Part shown: positions 1-64,000 of the stretch, in pieces
How the letters are laid out: each line of letters opens with the position of its first letter
How positions within the stretch are numbered: the stretch's first letter is position 1
NCBI GenBank assembly: GCA_013239625.1
Contig: MU053557.1
Coordinates: 3,564,123 to 3,628,122, forward strand
DNA from: Lama guanicoe
Lineage: Eukaryota
Length of the DNA: 64,000 nucleotides
Direction of reading: 5' to 3'
The notes under the pieces: model-generated
What the model saw: only the letters and a program-made list of their open reading frames with translations
What the model was told of the DNA's origin: nothing
Databases searched by the model: none
Translations under genes and position numbers: made by a program

Positions 1-479
1 TATATGAATTATTATGGTTTAAAATAGTTTGACATTATAAGGATGTAATGTTAGTATTTGGAAAGATCATCCTCATGGGACACTTGGGTAGGTAAAAACA
101 CTGAAGCCCAGAGAGCTTCCCTCTGGTCTTGGTGCGGTTGGAATGGCTCACTTATTGTCATCGTAGGAACATCTAGGGACCTTCCCTGGGTGCAGAAAGT
201 CAGCACTGAATACCTCCCCAAAGATGGGATGGGTAACTTTGTGGGAAGATTGAAGGATAAGTGTTAAAATTAGAAGAGATCGGAAAGGATACCATTGAAG
301 GAAAAAGTTGAACATAAATCTGAATTTAAATATTGAATGTAAACATATGACTATAAATAATGAATGTGATTCTGGCGCATTGCTGTTAGCAACAGGTTGG
401 AATAATCTATATTGTACAAAGCTTTTTGCATTACATCATCACAAATGACCATGATTACACATCTAAGGGATCATACATC

Positions 480-1100
480 TTTTTTTTATTTAAAAAATTA
501 GAAATTTTTTTTCTTATTGTAGTAAGAACACTTAACATGAGATCTACTCTCCTAACAGGTTTTTAAGTGTTCAATACAGTACTGTTATCTGTAGGCACAG
601 TATTGTTCAGCATATCTCTAGAACTTATTCACTTGCATAACTGAAATTTTATATCCACTGATTAGCAGTTCCCCATTTCCCCCTTTTTCCAGCCCCTGGA
701 AACCACTTTCTATTCTTTGCTTCTAAGAGTATGATTATTTTAGATAGCTCATGTGAGTGGAATCATAAAGTATTTGTTCTTCTGTGACTGGTTTATTTCA
801 CTTAGCATAATGTCCTTAAGGTTCATACACATTATCATATATTGTAGTATTTCCTTCCCTTTTTAGGGCTGAGTAATATTCCATTGTATTTAAATACCAC
901 ATTTTAAAAATCCGCTCATCTGTTGGTAAATATTTAGATTGTTTCCACATCTTGGCCATTGTGAATAGTGCTGCAGTGAGCATGGCAGAGCTAATATAGC
1001 TAAGACCCTGATTTTGATTCTTTTAGATAAATACCAAGAAGTAGAATTGCTGGATCATATGGTAGTTCTATTTTTAGTTTTTTGAGAAATTGCCATCATG
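480..1100 (-). mobile_element. LINE-1 3' end fragment
   Basis: T-rich tail followed by typical antisense L1 3' UTR / ORF2-end sequence. Confidence 0.8.
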
Positions 1101-4100
1101 TGGTGAATTACAATAATGGATTTTCAAATGATGAACCAGCTTTGGATACCTGGGATAAATCTTGCTTGATCATGCTGTATAATTCTTTTTACACTTTTTT
1201 TTTTTTGGATTTGATTTGCTAACCTTTTATTGAAGATTTTCACATGTATGATCAAAAGAGCTATTGGTCTGTAGTATTCTTTGCCTTAATATTTTTGTCT
1301 AATTTTGGTATTAGGGTAATATTTGCCTCATAGAATGAGTTAGAAAGTATCCCCTCAGTTTCTATCCTCTGAAAGAGATTGTGGAGAATTGTTATCATTT
1401 CTTCCTTAACTGTTTGGTATAATTCACCAGGGAAACTTTCTGGGCCTGATGTTTTTTGTTTCGGAAGGTTATTAATTATTGATTCAGTTTCTTTAGTAGA
1501 TATAGGCCTATTCAGGTCATCTATTTCTCCTTGTGTGAGTTTTGGCAGATTGTGGCTTTCAAACAAGTGATTTATTTCATTTAAGTGATCAAATTTGTGG
1601 GTATAGAGTTATTTATAGTATTCCTATATTGGCCTATCTTGTGTGCTGCCCCCACATTTATTTCTCATGTTTGTAATTTGTGTCTTTGCTCTTTTTTCCC
1701 CCTTAGTTAGGCTGTATAGAGGCTTATCAATTTTATTGATCTTTTCAAAGAAACGGTTCTTGGTTTTATTGATTTTTCTCTATTGACTTCCTTTTTTCAA
1801 TTTCTGTTCTAATTGTTATTTCTTTTTTTCTGCTTACTTTCCATTTAGTTTGCTCTTTTTATCTAGTTCCCTAAGGCAGAAATTCAGGTTATTGATTTTA
1901 AAACTTTCTTCTTTTTAATGTGTGCATTCAATGCTCTGTATCTCTTTCTAAGCACTGTTTTGCTGCATCACACACGTTTTTGATAAGTTGTGTTTTTATT
2001 TTCATTTAGATCAAATAGTTTTAGATTTGATGATTTCTTCCTTGACCCATGCTTTATTTAGAAGTATATTTTGAGATTTTCCAGTTATCTATTATTGAAT
2101 TCCAGTTTAACTCCATCGTGGTCTGAGAACAGACATTGTATGATGTCTATTCCTTTAAATTTGTAAATGTGTTTCTTTATGGCCCAGAATGTGGTCTTGT
2201 TGAATGTGCCATGTGAGCTTGAGAAAAATATATATTCTGCTGTTGTTGGATGAATTGGTCTATAGATGTCAATTATATACAGATGATTGATGGTGTTGTT
2301 AAATTCAGTTATGTCCTTACTGATTTTCTGCCTGCTGGATCTGTCCATTTCTAAGAGAGGAATGTTGAAGTCTCCAGCTATGATAGTGGATTCATCCATT
2401 TCTCCTTGCAGTTCTGTCAGTTTTTGCTTTACATAGTTTGACATTCTGTGGTTAGATGCATACATATTAATTTTTCTGTCTTCTTGGAGAATTGACCTCT
2501 TTATCATTATGTAATATTCTCTTTTTAATTTTTGATCATTTTTCTTACTTTGAAGTCTATTTTGATTAAATTAATATAGCTACTCCTGCTTTCTTTTGAT
2601 TAATGTTAGCATGGGTCATTTTCCCCCACCCATTTGCTTTTAATCTATAACTGTCTTTGTAGTTAAAGAGGGGTTTTTGTAAGCAACATATGATTAGGTC
2701 ATGTTTTTTGATCTACTGTGACAATCCGTATCCTTTAATTGATGCATTTAGGCCATTGATATTCAAGTGATTATTAATATAATTGGATTAATATCTACCG
2801 TGTTCATTACTATTTTCTTTTTGTTTCTATTTGGTCTTCCAATCTTTTTCTGCCTTTTGGAATTTTAATTGAGCATTTTATGTGATTACATTTTCTCTCA
2901 TTTATTGGCATATGAATTATACTTCTTTTTGTTACTTTTTTAGTGATTGCCCTAGAGTTTGCAGTATACATTTATGACTAATCTAAGTCCACTTTTGAAT
3001 GACATTGTACCTTTTCCTGTGTAGTATGAATACCTTATAATGACAAAATAATTCTAATCCCTCCTGTCTCTTGTATGGCTGCTGTCATTCATTTCACTTA
3101 CATATGAGCATAAGTAAGTATACAGATATAAGCATACATAAATAAATGTATAGCATATATGTATATAAGCATACATAATTGAATACATTATTGCCATTAT
3201 TATTTTTAACAAACTTCTATTTGTTAGATAATTAAGAATAAAAATAATAAAAGTTTCTATTTTACCTTCACCTATTCCTTCTTTGATATTCTGCCTTACT
3301 TTACAGAGATCCAAGTTTCTGACCTATGTTATTTTTTTTCTCTCTAAAGGACTTTTAAAAAACATTTCTTGCAAGGCATGTCTACTGGCCACAAATTCTG
3401 TTTTTGTTTGTCTAAGAAAGTCTTTATGAAGGATAAAAGTCACTCATGAAGGATAATTTCACAGGGTACAGAATTCTAGGTTGGTAGATTTTTTTCCCTC
3501 AACGCTTTAAATGTTTCAGTCCACCTTTCTTGCTTGTGTGGTTTTTGAGGAGAAGCCTGATGTAATTTTTATCTTTGTTCTTCTCTAAGTAAGATTTTTT
3601 TCCCTTCTGGTTTCTTTCAGAATTTTTTCTTTGTCTTCAATTTTCTGTAATTTGAAGATATGCCTGCACGTCATCTTTTGGCATTCATTCTGCTTGGTGT
3701 TCTCTGCGCTTTCTGGATCTGTGGTTTGGTGTCTGACGATGATTTGGGGACAATCTGTCCTTATTGTTTCAAATATTTCTTTTGTTCCTTTCTCTTTCTC
3801 CTCCTTCAGGTATTCCCTTTGCATGTTTTTTTGCATGTATTACACCTTTTGTAGTTGTCCTATAGAGTCCTTGGATGCTGTGTGTTTGCTTTTTTGTTTC
3901 TTCAGTCTTTGCTTTTTGGTTTTCAAGGATTGTATTGCTATATCCAGTAGCGCAAAGATTCTTTCCTCAGTCATATGTAGTCTACTAATAAGCCCATCAA
4001 AGGCATTCTTTTTACTTTGACGGTTTTTTTGGCCCCAAGAATTTGTCTTTGGTTCTTTCTTAAGATTTTCATCTCTCTGCTTCCATTGCCCATCTGTTCT

Positions 4101-5020
4101 TGTATGCTACTTTATTCATTAGCTCCCTGAGCATATTAATCATAGTTGTTTTAAATTCCTGGTCTGATAATTCCAACATCCCTGCCATGTCTGGTTCTGA
4201 TACTTTCTCTGTCTTTTCAAATTGTGTCTTTTGCTTTTTGGTGTGCATTGTAATTTTTTTAATAGCTGGATATGATGTACTGGGTAAAGGGAACTGCTAT
4301 AAATTGTCCGTTAGTACCATGGTGATGAGGTGCTGAATGAGGAAACGTACTGTAGTCCTTTGATTAGGTCTCAGACTAGTGAGCTTATGCCTCTAGACTG
4401 TGAACCTCACAAGAGTTTCTCAGTTTTTTTTCTCCCCATTTAGGAGGGACAGGATGGCTAGAGTGTCCTGGAGTTGAGTATTTCTCTTCCCCAGATCAAT
4501 TAGGCTCTGATGCTACTCCAGCTGGTTAGGCTCAGGTTAACTAACCTTCTCTGAGGGCAAGCCTTGTTAAGAACAGAGTGATCTGGTATATTTCAAATTG
4601 ATTCCTTTTCCTCCTTCCTCTGCCAAGTGTCAGAGATTTTTCTCTGACATTCGTTCCGGGAATTTTGTTGAGCTCCTAGAGCTAAATCTCACAGTATTGC
4701 CTCCCCCTCTACCTCCATGACTGAGTCCCTCTGGAGCGTTTAACTCTCAGACTTGTCCACCCCGAGCTTCCAGCAGTTCGTCGATTACAGTTCAGGTTTT
4801 TCTGCCCCAGCTTTGGTTTTCCAGGTGGTTTCCACCCATGAGTCTGCACTGGTCAGCACGACTCCCTGTAACGGCCTGACTGTCTCTCTGGTCCTGGGGC
4901 AGCATTTTAGCCTGTGTCCTTTCATGCCTATGGATCCAAGAAGTGTTGTTGATTTTTCAGTCTGTCCAGCTTTTTGCTTATTAGAATAGAGCAGTGACTT
5001 TGAAGCTTATATGTGGAATT
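1100..5020 (-). mobile_element. Old LINE-1 5' half (5' region, ORF1 remnants, endonuclease and linker of ORF2)
   Basis: Minus-strand ORF fragments LPKLTQGEIDDLNRPI and TIIAGDFNIPLLEMDRSSRQKI; ORF1-like remnants at 3585-3836. Confidence 0.85.
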
Positions 5021-5597
5021 GGAAAACAGCTCTAGCCTTTCTAAATGCTTTCTGCTATTTTTGATGGCCTTATCTTGTAAATCCTGCATTTGGCACCTAT
5101 GGAATAAGGAATGAGGGAGGATTGAATATTAATGTAGTTTGTGTTCACCGAAGTGCCTGTTTATTTATCTATGTTCTGGCATGACAGAAAAATCCTGAAG
5201 GTGTGGCCCTACACTGCTAAATAGGGATGCTGTAAAAATCTCTGAGAATTAGAGGCTTTCAGGGCTTCCAGGGACATTAGTTAGGGTGACTTCTCTGCCA
5301 TCACTCTGTACCTCTCCACTAGATACACACACACCTATCCATAGCCCCAAATCCAGAATAATAGTTTCCAACCTTCTGTTACATTTGAGATAGTGTTTCT
5401 TTTAGCTGGTTTATCATTTGAGAAGTAAAACAAAAAAACAGAAAAAATAATCCCCGACTTCCTCTCCCTCCTTTAACTTTGCAATTCATTATTTTCCTCT
5501 AGCACAGGCCCTTACATAAAGAAGGTATTTGCTAACCTGTTGCTTGTTGTTTTGCCTTGTTTTGTTTCGTAGAGAAACTGTAGCACAATCTCCGAAT

Positions 5598-5616
5598 TGG
5601 CCACAAGGGGGCACTT
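5598..5616 (+). promoter_or_regulatory. Candidate CTCF site
   Basis: TGGCCACAAGGGGGCACT closely fits the CTCF core consensus TGGCCACCAGGGGGCGCT. Confidence 0.6.
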
Positions 5617-7639
5617 GTGAACCATTCTGAAAATTAATTTGTGTTCAACATTAAATTTCACAAACCCTCATGGTTTCCCTTGGTTTGGACTTATTCCTCC
5701 CTAGAAGAAATAAAACACACAGTTATGGGGATTCTAAAGCAGGGAGTGTGATAGAGTCCTAGAAATAGTGGTAAGAAAGCTTAACTAATTTTAAAGTGGT
5801 TTATTGCAATCTTGAGCACTTTCTTCTTGAATTAAGCCTTAGGTTAAGGAAGATGTTGAAGTCTCTGATCACAGAATTGGAAAGGGTAATAAAGGTGATA
5901 TAATCCATCCTCTTATTTATTATAAGAAATTTTCTACAGTAAATGTGACATTAGCTAACCTTTGTGGGTTTCAGTACTGAATCACTAAACTTTACATTCT
6001 TGTCATTACTAATCACATTTCAAAAGAACTCTCAAATTCTTTTTTATATCCAAGTCTATTCTTCCTTCATTGTTATAGGTCCCCAAGTGTTTGAACAATA
6101 TCTTAAAGTCTTCTTAATTCATCTTATTTCTAGGCTGATGTTCCAATATTCATTAATTGTCTCTCATATGACCTTTCAAAAGCCTGGACACCCCTTTTAA
6201 TATGGGTTTGTTGAAGATTAAATATTCTTTGCAGTTCCTTCCACCAAGAAGTAGAGTGGGTTTCCTCTCCCCTCAGATCTGGAGTGGTCTTATGTCTTGA
6301 TAGGAACAATAGAATGCAGTGTGAAAAATGCTTTGTATGTTTTGAGGCTAATCACTAGGACATTTACAATTTTGACTTTTGTGTCTTGGAATATACTTTA
6401 TTGAACTCATGGACAACAAAGGTCTCTTGCAGACAGCCTGCGCTGGGCTTCTGACCAAAGCCAATGACAAATGCCAGTTTTCTGTATATCCACTGCCCTA
6501 ATAAACAGAAAGCAGAAGAATGCAGTCATTTCAAGGACTTATGAGAATGATAAACTGGTTGTTTCAAGCCACTAAGTTTCAGAGTAATTTGTTACGCAGC
6601 CTTAGATAACTGATAGGTCCGGGTTGCAAATGGCTTCTAAGTATTAAATTCAGATCTAAATATGTTGACTATGAGTAATAATGAGTAATGAAATGAGATT
6701 TTTTTTTCTTCTTTGGTTTTGATACCACATTTATATAATTCTGGTAGATTTTCACAGCTGTATTTTCATAGCCTGTGGAGTTTGAAATGATTTCTAAGAC
6801 CAGAACACTTTTTGCTCATGCTGACTTATAGAGGAAGAGTGTTGAAATTAGTTCTGTGTCTTATTTCTCAGTTCCCTCTTCTGGAAATCAAAGAATGAGT
6901 TCTGATTTTTTTTTCTAGATTTGTTGGAATGATAACAAACATTATTTTCATTATTGTCATACCTATGTGTAAACCAATGACCTGAACATTCACTCTCAGT
7001 TAATTCACACAACCACATGTGGTTAATATGTGATTCTCCTTTATAAGTGAATAAACTGAGAATCAGAGAGGTGAATTTATTTCCTAGGGGAATTAAATGA
7101 AAGAGATAGGGCCTGGTTAACACTTCTCTGACTCTAGGCAACTGTTCTGTTTTATCAACAATAAAAGTGGTCGAAGCGCGTAAACTGAGGCATGAACACA
7201 GGATAAGAACAGAACAACTTTTTTCAGTGGAGAACTGATTTCACTGAGAGAGGTGAGGGCATCCATGGTGTTTGGCCTAGCACGGGGAGTCAAGGCCCAG
7301 GGAGAGTAAGAACAGTATCCACCGAGGGGCCACTTAATAGTCAGAAGGTCAAAGCCCTTGCAGAGAGACGAGGGCATCTACATTTATGTACATACGTATA
7401 CATAGATTCTCTAGCTCTGTCCACTGGGAGGGCCTCGGAGCAGGACACCCTGATTGAAATGAGTAATCTAGTGGCTGGATGATTCCACAATATTACTCTT
7501 TTTCTAAAAAAGAAGTGAGGGTCACTCCCTGGAGGAAAGGTTCATTCCAGGGCAGGGGCGAAGAATAGTGAAGATGATCTGGACCATGTTGTAGCAGCAG
7601 AAAGTAAGCAAATGCATGAAGAATGACAGCCACTGGGGG

Positions 7640-8680
7640 CAGATCAGGACTGGCTGCTGAAGCTCTGGCTTCCACAGATGAGCCTAGGGAGAGGACTGGG
7701 GCTGACTGCCCAGATGCAACCTCAGATGGCTGGAGTGTGATGCAAGCTGAGGCTAGAAGAGAAGGCAAATCAGCCTGGGTCCCTCCATAGAGAGCACCAT
7801 TGCTGGTGTGCATGGGAGGAGGGGCACAACGCAGCTGCAGCCAGGGCAAAGCATCCATCTCCATTAGCCCAGAGGGTGTTCCTCGGCACCATTGTTCTGC
7901 GACAAGAGAGGCAGGGTTCAGACACAGTCATCTTCTGGCTTTGCTCTGAAGGGGCACAAAGGCTAGTGCACAGTACGCCCCTGCCCCCCAGGGGAGGTGA
8001 GGCTGAAATCTGAATCCATACCCGGGGGTCCTGCGACTCTGCAGGTGGGACCGAGATTTGATTCTGCCCCAGGCAGCGGGGGCAGATTTTTCTCCTCTGT
8101 TGCCTTTGTATTTTTATGTAGGTTAGTTGCATTTCTTAAGGTTGGAGAAGTGGCCCTCTGTATGAGATGTCCTGTGTGTCCCAGCAGTGCAGTCCCCTCT
8201 TGTCACCCGAGGGCCAGGGTCCAGCTGGTCCTAGGGTACAGTCTGGCCTGCATTTGCAGATTCCTTGCACATGCTGTGGGATTCTTATTTTCTTACTTCT
8301 GGTATCTGGTGTGCAGGTTTCTTGGCAGGATGGGTCATGCCTGCCCACTGCTGGGTGGAGCTGGGTCCTGGCGTCTGGTGGGCAGGGTTGTGCCTAGGGG
8401 TGTCTGGAGGTGGCTGTGGGCTCAGGAAATCTGCTGATGGGTGGGATTGTGTTCCCACTCACTATGTTGTTTGGCCTGAGGCTTCCCAGCACTTAGCCTA
8501 CAGGCTGTTGGGTGGGGCCAGGACTTGGTGCCAATGACCCAAGCAAGATGTCAGCCTCCAGGAAAGCTCATATAGATGAACACTTTTGGAATGTCTGCCA
8601 CTATCCTTCATGCCCCCGGAGTAAGCCACAGCCACCCCCCACCTCCCCAGGGGACCCTCCAAAACCAGCAGGCAGGTTTT
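7640..8680. mobile_element. LINE-1 5' UTR fragments (7640-8105 on +; ~8105-8680 probably on -)
   Basis: 7640-8105 aligns by eye in direct orientation to ~17510-17980 of the full-length L1; the second part looks like antisense L1 5' UTR. Confidence 0.65.
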
Positions 8681-9072
8681 GGAGGTGTGTGAGAGAGACC
8701 CACCCTACCAGAGCTTCTGTCTGTATCTTCATCTGTTTGTTGTACAACTTGAAATCACTCTTGCATATTGGTGATAGAGTAAAACAAAACAAACAACAAA
8801 AAAAAACCCGGTACGAAGTCAGTACAGGATTTGGTGCACTGCCAAGAAATACCAGTCTGAGATCTCCATTGACCTAGAGAGATTTTGAAGATTTCCTAGT
8901 GGCTTTACTATGCATGTTTCCTCTCCCTACCCTGTTACCTCTTTTCCCACCCTCCAATAAGCAGATCCCTCTCTGCAGCAGCAGGGACACCTGTTTTTGG
9001 AAACCAAGAATCTCTTGCAACTTCATAAAATTTTTCTTTTAGGATCCCTTCACGCTGTCATCTCACTGTGAC

Positions 9073-10090
9073 ATTGCATTAAATGTGTGGATGGCCTTGG
9101 GCAGTATGGCGATATTAACCATGCTGATTCTTCCAATCTGAGAACATGGGATCTCTTTCCATTTCTTTAAGTCATCTGTAATTTCCTTAATCAGTGTTTC
9201 TTAGTTCTCCATGTATGAGTCTTTCACCTCCTTGGTCAGATTTATTCCTAAGTATTTTATTGCTTTGGATGCAATTTTAAAAGAGATTGTTTATTTACTT
9301 TCTTTTCCTGCTAATTTATGTTAGTGTAAAGAAATGCAACTGATTTTTGTATGTTAATCTTGTATCCTGCTACCTTGCTGAATTCTTTTATCAGCTCTAG
9401 TAGTTTTTGTGTGGCGCTTTTAGGGTTTTCTATACATAGTATTAGATCATCCCCATATAGTGACAATTTCAACTGTTCTCTTCCAATTTGGATCCCTTTT
9501 ATTTCTTTTTGTTGCCTGATTGCTGTGGCTAGGACTTCCAAGCCTATGTTAATAGAATTGGGGAGAGTAGGCATCCTTGTCTTGTTCCAGATTTTAGTGG
9601 GAAGGCTTACACTTTTTCACTGTTGAATATTATGCTGACTGTGAGTTTGTCGTAAATAGCTTTTATTATGTTGAGATATGTTCCCTCTATACCCATATTG
9701 GTAAGAGTTTTTCTCATAAATTGGTGTTAAATTTTATCAAATGCTTTTTCTGCATCTATGGAGATAATTGTATGGTATTTGTCCTTTCTTTTGTTGATGT
9801 GATGTATCACATTGATTGATTTGTATATGTCGAACCATCTTTCTGTCCCTGGGATGAACCTAACTTGATCATGGTTATAATCTTTTGTATGTGTTGTTGG
9901 ATTCTGCTTGCTAATATTTTGTTGAGGATTTTTGCATCTATGTTCATCAATGATATTGGCCTATCATTTTTTTTTTTGCAGTGCCTTTTTCTGGTTTTAA
10001 TATCACAGTGATGGTGGCATCATAGAATGAGTTTGGGACTATTCCCTCCTCTTGACTCTTTTGGAACAGTTTGAGAAGGTTCAATATGAC
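9073..10090 (-). mobile_element. Internal LINE-1 ORF2 (RT) fragment
   Basis: [35 protein letters not shown] on -; no 3' UTR or poly(A). Confidence 0.9.
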
Positions 10091-11231
10091 CTCTGTAAGC
10101 ATTAGAATGAAAATGATCACTTGGCTGCTGTGAGGACAAAACTGAGGGGTCCAGGGTAGAAATAAGAAGCTTGTTAATTAGCTCTTGCAACTGATTGGAG
10201 AGACTTCGATGAGGGAATGTTGGTGCAGATGGAACCCTGAGGGGAGGATTCAAGAAAATACCAGGAGATGAGCTTGATAGGATGAGGTGATGAGGTGGAT
10301 ATGACTTGTCAGGGAAATGGAGGTTTCAGAATGACTCCCAGGTGTCTGACTAATATAAGAGGACGTGTGGTGGTGCCATTCAAGGAGATGGGGATATTGG
10401 CCTCTCCTGGCTCTTAGGATAAAACCAGTGCCTGTTCCCATGACACCCAGTGCATGATTTTACCTTTGCCTACCCATCCTGCCTCATCTCACATCCCTCT
10501 GTGCCTGTCCATGGGTTTCAGCCACAGGGATGCACTTTCAGTTCTTTGGAGAAATCAAATTCTCCTTGTCCTCAGGATATTTGCATATTCAGGAACCTCA
10601 ATCCAAAATATTCATGGCCAAGATGGGTTCTTCACAACTTCGAGTCCCAGCTTAAATGACACTTTAAGGGAGGGGGGAGGGGCAAATAGGAGTGGGGATG
10701 TAAGAGGTACAAACTATTATATATGAAATAAATAAGCTACAAGTATACACTATACAACACAGGGAATATAGCTAACATTTTATAATAAGTATAAATGGAG
10801 TATAATCTTTAAAATTGTGTATCAGTACATTGCACCCCTGAAACATATAATATAGTACGTCAAATACACATCAATAACAAATTTTTAAGTGTCTTCTGAA
10901 GTAGGGAATAGTCACGTGAAGCGTCTGGAAACACTATCAGATAAAGAACAGTTGATGAAAATGGAGACGTTCGAGTTAGAGACAAGGGGAGGGATACAAT
11001 GATACGTCTTACTGAAAATGCGAGTTCTCTTTATCAGAACAGGCTCTCTGGAGTTTATGACCCAAGGAAAAGATTATCTGGTTATCCCCTTCTGAACAGA
11101 GCCCCCCAAATGAAAACAGGACAAACTAAAATCACTTCATTGCTTTATTCATTCTCTATGGGGGTCACTACATTTGAAGAAGGAAGGAGAGCGCCATCCC
11201 CTCCCACCTCTGCTCCTGCTCTGCTCCGCTG

Positions 11232-11255
11232 TCACACCAGATACGAGAGGGCCTC
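11232..11255 (-). CDS. SCGB3A2: SCGB3A2 left copy, exon 3 coding part (EALSYLV*)
   Basis: Mirror of 33873-33896; AATAAA on - at 11144-11149. Confidence 0.94.
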   Translation of the reverse strand, partial: EALSYLV

Positions 11256-11653
11256 CTGAAAATCAAAAGGACAGTGGTAAAAACAACACCAGTTTACCTG
11301 TCATTAGCACCTTTCCAGAAACAGTCACTATCCTATTTCACCACCATGTCACTGACAAGGAAAGGGAAGCTCTGAGTGGTTAAGTCCCATCCAGAACCAC
11401 AGAGCTGGGAAGTGGCCCACATTTCACAACTAGAACACAGGTCTCTGTCCTTCCAAAATCCCTTCTACAAGTGTGGACACTGAGCTTTCCTTGAGATTCC
11501 AGGACATGGAAATTTTGTGTGAGGAGAGTCAGCAAAGGGGAAATACAGGTTCACAGATGAGGACAGGGTTGGGTGGGAGTCAGGGGAGAGGGTGGGCATT
11601 CAGGGTGACTAGGTCCTGCCCTTTGACAAGTTAGCCTCACAGGTCATAGTTAC

Positions 11654-11856
11654 CAGCAGTTTCTTCACGGAATTCGCAGCCTCCGGTCCCAGCTCATTCA
11701 CACATTTCCTCAGCCCGTCCAGAAGGTGCTCAACAGAAATGCCCAGAGTTTTCAGAAGTAGCTTTAATGGGCTCAAGCTGGGGAGAATTTTGTCCGCAGG
11801 TAAAGGTACAACATCGTTGACAGGAGCTGCCAAACCACTGAGGAGGAAGGCGGTGG
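11654..11856 (-). CDS. SCGB3A2: SCGB3A2 left copy, exon 2 (…RKCVNELGPEAANSVKKLL)
   Basis: Mirror of 33272-33474; intact splice sites; the only difference I see is codon 73 (GAG here, GGG in the right copy). Confidence 0.95.
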
Positions 11857-12940
11857 CTGTAGAGCAAAAGAGACCCCGCGTAAAACAGGCACTTCCAGCT
11901 CTGGTGACCTCAGCTGGTCCACGCTGTCCATCAGTGGCTCCATCCCAGCCCCACTCATCTCGATCTTCCAGGAAAACTTCTGCTTCGGGACCTTTGTACG
12001 TGCCATTCCAACTGTCTAGAACGTTGCTTCCCCAGATAGCTACACATCTTTCTTCCTCCCATCATTCGGTCTCTCCTCCAAAGTTACCTTCTCAGGGACG
12101 TACCTACAAGAGCATCACCTGTCACCCTCAGTCTCCCTCTTCTCCCACCAATACCTGAAATATCAAATCTTTGGTTATTTCTGTATTTTGCTTCATTCTG
12201 CCACTGGAATGTAGGCCCATGAGAATAAGCAATTAATGTTTTATTCACACTGTACTACATGCCTAGATCAGACCCTGGCATGTGGGAAGCACCAGATAGA
12301 TACTGGAGACTGACCGGCCAGGGATGTACTTTGCCCACGGCTGTCTTCACGGCCCACAAGTTTGAAGCCAAAGGGGAGAGAATATAATGAACCTCCACTT
12401 GCAGACAAGTCTTAGCCCCCCTGCCAGACTGTAAGAACCTTGAGAACAATATTCACATCTGATTCAGGTCTGAATCGGCCAGTTTCTATCCAGTGCCCAA
12501 CAGGTTATAGCCATTCAGTCGATATCCACTGATTGTGTGAACAGATACATGTGGCCATGTCTCAAGAGAACCACCTTGGCAACCTGACTAGAGATGAGAG
12601 CAAGAATGACTCCGTACAGTTACAGACGCATAAAGGAAAGAAGGTACAAAGTCAGATCCGGACTCAAAATTAAGAACAATTAACGGTGACCAGTGTTCAC
12701 TAATGAAGGGTTTGCTGACCCTCAGCGGGAGCTGGGTAACTTCTTGTGTAGGAGCCACCAGGGAGACCTGTACTGGGTTAGAGCTTGGAGCTGGGAGCGG
12801 GGGCAGCTGAAATCCCTTCCAACCTTACCATTCTGTGGTTCTAAACTCCCTCCACCATGTTCCACTGGGAGCCTAGGCTTCCTAGTTGTGTTCCTGTTAA
12901 CAGAAAAGTCGAGAAATACCATATGTTCCCGGCTACTTAC

Positions 12941-12995
12941 CAGAGTAACTGCAAATGCTGATGGTCACCAGCAGGAACACAGTGACCAGCTTCAT
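12941..12995 (-). CDS. SCGB3A2: SCGB3A2 left (duplicate) copy, coding exon 1
   Basis: Reverse complement of 32133-32187 (coordinate sum 45128); intact ATG and gtaagt donor. Confidence 0.95.
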
Positions 12996-13117
12996 GGTAC
13001 GTTACCTGGGATATTTACCTGCAGTTTAAAATTAAACTGGAAAACCTAATGAACCCACCGAGCCAGTGGTTCCACTTGCTGTACCAAGTGTGGCAGCTGC
13101 TCTTGCACACACACATA

Positions 13118-13250
13118 TTTATACGCCCATCGAGGGCCTGAGTTTCAATCACAACCACTAGATTTGCCTCAGGGAAGAGGAGCGTGAAGGTCACGTGTCC
13201 TCACTAAACAAATTGGAGTTTTTTTCCGCATTCCCTCATGTTCCCATGAG
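13118..13250 (-). promoter_or_regulatory. SCGB3A2: Proximal promoter of left SCGB3A2 (TATAAA on - at 13118-13123)
   Basis: TATA conserved; sequence upstream of about 13155 diverges from the right copy. Confidence 0.65.
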
Positions 13251-13429
13251 AAACAAAGCCCTAACTTACAGCACTCTCAAGGAACTTTGGTACAAGCTCT
13301 TCCCCAGAGACACTGATGGGAAGCAAAGAGGGCTGATACCTTCTCCTAGAAGGCCCTAGGATGACCCTTTTTGTAAGCCCAAGTTCTACAGTTACTTGGG
13401 GTATCTGCTGCAACAAAGAATGAAACTTT

Positions 13430-14186
13430 CATGTACCCCAGTGCTCATGGCAGCAGTATTTACAATAGCCAACACATAGAAGCAAACTAAATGCTTATCG
13501 ACTGATGATTGGATAAAGAAGATGTAGTACATATATATAACGGAAATCTACTCAGCCAGAAAAAAGAAAGAAAGAATGGCATTGGCAGTAACATCAGTAG
13601 GTCTAGGGATTGTCATACTAAGTGCAGTAATCAGAAAAAGACATATATATCACTTATATGTGGAATTAATAATGATAGAAATGAACTTTTTACAAAACAG
13701 AAACAGTAAACAACAAGGTTCTTAGCACAAGGAAATATATTCATATCTTGTAGTAATCTACAATATGAAAATGAAATATGAAATGAATACACGTATGAAT
13801 ACATACACAGGTATGACAGAAACATTATGCCGTACACCAGAAATTGGCACAACATTGTAAACTGACTGTGCTTCAATTAAAAAAAAACTACAACAGAAAC
13901 AGACTTCACATACATAAAAAAACAAATTTATGGTCACCAATGGGGAAAGGTGGGGGGAGGGGTAAATTAGGAGGTTGGGATTAGCAGATACACATTACTA
14001 TACATAAAATAGATAAACAACAAAGCCCTAGTGTATGGCACAGGCACTACATTTAATGTCTTGTAATAAACTACCATGAAAACGGATACGAAAAAGAGCA
14101 AATTATATGTGTGTAACTGAATCACTCTGCTATATACTGGAAACTAACACAACATTGTAAATCAACTATACTACAATTTAAAAAAA
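13430..14186 (+). mobile_element. L1 3' fragment with nested younger L1 3' end (13707-13891, TSD aacagaaacag)
   Basis: L1 ORF2-end/3' UTR motifs; 11-bp direct repeat at 13696-13706 and 13892-13902. Confidence 0.85.
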
Positions 14187-14699
14187 GTAGGAAGGAATGT
14201 TGAAGGGGAGAAATAGGGATCAGGGTCCAGGTGGGTCCCAGTCCCAGCTCCGAGCTCCCTGACCAAATGGCACTGCTGGCCCAGCACCCCAACCTCTGAA
14301 GACATGCTCGGAACATTCTGAGGAAGATCCATCGAGGTGCCAGGCCAGGAGCTGGGGCCACGCTGGGCGGTGGGCTGTTGTTAAGAGGATTTAATGTAAT
14401 TCTGTAGACGGAGGATGAAACTGCACCAAACCAAGATTAACACATGCTAAGTGTCACCTGCTGCTAATTTCTATACATCACCACGTTGTAACTGCCTTTC
14501 CTTGATTTTTCTGCTGCTTTATAAACGGCATGAAGGAGCTCACGTATCACCCCCACACGCAGACCATCCTGCCACTTCTACCGCTTTCTCTGCTAGAGGT
14601 GGGGCTTCGATTTTTCTGGAGAATGATCACCTCCAAGGACGCTGATGTGCCAAAACTCTCAGGGGCCAAGGTTGGGTGGTAAAGTGGTGGTGAGCTGAC

Positions 14700-15415
14700 A
14701 CCACCCTTCATTTCTGTGCTGTGACCTTTTTAAGGGACCAAACCAGCACTGCCCTCCCTCTGCTCGTCGTCCCCACTTTGCTCTCCGATCCTTTCCGATC
14801 CTCTCCATGCACGACCCCCGCTCTGCTCTGCCTAGAGGAAGCTGACTTTCCCAAACTGTGGTTTCCAGACCTCCTTGCCAACTGCGATCTGGTTAGGATC
14901 CACTCGTGGGAGGCCCTGGTAAACGATCAGATGGGAGAGGAGACAGAAGGAAACATCAGGGGAGTCTCCCTCCGCCTGCTTCAGGAGACACCTCGGGCAG
15001 TGACTGCCGCTTCTCCACGGCTCCAGCTCCTTCCAGAACAGCCCTTCGTCTGCGGTCCCACACCAGCCAGGCAGCCCCACCTTTGTTCGGCTCCTACTGC
15101 TCAATAAATATTTGTTAAACGGCTAATTCAGTTTCAACTCCTGATTATAAATTTAATCGCCACAAAAATTCATTTGAAAAGCACATTGAAAAATTAATTT
15201 CCCCCCTGCTCCTGGGCCCCACCTGCTCTCCCTGTCCTCCCAGCCAAGAAAAAGTAGCAGCTGCTTGCATTTCCCATCTCAAGCTGGACGCACCTGTCCC
15301 CTGGTTGCTGTCACTGAACTTCTAGCACCTTGTAAATGATCCTTCAGGTTAAATTCTTCCCATTTGATCATCTGGTATGGTTTTTGAGTTTCTGGCTGGC
15401 CTGGACTCTAACACC
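14700..15415. mobile_element. Old LTR-like element (ERVL/LTR33-like), mirrored at ~29275-29990
   Basis: Pattern recognition only; family assignment uncertain. Confidence 0.45.
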
Positions 15416-16198
15416 TACGAAAATATACTAAAGTAAAGCATCCTAAAATATAGTAGCGCTGTTGGTAAAAACAGATCTTTCAGTTTTGAAACACAGGCTC
15501 TCTCTCACAAGTGCCACGTTGTGAGTCCACGAGGGGCTGGACCAAGATCCAAGAGAAACAGAGGGACACACACAGACACACGCTTCTCCCTTTCAACCCC
15601 AGAGAGTGTGGTACTGGTTCCAGCTTGTCTGCTGGGCCCAGAGGTGAGTTTTTTCCCAGGAAGCCCCTCAGAGCCCCGTGCTAAGAGAGTTCTGGTGGGC
15701 CCACATAGTAGCCGGCCACACATGCAGTCTTGACCAAAGCCTAGTAGTAAACAGCTAGAACCTCATCCACACAAAACAAACACACACACACACACACAGA
15801 TTCTCTCTCTGTCTCATTCACACACACAAATGTCCACATGCTTACACATATGTGAACGGTCATGTGTCCACATGCACAGACACAGACCACACATAACCAT
15901 CAAGCATTACTGCTTTCATTCTTTTTGTTCCACAAATATTTACTGAGCCTCTGCTGTGTGCCAGGCACTGTCAGGAACGAAGACTAGAGCCGTAAACCAG
16001 ACAAGAATTTCTTGCTTCTGTGGGGCTGACAGTGTAATGGGATAAACAGACAAGAAACAGGTAAACCAAGAAAACAAGCAGTGGTAAGAGCTATGAAGAA
16101 GCAAATCGGGTGCTTTGATGGTGGAGAACAAGAGGATGGGGGGACAGTCAGCCTTGCAAAGAGACTCAGACGTGGCTACTTCCACACCTCCTGCCACC

Positions 16199-16697
16199 TG
16201 AATTTAAGTATTGACATTTTGTGGCCTTGCTGACCCTGGAGGGACTTCCCCTCTCAGGGCTAGCTAATCCTAGAGATGGCAAATGCTCACCTGGGAGTGC
16301 ACCTGCCGTATGCAAACCAACCATCCCCACACTGCCAAGCACCTCCTCTAGGGAGCCCTTACACTAGGCCACTGTCCATCTGCCTCAGTCACCCCCAGGG
16401 CCCGGTACCAGACACCTCGGGACGGTCCCCACACCCGAGCCCAGTAGAATTATTCAAACAAGACTATTCTAGTCCTGTTTACCCGGTCTTCCCATCCCGT
16501 CCCATGGAAACCACAGTAAAGTCTCCTGCCCACACCCCTACCCCACCCTCCTGACAAACCTGGTGCTTCCACGTGGCCCTACCGCCCTGGGGTGTGATGT
16601 GCCCTGTTCTTGGGATCTGGGAGTATAACAGACTGTCTTTACAACGACACTCATCTCCTGGTCTGCTGGCCTGAGTAATGAAACATACTTTAAAACA
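16199..16697 (+). mobile_element. ERV-type solo LTR, mirrored at ~27993-28491
   Basis: TG...CA termini, about 500 bp, octamer ATGCAAAC and MER-LTR-like text; family not determined. Confidence 0.55.
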
Positions 16698-17122
16698 GCC
16701 ATCTAGCCTTTCCTTGTGCCTTTGTTATGCTACTGACACTGTCTTTCTTTGCAGCATACTTATTTGTATTAGTGTCTTCTTTTCCTGGACTAATTTGCAT
16801 ACATCTCAAGGGGGTCTGTCCTGTTCATGTTTGGATGCTAACAGAGAGTCCTACATACTTGATAATATTATTAGGAACTACCAACCGGTGCCGGGCATAC
16901 ACTTTGCATATGGTTTCATACTTCATGCTCATCAAATGCCTGATGATAAGAGCCTTTATCCCATTTTATAAATAAGGAGTATGAAGCTGGAAACAACAAA
17001 TTAATTACCAAGGTCATTTAGATAATAAATTTGTGTCCTTTCTTTTCTGATTTTTTTCCTTGACCTTTAAACACTTAATTGATATGCATTTTTAGTAAAC
17101 ATTTGTTAAATAAATTAATTCA

Positions 17123-20100
17123 GGGGCTCGGCCAAGATGGTGATATAGTAGGATGCCCAGCTCACCTTCTTCCATGAATTCAGCAAAACCTACACCTACA
17201 TACAGAACATTCACACAGAAAACACACTGAACTTTTATCAGAATATCTCTTACATTGGAAATCCTCAGAAAACTGTAGGAAGAAAAAAAGAAAGAAAATC
17301 AGTGAGAGACCTGTCCCCCACGGTGAGAGGGCAAAGGAGGAACAGCACCCTCGCTCTGGGAAGCCCTCTCTCAAGCAGGGAGTTCGGCAGGGACAGAAGG
17401 GGAGCTTCTGAGACTTGGAAGAGAAAGCAGCATCGACTTGGCAGACAGAACTGGGAGAGACCAGCACAGAGAGTCCCTGCAATCCCTAGCTTGAGATGCA
17501 AGCCGGCAGGAGCAGCCAGGACTGGCTGTTGGAGCCCAGGCTTCCACAGATAAGCATGGCAAGAGGACTAGCTAGGGCTGTCTGCACAGAGGCAGCCTCA
17601 GACAGCTGTAGTGTAAATGCAGGCTGAGGCTGGGACAGAAGGCAAATAAGCCTGAGCCCCTCCATAGGAAGCATCAATGCTGGTGTGTGTGCAAGGAGGG
17701 GTTCAATGCAGCTCAGCCATTGCAGCCAGCTCCACTAGCCCAGGAGGTATTGCTCAGCACCATTGCTGGTGTGAATTCTTGTGAGAAGAGAGGCCAGGTT
17801 CAGAAACAGCCATTTTCTCAGCTTGCTCTAGAGGGGCACAATTGCTGGTACGAGGCTCCTAGGTGGAGGTGGGGCTGAAAACTGAACCCATACCCATGGG
17901 GTCCTGCAACTTTGTAGACAGGACTGATATTTGATTCTAGCCCCAGGCAGCTGTGACAGATTTGCTCTGCTCGTGCCTCTGTGGACCTGTGCCTGTGAGA
18001 CAAACAAGCAGAGTTCTGGTGCAAGGTGCAGGCAGGTCTGGCATTAACAATGGCCCTGTGTACCATACAAGGACACTGGACTGAGGACTGGGCTGACATT
18101 GGTGTGTGGTGAATCCAAGAGTGTGGCTGCATGTGCATTATGGCAAGTCCTAGTGCTTTATGTCAATGGACCTGCACTGGTTGCTCTGCAAGTACAGAAC
18201 CTGGGGGACACCAGAGCATGTTGCCTATATTCCCACAGCTGGGGCAGGAACAAGGGCAGTGTCAACAAAGTGTACTTTGTAAGCCGCATAACAAGTGGCA
18301 GACATCTCAGAGGACACTTATGGTGGACATCTCCTGCAGAAGAGTACTCAGCGATTCCTCTTCTAGTGAAAGTGCTCCAGTTCTGTCTGCCACATTCTAC
18401 AGCTCAGAAATAGGACTGGAAGCCTCATTCCAAAGGCAGAGGGGAGCAAACCCGGCCCCTGTCAGGGCTGTGACATCCACAGAGCAAAGAAGAGGCCCCT
18501 CTCAACAACCAGGGCAGGCTCTGGTCACCACAACACAAACCATACCCCTAATCAAGGGAATAACAGCCAGCAACATGGAAGAAATACGTGGCAACCATAT
18601 ATACTGAAAACAGCCCTCGTGACAAAATTACTAGACGTGCACAATCAAGAAGGAATGCTCCCACTTTAAAAAAAAAAAACAGCCCTTGTGACCATGGTAG
18701 ATAACTATTATGCCTAAATTCACAGAGTGAAAAATAGAAGTAAAATGAAGAAGCAGAGGAACCATGCCCAATTAGAAAAAAAAAAACAAGAGAAGTCCAT
18801 TGAAAGAACGAACAATGAAATAGACCTTGACAGTCTACTGGATCCTGACATCAAAAAAGAGATGATAAGAGCACTGAAGGAAATAAGAGAGATTATGAAC
18901 AGAAATGCGGAATACTAAAAAATGAAATAAGGAAATAGAAACTATAAAGAGGAGCCAATTAAAATCAGAAAACATAATTGCTATGATAAAGGCTGAGCTA
19001 AAGGCAGTCAAAAGCTAATCATGTAGAAGAATGAATAAATGATTTAGAAAAGAGAATAGTAGAAATCACCCAGTCAGAACAGCAGACAGAAAAATGAATC
19101 AAAACCAATGAAGGCAATATAAGAAACCTATGGGATAATATAAAGTGTGCCAATCTATGCATAATAAAGTTCCCAGAAGGAGAAGCAAAAGGGGGTTGAT
19201 AAGGTATTTGAAGAAGTCATGACTGAAAGTTTCCCAAACCTAAAGAAGGAAATAGATATCCAAGTACAGGAAGCACAGAGGATCCCAAACAAACAAACAA
19301 ATAAACAAACAAAAGAGACCCACACCAAGACATATTATAATTAAGATGGCCAAATTTAAAGATAAAGGAAACATTCTAAGGGCAACAAGGGAAAGACAAA
19401 GAGTCAGTTACAAGGGAACCCCTATAAGGCTTCCAGCTGATTTCTCTACGCAAACACTCCTGGCCAGAAGGGATGGCAAGGTAGAGTCTAGGACACTCTA
19501 CCCAGTAAGACTATCCTTTGAAATAGGGAGAGAGATAAAGAATTTCACAGACAAGTGAAAACAAAAAGAATTCGGCAATACTAAACCTATCCTAAAATAA
19601 ATATTGAAAGTTATTCTCTAAGTAGAAAAGAAGAAGGAAGCTATCAAAAAGAGAACACCATAATTGGAAAGGCAATAACTATAGTAAGCTGCAAGAGAAT
19701 AACCATGAAGATGTGAAAGAGGACATCAAAATCATAAAATGTGTGAGAGGGGAGCAAGTAAATGTAAATTTTATTTTCTTTCTTCTTTGGAGGTGTGTGA
19801 GCCTATAAGACTACCAGTCTAAAGCAAACAGATATAGTAATGGGTGAACATACTTGAAAAACAGCATAACTACAGATCAAAAGCAGGCAGTAGAGTCACA
19901 AAAACCAAAAAGAAACCAACCCAGTACAAAGGAAAATTATCAAAACACAAAAATAAAAACAAAAAGAAACAGAAAGAAAGAAGTAAGAAATACCAAATCA
20001 ACTGGAAAACAAAGTTTAAAATGGTAATAGGCACACATCTATCAATAATTACCCTAAATGTCAATGGACTAAATGCTCCAATCAAAAGACATACAGTGGC

Positions 20101-23100
20101 AGACTGAATAATAAAACAAGAACCTACAATATGCTGCGTACAAGAGACCCACTTTAGTGTGAAGGACACATACACAGATTGAAAGTGAGAGGATGGAATA
20201 AGATATTTTATGCAAATGGAAATGACAAGAAAGTGGGGGTAGCAATATTCATATCAGACAAAAGAGACTTTAAAATAAAAGCCATAAAGAAAGATAAAGG
20301 AGAACATTATATATGGTAAAAGGAGCAAAAAAAGGAATATTACACTCATTTATACAAATGCACCCAATGTAGGAGCACCTAAATACATAAAACAAATACC
20401 AACAGACTTAAAGAGAGAAATTGATGAGCACATAATAATAGTTGGAGTTGGACTTTAACACCTGACTAATATCATTGGACAGATCTGCTGGACAGAAAAT
20501 CAATAATGCAACAGAGATACTAAATGACACAATAGAACAGTTGGACTTGGTTGGTATTTGTAAGACATTACATCCCTCCCAAAACAGAATATAGTTTCTT
20601 TTCAAGTGTGTATGGAACATTCTCTAGGATAGACCACATACTTGGACACAAAAGAAGCTTCAGCAAATTTAAGAGGATAGAAATTATTTCAGGCATCTTT
20701 TCTGAACACAATGGCATGAAACTAGAAATCAATCATGGGGAAAAAAAAAGAGAACAAACGACTGCATGGAGACTAAACAGTATGCTACTGAAAAAGCAAT
20801 GGGTCAATCACAAAAATCAAAAAAGAAATGAAAAAATACCCAAGGCAAATGGCAGTGAAAAAACAACCACACAAAATCTATGGGAGGTAGCAAAAGCAGT
20901 CCTAAGAGGGAAGTTTGTAGCGATACAGGCCTTCCTCAGAAAACAAGAACAATCTCAAATAAACAACTTAAGCTACCATCTAAAAAAAATTAGAAAAAAA
21001 AGAACAAACAAAACCTAAAGTAAGCAGAAGGAAAGAAATTATAAGGGTCAGGGAGGAAATAAACAGAGATTGAAAATACAATAGAAAAATCAATCAAACC
21101 AAGAGATGTGTTTTTGAGAGAGTAAACAAAATCAACAAACCTCTGGCCAGGCTCACCAAGAAGAAAAGAGAGAGGACACAGATAAACAAAATAAGAAAGG
21201 AAAATGGAGAAATTACAACCAACACCACAGAAATACAAAAAACCATAAGAGAAAAATATAAACAACTATATGGTGACAAACTGAACAATCTAGAAGAAAT
21301 GGACAAGTTTCTAGAAACATACACTCTACCAAAACTGAATCAAGAAGAAATAGATCATTTGACTAGACCAATCACTAGAAGTGAAAAAGAATCAGCAATA
21401 AAAAAAATCTCCCTGCAAACAAAAGTCCAGGACCAGATGGCTTCACTGGGGAATTGTACCAAACATACAAAGAAGAACTCATACCAATTCTTATCAAACT
21501 CTTCCAAAAGACTGAAGAGGACAGAATACTCCCAAACTAATTATTTGAAGGAACCATCGTCCTGCTACCAAAACCAGACAAAGGCGTTACCAAAAAAGAA
21601 AATTGCAGGCCAATATCATTAATAAACATAGATGCAAAAATCCTCAACAAAATATTACCAAACAGAATCCAACAACGCATGAAAAAGATTATACACCATG
21701 ATCAAGTTGGGTTCATCCCAGGGACACAAGGATAGTTCAACATACGCAAATCAATCAGTGCGATACCCCATATCAACAAAAGAAAGGACAAAAATCACAT
21801 GATCAACTTAATGCAGAAAAAGCATTTGATAAAATTCAACACTCATTTATGATAAAAACTGTTACAATGTGGGTATGGAGGGAACATATCTTAACATAAT
21901 AAAAGCTTTTTATGACAGAGAAAGCTTTTTAAATTTATGGCAGATCCACAGCCAACATAATACTCAACAGTGAAAAACTTCACACTAAAATCTGGAACAA
22001 GACAAGGATGCCCAGTCTCACTGCTTCTATTCAACATAGTATTGGAAGTCATAGCCATAGTAATCAGCAAAGAAAAAGAATTTTATTTTATTTATTTGGG
22101 ATCCAAATTAGAAGAGAAGGGGTAAAATTGTCACTATATGCAGATGATACTGTATATACAAAACCCTAAAGGCTCCGCACAAAAATATTCCTAGAGCTGA
22201 TAAAAGAATTTGACAAGATAGCAGGATACAAGATTAACATACAGAAATCAGTTGCATTTCTTTACACTAACAATAAAATATCAGGAGCAGGAAAGTAAAG
22301 AAATAATCCCCTTTAAAATCGCATCCAACAAAGTAAAATATTTAAGAATAAATCTGACCAAAGAGGTGAAAGACTTATGTGCAGAGACTATAAAACATTG
22401 ATTAAGGAAATTAAAGATGACTTAGGAAATGGAAAATACCCCATGTTCTTGGATTGGAAGAATTAATATTGTTAATATGGCCATACTACCCAAAACATTC
22501 TACAGATTTAATGTGATCCCTGTCAAATTATCCAGGACATTTTTCACAAAACTAGAACAAATAATCCTAAAATGTATATGGAATCACGAAAGACCCAGAA
22601 TTGCCACAGCAATACTGAAGAAAAAGAACAAAGCTGGAGGAATAACCCTCCCAGACTTCAGACAGTATTGCAGAACAACAGTAATCAAAATATCATGGTA
22701 TTGGCACAAAAAACAGACATGGATCAATGGAGCAGAATCTAGAGCCCAAAAATAAACCCACAAACTTTTGGTCAATTAGGCTTTGACAAAGGAGGCAAGA
22801 ATCCATAATGAAGTAGACAGTCTCGTCAACAAATGGTGTTGGGAAAACTGGACAGTCACATGTAAATCAATAAAGTTAGAGCACTCCCTCACACCATACA
22901 CAAAAATAAACTCAAAATAGCCCCAAGATTTAAACATGAGAGAAGACACTAGAAACCTCTTAGAAGAAAATATGGGCAAAACATTATCTGACATAAATGT
23001 TCTCGTAGGGCAGTCTACTCATGCAATAGAAATAAAAGCAAGAATTAACAAATAGGACCTAATTAAATGTATAAGCTTTTGCACAGCAAAAGAAAGCATA

Positions 23101-24183
23101 AATAAATTGATAATCTACAGAATGGGAGAATATATTTACAAATGATGTGACTGACAAAGATTTAATTTCTAGAATATATAAACAGATCATTCAGCTTAAT
23201 AACAAACAAACAAACAAACAACCCAATCCAAAAATGGGCAGAAGACTCAAACAAGCAGTTCTCCAATAAAGACATACAAATGGCCAATACTCACATGAAA
23301 AAATGCCCAATATTACTAATTACCAGAGAAATGTAAATCAAAACTACAATAAGTTATCACCTCACACCAGTCAGAATGGCCATAATTAAGAGGTCCACAA
23401 AAAGATAACTGCTTGAGAGGGTGTGGAGAAAAGGGAACACTCCTACACTGTTGATGGGAATGTAGTTTGGTGCAGCCATTATGGGAAACAGTATGGAGAT
23501 TCCTCAAAAGACTAAAAAAAAGATTTACAGGATGATTCAGCAATCCAACTCCTAGGCATATATCCAGAGGGAACTTTAATTTGAAAAGATACATGCACCC
23601 CAATGTTCATAGCAGCACTGTTTACAATCGTCAGGACATGGAAACAACCTGAATATCTATAGACAGATGACTGGATAAAGAAGTTGTGGTATATTTATAC
23701 AATGGAATACTACTCAACCATAAAAAAGAATAAAATAATGCCATTCACTACAACATGAATGGACCTAGAGATCATCATTCTGAGGAAGTAAACCAGAAAG
23801 AGAAAGAAAAATACCATATTGATATCACTTATATGTGAAATCTAAAGAAAAAGACACAAATGAACTTATTTATAAAACAGAAACAGGCTGAAAGACATGG
23901 AGAGCAAACTTATGATTACCAGGGGGAAAAGGGGTCAGAAGGGATAAATTGGGAGTTTGAAATTTGCAGATACTAACTACTATATATAAAATAGATAAAC
24001 AAGTTTCTTCTCTATAGCACAGGGAACTATGTTCAGTATCTTATAGTAACCTATAATGAAAAAGTATATGAAAGGGAATATATGTATGTGTGTATGTGTG
24101 TGTGTATATATATATATATGACTGAAACATTTTGCTTTACACTGAAAATTAACACATCATTGTAAACTATACTTCAATTAAAC
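17123..24183 (+). mobile_element. Full-length (~7.06 kb) decayed LINE-1 in the palindrome spacer
   Basis: 5' GGCCAAGATGG (YY1-type) start; GC-rich 5' UTR; ORF1 remnants (MKKQRNH..., RVSYKGTPIRL.ADFS); ORF2 ATG 20021 (IITLNVNGLNAPIKR) with RT and C-terminal remnants; 3' UTR; many stops and frameshifts. Confidence 0.95.
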
Positions 24184-27100
24184 ACACATGCAGACAAACA
24201 GGAAACTGAGCACAGTGGAGGTCTGGCAGACTTCACCTTAATCAAAGAATCAAGGTGAATAATAAAAGTCTGTAAGTGAATAAATTGTGTGCCAACTGAT
24301 AGGGCCCACTGAGAACACAGCCTGACTTCTTGCATAACCAGAACCTGGCGATGAGGAAACAACAGATGAAGCCAAATTGAGCAACTTCCTATAAACAGAT
24401 TGGTCTTTGGTCTTCAAAAATGTCATGATCATGAAAATCAAAGCCAAACGGAGCCACTCTTCCAGACTGAAGAAGACTAAAAAGACATATTGGCTAATTG
24501 TAGTGCATCATTCTAAACTGCAATCTTTTGGTGTAAAGGACAGTATTCAGACAATCAATGAAACTTGAGTTAGGTCTAAGTCTTGGATGGTAGTAATGTA
24601 CCATGTTAAATTATTGATTATGATCATGTAGGAGGATGTCTTTGCTCATAGTAGGCATGATTCAAAAAAATGACTCCAAAAAAATTATTTGTACCATACT
24701 CAGATTTTCCTGTAAATCTGAATTTGTCTCAAATTAAACACCTTCTACTAAAAAATCTCCATTATTTGTTTACTGGATGCAGTGATTCCCAGTTACCCTC
24801 CTTCTATTCTATATAGCAAGCCAAAAGAAATGTGGAATTCTTTAAAGAAAAAATTTTAAATAAAAATCCCCAAATATTCAAAATTAAAAAATTGAGAAGT
24901 GGTGTTTATGAGGTTGTTGGTAATGGTGGCTGCTGTATTTAAAGTTATGGTTACGAAACTGAAAAACAAATAGTAGAGAGGGAGAGGGTCATCATAACAA
25001 TAATGATAATAATCTCTAACATATTGAATGGTCATCCTGAAGTAGTATTTCTGTAAGCATTTTGCATATATTAACTCATTATTTCTCATCACAATAATGT
25101 AAGGAAGTCAATTTGTTAGCCTCACTTTAGAAGTTGATGAAACAGAGGTGCAGAGAGGTGAAGTAACCTCCCCAGTGAAAGAACCAGGATGTGACTCCAC
25201 ACAGGCTGGCCCCAGGACCTGTGCTCTTATTTGCTACAGGAAGAATAAGGGCTTTCAAGGAACAAAAGAGCTGGGAAGATTTGGAGAAGTTGGAGACAGT
25301 ATTGAGCAAACATCATCGACTATTCGCATTTGTATGAGGCTTGCCAGGGACCCACTCATCTTAATAAAAAGGCCTATCCCTCCCTGTACTTCTGGTCAGA
25401 AGTGTAAACACTTGAAAAGGAGGCACTGAGTGAGGACCTGTGACTTGGCAAATTGTGCCATGAACTTTCCATGTTCTTTGAGGAGGTGCGACGTGGTGAA
25501 CGTGCAAGTTGGCTGTTTCTTGGAAGGGTGTTAACAGCTCACGTGTTCAAGAGAAGGCAAGGCCAAGACCTTGACCAATTCACTTGCTAAAGATATAATG
25601 AGCCATTTTCAGATTCAGACAGTTTATCACTTTACATAGACAGCAAAGAGAAGGATAGGCCGAAAGTGTCAGCTCCCTGTCATCTTCGTCCTGCACATGA
25701 AAAAGGACGACACTGAAACAGGAGGGCCTGGATGACCCCAGTGACACTAGTGGAATATCCTGTTGCTGGGGAGCCAGCTCTAGACTGCAGCTGAGAGGCT
25801 TTGGATTTTCACACTCTGCAGCTCCATTCTGAGGGTTTGGGCAGAAAGTCCCACACCTCATAAGACCAGGGAGGAAATGAGAAACTGTCTTATGACAGCC
25901 TCCCTGGAGAGATGGGGAGGCACATGGGAAATGGCTCATAGCAGCTCCTGCAGGCTTCCCATCCTCTCAGGTTCCAGGAGGATCACAAGGTGTTCCCCCA
26001 AGATTCAAATAAGCTGTGATTTGACCCGTTGCCTGTGTGGATCCCTGTAAGTTTACCCAGTGAGATGGTGAAGCTGTTCCTCTACAAAGGCAGTTGAAAG
26101 GCAGGACTTAGAAGAGGATCATGGCATGGAGAATGCCTCTTGGACACTGAAGAGCTGCCCTCTGGGAGGGCTGACATCCTGGCTGGAAGGAAGGTGTATC
26201 AGATGCTCTTTTGGTCCCCTAACACGACAGTGACATTACCTGTGCATGTGGGGGTGGGCCATGAATTGGGAGGATGGGGCCATCTGGGTCCAGAGTCCTC
26301 CTTGCTGAAAGGCCTTTTTGCTTCCCTTTCATTAATCTGCTTTAGAAACACCTATGACCAGGTTTGCCCTCACTCAAGAACCTGTATTTCTCACTACTGA
26401 TCAAGTCTTACCAGATAAAGTGCTAGTCTCATTCAGGCCATCTGTTTAGTTTCTTATAGCCGCCTTCTCATCGAACTCACATGACACAGCTCTGATTGAT
26501 TGTAAGCTAAACATTTGTTTGAAACCTGCTGGGGTCAGGCCCTGTGAACTAACAGTGCTGGGCACAGAAGGATGGAAGAAACACCATGTACACATCTTTC
26601 GTTTTAGTTCAACTGCCTGTCTCAGTTTGGTTTCTGAACAAAACTTCACAAATTCTAGTTTTATCTCATCTTATCTGCTTATCCAAATCTTTAAATTCAT
26701 GAAGTCTTCTTTGAAAAATCCAGCCTGGACAGACTACTATCCTCCCCTTCTGATGTTCCCTAGATTTTTGCTTCAGTTTGGCCTGATTTCCTGTCATTTC
26801 CTGTGCTTCACCCTCCTGGTGAAATACTTCACTTGGCTTTCCCTGCAGTGCCTGGAAAGGGGGCTGAAAGTTAACCTTAAATAACAATGGACTGATTTTC
26901 ACTAAATAGGATTTGATCAGAAGGAAAGGGAGCCAGGAACATATTTTTTTGTTTTGTTTTGTTTTCTCCAAACTCTGTGCTTTGATATTTGATTCCTATG
27001 TACTTTTGTTTTTCAAGACAATTTTGAAGACTATTTCTGCTTCTTACATGGGCTCCAGTCTAGGCCACTCTTGACCCTCTAGTTTGCAGGAAGTAGAAGA

Positions 27101-30100
27101 GAGAAGACAGTGATGCGCGAGTATGACGTTTCTAATGTGACGTCTCCGGAACTGTCTCTTTTTGAGCCAGAAGGAACAGTATGAGATGAGCTCTCAGGCT
27201 GATTCTTTCTTTTTCTGTCTATGCCTTGTATCTACATTCAGCTGGCTTCTTTAGAACTGTCATTCTCCTCACAGAAACAAAAAGACTGACTTGTTTCTAC
27301 CAGCTGTCTTTAATATAACAAAAACGAGGCAGGAGACATGACTGCTTTGTTCCTGCTGTAGTCCCAGAATCCCCCAGAGAGCTGGGTACACCAAACTTGC
27401 TCAGTAAATATTTGTTAAACGGCTAATTCAATTTCAGCTCCTGATTATAGATTTAATTGCCACAAAAATTCATTCGAAAAGCACATTGAAAAATTAATTT
27501 AGAAAGACTGGCACTCATTTCCTTTTCATTTCATTTCTTTTCATGAATTAATTTATTTCCCAAATGCTTACTGGAAATACATATCAATTAACTGTTTAAA
27601 GAAATACAAATCAGCAAAAAAGGACTTTGACAATTTGAAAGGATTTAAATTCTGGCCACATTCATTAATTTGAGTGATCTTGGCAATTAATTTATTGCTT
27701 CCAGCTTCATACTCCTTATTTATAAAATGGGATAAAGGCTCTTATCATCAGGCATTTGATGAGCATGAAGTGGAAACCATATGCAAAGTGTACGCCCGGC
27801 ACCGGTTGGTAGTTCCTAATAATATTATCAAGTATGTAGGACTCTCTGTTAGCATCCAAACATGAACAGGACAGACCCCCTTGAGATGTATGCAAATTAG
27901 TCCAGGAAAAGAAGACACTAATACAAATAAGTATGCTGCAAAGAAAGACAGTGTCAGTAGCATAACAAAGGCACAAGGAAAGGCTAGATGGCTGTTTTAA
28001 AGTATGTTTCATTACTCAGGCCAGCAGACCAGGAGATGAGTGTCGTTGTAAAGACAGTCTGTTATACTCCCAGATCCCAAGAACAGGGCACATCACACCC
28101 CAGGGCGGTAGGGCCACGTGGAAGCACCAGGTTTGTCAGGAGGGTGGGGTAGGGGTATGGGCAGGAGACTTTACTGTGGTTTCCATGGGACGGGATGGGA
28201 AGACCGGGTAAACAGGACTAGAATAGTCTTGTTTGAATAATTCTACTGGGCTCGGGTGTGGGGACTGTCCCGAGGTGTCTGGTACCAGGCCCTGGGGGTG
28301 ACTGAGGCAGATGGACAGTGGCCTAGTGTAAGGGCTCCCTAGAGGAGGTGCTTGGCAGTGTGGGGATGGTTGGTTTGCATACGGCAGGTGCACTCCCAGG
28401 TGAGCATTTGCCATCTCTAGGATTAGCTAGCCCTGAGAGGGGAAGTCCCTCCAGGGTCAGCAAGGCCACAAAATGTCAATACTTAAATTCAGGTGGCAGG
28501 AGGTGTGGAAGTAGCCACGTCTGAGTCTCTTTGCAAGGCTGACTGTCCCCCCATCCTCTTGTTCTCCACCATCAAAGCACCCGATTTGCTTCTTCATAGC
28601 TCTTACCACTGCTTGTTTTCTTGGTTTACCTGTTTCTTGTCTGTTTATCCCATTACACTGTCAGCCCCACAGAAGCAAGAAATTCTTGTCTGGTTTACGG
28701 CTCTAGTCTTCGTTCCTGACAGTGCCTGGCACACAGCAGAGGCTCAGTAAATATTTGTGGAACAAAAAGAATGAAAGCAGTAATGCTTGATGGTTATGTG
28801 TGGTCTGTGTCTGTGCATGTGGACACATGACCGTTCACATATGTGTAAGCATGTGGACATTTGTGTGTGTGAATGAGACAGAGAGAGAATCTGTGTGTGT
28901 GTGTGTGTGTTTGTTTTGTGTGGATGAGGTTCTAGCTGTTTACTACTAGGCTTTGGTCAAGACTGCATGTGTGGCCGGCTACTATGTGGGCCCACCAGAA
29001 CTCTCTTAGCACGGGGCTCTGAGGGGCTTCCTGGGAAAAAACTCACCTCTGGGCCCAGCAGACAAGCTGGAACCAGTACCACACTCTCTGGGGTTGAAAG
29101 GGAGAAGCGTGTGTCTGTGTGTGTCCCTCTGTTTCTCTTGGATCTTGGTCCAGCCCCTCGTGGACTCACAACGTGGCACTTGTGAGAGAGAGCCTGTGTT
29201 TCAAAACTGAAAGATCTGTTTTTACCAACAGCGCTACTATATTTTAGGATGCTTTACTTTAGTATGTTTTCGTAGGTGTTAGAGTCCAGGCCAGCCAGAA
29301 ACTCAAAAACCATACCAGATGATCAAATGGGAAGAATTTAACCTGAAGGATCATTTACAAGGTGCTAGAAGTTCAGTGACAGCAACCAGGGGACAGGTGC
29401 GTCCAGCCTGAGATGGGAAATGCAAGCAGCTGCTACTTTTTCTTGGCTGGGAGGACAGGGAGAGCAGGTGGGGCCCAGGAGCAGGGGGGAAATTAATTTT
29501 TCAATGTGCTTTTCAAATGAATTTTTGTGGCGATTAAATTTATAATCAGGAGTTGAAACTGAATTAGCCGTTTAACAAATATTTATTGAGCAGTAGGAGC
29601 CGAACAAAGGTGGGGCTGCCTGGCTGGTGTGGGACCGCAGACGAAGGGCTGTTCTGGAAGGAGCTGGAGCCGTGGAGAAGCGGCAGTCACTGCCCGAGGT
29701 GTCTCCTGAAGCAGGCGGAGGGAGACTCCCCTGATGTTTCCTTCTGTCTCCTCTCCCATCTGATCGTTTACCAGGGCCTCCCACGAGTGGATCCTAACCA
29801 GATCGCAGTTGGCAAGGAGGTCTGGAAACCACAGTTTGGGAAAGTCAGCTTCCTCTAGGCAGAGCAGAGCGGGGGTCGTGCATGGAGAGGATCGGAAAGG
29901 ATCGGAGAGCAAAGTGGGGACGACGAGCAGAGGGAGGGCAGTGCTGGTTTGGTCCCTTAAAAAGGTCACAGCACAGAAATGAAGGGTGGTGTCAGCTCAC
30001 CACCACTTTACCACCCAACCTTGGCCCCTGAGAGTTTTGGCACATCAGCGTCCTTGGAGGTGATCATTCTCCAGAAAAATCGAAGCCCCACCTCTAGCAG

Positions 30101-30503
30101 AGAAAGCGGTAGAAGTGGCAGGATGGTCTGCGTGTGGGGGTGATACGTGAGCTCCTTCATGCCGTTTATAAAGCAGCAGAAAAATCAAGGAAAGGCAGTT
30201 ACAACGTGGTGATGTATAGAAATTAGCAGCAGGTGACACTTAGCATGTGTTAATCTTGGTTTGGTGCAGTTTCATCCTCCGTCTACAGAATTACATTAAA
30301 TCCTCTTAACAACAGCCCACCGCCCAGCGTGGCCCCAGCTCCTGGCCTGGCACCTCGATGGATCTTCCTCAGAATGTTCCGAGCATGTCTTCAGAGGTTG
30401 GGGTGCTGGGCCAGCAGTGCCATTTGGTCAGGGAGCTCGGAGCTGGGACTGGGACCCACCTGGACCCTGATCCCTATTTCTCCCCTTCAACATTCCTTCC
30501 TAC

Positions 30504-31070
30504 TTTTTTTAAATTGTAGTATAGTTGATTTACAATGTTGTGTTAGTTTCCAGTATATAGCAGAGTGATTCAGTTACACACATATAATTTGCTCTTTTTC
30601 GTATCCGTTTTCATGGTAGTTTATTACAAGACATTAAATGTAGTGCCTGTGCCATACACTAGGGCTTTGTTGTTTATCTATTTTATGTATAGTAATGTGT
30701 ATCTGCTAATCCCAACCTCCTAATTTACCCCTCCCCCCACCCTTCCCCATTGGTGACCATAAGTTTGTTTTCTGTGTCTGTAAGTCACTTTCTGTTTTGT
30801 AAATTAGTTTATTTGTATAATTTTTTTTTAGATTTCACATATGATACATATTTTTCTTTCTCTGTCTGACTTACTTCACTTAATATGAGAATCTCTATGT
30901 CCATTCATATTGCTACAATGGCTTTATTTCATTCTTTTTAATGGGTGAGTAGGATTCCATTGTATAAATATACCACATGTTCTTTATCCATTCATCTGTC
31001 CATGGAAATTTAAGGTGCTTCCGTGTCTTGGCTATTGTATATAGTTCTGCTATGAATAGTGGGATGCATT
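30504..31070 (-). mobile_element. L1 3' fragment, paralogous position to 13430-14186, lacking the nested insert
   Basis: Same 5' junction (atgaaacttt) and same 3' junction as the left-arm element. Confidence 0.85.
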
Positions 31071-31879
31071 AAAGTTTCATTTTTTTCTCTTTTTCTTGCA
31101 CCAGATACCCCAAGGGCTTTCAAAAAGGGTCATCCTGGGGTCCCAAGGCTGTTTTCAAAAGGGCAGCCTTGTAAGCAGAATGCTCCTGTGGCCAGCACAG
31201 TATATCTTTTGCATAATGCAAGGGATTGGACTACAGAAGGGTTCTGAAATTCATATTTTGAGATTATAGAGATGAGGTCTTGTTAAAAAAAAATCTATTT
31301 TCTTAGCGTCACACACCTTTGGGACCATTTTGCCACTAGCCGTTAAATGACCTGTTTTTGATGAGGAGAACAATACTATAGATTAAAAAGGTCAAATTCA
31401 AATTACACAGAGTCAATATTGAATCCCACGTTTTCAAAAAGAAATTTTGATTTTAGATCCTGACCCTGTTATTCTATATGAGAACATGGCCCTGGGTTTT
31501 CCCCAAATAAATGGGAGACACTAGAAAAGGTAAAAGTCTTGCTATAGTAGATGTAGGAGCAGGGATGGGGTGGGCAGAGGTCAGTTCCAGAGAGACATGG
31601 CACCAAATGCCGTTAAGCTGAGTCTGTATTGTTTCAGGGCTGAAGGGGCCTCGGGACTGATCCTACAACTGGGCAGCCTGTCAGGTTGTGTGATTCTCCA
31701 AACTTTCAATGAATTGGAAGCACCAGAATTTTCATTCCCTTTAATCCCAATATAACCTTCCCTTCTTTTCAGAATTCTTCCAAAAGAAGGCCTTAATGCT
31801 CTTTGCTTCCCACCATCATCTCTTGGGAAGAGCTTGTGCCAGAGGTCCTTGAGAGTGCTGTAAGTTAGGGCTTTATTTC

Positions 31880-32010
31880 TCATGAGAACATGAGGGAATG
31901 CGGAAAAAAACACCAATTTGTTTAGTGAGAAACGTGACCTTCACGCTCTTCAACTCTGGGGCGAGTCAAGTGGTTGTGATTGAAACTCAGGCCCTCGATG
32001 GGTGTATAAA
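31880..32010 (+). promoter_or_regulatory. SCGB3A2: Proximal promoter of right SCGB3A2: TATAAA 32005-32010, NKX2-type TCAAGTG 31966-31972, FOX-like TGTTTAG near 31920
   Basis: Motifs read directly. SCGB3A2 is an established NKX2-1 (TTF-1) target, but use of these exact sites is inferred. Confidence 0.7.
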
Positions 32011-32132
32011 TATGTGTGTGTGCAAGAGCAGCTGCCACACTTGGTACAGCAAGTGGAACCACTGGCTCGGTGGGTTCACTAGGTTTTCCAGTTTAATTTT
32101 AAACTGCAGGTAAATATCCCAGGTAACGTACC

Positions 32133-32187
32133 ATGAAGCTGGTCACTGTGTTCCTGCTGGTGACCATCAGCATTTGCAGTTACTCTG
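32133..32187 (+). CDS. SCGB3A2: Secretoglobin 3A2 (UGRP1), right copy, coding exon 1 (signal peptide MKLVTVFLLVTISICSYS)
   Basis: ATG at 32133 in ccATGa context; hydrophobic signal peptide; phase-1 donor G|gtaagt at 32187/32188; matches the known SCGB3A2 N-terminus. Confidence 0.96.
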
Positions 32188-33271
32188 GTAAGTAGCCGGG
32201 AACATATGGTATTTCTCGACTTTTCTGTTAACAGGAACACAACTAGGAAGCCTAGGCTCCCAGTGGAACATGGTGGAGGGAGTTTAGAACCACAGAATGG
32301 TAAGGTTGGAAGGGATTTCAGCTGCCCCCGCTCCCAGCTCCAAGCTCTAACCCAGTACAGGTCTCCCTGGTGGCTCCTACACAAGAAGTTACCCAGCTCC
32401 CGCTGAGGGTCAGCAAACCCTTCATTAGTGAACACTGGTCACCGTTAATTGTTCTTAATTTTGAGTCCGGATCTGACTTTGTACCTTCTTTCCTTTATGC
32501 GTCTGTAACTGTACGGAGTCATTCTTGCTCTCATCTCTAGTCAGGTTGCCAAGGTGGTTCTCTTGAGACATGGCCACATGTATCTGTTCACACAATCAGT
32601 GGATATCGACTGAATGGCTATAACCTGTTGGGCACTGGATAGAAACTGGCCGATTCAGACCTGAATCAGATGTGAATATTGTTCTCAAGGTTCTTACAGT
32701 CTGGCAGGGGGGCTAAGACTTGTCTGCAAGTGGAGGTTCATTATATTCTCTCCCCTTTGGCTTCAAACTTGTGGGCCGTGAAGACAGCCGTGGGCAAAGT
32801 ACATCCCTGGCCGGTCAGTCTCCAGTATCTATCTGGTGCTTCCCACATGCCAGGGTCTGATCTAGGCATGTAGTACAGTGTGAATAAAACATTAATTGCT
32901 TATTCTCATGGGCCTACATTCCAGTGGCAGAATGAAGCAAAATACAGAAATAACCAAAGATTTGATATTTCAGGTATTGGTGGGAGAAGAGGGAGACTGA
33001 GGGTGACAGGTGATGCTCTTGTAGGTACGTCCCTGAGAAGGTAACTTTGGAGGAGAGACCGAATGATGGGAGGAAGAAAGATGTGTAGCTATCTGGGGAA
33101 GCAACGTTCTAGACAGTTGGAATGGCACGTACAAAGGTCCCGAAGCAGAAGTTTTCCTGGAAGATCGAGATGAGTGGGGCTGGGATGGAGCCACTGATGG
33201 ACAGCGTGGACCAGCTGAGGTCACCAGAGCTGGAAGTGCCTGTTTTACGCGGGGTCTCTTTTGCTCTACAG

Positions 33272-33474
33272 CCACCGCCTTCCTCCTCAGTGGTTTGGCA
33301 GCTCCTGTCAACGATGTTGTACCTTTACCTGCGGACAAAATTCTCCCCAGCTTGAGCCCATTAAAGCTACTTCTGAAAACTCTGGGCATTTCTGTTGAGC
33401 ACCTTCTGGACGGGCTGAGGAAATGTGTGAATGGGCTGGGACCGGAGGCTGCGAATTCCGTGAAGAAACTGCTG
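33272..33474 (+). CDS. SCGB3A2: SCGB3A2 right copy, exon 2 (ATAFLLSGLAAPVNDVVPLPADKILPSLSPLKLLLKTLGISVEHLLDGLRKCVNGLGPEAANSVKKLL)
   Basis: Acceptor tctcttttgctctacag, 203-nt open exon, donor gtaact at 33475; contains the SCGB3A signature PLKLLLKTLGISVEHL..GLRKCV. Confidence 0.97.
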
Positions 33475-33872
33475 GTAACTATGACCTGTGAGGCTAACTT
33501 GTCAAAGGGCAGGACCTAGTCACCCTGAATGCCCACCCTCTCCCCTGACTCCCACCCAACCCTGTCCTCATCTGTGAACCTGTATTTCCCCTTTGCTGAC
33601 TCTCCTCACACAAAATTTCCATGTCCTGGAATCTCAAGGAAAGCTCAGTGTCCACACTTGTAGAAGGGATTTTGGAAGGACAGAGACCTGTGTTCTAGTT
33701 GTGAAATGTGGGCCACTTCCCAGCTCTGTGGTTCTGGATGGGACTTAACCACTCAGAGCTTCCCTTTCCTTGTCAGTGACATGGTGGTGAAATAGGATAG
33801 TGACTGTTTCTGGAAAGGTGCTAATGACAGGTAAACTGGTGTTGTTTTTACCACTGTCCTTTTGATTTTCAG

Positions 33873-33896
33873 GAGGCCCTCTCGTATCTGGTGTGA
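33873..33896 (+). CDS. SCGB3A2: SCGB3A2 right copy, exon 3 coding part (EALSYLV*)
   Basis: Acceptor tttgattttcag; GAG GCC CTC TCG TAT CTG GTG TGA; joined CDS 55+203+24=282 nt = 93 aa + stop. Confidence 0.95.
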   Translation, partial: EALSYLV

Positions 33897-33978
33897 CAGC
33901 GGAGCAGAGCAGGAGCAGAGGTGGGAGGGGATGGCGCTCTCCTTCCTTCTTCAAATGTAGTGACCCCCATAGAGAATG

Positions 33979-33984
33979 AATAAA
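33979..33984 (+). terminator. SCGB3A2: Polyadenylation signal of right SCGB3A2
   Basis: AATAAA about 80 nt after the stop codon. Confidence 0.8.
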
Positions 33985-36900
33985 GCAATGAAGTGATTTT
34001 AGTTTGTCCTGTTTTCATTTGGGGGGCTCTGTTCAGAAGGGGATAACCAGATAATCTTTTCCTTGGGTCATAAACTCCAGAGAGCCTGTTCTGATAAAGA
34101 GAACTCGCATTTTCAGTAGGATGTATCATTCTTTTCCTCCCCTTGTCTCTAACTCGAACGTCTCCATTTTCATCAACTGTTCTTTATCTGACATTGTTTC
34201 CAAACTCCTCACATGCCTATTCCCCTACTTCAGAAGACATTTAAAAATGTTTTAATTGACATATAGTTGATATATATAATATGTTTCAGGGGTGCAATGT
34301 ACTGATACACAATTTTAAAGATTATACTCCATTTATACTTATTATAAAATGTTAGCTATATTCCCTGTGTTGTATAGTGTATACTTGTAGCTTATTTATT
34401 TCATGCATAATAGTTTGTATCTCTTAGGGCCCTACCCCTATGTTGCCCTGCCCACCTTCCCTCCCCTAACTGGTAACCCCTAGTTTGTTCTCCACATCTG
34501 TGAGTCTGTTTCTTTTTTGTTCTGTTCACTAGTTGGTTGTATTTTTTAGATTCCTCATATAAGTGATATCATACATTATTTGTTTTTCTCTGTCTGACTT
34601 GTTAGACCTTGCCTACAGAAATGTTAAAACATGAAATAGAATAGAATTTTCAAAGTATTGTCTGACTAAGTTCTTCCAAACCTCACTGGTTCGGAGTCTA
34701 CATCCCCAGTATGCAGGTTCCTGTTAAGTTTGCTTTTGTATTAGGGCCACTACAAGGCTTCAGAGACCCTGCCACCAGTCATTCTCTGGCAAATGGGCTC
34801 TGAAACGTCCTTTCCCTTCCATGCTACCGTTTACAGTGATTCCAGGATTATCTTTTCCAAGACATAATTATAGCCCTATACGACCCCATAGAAGATAGTT
34901 TTCAAGCTCCTCAGCATGGCATCCGAGGTCTTTCCGATCTGGCCTTTGCTTCCATGTCTAGCCTCATCAGTACTCCTTTCTTCACGTGTGCTCCAGCTCT
35001 AGCCGTGCTGAAAAGATAACTAAATCTATTTGCTGCTAATACTTTCATGCCTTAATGAACAATCGAGTTTCTTCCCCCCTGGAAAGTCGTCCCGGGTCTG
35101 CCTCCAACCTGGGGCTTGTTCCAGTCTTGGACTATTTGTCCTGAGGTCCATTCCCTGTGGTCCCCGTGCTCAGCTCCATGTTGGGCAAAGGGAGGGGACA
35201 TGATGCTGATCCCTCAGGTTTCTTTCCTCAGGTTCCCAGGCCAGTTGAGCTTTGGGCTGTGAGGCCCAGGCAGGAGATAGGAGGTTGGAAAAGGGGCAAG
35301 GCCAGAGTGTGGCCTCCTTTCTGTCTCCCTTTGGGAGAAGTCTCTGGAAGTGCTTGCACTATGTCTGAGCCGCCAAGCCCTGCTAGATGGATCTGTGTGG
35401 GTTGCAGCTTTTGCCAGGTGACTCCATTCCCCGGGCTCTGCTTGTACCATCTCCTTGTTGTCTCTCCAGCTGAGGTTCTAGGGATTTCCTGCCATCATCA
35501 GCTTCTAGGTTGCCTCACCATCACCTGTTTGATTTTTTAGGTCTCCCATTGTCTGTCAGATCAGTTCTGTGCATTACATTCTCTCTGTTTCAAGCATCTC
35601 TTTCCTGGTTATTTCCTGACTAACATAATTTTAACTGCCGTCTCCTCTGTGAAGATTGTCTTGATTCCGGCCATTTCTTAACCTGCATATTTGTTGACAA
35701 CTAGAATTGTTGAACTTTGTGTAACTTCTGTTTTCCTTCCTCATTTTACCTGAGTCTAGTAAGAATAGACTAGCTTACCTAGCCGTGGTGATAAATAAGT
35801 GCACATCTCAGGGCTTACATCCACAGCATTTTAATATTTTTTCTCGCACTATATGGCCACCTGAGTTGGCTGTCACTCTCCCCCATAGCCTGAATTCTGT
35901 GACCCAGAGCTGATGGGACAGTCTTTGGAGCATTTCTGATCATCATGGCACATAGGAAAGAGTGCTTTGTGCACCATCGGCTAATTTTCAAAGCTTCCCC
36001 TTGGAAGTGACCCTGTCCTGTTTCATTGACCTAAGCAAGTCACATGACATGCCTAACTCACTTAGGAAGGGCATGTTCAATTCTACAGGAAGAGAGGATG
36101 CCAAGTACGGGTTAGCATAATATAATTTACTACCTTACTTGACTACTTCAGGGTAATCGCCCCCTGAGACACCTCCACTCTGCTTGTAATTTTCAGCTCC
36201 TTTGGATCATCTTTCCTCCCGCTTCTAGTATCGACCTGACTACTTGACTCTTGTTTTTTGGTTTCTTTCAATGGCCCTTATTTTCCTGACTTCCTCTGAA
36301 TGTTGATGCCTCCAAAGAAAGATTCTAAACTTGATTCCTCTTCTCTTTTGACACTGGGGGGTCTCATGCATTCCCGTAGCTGGCAATATAATCTCTGTGT
36401 AAATGTTAGCTATCTTGATTGTGGTGGTGGTTTCATGGGTGTATACATCTGTCAGAATTCATCAAACTGTACAACTGGAATATGTGTAGTGTACTGTACA
36501 GGAACCATACCAGAGTAAGGGTGTTCAGTCAATCAGTCAATCCATCAGGAAAAAATATATATAACCTCCATGTTAGGACCTCTACAATCTGTAGCTACAA
36601 CCTATAGCTTTTCTTTGAGAAGAGATTTAATTACCTGTAAGTCACTTCCAGCAGATGCCCTCTTTATAATGTTCAGCTCAGCAGACATTTATGTGGACTT
36701 CCCGTCTGTCCCTTAAAACACACTGATGTTCTCATTTCCTGTCTCGCTCTGTAGCACTGATTTCCTTGTTGCTTAGACTTGGGGATCATTCGAAGTACCC
36801 CCTCTTCTCAGCCTTACTTTCTAATTGCTGGGAAAGCCCTGTTGATGATAAGCCTTTTTCTTTGTATCGTATACGTTTTTTCATTATCTCGACTGCCACT

Positions 36901-37629
36901 GCTCTTCCCCAAACCTTGTCACCCCCAGCAGACTGCTGTGCCAGGCTCTGCATCCCAAAGCTGATCTTTTCCAGCCCTTCAGTTGCACCACTGGAAAAGC
37001 GGTTTCTTAAAATACAAGAGTCATTCCCCAGTTTCAAACTCTTTGATAGTTTTTTTAGTGCTGATTGAAAACAAGTCATACACTATTTTAAAGCAATAAA
37101 CATATTCATAACCCGTATTTAGACGTACTTATTTTCCGACTTACTGCAAAATCTCCTTTCCAGACTGTGGAATTAAATGGGTAGGGACCTGAACTTATTT
37201 GTATCTGTATCCTCAGCACATAGCACAGAGCCTGTAGGTAGGCAGCATTAGGGTTTGCGGTTATTGAATGGATGGATTTCTTTCTGTTAAGTTTTATCTT
37301 GTTAGGTTGATCCTTTTGTTCTTTCTCATCCATCACATTAGTAAGCTATTCATTACTATTTCTCCTAGCTTGCCGTGCTTTGCATATTTAAGAAGGATGA
37401 CTATGCCTTCATTCAAGGTGCTAAGTGGAGAAGACTGAGGAAAGAGTTCTGTGTCATCAAGCTTTGAGTAACAGATGTAATACGGCAATCTACTGGGGCT
37501 AGAGGTTTCTTTGTGGGGGAGTGTGTCAAAGGGACTGATTCAGTTAAGAAGGAATTAGAGGACGGACTATGTTGAGGAAAATAGGCAGAACCTGATGATA
37601 AACATTATGGCAGAAGCTGATAAAATTAC

Positions 37630-38650
37630 TTATGAAAGTGACGACAACAAATGCTGGCGAGGATATAGAAAAGTTGCATCATTCCGACATTGCTGGTGCA
37701 GATGTAAAATCTTACCGCTACTCTGGAAAAATACTTCGACTGTTTCTTAAAAAACTAAACAGGGAGCTACCATACAACCCGGCAATTGTAGTCCTAGGCA
37801 TAGATCCAGAGAAACCACATTTATGTTTATGCAAAGCCTGCATGCAAATGTTCATAGCAGTTTTATTTGTAATAATCAACACCTAGAAACCACCCAGTTG
37901 TCCTTGAATGGATGAACGGTTAAACAAACTGCTGTACATCTATCTATAGGATTGGAATACTAGCAGCAGTAAACAGAACGAACTCTTTTTTTTTTAATCT
38001 TTCCTCTGGTGAAAAGTAAATTTATTTATTTATTTATTTTTTTTTTCCTATATAAACATTTTTTATTGATTTGTAATAATTTTACAATGCTGTGTCAAAT
38101 TCCAGTGTAGAGTACAATTTTTCAGTTATACATGAACATACCTACATTCATTGTCACATTCTCTTTCGCTGTGAGCCACCACGAGATCCTGTATATATTT
38201 CCCTGTGCTACACAGTACAATCTTGTTTATTCTACATTTTGGAGAATGAACTATTGATACACACAGCAACCTGGGTGAATCTTCAGAGAATTATGCTACA
38301 TGAAAAAAAGTCAGTCCCCAAATTCCATTTGTATAAGCATAAACATTCTCAAAGGGACAAAATTATGGAAAAGGAAAACAGATTTGTGAGTTCCAGAAGC
38401 TAAGAAAGGGGCAGGAGTATGAGGAAGCCAGTGTGCTATCTCAGGGCTTCCTGAGAGATGTTTATGGTGATGGAAATGTTTTGTATTTTATCTGTATCGA
38501 TGTCTATATACTGGGTTTAATATTGTAGCAGAGTTTTGCAAGATGTTGCTGTTTGAGGAAATAGTAGAGAATATCAAGATCTCTCTAGTATTTGTTACAA
38601 CCATGTGTGACTCTGTGATTATCTCAACATAAAAGTTTTACTTAAAAAAA
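37630..38650 (+). mobile_element. Old L1 3' fragment with nested antisense young L1 3' end (~37986-38240)
   Basis: L1 ORF2-end remnants; nested element flanked by agaacgaact / agaatgaact. Confidence 0.8.
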
Positions 38651-41600
38651 TTGTGAAGATAATCAGAATATAGAAATATATATTATATGCAATTTAATTA
38701 ATATAAGTTACATAACTGTGATATATAATATGTATTTCTAATTATATATGTATAACTGTGTATATAATTCTCTGTGTGTATAATTACATATGTAACTTTC
38801 ATTCCTTTCTCCCATAAATCCCACGGACTAGAAGAAACCCATGAACAGAGCTACAGGATTTTTCAAAACATTTTCTAACATTTTTTAAAGGCATGCATAT
38901 ATGAATAAGCCATATTTTATTTTAACTGACATCTATGTAAATATTTAAATCATTCCTAGTATATTTTTGTTATTATAAAGAGTTCTACAGTAAACATCCA
39001 TAGATTTACATTTATTTCTGTATTTCATTCTTTCTTTTTTCAGGATGGATTTAAGAGCTGTTTTTTTAATCTGTGTTTTTTTAATTCAATTTTCAATTTT
39101 ATTTATTTATTTATTTATTATTTATTATTTATTAATTAATTAATTTATTTATTTTTAATAGACTTTATTTTTTTTAGAGCAGTTTCAGGTTTACAGCAGA
39201 ATTGAGCAGAAAATACAGAGTCCCCACCCACACATATATACTCCCCTACCCTCAGCATCCCTCATCAGTGTGGCATATTTGGTACAATCAGTGAACCAAC
39301 ATGGGCACATTATCATCAACCAAAGTCCATATTTTACATTAGGGTTCACTCTTGATGTTGTACATTTTTTTTTGTATTTATTTCTTCAGAAAAATCTTGT
39401 GAGTAGAATTGCTAGGCCAAGAATTATTTAGTGTTTAAAATTTTGATTACTGACAAATTTCCATTTAAAGGAGCAGTTGGGATATGAGGTCATTGAGATC
39501 AGAGAAGAGTCATTTCCAAAGATGGATTAGGGACCCAAGACAGTGCTTAGGATGTGGTCGTTGCCTGATCACATTCCCTCCATATCCAGTGAGAACATCT
39601 GCACCATGTCTGTGGCTCCATCACCAGTCATGACTATTTTCTAAAAATTGTATTTTTCCTTTAATAGTTTAATAACTTTTCCTTTCCCACCAGATTTGGC
39701 TGTTGCCTGCATCTCATCAAAACCTGCATATTCACCATTAAAGTAGCATTTCAGCCTATTGGCAAATACATTGGTTGAAGGGATGTTGAGCTATGAAGTT
39801 CTACAGTGCTCCCAAAGCCACCAGACATTAGGAAAAGCTGAACATTTCGCTCGAGTAGGTGACCTACTAGCTCCCTTATGCCGAGGGTCAGTGTGGGAGG
39901 TGCTTTGCTATCAGCTGTTTGCACCTGTTCCCTGGAGGAATAGATGAGAGCTAAGCACCGAGAACCTGAGAAAGCGATAAATTCCTTTTTTGGCTTGATA
40001 TGTTAGAGGGTCTGGAGATGTAATGTATGAATCCTAATATTTCTGGCCTCCATGTTTAAGTCAAGTAATACGAATGAACAGGTCAGTAAGTAAAACTTAT
40101 TTGCTATGGTTTTTTAATTTTTGGAAAAGAACCAGTTGAAAAGCTTACAGGCTGATTAACAGACAGCAGGGAGCGCTCATAGGCTGTTAGCAGTGTTAAA
40201 GAAGACATTTTATTTTTATATCTATTCAAGATCTATAATAAGAAATCTCAGCACCTTCTATTGTGTTAAAAATTTCACTGGGAAACACAAATAATGAAAA
40301 TTATTTGATGTTCCTCCTTTCTATTAAGTACCTCTGGCTTTATTTTGAGCATTTTTGTACAGTGCATTCTTTGCTCTGCCACTGGCTAGGTTTGTGTCTT
40401 TGTCAAATGAGAACTTTTTCCTGATTAAGTAACAGTAACCACTAATATGACTAAAAGTCACAGTAATGGTTGTTGGTTATTAATTATATTCTCTATATAT
40501 TTTTAACTCAAATATGGTGGTGATTGAATATTGATATCTTTGCCAAAAATTGATAAACAAAATGAACAAGGCCCCACAGATTTTGCAGTGTAAAGACACA
40601 GAAATTGTGCAAGTCAGCAGGTAAATAGATGACAAATTATGATCAGGACAATAAAAGAGGAGAATAGGATTTTAAGAATGGTAATAGTGACAAGTTCCAT
40701 GTTTTATTTTGAGTGGTCAAGAAAGTCTTCTTTGGAAGTGTCATCTAAATTGGGACTTGAGGTTGTGAAGAACCCATCTGGGTCAATGAATATTCTTGAC
40801 CCAGGTTCCTGAATATGCAAATATCCTGAGGACAAGGAGAACTTGGCTTCCACAAAGAACCAAAAGAGTATTTGTGTGGCTAAAATCCATGGGCAGGCTC
40901 AGAGGGATGTGAGATGAGGGAGGATGGGTAGGCAAAGGTGAAACCATGCACTGGGTGTCATGGGAACAGGCACTGGTTTTTTCCTAAGAGCCAGGAGAGT
41001 CCTAGACAGCTTTGTGTACAATATCCCCATCTCTAAGAATGGCACCACCACACATCCAGTTATATTAGTCAGACACCTGGGGGTCATTCTGAAACCTTCA
41101 TTTCCCTGACACATCATATCCACCTCATCACCTCATCCTACCAAGCTCACCTCCTGCTATTTTCTTGAATCCTCCCCTGGGGCTCCATATGCACCAACAC
41201 TCCCTCATCCAAGTCTCTCAAATCTCTTGCAACAGCTTTCTAGCAGGCTTCCTGCTTCTACTCTGGACCCCTCAGTCTGGTCCTCACAGCAGCCAAGTGA
41301 TCATTCTCAATCTAATGCTTAAAACCTTTTGGTGTGGCTTTCCACTATTCTTGGAGTTAGGAAGGAAGTCCTGACCACGCCTACGAGGACCTGGAGGCCT
41401 AGCACTTGCTTTCCTCCCCAGCCCTCATTCGTTCCCCAGCCGCCTTGACCTTCAGGCACTGATGAAGCCTGATACAGGGCTTTTGTTAATGCTGTCCAGT
41501 CTTAACTGCTTCCTCTTCATTTACTTCTCCTGAATTTATTTTCATTACCTCCTTGTCATTTTTTTCCCAGATCACAGATCAAGTCTCACGCTCTTAGGAA

Positions 41601-42689
41601 ATCCTCTTCCCTGTCGAAGTGAGATACTTAGTTAGAGCCTCAAATAGAATTATGTTCCCTCCTTCCTGAGCATGTCTCTCAAAAATAATTATATACTTAA
41701 GTATGACTAATACCTGGAGCAGAGTAACATTCAATAAGTGTCTTATGATCAAATGAGTGAGTCACATGAAGTAACATGCACCCATTAGATGATCCATTTT
41801 CTAGATATTCTCAAAGCTGTTTTATTGAAAGAAAGGATAGGAGATGCATTAAGTTCCCTCCAGTACTGACGCCATGGTAGGGACTTTGGGACTGGGGACA
41901 GAGTGATGCTGTGGACCGAGTCCTCAGGCTGCTGCCTCAGGGCAGCAGAGTTGTGTTGGAGGTTAGAACAACCTCCCACTCAGCCTCTATCAGCTCTCAT
42001 ATCTCAGGCATGGTGTTGATTAGCTTCCCTGAGCCTCAGTTTCCTCACCTGTCATGTGGAGAAAATAATGCCAGACCAGGTGATTTCAACTGTCCTGCAA
42101 TTATAAGGTCACAGTGAGATGACAGTGTGAAGGGATCCTAAACGAAAAACCCTATGAAGATGCGAGAGATTCTCGATTTCTAAAAACAGGTGTCCCTGCT
42201 GCTGCAGAGACAGATCTTATCAGAGGGTGGGAAGAGAGGTAACAAAGGGTAGGGAGAGGAAACATGCATAGTAAAGCCATTGGGAAATCTTTAAAATCTC
42301 TCTAGGTCGATGGAGATCTCAGATTGGTATTTCTTGAAAGTGCACCAAATCCTGTACTGACTTGGTACCGGCTTTTTTGTTGTTGTTTGTTTTGTTTTGT
42401 TTTGCTCTATTACCAACATGCAAGAATGATTTCAAGTTGTACAAGAAACAGATGAAGATACAGACAGAAGCTCTGATAGGGCGGGTCTCTCTCACATAGG
42501 GAGGACACTGAGTTTTTACTCATAGTCAGTCTATTTCCCAGGCACAGATTAGGCACTCAGTGTCCAAAGAGAGATTTGGGGGTCACATTTGTCAGGGAGA
42601 AGCAGTCTGACGTCAGATGCTGAATATAATGGAAATCTGGTAACTTTCATTTAAGAGGATATGACGTTTAAAATCAGCACAGCCTTGAA

Positions 42690-44045
42690 ACAATCAACAA
42701 AATGAAATGCTAACCTATGGAATGGGAAAAATTATTTGCAAATCATATCTGGTAAGGAATTAACTTTTAAAATATATAAGGAACTCATAATATAGGAAAA
42801 AAATTTTATTAGAAAATGGGAAAAAGTCCTGAATAAACATTTTTCCAAAAAAGACATACACATGGCTGACAGGTTTATGAAAATTTGCTCAACATCACTA
42901 ATCATCAAGAAAATACAAATCAATGCCCTAATGGGCTATTACCTCACACCTGTTAGAATGGCTGTCAGGAGTTTGGGGTTAACAGATACACACTACTGTA
43001 TATAAAACAGATGAACAACAAGGACCTACTGTACAGCACAGGGGACTATATTAAATCTCCTATAATAAGCCATAATGGAAAAGAAACTGAAAAAAAAAAT
43101 ATATGTATGTATATGTATAACTGAATTGCTTTGCTGTCTACCTGAAACTAACATTGTAAATTGACCACACTGAAATAAAAAATAAGAATTAAAAAAAAAA
43201 GATAAGAGGTAACAAGTGCTGACAGGGATATGGAGAGAAGGGAACCCTCGTGCATTGTTGGAGGGAATATAAATCGGTGCAGCCACTATGGAAAATAGTA
43301 TGGAGTTTACTCAAAACAGTAAGAATAGAACTACCATATGATCCAGCAATCCTACTTCTGGGTATATATCCAAGGGAAATAGCATCACCATCTCAAAGAG
43401 ATATCTGCACCTCCATGTACATTGCAGCATTAATTACAACAGACAAAACATGGAAACATCCTTTGCTGATGGATGAATGGATAAAGAAGATGTGGTGTGT
43501 ATACACACACACACATACACACATACACATACACAATGGAATATTATTCACCCTTAAAAAAGAAAGAAATCCTGCCATTTACAGTAATATAGATGAACTG
43601 TGAGGGCATTATGCTAAGTGAAGTGAGTTAGACAAAGAAAGACAAATACTATATGACCTCACTTATATGTGAAATCTTAAAAAAAAAAAGAAAGAAAATG
43701 GAATTCATCAAAATAGAGAGTAGATTGGTGGTTGCCAGGGGCAGAGGAGGAGGTGGGAGAAATAGGTGAAGCTGATCAAAGTTTATAAACTTCCAGTTAT
43801 AAGATCAGTAAGTTGGAGATCTAATGTACAGCATGGTGACTACAGTTGATATTGTATACTTGAAAGTTGCTAAGAAAGTAGATCTTAAAAGTTCTTATTA
43901 CAAAAAAGAAATAGAAACCATGTGAAGTGATGGATGTGTTAACTAACCTTGTTGTGGTAATCATTTAAAAATATATACATATATCAAATCATCATGTTGT
44001 ACATCTTAAATTTACAGTGTTATATGTCAATCATATTTCAATGAA
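42690..44045 (+). mobile_element. L1 3' fragment with nested L1 3' end (~42967-43200)
   Basis: [13 protein letters not shown]...[15 protein letters not shown]...WIKKMW remnants and 3' UTR. Confidence 0.85.
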
Positions 44046-45019
44046 TTTGAGACTACAAAGAAACTAGAAGTCTCTGGAAAATGCAGTGGGGTGGATTGTC
44101 TAAATTTATCGCAGAAAGTAATACGTATTTTTCAGTATTTAGGAGGTGTTCACTCTTTGTTGAGCTATCTACATTATTAAAGGTTCTTTGTGTTGCATGC
44201 AAACCTATCCTGGCTTAGTATAAATAGGAAGACAAATAAACAAAAGATCTATTGACAATATGCTGAAGTTGCTTTCAGGGTCCTGGGAAGGACAGGACCC
44301 AGGACCACTCTTCAGAACTCAGTAGCAGAAGCACATAGATCTTTTATTCTAGACTAGAGCACTGCCATAATTGTCCTTGTGCTTTATGATTTTAGTCTTG
44401 TCATACTGTCCATGTTTAATGATTCTGGGAGCATCTTCCTGGTTCAGCTGGGTCGGGTCTGCCAATGGTTCAGTCCTCCATGACCAAGTGGGCAAGAACC
44501 ACACCAGTGGCCACTGAGGACCCGCGTCTGTGTAATGAGGTGGTAGAAAAAGTGAAAAGCACTAGACTTTTCAAGGACTCCTCCATCCACCCTTTTCAAG
44601 TGTCTTCCAGGGCACTCTGCTATTCTATGAGAATAACAAAGACTGTGGGACAGCAATAACCTTGTCAATTAAAAAAAAAAAGGTCAGTTTTTAGTCTACT
44701 GGTCCAGGAGAGTGGGCTCAGATTTTTTGAAAGACTTTTCCAAAAAGGTTTCATGAAAGTTTTAGCTCTGAAATTTAGAGTTTTTAGGGGTTAAGAGCTT
44801 GTTCTTTGGAGTAAGGTTCAAATCCTCCTTCTGTCATTTACTGGCTGTGTAACTTTGGACTTATCACATTACCTGAACTTTAGTTTTCTCAATTAGAAAT
44901 GTTCTTTGGTTATTCTGGATAATGCTAATTTTATATATTTCATATTTTTGGCATCGTTAAAAACTGTAAACATGCTTAGGAAAAATTACTCCCACCAATA
45001 AAATGCTTAATGCACTAGG

Positions 45020-45243
45020 ATATGTGACCCCAAAGTAGACACATTTATTCTGGCGTCTAGACGCAAAAATGTAAACTCAAGGTGTTCGAAGTAAGCTGTG
45101 TTGGATTGAAGCCCAGGCCTGAATCCTGAGAATTTTCTGGGTGCTGCTTTGAGGCCTCTGTCCTGGAGGACTTGTGAAACCAAAGAACTGGAAAAGCAGG
45201 CTTTGGCTGCCCTTGGCTTGTTCTGGAGCCCTGTGGGTGTGTC
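45020..45243 (-). other. C5orf46: C5orf46 non-coding last exon (3' UTR) with AATAAA on - at 45044-45049
   Basis: Acceptor gtgtttgtttctaag then GACACACCC...; resembles the human C5orf46 3' UTR as I recall it; 3' end approximate. Confidence 0.75.
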
Positions 45244-48200
45244 CTTAGAAACAAACACAGGCCAGAGAGACGGAAACAATTACCAGCGGAGACAGTTTAA
45301 GACTTGAGGGAAAATACAAAGATATTTAAATCTTTTCTTTAATATTTGTATGCCTCTGCACTTTAGAATGTGAGATGATTAATAATGAAATCAACTACAA
45401 TGCGTATTTGAAGAAACAAACAACAACAAGAAGAACGAAAATGCAAGATATAGAAGGCAAGAGTCAACAAGAGGGCTGAAGGGAGCACGCACATACGTTA
45501 GACACCAGGACAAACTGAGTCATCAGCTTCACTTTGAGTGTCTGACTAGACAGGAAAAATAAATAGATGAAGTAGACCAAGCTACACAAATCTTATAATC
45601 AGAAAAGAGGAAGCGGTCCTTAGGGAAGGCACATTTTCTTCTTGCTCTAAGTTCTAAAAGAAATTCTCAGCAGGCTTCCTGGAGTGGATATTGAGTGATG
45701 TCATGGCCGTCTGCAGGTTTGCTCATTAGCTACATGAGGTGTTCCTGTTAACTTTATTTATTCCTAGCTCCCTCCCTAGGAAGTTCTTACTCAGTAAGTC
45801 TAAATATGGCATCTGGTATGTCCAAGTATATTTTTTCTTAATTCAAAAAATGTATATAGACGTTAAAAATTCACAAAGTGCTTTCCCATCTTTTACTTCT
45901 TTGATAATCTTAATAGTCTAGTGAGGCTCATTAGATTCTTTTCTTGTTTGTTTTAACACAAAAAAGGAAATTTATACTTTAAGATGTCAAATGACCTAAG
46001 ATACTGGGAGACTTGAGCCCCCATGATTTCAAGTGATGCAGGACATTAGAAGTTAAGATTGTATAAGTCTTTTAACATAAGGAAATCATGCCAATGTGAT
46101 TGAGCAGAAGTTGGGAGACTCTCAGACTAATTAGGTGTCTAACTGTTGGATGATTTGCTTTTGAGAATTTGCCCCTTTCTGCTCATCATCTGAGACTGCA
46201 TGCAGAAATTCAACTTCTTTGTAAAGCCCTCTTAATACCTACCCCTTCCTTCAGGTCTTCCTTTGTGACTCCTTTCTCCAAGGCATGGCCATGGCACTTT
46301 TACATAGAACTTTTTATTCTTTCCCTGCACAGTCCCCGGTTGCACCATGCTAGGTGATAGCCCAAGCTATAAACTTCTTAATGTTGGGATGGTGTTGCTC
46401 ATCTTGGTAGCACCAGCAGAATCTGACTCATAGTAGGCATGGGTTAAATAAGCATTAAATGAATATGTAAGAAAGAGGCATATGTTGTAGGAGAAAGATG
46501 GAAAATCTATCTTTTAATCTACCTATCTCAATTTAGGAAATACCTAGAATACCACATTTTCTACTCGGCATTCCTGTGAATCACTAATTCTAAAATGAAT
46601 TGCTTTTGATTAGATGAGGCAATTATCATGCAGATGCATCTTTTGAAACTGTTTATTAAATGAACAGTCACTGGGGTTTAAAGAGACACCTCTGATCAAA
46701 CCATCCAAAATTTAATCTCTGCCTTAGAGACTTCCTTTTCCCTAGTCAAGGATTTTTTCAATCCCTAGAGAGAGCCATTCCTCTCTGCCCATAAGGGCAT
46801 CTACAGTTGGTTCATGAATCCACTCAAGGCTTTTTTTATATGCAGTTAAATAAAAATTCTGGCATTAAGATCCGGATCAAGTTCCTAACATTTTTAAATA
46901 TTAATGAGTAAAGTGAGACTCAAGGGGACCAACTGACTTCCCCTTAGTCACACAAACAATAAATGGCCAAGACAGAAGTTGAACTTACATCTTCTCTGTG
47001 CCTCTTGCTCTTTCTACTCATTCATGTTGCTTTGCCTATTGAACTGTCTCATACCTTGAGCCTCTAGGGTGGCACTCTGAAGAGTCAGGGTGTGGGCACC
47101 AATGATCCTGAAGGAGGTATGTACTGAATGCAGCCTGAATGAAGACAAAGGGTTAGAACACCTGCAACAGGAGGTAGGCTGTTCCCTGAGTAGATGGGAA
47201 TGGAAAAATTCAAACATAAGTGAGTGTTTTTAGAAGCTTAGCTGGCTTTGGGGTGAGGTACAGGTGTGTCTGGGTTGGGTATATTTTGATTGCAATGCCT
47301 CAGCCTGATTTCCATCCTTAGAAGCTTATGGAAGAGAGTGGGCTAAATTCCAGAGTAATATGACAGTAGCTTTCTAAGCTTACACTAATCAATCCCTTGT
47401 TATGAAATGGAGCCAGTAGGGGAAAGGAGCATTCCCAGCCCAAATACAAAATAGAAGTTGGGAAAGGCCATGATTCTAGGAGATGCATGTAAGGTAACTC
47501 AGCTAACCCAAGGTGTAGTGTTTTATTTCCATGGGCACTAGAAGCATGCCTAAGATTACACAGTTTAATCACTATTTTCTACTGCCCCCTCCTACATGAT
47601 TCTCTGTTCTCCAGTAGCTCTACTCATTAGTGGTTGAGCACAGACTCTGGAATCAGGTTACTTGAATTCAGATCCACCCCCTCCTCTCTTATTAACTTGG
47701 CCACATTAATTAAGCTCCCTGAGGCTTGGTTTTCTTATTTATAAAATTTAAGAATAACAGTACCTACTTTTCACAGGGAACATTAGAATTAAATTAGGTC
47801 CTACATATACAGCACTTAGCTTAATGCCTAAAACAGGTAATTACTTTCCCAGGTCTAACGTTTCTGTTATATTTCGATATCTATTTTCAGGAGAGAAGTG
47901 GATAAGGAAACAGCAGGTATCTCTGAGCACTCAAACCAGACTGCATGGGAATCAAACTGTGCAGGATTAGAGAGCTTTCTAGTCCTTTCTCCTGGAATTA
48001 GGTTTGGCAAATCTCGTTCCTCTCATGAGTAACTCAACGCATGATTACAAGGGTCCTTAGATTTTAGTGCATACAAGCCCCTCACTTAACAGGTGGAAAT
48101 TGCACAAATTAAGTTCCAAGCAGAGTTGTGACAGGATAAGGTCTCTGAATTTGCAGCTTAGTTGTTTCACCCCACAATTGTGCTTCTTCCCCTAAAAGAA

Positions 48201-48272
48201 TTTTATTGAGTCAGTGATTTAAGATGATAAAAATACATCTATTTAAATTAATTTTTAAAAATGACTGCAAAA

Positions 48273-49372
48273 GTGACATTCTCCAGGAGCATCCATGTTG
48301 CTGCAAATGGCATTATTTTGTCTGTTTTTATGGCTGAGTAGTATTCCATTGTATAAATATACCACATCTTCTTTATCCAGTCACCTGTTGATGGACATTT
48401 AGGCTGTTTCCACGTTTTGGCTATTGTAAATAGTGCTGCTATGAACATTGGGGTGCAGGTGTCATCCTGAAGTAGGGTTCCTTCTGGATACAAGCCCAGG
48501 AGTGGGATTCTTGGGTCATACAATAAGTCTATTCCTAGTCTTTTGAGGAATCTCCACACTGTTTTCCACAGTGGCTGCACCAAACTGCATTCCCACCAGC
48601 AGTGTAGGAGGGTTCCCCTTTCTCCACAGCCTCTCCAGCATTTGTCATTTGTGGATTTTTGACTGACGGCCATTCTGACTGGTGTGAGGTGATACCTCAT
48701 TGTAGTTTTGATTTGCATTTCTCTGATAATTAGTGATATTGAGCATTTTTTCATGTGCCTTTTGATCATTTGTATGTCTTCCTTGGAGAATTGCTTGTTT
48801 AGGTCTTCTGCCCATTTTTGGATTGGGTTGTTTATTTTTTTCTAATTGAGTCGTATGAGCTGCTTATATATTCTGGAGATCAAGCCTTTGTTGGTTTCAT
48901 TTGCAAAAATTTTCTCCCATTCCGTAGGTTGTCTTTTTGTTTTACTTCTGGTTTCCTTTGCTGTGCAGAAATACCATATGAGATTGCTCATATGTGGAAT
49001 CTAAAGAACAAAAGCAAAAACAAACAAACAAACAAAAACAAAGCATAAATATAGGACAGAAATAGACTCATAGACAGAGAATACAGACTTGTGGTTGCCA
49101 CGGGTGTGGAGGGTGGGAAGGGATAGACTGGGATTTCAAAATTGTAGAATAGATAAACAAGATTATACTGTATAGCACAGGGAAATATACACAAAATGTT
49201 ATGATAACTCACAGAGAAAAAAATGTGACAATGAGTGTGTATATGTCCAGGAATGACTGAAAAATTGTGCTGAACACTGGAATTTGACACAACATTGTAA
49301 AATGGTTATAAATCAATAAAAAATGTAAAAAAAATAAATAAAATCATATTAAATTTTTTTAATGACCTCAAA
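48273..49372. mobile_element. Young 5'-inverted (twin-primed) L1 in C5orf46 intron 3
   Basis: Minus-strand ORF2 C-terminus 48273-~48968 with an uninterrupted reading frame, then plus-strand 3' UTR and A-tail; TSD aaaaatgactgcaaaa at 48257-48272 and 49373-49388. Confidence 0.9.
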
Positions 49373-49543
49373 AAAAATGACTGCAAAAAAAAGAACAAAG
49401 CAAAAACAAAAACAAAAAAATAAGCCTTTTCTGCTTATGGGTAGATATGGGTGCCCATACTCATTAAATAAATCAAACCCTTTTCCTTTGTTCAGTACTC
49501 TTCTTTTGGTGGTAAATGTTAAAGTTAAAATCACCTGGGGAAG

Positions 49544-49592
49544 TCACTTTGATGAATGTTCTTCTCGCTTATCACCAAAGTCCATATAATCT
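49544..49592 (-). CDS. C5orf46: C5orf46 exon 3 coding part (DYMDFGDKREEHSSK*)
   Basis: Acceptor tttttttcccaag; phase matches exon 2; ends HSSK* like the human protein; donor gtgatt 9 nt after the stop; total CDS 267 nt = 88 aa. Confidence 0.9.
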
Positions 49593-52048
49593 CTTGGGAA
49601 AAAAACAGAGAAATAATGAAATACGATTTAGATTGAACAGTAATGTTAGAATGATCACTAGGGCATCTTATAATATTTGAGCACTACTTTTCTTCTCTAG
49701 ATTTTCCTGTGTCATAAAGTAGTAAGATGCAAGATTTCTATAATGTTTTAATTCTGCCAACAAATCTATTAGTTTGGTGCCTGCTCATATATAAACTCTA
49801 TAAAGACAGATATTTTGATATGTTTGTTCCACAGTATATCCCAGCACCTAGAACAGTGCCTGGCATAGAGTATGAACTAATAAATATTTGTTGAATGGAT
49901 AAATGAATAACTTTTAATCTTTTGCATATGAAAAAATCCTCTGAAGCTCAAAGAGATGAAATAACTTGTCCAAGTCACATGGCTGGAAAATTGCAAAGCA
50001 AAATCTAAAACTTAGGTCTCCAGAATCATGAATTAATGCCAGAGCCCACTGTACTGTACTGTTCAAGGATTGGGTGTTGGGCAGCTGTTGAGAAGGTAAA
50101 AGCTGACTAAAATGTGGTCTGTGAGGAGGTTCTAGTCCAGTGGGGAAAACATATGCATTCAGATAGAAGTAAATAAAACAATGAGGGAAGAGAAGACATC
50201 ATGAAGGATCCTACAAAGCATTATGAAATCCCAGTAAATACTTGAATTTTCTGATTGTAGGGGTCTATGATGTCTTCACAGAGCTGGTCTTTGGATTGGC
50301 CTTTAGAAAATTTTTAGATTTAGCAGGTGAACAGAATGAAGTTGGGGTTTGGGGGTCAGGCACTGATGGCAGAGAGAAAAGATATTGGAAGTTTAAACAA
50401 ACATGATCTACTCTGAAACAGAAATTACTTGACGTTGAGGTGTCAGGTGTTTGGCTTCAGAAGTAAGAGACATCATTGAAAGACATATTGGCATCAGGGA
50501 GGACCTTTGACATCAGCTGAATGCATTTGCTCTGATTTTGTTGGCAATGGAAATTCACTGAAAGGGTTTCAAGCATGGTAGTGATAGGACTAAATTTGTT
50601 TTGTTATATAACTTTGGTAGTAGGTAGAGGATGGACTGGAGTGGGGAGAGACAGAAGCAGTGACACTAATAATAGACACATTTTGACACAGTTAAGTGAT
50701 AGAGAATAACCAGGAATTGGATATTTACTACATCCTGGTGGCCAGGATATAGTTATATTCACCCTGCAGAATCCTGCTCACGCACCTGATAGTAATATAT
50801 TGACTTAAGCAGATGAAAGATTACAAAATGACTCCTGATTACTTCTATATAGAAGTGGCTTTTAATCTGTTATTAGCCATAGACCTCTTTGAGAATCTTA
50901 TAAAGTCAGAAGCACTTTCCCTAGAAAACTACAAAGATTCACATCTACACAAAATATGGTTACAAATTTAGAGGCTCTGTGTACCTTTAAGGCCCAGCTG
51001 TATAGCCCAGAGCATCTAATCAAGGGCTTTCAAAATTTTATATAAAAATCACCTGAAAGCTTGTTGAAACGCACATTCGTAGCCTTCCCCAGGAAGGAGC
51101 AAGATGGAAGAAAGAGACCTGCATTTTGTATAAGTTTTCCTGGTGATTCTGGAGCTGGTGAGTAAGAGACCACATTTTGTCAAACTCTGCTTAGAGGGCT
51201 ATGGAGGAGAGAACTAGAGAGTGGAGGCTCACAGAGCTGGAGATTGAAAGTGCCTAGAAATTCAGAAGAACGAATTAGACCTTGGAGAGCTGAAACTGGG
51301 GAGATTAATGTCAGGAGAATGAAGTACAGGGTAAAGTAGAAGTGAAAGTCGGAGCTGTGTACACTTGGGTGGGAGGTACTGGGTACCGGAGCAAGGAAGC
51401 GGTTTGAAAATAGTGGGAAGATTCTGGGCTGTGCGAATTGCTATTAAGGCAATCCCTTGTGATCAGAGCCAACCCTCCTAAGAGAGGTCCCCTAGATGGT
51501 TTCAGAGGAGAGATTAGCTACCGTCTCTGCTCACCCGCTTGGTTACTCAAGATAGAAAATAAAGGCAGGACTCATGCCACCTCTGACTTGTGAGCACCTC
51601 GCTCGCCACCATCGTCACCAGTGAGTTACAGTGTCTGCACTGGGGCTGAGGGGGGGGGTCCTTTATTCCTTTAACTTTACAAGTGAGCAAACTGAGGCAC
51701 TCAGCGAGGGAGAGCGTAAGCCTAGATCACAAGTAAGTAACACCTGTGTTAAGACCACAACCCGGCTTTCTGTTCCCTGGCCCGGTGTTCTTCCCTCTCC
51801 CTACCTGGTCCTGAAATAAAAAATACTTTATGGAACCCCTTGTTCCATGAATTCCTTGGGAAATGTGCTCACCCCAAAAAGACTTCAGGGAAATTCATTC
51901 AGTTGCAAATATATCTTAAGGCAGGTTAACGCTTTTCAATGAAAACAACGCATTGGCGTGCATGCAGTTTCGTTTCCCATCCATTTTAATGCAATGTGGT
52001 CATTACCAAAAGCAACCTGGACAAAAGCAAGGTTTGTCTCAGTGCTTA

Positions 52049-52312
<264 letters not shown>

Positions 52313-53359
52313 TCATCTGGTCATATTTATCCCACGTTTAATGCCTGCCTGGTTAGCATCTCACATGCAGTATGTCGTTTACTCCTAAAACCAAACAGAC
52401 CGACAGATAATGATGCTTAGGTACATGTTGGTTCTCTTTCCGGATGAGAAAACTGAAGTTCATGAAAGTTAAGTAACTTGTTTGGAGTTAAGCAGCTGGT
52501 AAATACCAGGGCCGGGATTAAAAAACAGATTGTCTGGTTTTAATATATTTTTCTCATGTAATCCCTGGGCCCGTGCTAATAATAATAATGAGGATATGAT
52601 AATAGGTCACGTTTGCTGAGCACATTCCTGGGACAGGCAATCTGCATGCATTATCTCATTTTATTCCCACAGCGACCCTATGAGGGAGGGGTTACGGTTA
52701 TCCCAAGTTAAAGGTAAAGAAGGGAAGTTGAGAGAGGTTTGGAAGCTGCTCAGAGTCCCAGAGTTGGCAAGTGGCAGAATCAGAATTTCAGTCCCATGTC
52801 TGTTCGGTATTAAAATCTGGATTCTTAAGCATTCTGTGATGAACTGCATAGTGTTTGTGTTTGACAGAAAAGTTATGAGCTAACCACAAGTGTGCTGTAA
52901 GGTTGAAAGTGGTATACTGATAATGAGAAGGAGGAGAAATTCTATCACTTGTACATCATCTGACAGTTCTAGAAATGATTTTACATTTGCACAATTTTCT
53001 GCTTGACCGATCTTGTGGAGGATGCAGATTTGATCTCATGGGACTGAGATACTGAGAAGATTAAGTAACTTTCAGGGAATCTCACAAATTGCCACACAGG
53101 ATGGGATTGTAACTGCAGGTCTTGTACTTTTGACATTTCATCAAGTGCCTTTTGAAATGAGGCCAAGGAGCCGGAGGGTGCAGTTGGTGACGTGTGAGGT
53201 CCCTTGGTGGGTTCTGGCTTTGCTTAGTGGTCTTACCAGTTCAGAAGATTAAGAGAATGGGAGATGGGCAGTGAGCAGGTGGGCTCTCCTCTGGACCCTG
53301 GTGCCAGGATGAAGTAGGACCTTTAGCTTTTAGTTTTATCACAGCCTTGCAAGTAGTGT

Positions 53360-53545
53360 TGGCAGGTTTGGCAAATAAAAACACAGGATGCCCAGTTAAA
53401 GTGAATTTCAGATAAACAACAATACTTTTTTAGTATAAGAGTGACCTGTGAAATATTTAGGATGTATTTGCACTAAAAAATTATTTGTTTATCTGAACTT
53501 CAATTTTAACTGGATGCTTTGTGTTTTATCCATTAATCCTACTGC
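53360..53545. mobile_element. hAT-Charlie MITE (MER3/MER33-like)
   Basis: Internal inverted symmetry (ccagttaaagtgaatttcagataaaca ... tgtttatctgaacttcaattttaactgg). Confidence 0.65.
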
Positions 53546-56334
53546 AAATTTTGACACAAGGAGTCCCAATTTTTAGACAGTGTACCCTGTGACTGAATGC
53601 AGGAGATGTAACTAGCTTTTGGTGTAGAGGCTGTCAAGTTAGTTAGAAGACTTGCATGTATATTATATCCTAAAATAGAAACTCTTGGTAAAAAAAAATA
53701 TATTTTATATATATATATATGGCTTTCATATCTGCAAACATATATGCCACAAGAAAAGCTGTGGTAGGAGCACCACCAGTCTGAGACCTATAACCAGGAT
53801 CAATATTCTAACCACCAGTATTTGTTCATTCAGCTGTTGGTTTTCCACGTGTGTATTCTGCACACAGCATATGCTAAAAGTTAAGGCAGCAATGGTAATG
53901 TACGATATGACCCTCACATGAAGCACAGAGCAGCCACAGTGACCAGAACTGCTTTGTTTTCATTACAGGGAGGGGAAGGAAAGAGAAAGCAATCTGTGAT
54001 GCACAGGTCCTGGGATGTGCTTGCATCACATGTCTAATCCTTATTCAGCTGAGTGATGGTATTACAGCTTTACAGGCAAGAAAACAGAGGCTCAGAGAAA
54101 GTAAAGGACTCACCTAAAATCTCACATCTAGAAAGTGGCTGAGCTAGGGTTTGAACCTAATTTTTTTTTTTAACTTCACAGAGCACATTATTTACATGAT
54201 AGAATATGGCCTTCAAGCAACTGTCCCTGAAAACATTTACCAGGTGCAGACCAGGAATTCGTTGCATGAAAAGTGAGTTCCTTTTTTTCTGTGTTCCTAT
54301 CTACCTACTTGCATAACAATTTAACCTTATCAAATTTTAATTTTAATTTAAGTTTAATTAAATGCTAACTTTGCGATAATGCGAGGAGCCCTGGATGGTG
54401 TATGTCGGAGGTGAGATCCAGCCCTTGGATTGCATCTGTAATGAGAGGTATAAGAGTGTAATGGGGCGTGTTTTGGAGTCTTGTATACATGAGTTTGATT
54501 CTTGTCTTCAACAAAACTTCACCATGTGACCTTGTAAACAGTACTTAACCCCTCTGTCTCTGTTTCCTCATTGTGTTATTGTCAAGATTGAAAGATTCTT
54601 TATATGTCTGTGATATAGATCGTATACATGTACATATATGCATATACATAGATCTACATGTCTTTATTATATAGACCACATATTGCAGTACTAGGCCTAA
54701 GGTAAGCCAACAGTAAATGCTCACTGTATTCTTGGTACTGTTACCAATAGTAATAGCAATGAAATGATTCACAGTAGCTTTCTCCTCTAGTGCTTAAAGA
54801 AATTAGGAAAATTTTTCAATGCTGTTAAAATATTAAGAAACTTGAAAATGTTGAAAAATATAATAAAAATCAAGAAACTGGACATAACAGGAAACAAATG
54901 ATCAAAGCCAGTGATTGAATTTTTCCTCCTTTCAAGTATAATATGGGGTTGCCGTTATTTACGTTCACTACCTGATTGAGTTTCTTAGTAAACATAGAGT
55001 TGTGAAAAATACAAAAATGCTGATATTGATACGGGTTTTATAGTTGACAAAGTGATGACAAAAGCACGTGGATTTGACCTGGTGAAGTTGATATGTATAC
55101 AGTTTTACAGATGAAGAGACTGAGGGTCAAAGCAGTGAACTGATTTACCCAGTTTCAGAGTTCATGACAGAGCTGGGACCGTTCTCTAGGATATAAAGGT
55201 CACCTTTCACTTTACCGTGGTGATTGCTTTAGGAGCAGATGAACCCAGTCATCTCTGAGGCCATCCCTGCAGTCGCTCTGCTGGCGTGTCTGCCTGTGTG
55301 TTGTGCAGGCGGACAGTGGGTGGCTGAGGGTGTGAGTTCTGCCAAGTTACATTTAGAACAGCTCAAAAGGCTCTGTTACTAAATGTTGGCACTGTCGGTG
55401 TTTTCTGACCATCCTTCTGAATGGAGACAAGTTAAGAGCTCACTGTCTTCTGCAGACCAAAAATTAATGAGAATTCTGCATGCTGCCTCGTGGTCCTCTG
55501 TGTGCTTGAACAGCCATGAAAGAAGTAGGTGCTTTATGATAGAAGGAATTGAAGGACTTAGGTTCCAGTCTCAGGTGGGCCGCCTCTACCTGTGTCTGTG
55601 CTTGGGTAACTTCCCCTTTGCAAGCTTCGTTTACTTACCTGCAGAAAGGGAGGTGATAAAACTGTGCATGTTTGCTTAAGAGTATTATGAGAATCAAATG
55701 AGATAATATATGAGAACAGTAGCAGTCAACACTTATTGGTTGCCTATTATGGACCAGATACTTTTCCAATATGTTCGGTCTGTTTTATTTAACTTTCGTG
55801 ACAGCTAAGTAAGAAAGTGAACTATCGATATTCTGCTTTAAGTGTGAGGCTCGTAGAGCTTAAATAACATGCCTGAAGTCACATTTCTGAGTGGTGGAGC
55901 CTGGCCTGGAGTCTTATTCCAGACTTCACACCTTTGAATATTATTAGTTATAATCATCAAAAAATAAACACCCTCAGCTCTCAAGGAATTTATAATACAC
56001 TAGTGTCACTGTATCACATGAAGATGTAAGAAAGATAATATATAAGATATATATAATATATAAAATATAAGATATAAGAAAAAAAATCATTCTAAATCTT
56101 CATACATTCACTGAGGATAGAGGCTGTAACTGAGGCACATTTAAGTAAAAATCCTGCTTTCTTTTTGCTAGAAGATCTGCCTCTTGTCTCCCATCCAGTG
56201 CTCTTTCTGCAGTGCCTAAAGTCTCCCTCCTTCTCTCCCCATGACTCTCCACTTATATTCAGGATAAGTGACGCCAACCTCCTCCAATCATGGCTAACAC
56301 AGTGCATGAGCAGCGGTCAATCAGAAGTACTCAC

Positions 56335-56404
56335 CAGCCTGGCAAATCAGGAGTAAGGCAAGCAGTCCCAAGACAGTTGTCAGCCGAAGCACTGAGACAG
56401 CCAT
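56335..56404 (-). CDS. C5orf46: C5orf46 orthologue, exon 1 (signal peptide MAVSVLRLTTVLGLLALLLICQA)
   Basis: ATG at 56404; 70 nt; phase-1 donor gtgagt; matches the human C5orf46 N-terminus MAVSVLRLT.VLGLL. Confidence 0.93.
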
Positions 56405-56463
56405 GTTTGTAGCACTGGGTATCAATGCAGATAAGTTGTTCAGATGCACCTGAAGCCTTGCTC

Positions 56464-56484
56464 CATTTATAGGGCATTTATAGG
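56464..56484 (-). promoter_or_regulatory. C5orf46: C5orf46 core promoter with two tandem TATAAA boxes
   Basis: CCTATAAATG twice with 11-bp period, 60-80 nt upstream of the ATG. Confidence 0.65.
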
Positions 56485-58393
56485 TGACATCATCTGCTGT
56501 GGAATTCAGGTTGTTGCGTAAGATATCAGTACAGCCCGTTCTTGGATCTCTCCTAGTGAGCCCTGCCCTGTCTTTCAAACCAAGAGCTTTTCAGCTAGGG
56601 AAAGAAAAGCCCTCTTATTTTTTCTTATGTGTGTTTATGAATGGCACTGGCATAATTCTTTTGGAGTTCTTTCCACCACCAGCGTTGACAATTAGATAGG
56701 TGGGCATCAGGCAGAATTGCTACTCAGTGCCAAGCAGCAAGCAACAAATCAGACTGGCGAGGTGCGCCCGCTCCCCTCCCTGTGCACTCTGCTTCTTCCT
56801 GTGCTCTGAGCTAGTTACTTGTCCCCATGTGGACATACCCATTCACACTCCCATGCCTTGGCTCCTGCCCCTTATTTTCTCAGGGATGTCCTCACCATGA
56901 TCTCCCCTGGGCACATTCCTGCTTATTCCTCAGGCTCAGGTTCAAAGGCCCCCCTCTCTGCAAAGTCTCCATCAGGACCATTCCACCCCGCTGCAGATCG
57001 CTGCTCCGTCATCTGCCGTGTATCACCCTTGATCGGTTGTGTGGGAACTCACTGCTTTAATAGCTCTCTTCTCCTTTAGTCTGTAGATCTCTTAAGGGCA
57101 GAATATTTCAGTCACTTCTGAATTCTCAAGGAGCCTTGTCGAGTGCTGGCACTGGTCTCCGCTGTGACTTCACTTCCTCGGGAAGGTGGTTCTAGTTCTT
57201 CCAGGCAGAGCTCGCTGTTCTTCTCATGCACCTGATGTGGACCTGTTTAAATATCTCCTCCCATCGGCTGTAGGCTCCTGGAGGGCAAGAATATCTTTTT
57301 CAGAGTTGAATATCTATTCCTCAAGGCATATAGTAAACTTAAAGAGAAAAGAAGAATCATTAAATGATTGCACTCAGTGAAAAGGAATATTGGGTTTGAG
57401 ACACTGTTCTGTATCTCAGGTAAAAAATACCCTTCCTTTTGGATGTAAACATTCAGGCGGATAAAATTTGGTTCAAGTCTAGATGATACTGGCTACCCTG
57501 AGGAATGCTGCAATAAAACCTCACCTGCGGTGAGGACTTGGGGGTGCTCTTTAAACTGACAGACTGACTAAAACTTACACATTGTGAGTGTCAGAGGGCC
57601 CTTTTAATAAATGGTGAGAGTCACTGAGGTACAGAAAAAGGAGGCTTATCTAGTGTCACAGACCAAGGCTGGGACATGGCCATCTTACTTCTGGATTAGT
57701 ACTCTTTACAAGGCACCAAACTGTTCTTGAAAGCCATCAGGCAGCTCTGCATGGACACTTCCAGGCCTCCCAGCCTGTCCTCTCAGGAAGACTCTGGTCC
57801 CGTCTCCCCTGTACAAAGAGTTGTGGTCTGAAGACAGTGTTCACAGGAGGGAGATTTCAGCAAGTTAGATTTACGCCATCAGGGTCTCTGCTTAGGACTG
57901 AGTGCTGTGTTGTCCCAGGGGCTCGGGGGGACGTGACATTCAGGTGGCCTCTATTAGACATCCCATGGACCCTGACGGGGCTGTATTTGCCTGGGAAGGG
58001 GTAATGATGCCTTTTCCTTTGCATAAGCTTTGAGCCCTCACGGCTTAATCAGCCCAGATGGGGGCATGTTTTTCTAACTCACCACCAGAACACTGTTGTG
58101 GCAAGCAGAGGCTGGATATTACAACCGAGGAGAGAGGCCTGCTGGCTTCTCAAGGACATCAGCTGAACGGGGCATGCAGACAACTCCTGAATCAGCTGAC
58201 TTCAGAGGTCTGCAGTGGGGGGAGCTCGCCCCATCCCGAGAGTCAGGAGAGCTGGCTTCTGTGTCCCGCTGACTCATTGTGTGGCCGATGAAATACCCTC
58301 CAGGCCTGACACTCAGAGTTCTCTGCTGTGTGCTTGTCACTTCTCTTCCCTGGGTTAATTCCTTTTAGCTTCAGGTTTCAGCTATCATATCTG

Positions 58394-58426
<33 letters not shown>

Positions 58427-59964
58427 TTTTTTTGCAAACTTCTGTGACCTTTGAATCTGATTCAGATCCCTTTATTAGAATCTTTGATACTCTTTACTCT
58501 TCCTTCTTAGCACTTAAATATTATTTTTTGTTTGATTAGTGTCTCTCTCCCCAAGAAATATTAAAATCTGGTCTATGTTGTTCACTGAGACAGCTCTGGG
58601 TTCTAGGATAATGCCTGACACATAGAAGATACGTGTCAATTAATGAATTAATAATTTTGAGAAGTGTGGACTCATGCGATAGTCCTATCAGTAATTATCT
58701 GTGTGACTCTGACAAATGACTGATACCACACTAAGTCTCAGATTCCTCCTCTGTAAAATTGGGACATAATTTCATGCCTATTTATCTGTACTATCTTAAG
58801 GGTATAGGAGATAGATAAAATGCCTGATGAACTGTAAAGAATCTTGAATGTGTGCCATATTAAAAGAAGTTAAGAAGTTGTGACTTACCCTCCATTGGCA
58901 TAAGCAAATGAATTTGACTTTAGGTAGAGGAGGAACTGAGATTGTGAGAGACAGTTTTACCCAAGCTGGGAGGAGGAAATGAGGACCTTCTTCCAGGATG
59001 CTGTTCTAATAAGGCAAGAAGATATGGGAATAAAAGAAATATGGCATGCTTTAATTTCTATGAACATTTCCGTGCATAACAAAGTCATCAGAGTTCTTTT
59101 GTAGGGTAGGAAATAATTGCAGTCTGGGTTGGAAATCTCATAGAGAGATTTTGATGTGTGTTAGTGGTTAAAAGCATGAGCTTTGGGATTAGACAGAACT
59201 GGGTTTGAGTTTCAGATCACCACTTGCAAGTTGTGTGTCTGTGTGTCTTAGAAATAGTTCCTAATTTCTTTATGCTTTGGATCCAGTGTCTACAAAATAA
59301 GAAAAATAATATCTCTCAGGGTTGTTATGAGGATTGGATAAAAAAAAACATGCAAACAGCAGAGTATCTTGAACATACTAAGCGAAAAATAAATGGTGGA
59401 CTTGTTATTTCTATTCTACTCTATTCTGTCCCATTCTGCCTTGGATTGTCCCAGAGGAGGGAGTGATGGCCGTGCAAGCAGCATTAGGGATGGTAATAAT
59501 AGTAATAGTAGTAGCAGGCTAATGTTGTTAACTCTGGCCAAGTGTCAACCTAGATGAAGCATACCAACAAAGCTTTTGGGAGGGTGCCATTATTATTCTA
59601 ATTTTATATAAGGTAATTCAAGTTCGGAGAAGTAATTTGCCTTGCCTCACAAATCATGTATGAGCCACAGCAAGGCGCTGAGCTCAAGGATACGTGACTT
59701 GAAAGTTTATGCTGTTAACTACCATATCATGTTGCACTTGTGGGTGCTCAGTGCTACTACTGGTAAGAAAGCCGGGTCAAGCAAGGAACTCTACAGTCAC
59801 CAGCCTGTTTGTGCAGATTCATCTGTGTCTGCTCTGTTTTCCCCACTAGTCTGTAGATTTCCTATTGACCCACATCATTCACCTCTGTTTTAGCTCAGTT
59901 TGATGTATCAAAGGTACTGGGTACAGAGGGCCCTCTTAATCCTTGGCAGGAAGTGAACTGGAAA

Positions 59965-60160
59965 ATAGGGCTACAGAATTAAATACAAGATGCCTCATTA
60001 AATTTGAATTTCAGATAAACAGTGAGTAATTTTTTTTAGCTTAAGTATGTCCCAAATATTTCATAGGACGTATTTTACCAAAAGGAATTTTGCTGTTTTG
60101 CTGACATTTAAATTTAACTGGACATCTTTACTTTCATTTGCTGAATCTGACAACCCTACA
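59965..60160. mobile_element. hAT-Charlie MITE (MER3/MER33-like), same family as 53360-53545
   Basis: taggg...cccta termini and shared core aatttcagataaac. Confidence 0.65.
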
Positions 60161-62749
60161 TGGAAAGGCCCTCATCAGTGTTTTCTTAATTAAACCTCAG
60201 ATCAGACAGTAAAGGACAGGTCTGAGGGGCATCAAGGAAATGATTAAAAAGTAGTATGTAGGAAGTTAAAATCATATATGGAAAGTGGAAGTTACTGAAA
60301 AGCCCCAGTTCCTCTTTAATAGCACATTGGGGCATATTTCACCCCTGTATTCCTCATAAGAAAATCATTGGCTCCTCTCTTGTTCTTGAATCACTCTACC
60401 TGAAGTTTCAGGCCAGCCCTGGAAGGGATGCATGTGGCTGCAGGAAGGGGTCCTACTCCCAGTGTATCCGTACGCCAAGGAGTGGCTGTAGTCTTTGTCA
60501 CCCTAATCACCTTTCTACACATACCTTATAATTTAGTCAATCCTCAAGCCATCCATCAACTTATTAATTTCTTATTCAATGGACATTTCTTGAGCTTGCA
60601 CTGTTTGCCAGGTGCTCTGCTAGGCACTGTGGACAGGAAAATGTGAAATACCAGTCCTGGACCTCGCCTTTGTTGAGGAGGCAAGCGTGTAACCAAACAA
60701 TTAAAATTTAAATATGAGAAATGCCAGTGGAGGTATGAACAGATTCCTAGGGAAGATGATTGGGGAGTGGTAACAGTGCCTGGGGAGGCAGTCACGGAGC
60801 TATCATTTGTGGCCTCAAAAAGTGGGTTTGTAGGTGTTCACTATGCAAGCAGGGGATGGAGGAGGCACATTAAGTGGGAGGAATGGCATCTGCAAAGGCA
60901 CAGAGGCATGGAAGAGCAGAGCAGGTTTCTAAGAATGAATCCTCAAACTCTTGAGTGTTGATATTAGAAGTGAAAAATTAAAGCAAGCTGGCTGAATCTT
61001 GAAATATGTTTTAATTAATGACCATGCTAGGAAGAGATAATAAAGAGGGGGAGGGCAGGAGAAGAGGGAACAGAACACGGGAGTAAGAAGTCACAGATCA
61101 CTAAGGGTTAGAGCTCATAGTTTTTCCTCTACTCTTGTTTCCCTAGTACAGTCTCAGATAAGCACATTACCGTCCATCCAATTCCCCCGCAAGGCAAATT
61201 TTCTTTAACTTTTTTTCACCATAGAACCTATTTGCTCACAAAGTCTTATCAGTTCTCCACTCAAATATCCTTCACAGTTATCAAATTCTTTTTATTTCCA
61301 CAATAAATGTCATATTTGGGCTACTGTCTTAACTATTGCAATAGCAATCTAGTCTTCCTGATGTATGCCTCCCCCATCTCCTCAATGTTGCGGTCATTTT
61401 TGTCTTTCTAAAACATAATTATGTTTACATCCTCTGTCATTTCCTGTCTCTAATAATTTCCATGCCTCTTTAACTGGGTGTACATAAAGGTCTTCATATT
61501 TTATTCTCAACCGACAGTTCCAGCTTCATCTTAGTCGTGGTAAAAAATAAGAAGTCTTAGAACACAAGGTCAGCAGTCAGATGGCCTGGATTCCATTCCT
61601 GATTTCATCAAGACTAGTGCTTACCTGTCATGTACTGAAATGCTCACACTGCTTGTTTATTTCCAGTCCACTCTGAAGAGGGTTAGTATTTGGACTCTCA
61701 TTATTACATATATACTACCCTCCCAGTTCCTTATAGTGTGATTTGGCAAGTGGATAATACTCTCCAAACTTCAGTTCTCCCCCTTCAACCTGAAGATGAG
61801 AGTGTTAGCCTCAAAAATTTTTATAGCATGAATGTGGTTATGCTACAAAGAGCTAGCACAGTGTGGGTCTAAGACATGTTGTTATTTGCATTATAACTTC
61901 ACACTGCTCTCTAAGCACACAACTTCCCCTTCTACCTTACTAGGCACACCTCCAAACTGTTACTTTATTCCATCACCCTGTTAGTTTTGCATAGACTATC
62001 CAACCCCCACCAACTCAACTTCAAATATTATATCCTTCAGAAAAACATTGTAATCACATCCCTGACCTAATCCACTGCAGAAATAATTACTTCTGCTGAG
62101 GGCTCACACTATATGTTTAAAGTATGTATTGCACTGACTCATAAGTTATTATTTTATTTCTGACACCTTCATTAAGCTACAGGTTCCTCAAGCACAGGCC
62201 ATGCCTTATTTATCCTCAAATACTCTTTGCCTACAACCATAACTAGCACAGTGATAAATAAATGCAAAGAGTGTTCAGTGGATGCTTATTGAATGTGTGA
62301 ATGGATAATTGTGGCCAGTGGCAGACGTGATGTAGGACGCCCACCAGAATGAGAGCCAAAGCTCAGATCGACAGACCAGGTATAAACAAGGAAGGTTATA
62401 TAAGAGTCTAGTGGCTTTTGTTTTTCACAGCTGGAGCTATGGCTGAGGGTGGAGGCAACATTCCAGAAGAGGTACTTGGTCATGCCTTTGGCATATGGGG
62501 CAGAATGAGGAGGGCTTTAAAAATTAGCATAAATTAATCACGTGAAAATAGTGACTATCCTCTAAACTATGAAGACCCTAGCACTAAATTCACAATGTAA
62601 AAGTCTCTATGCCAGTCACATATAATTTATCTATACCATATAAGGGTAAAATAATACTTAAATCAGAAGATTTTTCTGATGTCAAGTGAGGTAGTGGATA
62701 CAGAATTGACTTGAAAACTATACATTGTCAGACTATAAATTGAAGAAAA

Positions 62750-64000
62750 ACTGTAATTAAAGGAGGTTCATCTATTGTGTCAACAATGAAGATAAAATAG
62801 ATCCGTAAAAAATATTAATCCAAAAGCAGGCAAAAAGGAAGGGGAAAAAAAGAATAACGAATAAAAAGAAAACATCTAACAATACTGTAGATTTTAACAC
62901 AACCCTATTAATAACTATATTAAATGTAAACAATATAAACCCATCAAAAATAATAGAGAGACTGTCAGACTATAGTATATATAGAAACTTACTTTAAATG
63001 TAAAGACCGATGAGAATAAGTGAATGTAAAAATATATATCATCAAACACTAATCAAAAGAAACCTGGAATGGTTATGTTATATCAGAAAATGTATTCACA
63101 ACAAGGAATATTACCAGAAACAGTCATTGCATAATCATAAAGGAATCAATTCATTAAGAAGATACAACAATCCTGGATGTGTAAGCAACTAACAATTAAG
63201 CCTCAAAATCTATATAGCAAAAACTAACAGAAAAAAAAAGAAATACGCAACTATAGATGAAGGCTTCAAAACTAGTCTTTCAGTGGTGAATAGAACAAGG
63301 AGATAGAAACAAGAAGGATGCAGAAAACCTGAATACCACTATAATCAAATTGAACTAAATTACATTATAAAATATGCCACCCCAGACAGTGGAATACACA
63401 TTTTTTTTGTTTGCAAGGGAAACATTATTCAAGATAGACTTTACTGGGTCATTAAATAAGCCTTAACACATTTAAAAGAATTAAAATAAAGTACATATTT
63501 TTACTGTAGTGGAATCAAACTAGAAATCAAATAATCACATATGGCAAAAGTCCCTAAATATTTAGAAATTAAATTTTAAAAGTTTTAAGTAATCTGTGGG
63601 TCAAAGAGGGTGTCCCAGGAGATACTAAAACATTTTGAATTGTATAGAAATAAATATATGAAAATTTGTGGGAGCAGCTAAAGCAGTGCTTAGCAGTGAA
63701 CTTACAGCATTAAATACTTGTATTAAAAGAGAAGAAAATCAAATGACTTCAGCTTCTTAAACTAGAAAAAGAGCAAGTCGAAATCAATCAGAAGGAATAA
63801 CAATAATAACAAGAACATGAATCAATTAAGTTGAGAACAGAGAAAAATCAATAAAAACAAAACCTAGCCCTTTGAAAAATAAAATTGATGAGCATCTAGA
63901 CACATTTGCCAATCAGAGAGGGAGAGAAATTAGACACAATTATCAATATCAGGATTGGAGAGGGGTATCATTATAGACCCTACAGTTATTAAAAAATAGT
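62750..64000 (+). mobile_element. Ancient L1 ORF2 endonuclease-region remnant, truncated by the window end
   Basis: A-rich degenerate L1 motifs (ataactatattaaatgtaaa, acattattcaagatagac, gcagctaaagcagtgcttag). Confidence 0.7.

Follow-up and report, generated by a model that had tools for sequence, protein, structure and literature searches.

Two inverted SCGB3A2 genes in Lama guanicoe and the probable imprint of gene conversion between the arms

Gene content and layout of the locus

We examined a window of 64,000 nucleotides from the genome of Lama guanicoe in which the gene for SCGB3A2, a club-cell secretoglobin, occurs twice. The two copies lie head-to-head, and both are intact and encode 93 amino acids, with start codons at 12995 (minus strand) and 32133 (plus strand). 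Exon reconstruction places these ATGs 19,138 bases apart, which bears out an earlier note, made from the sequence alone, that had described two intact, inverted 93-residue genes with ATGs 19.1 kb apart. Each copy is split into three coding exons, which measure 55, 203, and 24 nt with the stop codon, and the four introns of the pair all have GT/AG splice sites. The 55-nt first coding exon, a phase-1 followed by a phase-0 intron, and about 93 intact codons fit the secretoglobin family model, in which the size of exon 1 and the intron phases are the same (PMC11884772). The exon-2 frames match the Pfam SCGB3A family (PF20490) with E-values of 3.5e-29 (left) and 6.8e-28 (right), and with scores of 101.3 and 97.1 bits compared to a curated cut-off of 27. 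The coding sequences of the two copies differ at a single codon, which specifies E73 in the left copy and G73 in the right copy. Anti-inflammatory and anti-fibrotic roles of SCGB3A2 are among those cited in PMC11884772.

A homolog of C5orf46 lies outside the inverted repeat, in tail-to-tail orientation with the right SCGB3A2 copy, and only this copy has the arrangement that is presumably that of human and mouse. The earlier note had paired the right copy with C5orf46 in the same way, and the DUF4576 gene is indeed found on the minus strand at 49547-56404. Its product shows one true difference (R66H) from the alpaca protein (P0092) in pieces aligned by tblastn; the remaining mismatches represent read-through into introns. 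The orthologous human SCGB3A2 locus is autosomal (chromosome 5), and the locus described here is presumably autosomal.

The features are listed below by window position; parts called unconverted are those of the alignable arms that lie outside the two near-identical tracts.

8688-9075, outermost unconverted block of the left arm, 89.1% identical to 42496-42105 over 388 columns (36 difference events)
9077-10078, minus strand, left-only L1 fragment with reverse-transcriptase ORFs (RVT_1 at 9314-9616 and 9730-9960); no collinear partner in the right arm
10096-11009, left unconverted 3' gene flank; 10096-10664 pairs with 41321-40736 (85.2%) and 10668-11009 with 34460-34119 (about 89%)
11010-13159, left gene tract, near-identical to 34118-31969; differences at 11694, 13049, and 13125
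11232-12995, minus strand, left SCGB3A2 (93 aa, E73), coded by exons 12995-12941, 11856-11654, and, with the stop codon, 11255-11232; an AATAAA signal lies near 11149
13160-13948, left mid-arm heterology between the two tracts; its edges are diverged (83-84% identity), and SINEs occupy 13354-13703 and 13685-13886
13949-16992, left upstream tract, near-identical to 30741-27699; starts within a high-copy SINE (13892-14186)
16993-17122, unconverted inner edge of the left arm, with 24 difference events over 130 columns; arm homology ends here
17123-27543, spacer of 10.4 kb with a plus-strand L1 (ORF1 domain at 19256-19555, L1 homology at 20040-22513)
27544-27698, right inner unconverted edge, from self-comparison
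27699-30741, right upstream tract, partner of 13949-16992
30742-31968, right mid-arm heterology; SINE at 30797-31070 and about 0.6 kb that is right-only (31141-31776)
31969-34118, right gene tract, partner of 11010-13159
32133-33896, plus strand, right SCGB3A2 (93 aa, G73); coding exons 32133-32187, 33272-33474, and 33873-33896
34119-34460, unconverted margin of the right gene block on its 3' side, from self-comparison
34461-40735, right-only segment of 6.3 kb, mostly unique, with two SINE copies (about 38021-38241 and 39140-39366)
40736-42496, outer part of the right arm; 40736-41321 aligns with left 10664-10096, 41322-42104 occurs on the right only, and 42105-42496 aligns with left 9075-8688
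49547-56404, minus strand, C5orf46 homolog (DUF4576), from Pfam and tblastn; coding exons approximately 56404-56336, 52207-52049, and 49591-49547

The arms are inverted around the spacer, which is the layout of a palindrome, and they are unequal in length (8.4 and 15 kb). Self-comparison yields four collinear inverted blocks, namely the two outer pairs listed above and two inner ones (10668-13352 with 34460-31777 and 13892-17122 with 30796-27544). The earlier description of a palindrome of about 34 kb holds for the inverted, collinear order of the blocks but not for the extent of homology, given that just 6877 columns of the 33.8-kb span can be aligned between the arms (96.8% identity overall). 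The heterology between the two tracts measures 0.54 kb on the left and 0.98 kb on the right and differs in SINE content. The mid-arm SINEs (13354-13703 and 31140-30789), a possible orthologous pair, are 71% alike, which is below the 82-84% identity of the right-arm SINE to other genomic copies. The spacer also carries, at 27398-27500, an additional 103 bases that repeat part of the interior of the upstream tract. Four tandem repeats were found in the window, the relevant one being a 15-base repeat at the inner end of the right arm. Among the 149 frames of at least 77 aa that were scanned in the window, those in the upstream tract, the non-L1 spacer, and the right-only 6.3-kb segment gave no Pfam match, and there was no Rfam match in the whole window.

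Two strata of identity between the arms

The gene tract differs between the arms at 3 of 2150 columns and the upstream tract at 8 of 3044, so that the pooled difference is 11 in 5194 columns (0.21%). Over the other 1683 alignable arm columns there are 207 difference events (12.3%; Jukes-Cantor distance 0.134), and a two-rate model is favored with a likelihood ratio of 521. Within the two inner blocks the differences cluster at the block edges and the tract boundaries are sharp. Runs of 1354, 1333, 978, and 684 identical columns form the mosaic of identity (a GENECONV-type signal) by which interlocus conversion is seen (PMC3966223). When the positions of the differences were shuffled 2000 times, the longest run averaged 184 columns and never exceeded 419. 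Homologous flanks that are 9-18% diverged occur on both sides of each tract in both arms.

These measurements confirm that two blocks differ at only a handful of bases, as had been noted earlier, and the outer block at 8688-9072 and 42108-42496, previously estimated at about 90%, is 89.1% identical in self-comparison. Stratification as such is real and far beyond chance. The number of strata, however, is two and not the three that had been proposed, because the outer blocks (90% vs. 85%) do not differ significantly (p = 0.14) and the "shared L1" with about 75% identity is not a stratum of the palindrome. The left L1 fragment (9077-10078) matches the L1 of the spacer (22513-21490, 79.6%) instead of the right arm, and the right-arm piece that is collinear with it (41322-42104) has no match anywhere in the window; the supposed third stratum thus consists of separate L1 copies and was rejected. 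Heterogeneity across the unconverted pieces is borderline (p = 0.048).

The two tracts have statistically indistinguishable ages (Fisher p = 0.54 for the two counts). Their lengths are also conserved between left and right (2150 and 2150 bases for the gene tract, 3044 and 3043 for the upstream tract). GC content is 48.4-48.6% in the tracts, compared to 37-47% in the unconverted arm parts and 40.6% in the whole window, and all 10 substitution differences within the tracts are transitions. The raised GC could be ancestral and not driven by conversion.

Explanations for the near-identical tracts

Since diverged homologous flanks bracket the tracts in both arms, the block has to be present in each arm, and no single age of duplication can account for the pattern. 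The same flanks, together with the run-length test, support the earlier argument that one recent duplication could not produce such strata. Judged on the sequence, an old inverted duplication followed by recent gene conversion from arm to arm is probably the correct explanation. An ancient inverted duplication would have put a second, partly deleted SCGB3A2 gene together with its flanks on the upstream side of the original one, in head-to-head orientation; the original, we propose, is the right copy that adjoins C5orf46. After the arms had diverged by about 12-13%, later non-allelic gene conversion would have replaced sequence of one arm by that of the other at two separate places. The first of these would comprise the entire transcription unit plus some 165 bases upstream of the ATG (2.15 kb), and the second 3.04 kb of sequence at a distance of 0.95-4 kb upstream. 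In both cases the tract takes up most of a homology block that has no interruptions and ends 56-343 bases before the nearest insertion/deletion heterology (343 bases, for example, separate the end of the gene tract from the right-only 6.3-kb segment), which is the behavior expected of homology-dependent repair. We infer conversion as the cause, in at least two events or in many overlapping ones. Of the conversion that was earlier described as "ongoing," what is shown is at least two recent tracts and derived residues common to both copies. Under assumed neutral rates of 1-2.2e-9 per site per year, the arms would last have been homogenized roughly 0.5-1 million years ago, and the duplication would be 30-67 million years old.

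An unlikely alternative is that the near-identity was made by the assembler, which may have put one collapsed repeat contig at two sites, filled gaps with reads of the opposite arm, or polished with multi-mapped reads, with the arms in reality diverged throughout or the block missing from one of them. The assembly is fragmented (55,231 contigs, 2.05 Gb), and four tiny unplaced contigs duplicate parts of the region. Three of them are 100% identical to the right arm: C47267 (30797-31293), C49788 (31285-32052), and C52851 (32004-33181). The fourth, C53006, is a mosaic of left and right variants and ends exactly at the inner boundary of the upstream tract (left 16992), consistent with a genuine branch point in the reads. 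Because the region is redundantly assembled in small contigs, the exact phasing of variants is uncertain; phasing, and perhaps the number of variants, may reflect choices of the assembler, and the real identity of the tracts could be somewhat below 99.8%. Collapse or polishing may erase a few variants but cannot create two strata. At a divergence of 12%, sequences neither collapse nor cross-map, and a diverged block would have come out of the assembly as a separate sequence, yet no third, diverged copy of the gene tract, exon 2, or the upstream tract is present in the 2.05-Gb assembly. The diverged homologous flanks of each tract in both arms also speak against an artifact, and C49788 physically connects right-arm-specific sequence (31285-31968) with the start of the gene tract. 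Fourteen sequencing runs (four organism labels, six study codes) contain 0.81-0.83 of the sampled left-arm words. Only 60% of the sampled left-arm stretch is shared with the right arm, and thus this word content indicates, indirectly, that left-arm-specific sequence exists in other samples too. Two RNA runs contain 0.18-0.19 of the left-arm words, which we do not count as a sign of expression.

Still less probable is a second recent duplication or replacement by a non-homologous route such as template-switching replication. The multi-kilobase length of the tracts and their indistinguishable ages would suit such an event. However, the tracts are in exact register, with no added junctions, target duplications, or change in length, and the heterologous stretch that separates them escaped copying; to replace sequence in register is what defines gene conversion. 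That purifying selection alone has held the gene and an upstream regulatory block near-identical while neutral flanks diverged is hardly credible, even though one tract spans the whole transcription unit with the proximal promoter and both copies are intact, since 99.8-99.9% identity extends through introns and 3 kb of non-coding DNA including a SINE, and the coding exon departs from alpaca and camel type 1 at 3 of its 67 residues; selection would not hold introns fixed while letting the protein change.

Camelid relatives and comparison with known systems

Exon 2 and its open frame served as queries in searches of public proteins. These revealed two annotated SCGB3A2 proteins in Camelus (RefSeq/GenBank; clusters P0037 and P0009/P0042), and the duplication is thus already visible in databases. 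Camelus types 1 and 2 differ at 16 of 93 aligned positions, of which 14 lie within residues 20-48, at the mature N-terminus. Both copies in the window, one residue apart, are of type 1, and a piecewise search of the 2.05-Gb assembly of this genome found no type-2-like exon 2. The residues A39 and N80 are common to both copies and are absent from alpaca type 1, from camel types 1 and 2, and from all seven aligned outgroups. Similarly, a 148-aa frame that runs from intron through exon 2 into intron has the same four differences from its nearest public relative in both arms and only one difference between the arms. In a tree built from proteins, the two copies pair (92/86 support) within a camelid clade (99/97). 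A metagenome scan for DNA of relatives returned one locus, with 47% identity over 32 residues, which we regard as spurious.

The Camelus pair belongs to the same gene family and probably derives from the same ancestral duplication, which we infer to be the source of the two diverged paralogs of Old World camels. A Camelus-specific A11 in both paralogs hints at concerted evolution there as well. Unlike the genes described here, the camel paralogs, compared as proteins, are 16 of 93 positions apart. One tentative scenario, which we think possible though not favored, is that a single camelid duplication met opposite fates in sister lineages: in Old World camels one copy kept or evolved a strongly diverged mature N-terminus, whereas here conversion may have erased type 2 over approximately the past million years, so that two near-identical genes remain that have the proximal promoter and the 3 kb upstream in common. 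In the literature searched we found no paper describing a camelid SCGB3A2 duplication, and a 2025 secretoglobin survey gives a single SCGB3A gene for dromedary.

Palindromes of the sex chromosomes (human Y P1-P8, primate and mouse X) resemble the locus in having inverted arms, a spacer, and a protein-coding gene in each arm (PMC3723533, PMC8981503, PMC8327919). Intrachromosomal conversion, multi-kilobase tracts, GC enrichment, and structural instability of the spacer and inner arm are described for them too. As defined for the X and Y chromosomes, a palindrome's arms measure at least 8 kb and are more than 99% identical to each other (PMC8327919, 10.1101/800185), and this identity holds along whole arms. 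In contrast, identity above 99% is confined here to tracts of 2.15 and 3.04 kb (5.2 kb in all), with the rest at about 88%, the arms are very unequal, and the gene is an airway secretoglobin instead of a member of a testis gene family. The sharp near-identical fragments within older paralogous sequence, and tract limits that coincide with those of uninterrupted homology, are features of interlocus conversion between segmental duplicates; the locus belongs to this class and does not differ from it in principle. The mouse Abp genes offer another likeness, with lineage-specific secretoglobin duplication in L1-rich surroundings (PMC2291036, PMC8525912, PMC3477143). Repeated duplication has produced dozens of diverging paralogs there, and PMC3477143 describes conversion as of little importance, whereas here two copies exist and conversion dominates.

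The locus alters no general principle and is a clean but ordinary example of conversion between inverted repeats, at a locus and in a lineage for which it is not described in the literature searched. It provides a compact, easily sequenced case of palindrome-type conversion that can be compared across camelid assemblies, and insertions and deletions give its tracts unusually clear limits. If opposite fates of one camelid duplication were true, the locus would be a small natural experiment in which conversion competes with neofunctionalization in an airway innate-defense gene. If both copies are expressed, camelids would have doubled or diversified their airway SCGB3A2.

Anatomy of the palindrome and its genes

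The palindrome carries one SCGB3A2 gene in each arm. The two copies lie head-to-head with 19,138 bases between their ATGs, and each has 93 codons, as the earlier note had read them (two intact, inverted 93-aa genes, ATGs 19.1 kb apart). Pfam SCGB3A matches their exon-2 frames with scores of 101 and 97 bits.

Features of the palindrome and its flank (window positions)
8688-17122: left arm, 8.4 kb
12995-12941, 11856-11654, 11255-11232, minus strand: SCGB3A2 left copy, coding exons, 93 codons, GT/AG introns
17123-27543: spacer, 10.4 kb
19256-19555, plus strand: ORF1 domain of the spacer L1
20040-22513, plus strand: L1 homology in the spacer
27544-42496: right arm, 15 kb
32133-32187, 33272-33474, 33873-33896, plus strand: SCGB3A2 right copy, coding exons, 93 codons, GT/AG introns
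34461-40735: segment of the right arm absent from the left, 6.3 kb, mostly unique sequence plus two SINE copies
49547-56404, minus strand: C5orf46 homolog (DUF4576), outside the palindrome, tail-to-tail with the right copy

Roughly half of the spacer consists of the plus-strand L1. Just inside the inner end of the right arm, the spacer also contains a third copy, 103 bases long, of a stretch from within the upstream tract (27398-27500, plus strand; 94% identical to left 15098-15200). It has the same orientation as the left-arm sequence, adjoins a 15-base tandem repeat (27515-27544), and may be a rearrangement scar at the centre of symmetry.

The tail-to-tail placement of the right copy and C5orf46, which had been expected, is confirmed by the DUF4576 homolog. 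This is the human and mouse arrangement as well, and on that ground the left arm would be the derived one. Against the 88-aa alpaca protein the C5orf46 product shows a single true difference, R66H (H here; exon 52049-52207, minus strand), while that main exon is only 76% identical to dromedary (13 of 54 aligned positions differ, including a 4-residue gap), which places the genome close to alpaca. The homolog looks like a small secreted protein that evolves fast.

Two strata of arm identity

The arms were compared by minus-strand self-comparison of the window and arm-versus-arm BLAST, followed by global alignment of each block. Four inverted, collinear blocks were found.

Inverted blocks (left versus right arm)
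8688-9075 versus 42496-42105: 89.1% identity
10096-10664 versus 41321-40736: 85.2% identity
10668-13352 versus 34460-31777: mosaic, 71 differing columns, just 3 of them inside 11010-13159
13892-17122 versus 30796-27544: mosaic, 72 differing columns, just 8 of them inside 13949-16992

The two mosaic blocks contain the gene tract (11010-13159 versus 34118-31969) and the upstream tract (13949-16992 versus 30741-27699). Counting each gap run as one event, the pooled tracts differ at 11 of 5194 columns (0.21%), against 207 of 1683 (12.3%; Jukes-Cantor 0.134) in alignable arm sequence outside them. The four longest identical runs span 1354, 1333, 978 and 684 columns, whereas shuffling the difference positions 2000 times gave a longest run of 184 on average and 419 at most; a two-rate model is favored over one rate with a likelihood ratio of 521. 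The near-identical blocks, their coordinates and the outer block of about 90% identity, all proposed previously, are thus genuine and lie well outside what chance would give. The mosaic is clean and statistically overwhelming.

Two other proposals did not hold. The size implied by a palindrome of ~34 kb fails, with only 6877 columns alignable between the arms. The shared L1 suggested as a further stratum at about 75% is not an arm-to-arm match: the left L1 fragment (9077-10078) is 79.6% like the spacer L1, and the collinear right-arm piece (41322-42104) has no match elsewhere within the window. Nor do the unconverted pieces, which differ by 9.3-18.5%, show more than borderline heterogeneity (p=0.048; outer blocks, p=0.14). 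Arm identity thus falls into two strata, not three.

The gene tract reaches about 140 bases past the AATAAA signal at one end and 165 bases upstream of the ATG at the other. The upstream tract (3.04 kb) starts within a high-copy SINE and gave no Pfam match (frames of 77 aa or longer) and no Rfam match. Each tract occupies most of one uninterrupted homology block, leaving diverged margins of 343 and 193 bases around the gene tract and of 57 and 130 bases around the upstream tract. Between the tracts lies heterologous sequence, 0.54 kb on the left (13353-13891) and 0.98 kb on the right (30797-31776), with different SINE content. SINEs cluster at this junction, three on the left (13354-14186) and two on the right (30502-31140). 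The outer pair is 71% alike, less than the 82-84% between the right-arm SINE and other genomic copies, so these may be independent insertions at nearly one site.

Probable arm-to-arm conversion and its alternatives

With two strata of 0.21% and 12.3%, the locus is probably best read, as the earlier note proposed, as an inverted duplication of old date on which arm-to-arm gene conversion has acted recently. The inverted duplication would have come first, long ago, and conversion would then have homogenised the two tracts, their ends being set by the extent of uninterrupted homology. Since the heterology between them was left uncopied, at least two events would be needed, or else there may have been many overlapping ones. 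The tracts are indistinguishable in age (Fisher p=0.54).

Neutral rates are 1-2.2e-9 per site per year. At these rates the unconverted distance of 0.134 would correspond to 30-67 million years, which fits a duplication shared with Camelus, and the tract distance of 0.0021 to 0.5-1 million years. The tracts have 48.4-48.6% GC and a CpG observed/expected ratio of 0.29-0.33, compared with 37-47% GC in the unconverted arm parts and 40.6% GC and a ratio of 0.22 in the whole window; all 10 substitutions within the tracts are transitions. This composition is consistent with GC-biased conversion and is not proof of it.

An assembly artefact is improbable. The window has no N, yet the region was redundantly assembled: four unplaced contigs of the same assembly repeat parts of the palindrome over 497-1213 matched bases, three of them along their whole length (768-1213 bases).

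Unplaced contigs matching the palindrome
C47267: 100% identical to right arm 30797-31293
C49788: 100% identical to right arm 31285-32052
C52851: 100% identical to right arm 32004-33181
C53006: equals left 15780-16992 with right-arm letters at 16403 and 16424; stops exactly at the tract boundary

Such contigs are the leftovers expected from assembling a near-identical two-copy repeat, and one of them mixes left and right variants. The phasing of the 11 variants, perhaps also their count, may be arbitrary. The strata stand nonetheless, because sequences 12% apart neither collapse nor cross-map, the assembly has no third, diverged copy, C49788 links right-specific sequence to the gene tract, and diverged homologous sequence flanks each tract in both arms. 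Fourteen sequencing runs (four organism labels, 6 study codes) contain 0.81-0.83 of the sampled words of 8600-17200, of which only 60% is tract shared with the right arm; this indirectly places left-arm-specific sequence in other samples. Two RNA-seq runs labelled reproductive system metagenome (X15 and X16) contain 0.18-0.19 of the left-arm words, which could be host transcripts or host DNA and is given no weight here.

Replacement through a non-homologous mechanism is more doubtful still, and selection alone can be set aside as very improbable.

Arm-to-arm conversion would work here in the same way as in X- and Y-chromosome palindromes, as PMC3723533, PMC8981503 and PMC8327919 describe them. 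The locus falls outside the definition of such palindromes (arms of at least 8 kb, more than 99% identical; PMC8327919) and fits best under interlocus gene conversion between inverted segmental duplicates.

Camelid relatives and marks of concerted evolution

The exon-2 protein search returned 36 of 37 candidates at E <= 0.001, with camelid proteins nearest. By cluster look-up, Camelus has two SCGB3A2 protein types: type 1 is identical across three species and one residue from alpaca, and type 2 is present in dromedary and Bactrian camel. Of 93 aligned positions, 16 distinguish the two types, and 14 of those fall within residues 20-48. Both window copies are type-1-like, and they are the only copies in the 2.05 Gb assembly, which lacks any exon 2 resembling type 2.

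A39 and N80 occur in both window copies and in none of alpaca type 1, camel types 1 and 2 and seven outgroups; both copies also have K54, which is E in alpaca and camel type 1. Across a 148-residue intron/exon 2/intron frame, the two arms depart from the nearest public relative by 4 identical differences and from each other by 1. A protein tree with all 13 rows retained places the six camelid sequences in one clade (99/97) and pairs the window copies (92/86), without resolving how type 1, type 2 and the window pair branch. The shared residues and the pairing are the marks of concerted evolution, as read from few sites in proteins only. In the signal peptide, both Camelus types (P0037, P0009 and P0042) carry A11; the residue is T in alpaca, this genome and 6 of 7 outgroups, and V in capuchin. 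Together with the confinement of heavy difference to residues 20-48, the pattern resembles conversion around a patch that is protected or under selection.

Two Camelus SCGB3A2 genes are already known from public annotation; a 2025 secretoglobin survey (PMC11884772) gives dromedary one SCGB3A gene. Among the papers listed in searches of the openly accessible literature, none treats SCGB3A2 duplication or conversion, and the broader searches brought up no paper naming the gene. In PMC9448747 it serves only as a lung marker, and PMC5957422 mentions it just in passing.

The copies' coding sequences differ only at codon 73, which is E in the left copy and G in the right (window 33434). All 11 other aligned SCGB3A2 sequences also have E, and G73 may be a genuine paralogous variant, a heterozygous site or an error. 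The difference would mark copy-specific expression. The conversion mechanism proposed for this locus is standard; the most interesting lead is the contrast with the camel paralogs.

Follow-up and report, generated by a model that had tools for sequence, protein, structure and literature searches.

The window (the whole 64-kb stretch of Lama guanicoe DNA analyzed here) harbors two copies of SCGB3A2 (secretoglobin 3A2, UGRP1), a copy count that applies within its 64 kb, and sequence comparison indicates that the locus is a camelid inverted duplication of this gene. The window protein carries the Pfam SCGB3A domain (PF20490, E=1e-23), its top protein match is an alpaca SCGB3A2-like protein (94%), and 112 of 112 candidate relatives passed, the named ones being SCGB3A2 or hypothetical. 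Each copy comprises three exons with phase 1 and phase 0 introns, GT-AG splice sites and the signal peptide on exon 1; coding exon 1 spans 55 nt and exon 2 spans 203 nt (Table 1). The left exon boundaries are the mirror of the right ones. The same exon layout is described for turtle Scgb3a (PMC11884772). Residue 11 and a 5′ UTR codon of the window agree with alpaca, unlike camels. The DUF4576 exon listed in Table 1 belongs to a gene that we take to be C5orf46-like, in line with human synteny.

Table 1. Features of the inverted SCGB3A2 duplication, ordered by position in the window.
Feature	Position	Strand	Remarks
Older homology	8688..9075		versus 42496-42105, 33/385 sites differ; outer end of the duplication
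Older homology	10096..10664		versus 41321-40736, 68/568 sites differ
Outer diverged margin	10668..11009		342 bp, then junction
Left gene arm	11010..13159	-	SCGB3A2, A/B mosaic, E73; ATG 12995
Left copy	TATA 13123-13118; coding exon 1 12995-12941; exon 2 11856-11654; exon 3 from 11255	-	
Left island	13160..13948		789 bp; apparently unconverted counterpart of 30742-31968; arm alignment
Left proximal promoter	13160..13330	-	20 differences in 170 sites versus 31799-31968
Old L1 3′ fragment	13410..13706	+	between the two large indels; counterpart 31082-30792
Left-only short L1 tail	13707..13888	+	~180 bp, poly(A)
Left inner arm	13949..16890		near-identical to 30741-27800; diverged margin on to 17122
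Near full-length decayed L1	17123..24182	+	spacer, abuts left inner arm; by eye and similarity to L1 pieces of the window
Right inner arm	27800..30741		diverged margin on to 27544
Right island	30742..31968		1227 bp; arm alignment
Right-only segment	31165..31798		~630 bp; arm alignment
Right proximal promoter	31799..31968	+	alpaca-B promoter type from 31898 on
TCAAGTG, putative NKX2-1-type site (CAAG core)	31966..31972	+	intact in right copy only
Right gene arm	31969..34118	+	SCGB3A2, A/B mosaic, G73; ATG 32133
Right copy	TATA 32005-32010; coding exon 1 32133-32187; exon 2 33272-33474; exon 3 from 33873; AATAAA 33979	+	
DUF4576 exon	52049..52198	-	neighbor downstream of right copy

The two copies lie in near-identical arms that are interrupted by a diverged island at the promoter. 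In global alignments, the gene arm (11010-13159 versus 34118-31969) differs at 3 of 2150 sites, namely 11694, 13049 and 13125, and the inner arm (13950-16890 versus 30740-27800) differs at 5 of 2941. Identity between the paralogs thus far exceeds what the age of the duplication would leave: the arms are 0.14-0.17% diverged, versus 9-13% in the margins and 23% in the L1 core. The few residual arm differences look fresh, as 3 of 8 are CpG-type versus 11 of 159 in the margins (p=0.02). The differences at codon 73 and in the 5′ UTR (13049/32079), which an earlier note on this DNA had picked out, are real by alignment, and its island coordinates are correct to within 5 bp. Near-identity, seen there to stop about 35 bp upstream of the TATA box (13155/31973), gives way to a first island difference at 13160/31968, 37 bp upstream of TATAAA; identity, seen to resume at ~13950/30740, runs from 13949/30741 after a last difference at 13948/30742. 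The described shift of the mirror coordinate sum from 45128 to 44690 is confirmed and amounts to a net 438 bp. The substitutions and large indels reported between these points likewise exist and are unevenly spread, the proximal 170 bp aligning at 88% and the large indels lying further out.

The island consists of four parts: the proximal promoter, the right-only segment, the old L1 fragment and the left-only L1 tail with its margin. The right-only ~630 bp have no repeat-like match elsewhere in the window and were likely deleted from the left copy, an outgroup-free reading. The old L1 fragment, located between two large indels ~380 bp apart, has the same 5′ junction in both copies, yet 63 of 278 sites differ (22.7%). 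This core is the most diverged part of the duplication (63/278 versus 161/1509 for promoter, margins and flanks, p=2e-7). Because the left core has only 8 derived columns in common with the right piece, its value as an age marker depends on the common junction by itself; the left core is equally close to the spacer L1 (0.757) and to the right piece (0.731). Alternatively, one L1 may have been partly replaced by another L1, which would account for the 23%. The left-only L1 tail is flanked by a 14-16 bp target-site-like duplication (13691-13706, 13889-13902), and distal to it lies a ~60-bp margin with 10 differences.

Diverged margins beside large heterology are found at all four arm ends (342, 171, 62 and 226 bp). 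Differences amount to 20 of 161 sites at 10846-11009 and 20 of 225 at 16891-17122. Beyond the outer margin, ~6.3 kb of right flank (34460-40736) have no left counterpart. A recent duplication was considered and rejected, with margins and flanks 9-13% diverged and both paralog types present in two genera. Inside the outer margin, otherwise 12% diverged, the patch 10700-10845 has 4 differences in 145 sites and is likely a younger, isolated conversion tract. A 1-kb internal L1 piece interrupts the left outer flank (9077-10095), and opposite to it ~780 bp of right flank (41321-42105) have no counterpart.

The island is no assembly invention, and both of its sides occur outside this assembly. Words sampled from 10900-14200 are present at shares of 0.86-0.92 in 14 of the 24 listed runs; these 14 carry 5 organism labels and come from 6 studies (5 without the study of the best run). 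Because the right copy alone would give an expected share of only 0.696, even the lowest of the 14 runs holds at least 44% of the left-island words. For the right side, the translation of one alpaca gene model extends through the proximal promoter and agrees with the right copy at 70 of 71 residues. In six runs that are RNA by record or by guess, the word shares are 0.10-0.19, and two of these runs are labeled reproductive-system RNA-Seq; shares this small are no evidence of tissue or of the expressed copy. An exact-pattern scan of metagenome contigs gave 0 matches.

SCGB3A2 is annotated as two distinct proteins, A (P0116, P0115) and B (P0157, P0020, P0120, P0155), in each of four relatives: alpaca, dromedary, Bactrian and wild camel. 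Both types occur in Vicugna and in Camelus, and the duplication is therefore older than the split between these genera. In exon 2, A and B are identical at 49 of 66 residues in alpaca and at 49-50 of 66 in camels; type A is identical at 67 of 67 between alpaca and camel. The only indel in the exon-2 A/B difference of the relatives is one codon long, and the maintenance of this difference despite so small an interruption suggests that selection opposes conversion at the locus. A tree of 14 exon-2 rows, with the two window copies left out as mosaics, places the six camelid rows in one group (98/96) and the four B rows in another (100/98). The branch lengths are 0.35 for B versus 0.063 for A, and A is closer than B to other mammals. 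The B changes are packed into mature residues 20-37, yet it is the right (B) promoter type that adjoins the DUF4576 gene in the window.

At residue 73, the B proteins have G in alpaca, wild camel and one Bactrian model, and E in dromedary and one Bactrian model; alpaca B has two A-type residues as well. The E73 of B proteins and the A-type residues of alpaca B are real short conversions. From E73, and by exclusion, we infer that the left locus encodes A in the relatives. Residue 11 is an alanine (A) in camel types A and B and a T in both alpaca proteins and four outgroups, a concerted change at one site and at the protein level only. Intron pieces, when translated, show no difference between paralogs or between genera (22/22 and 14/14 residues). 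Because these two observations come from other annotated assemblies, the arms are truly homogenized. The B proteins of two older alpaca accessions (P0157, P0159) are identical, as are their models reading through the promoter; either there is a further B locus, or that assembly contains a false duplication. A 2025 survey counts one SCGB3A for dromedary (PMC11884772, Table 1); in the supplement covered, neither two dromedary accessions nor the words "Vicugna" and "3A2" occur. The literature matches listed, drawn mainly from open-access papers, include none on a camelid SCGB3A2 duplication that encodes two different proteins.

In the window, both copies of exon 2 (11654-11856 and 33272-33474) are the same site-by-site mosaic of alpaca A and B, except at residue 73, where each has its own locus state. 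The mosaic is A at all 12 differing rows in residues 20-37, B at 39, A at 45, B at 54, A at 65 and B at 80, which makes at least 4 type switches within ~190 bp of exon 2. The two window copies are alike at 66 of 67 residues of this exon; the left one matches alpaca A at 64 of 67 and the right one alpaca B at 53 of 66. The earlier note had proposed a same-protein, different-promoter design. This reading does not hold for the family, in which the relatives carry two distinct proteins; the near-identical proteins appear to be an exception of this genome. Compared with the promoter island, the mosaic is the greater surprise. We rejected a simple inversion accompanied by an exon-2 crossover, as both copies carry the A block.

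The island is best explained, with a probability of about 0.6, as what remains unconverted of an old inverted duplication in camelids, sealed by indels. Arm-to-arm gene conversion likely keeps the flanking arms 99.8% identical, and the two large indels likely break pairing, so that each locus would keep its own promoter. Conversion tracts would pass along the arms but come to a halt 60-340 bp before any large heterology; one of the margins left in this way would be the proximal promoter, whose 20-bp mismatch cluster may now act as the local stop. The likely outcome is a right promoter with the NKX2-1-type site and a left promoter that has lost this site and ~630 bp. In the relatives, B would be driven by the right-type promoter, as is shown for alpaca, and A presumably by the left one; in this genome the A/B protein difference would have disappeared, both copies being the same mosaic. 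Conversion between duplicates is described as continuing until substitutions, transposon insertions or other large indels disrupt pairing (Fawcett and Innan, PMC3924837). Because a diverged margin lies beside heterology at every arm end, indel-blocked gene conversion suffices, and the proposal of the earlier note that the indels may block conversion tracts fits this four-end anatomy. Both promoters are of old age and specific to their locus. Against an account by indels only stands the position of the 8-in-20-bp cluster, 170 bp from the indel and on TCAAGTG, as expected for a selected peak.

The main competing explanation, a doubtful one, is that selection keeps the promoters apart, as in an opsin-type peak: converted promoters would be removed since the loci differ in the tissue or level of expression, and the indels would be secondary or favored as barriers. 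SCGB3A2 is airway-expressed (PMC4504078) and is described downstream of NKX2-1 (PMC5405786) and of C/EBP (PMC9575473); CAAG is the NKX2-1 core (bioRxiv 10.64898/2026.02.27.708450). Eight of the 20 promoter differences fall in the 20 bp beside the arm (P=0.003), the densest of the four arm ends. The first of the eight alters the only TCAAGTG in either proximal promoter (31966), the left counterpart of which is TCTAGTG (13162-13156). Selection would also agree with the right promoter type being common to alpaca B and with the long B branch, its changes concentrated in a short stretch of the mature protein. However, divergence across the whole proximal promoter (20/170, 11.8%) is at background compared to 141/1339 in the four margins and flanks (Fisher p=0.60), and the alteration of 2 of the 4 CAAG cores on the left is at chance level (p=0.52). 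The TATA box, one further TCAAG and both C/EBP-like matches are common to the two copies. Motif patterns other than CAAG, such as the C/EBP-like one, are assumed to be valid for these promoters. Motif turnover, in which the left copy would have lost two CAAG cores and gained a CACGTG, is at chance level and was discarded as evidence. Mismatch clusters occur at two other arm ends too (5 in 20 bp at the outer end, P=0.05; P=0.74 and 1.0 at the remaining two), and tracts would tend to halt at such clusters anyway. Nor does the island resemble a selected peak free of barriers, having two large indels and a margin like those of the other three arm ends. The earlier note had also suggested that selection may remove converted promoters; for the promoter as a whole, background divergence and the presence of the indels speak against this, while the 20-bp cluster remains a candidate.

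The alpaca B model over 31898-32110 is right-type at 8 of the 9 residues that differ between left and right, with UTR site 32079 in the right state and 32003 in the left one. These right-copy states mean that the right locus carries the B promoter. All 7 of the differing residues inside the island are right-type (7/7), and the proximal promoters thus are not mosaic. Both processes may act together, a possibility that we consider quite unlikely: with a conservative A, a fast-evolving B and sealed promoters, conversion would just have made one mosaic protein, and selection would hold a 20-bp NKX2-1 switch.

It is improbable that the near-identity is in part an assembly product, with A and B reads pooled in consensus or polishing and the island marking where reads could not cross-map. 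This account fails for the island itself because both of its sides exist in other animals. The homogenized residue 11 and intron translations of other assemblies, the real short conversions among the B proteins and the non-mosaic proximal promoters also argue against it. The exon-2 mosaic alone is a different matter, and here an artefact comes close to even odds. Both copies change type repeatedly within a very short stretch; a real history would need, by our own count, ~4 separate conversions in both directions, whereas alpaca A and camel A remain fully identical; and the mosaic protein is absent among the 14 members of three camelid clusters. On the other hand, independent coin flips would bring about the agreement seen at 5 of 6 single sites with P=0.11. 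The word shares cannot separate the two, because fewer than 2% of the words are chimeric (rough count). On balance, the mosaic is somewhat more probably the result of real, recent two-way conversion than a consensus artefact.

The left copy has little chance of being a silent or weak passenger whose promoter has decayed and whose reading frame stays intact solely through conversion from its right counterpart. In favor of this reading, TCAAGTG, a second CAAG and the right-only segment are missing from the left promoter, an L1 is inserted there, and the alternatively spliced isoform models, among those seen, belong to the B gene. Against it, A, the inferred left product in the relatives, is distinct from B, so that conversion from B cannot have preserved it, and the left TATA box and splice sites are intact. 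Alternatively spliced isoform models need RNA support. The conservation of A in exon 2 between alpaca and camel is by itself a weak argument, because neighboring non-coding translations are also nearly identical between the genera.

Indel-blocked conversion as proposed here is a mechanism already known; the camelid A/B pair and the mosaic are apparently unreported. The closest parallel is provided by duplicates under concerted evolution that is ended locally by indels or transposons (Fawcett and Innan 2011, PMC3924837), in which near-identical blocks are likewise broken at large indels and L1 insertions. Stepwise ages, at this locus 0.2%, 9-13% and 23%, are a further common feature. Unlike in those cases, the diverged stretch is a promoter with a second homogenized block of 3 kb upstream, and the pair is small, likely autosomal and inverted, with a spacer of 10 kb. 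Divergence peaks maintained by selection are also described (PMC3924837). In the primate red/green opsin peak, introns are homogenized and a short coding stretch stays paralog-specific across species (PMC3924837), a pattern matched at the protein level by the exon-2 difference between A and B in alpaca and camel. However, the exon-2 peak is absent in this genome, and the island contains large indels, a feature on which the case of the opsins does not depend.

In ribosomal protein genes retained from the yeast whole-genome duplication, coding sequences are converted and regulatory sequences diverged (PMC3924837, PMC6993855), which is the pattern proposed in the earlier note. In contrast to the camelid pair, the yeast proteins are alike across species and expression divergence has been measured; in the camelid relatives the two proteins are distinct, and the non-coding DNA that flanks the island on either side appears converted too. 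Sex-chromosome palindromes also have inverted arms of >99% identity around a spacer (PMC8600007, PMC8981503), but the arms at this locus are interrupted blocks of 2-3 kb, likely autosomal, versus ~110 kb for P6. The HBB/HBD chimeras of laurasiatherians (PMC4041002) resemble the present case in that exchange between paralogs reshuffles promoter and coding types between neighbors. Those genes are arranged in tandem and gained HBB-like promoters, whereas here the promoters stay in place and the coding exon is the mosaic.

The locus is a compact test case: it offers four boundaries of conversion and three steps of age, and its paralog types are traceable in alpaca and three camels. A real mosaic would show the speed at which a protein difference maintained for long is lost with the promoter difference still in place; an artefactual one would be a warning that "identical" paralogs of such assemblies can mask two real proteins. 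Should A/B collapse and promoter selection indeed be combined, the locus would be a natural experiment separating selection on coding from selection on regulatory divergence among close species.

Base composition follows the same partition. The arms (11010-16890 and 27800-34118) have 48-49% GC and a CpG o/e of 0.30-0.33, and the islands and spacer have 37-42% GC and a CpG o/e of 0.17-0.26. GC-biased conversion is not significant: polarized W>S:S>W changes are 25:12 in the arm L1 piece versus 48:40 in the island pieces (p=0.23, outgroup-free polarization). Just outside the inner end of the right arm, 103 bp at 27399-27501 are identical at 97 of 103 positions to 15099-15201, in effect a portion of the right inner arm repeated in inverted orientation. 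This piece resembles a scar left by template switching at the junction of the duplication.
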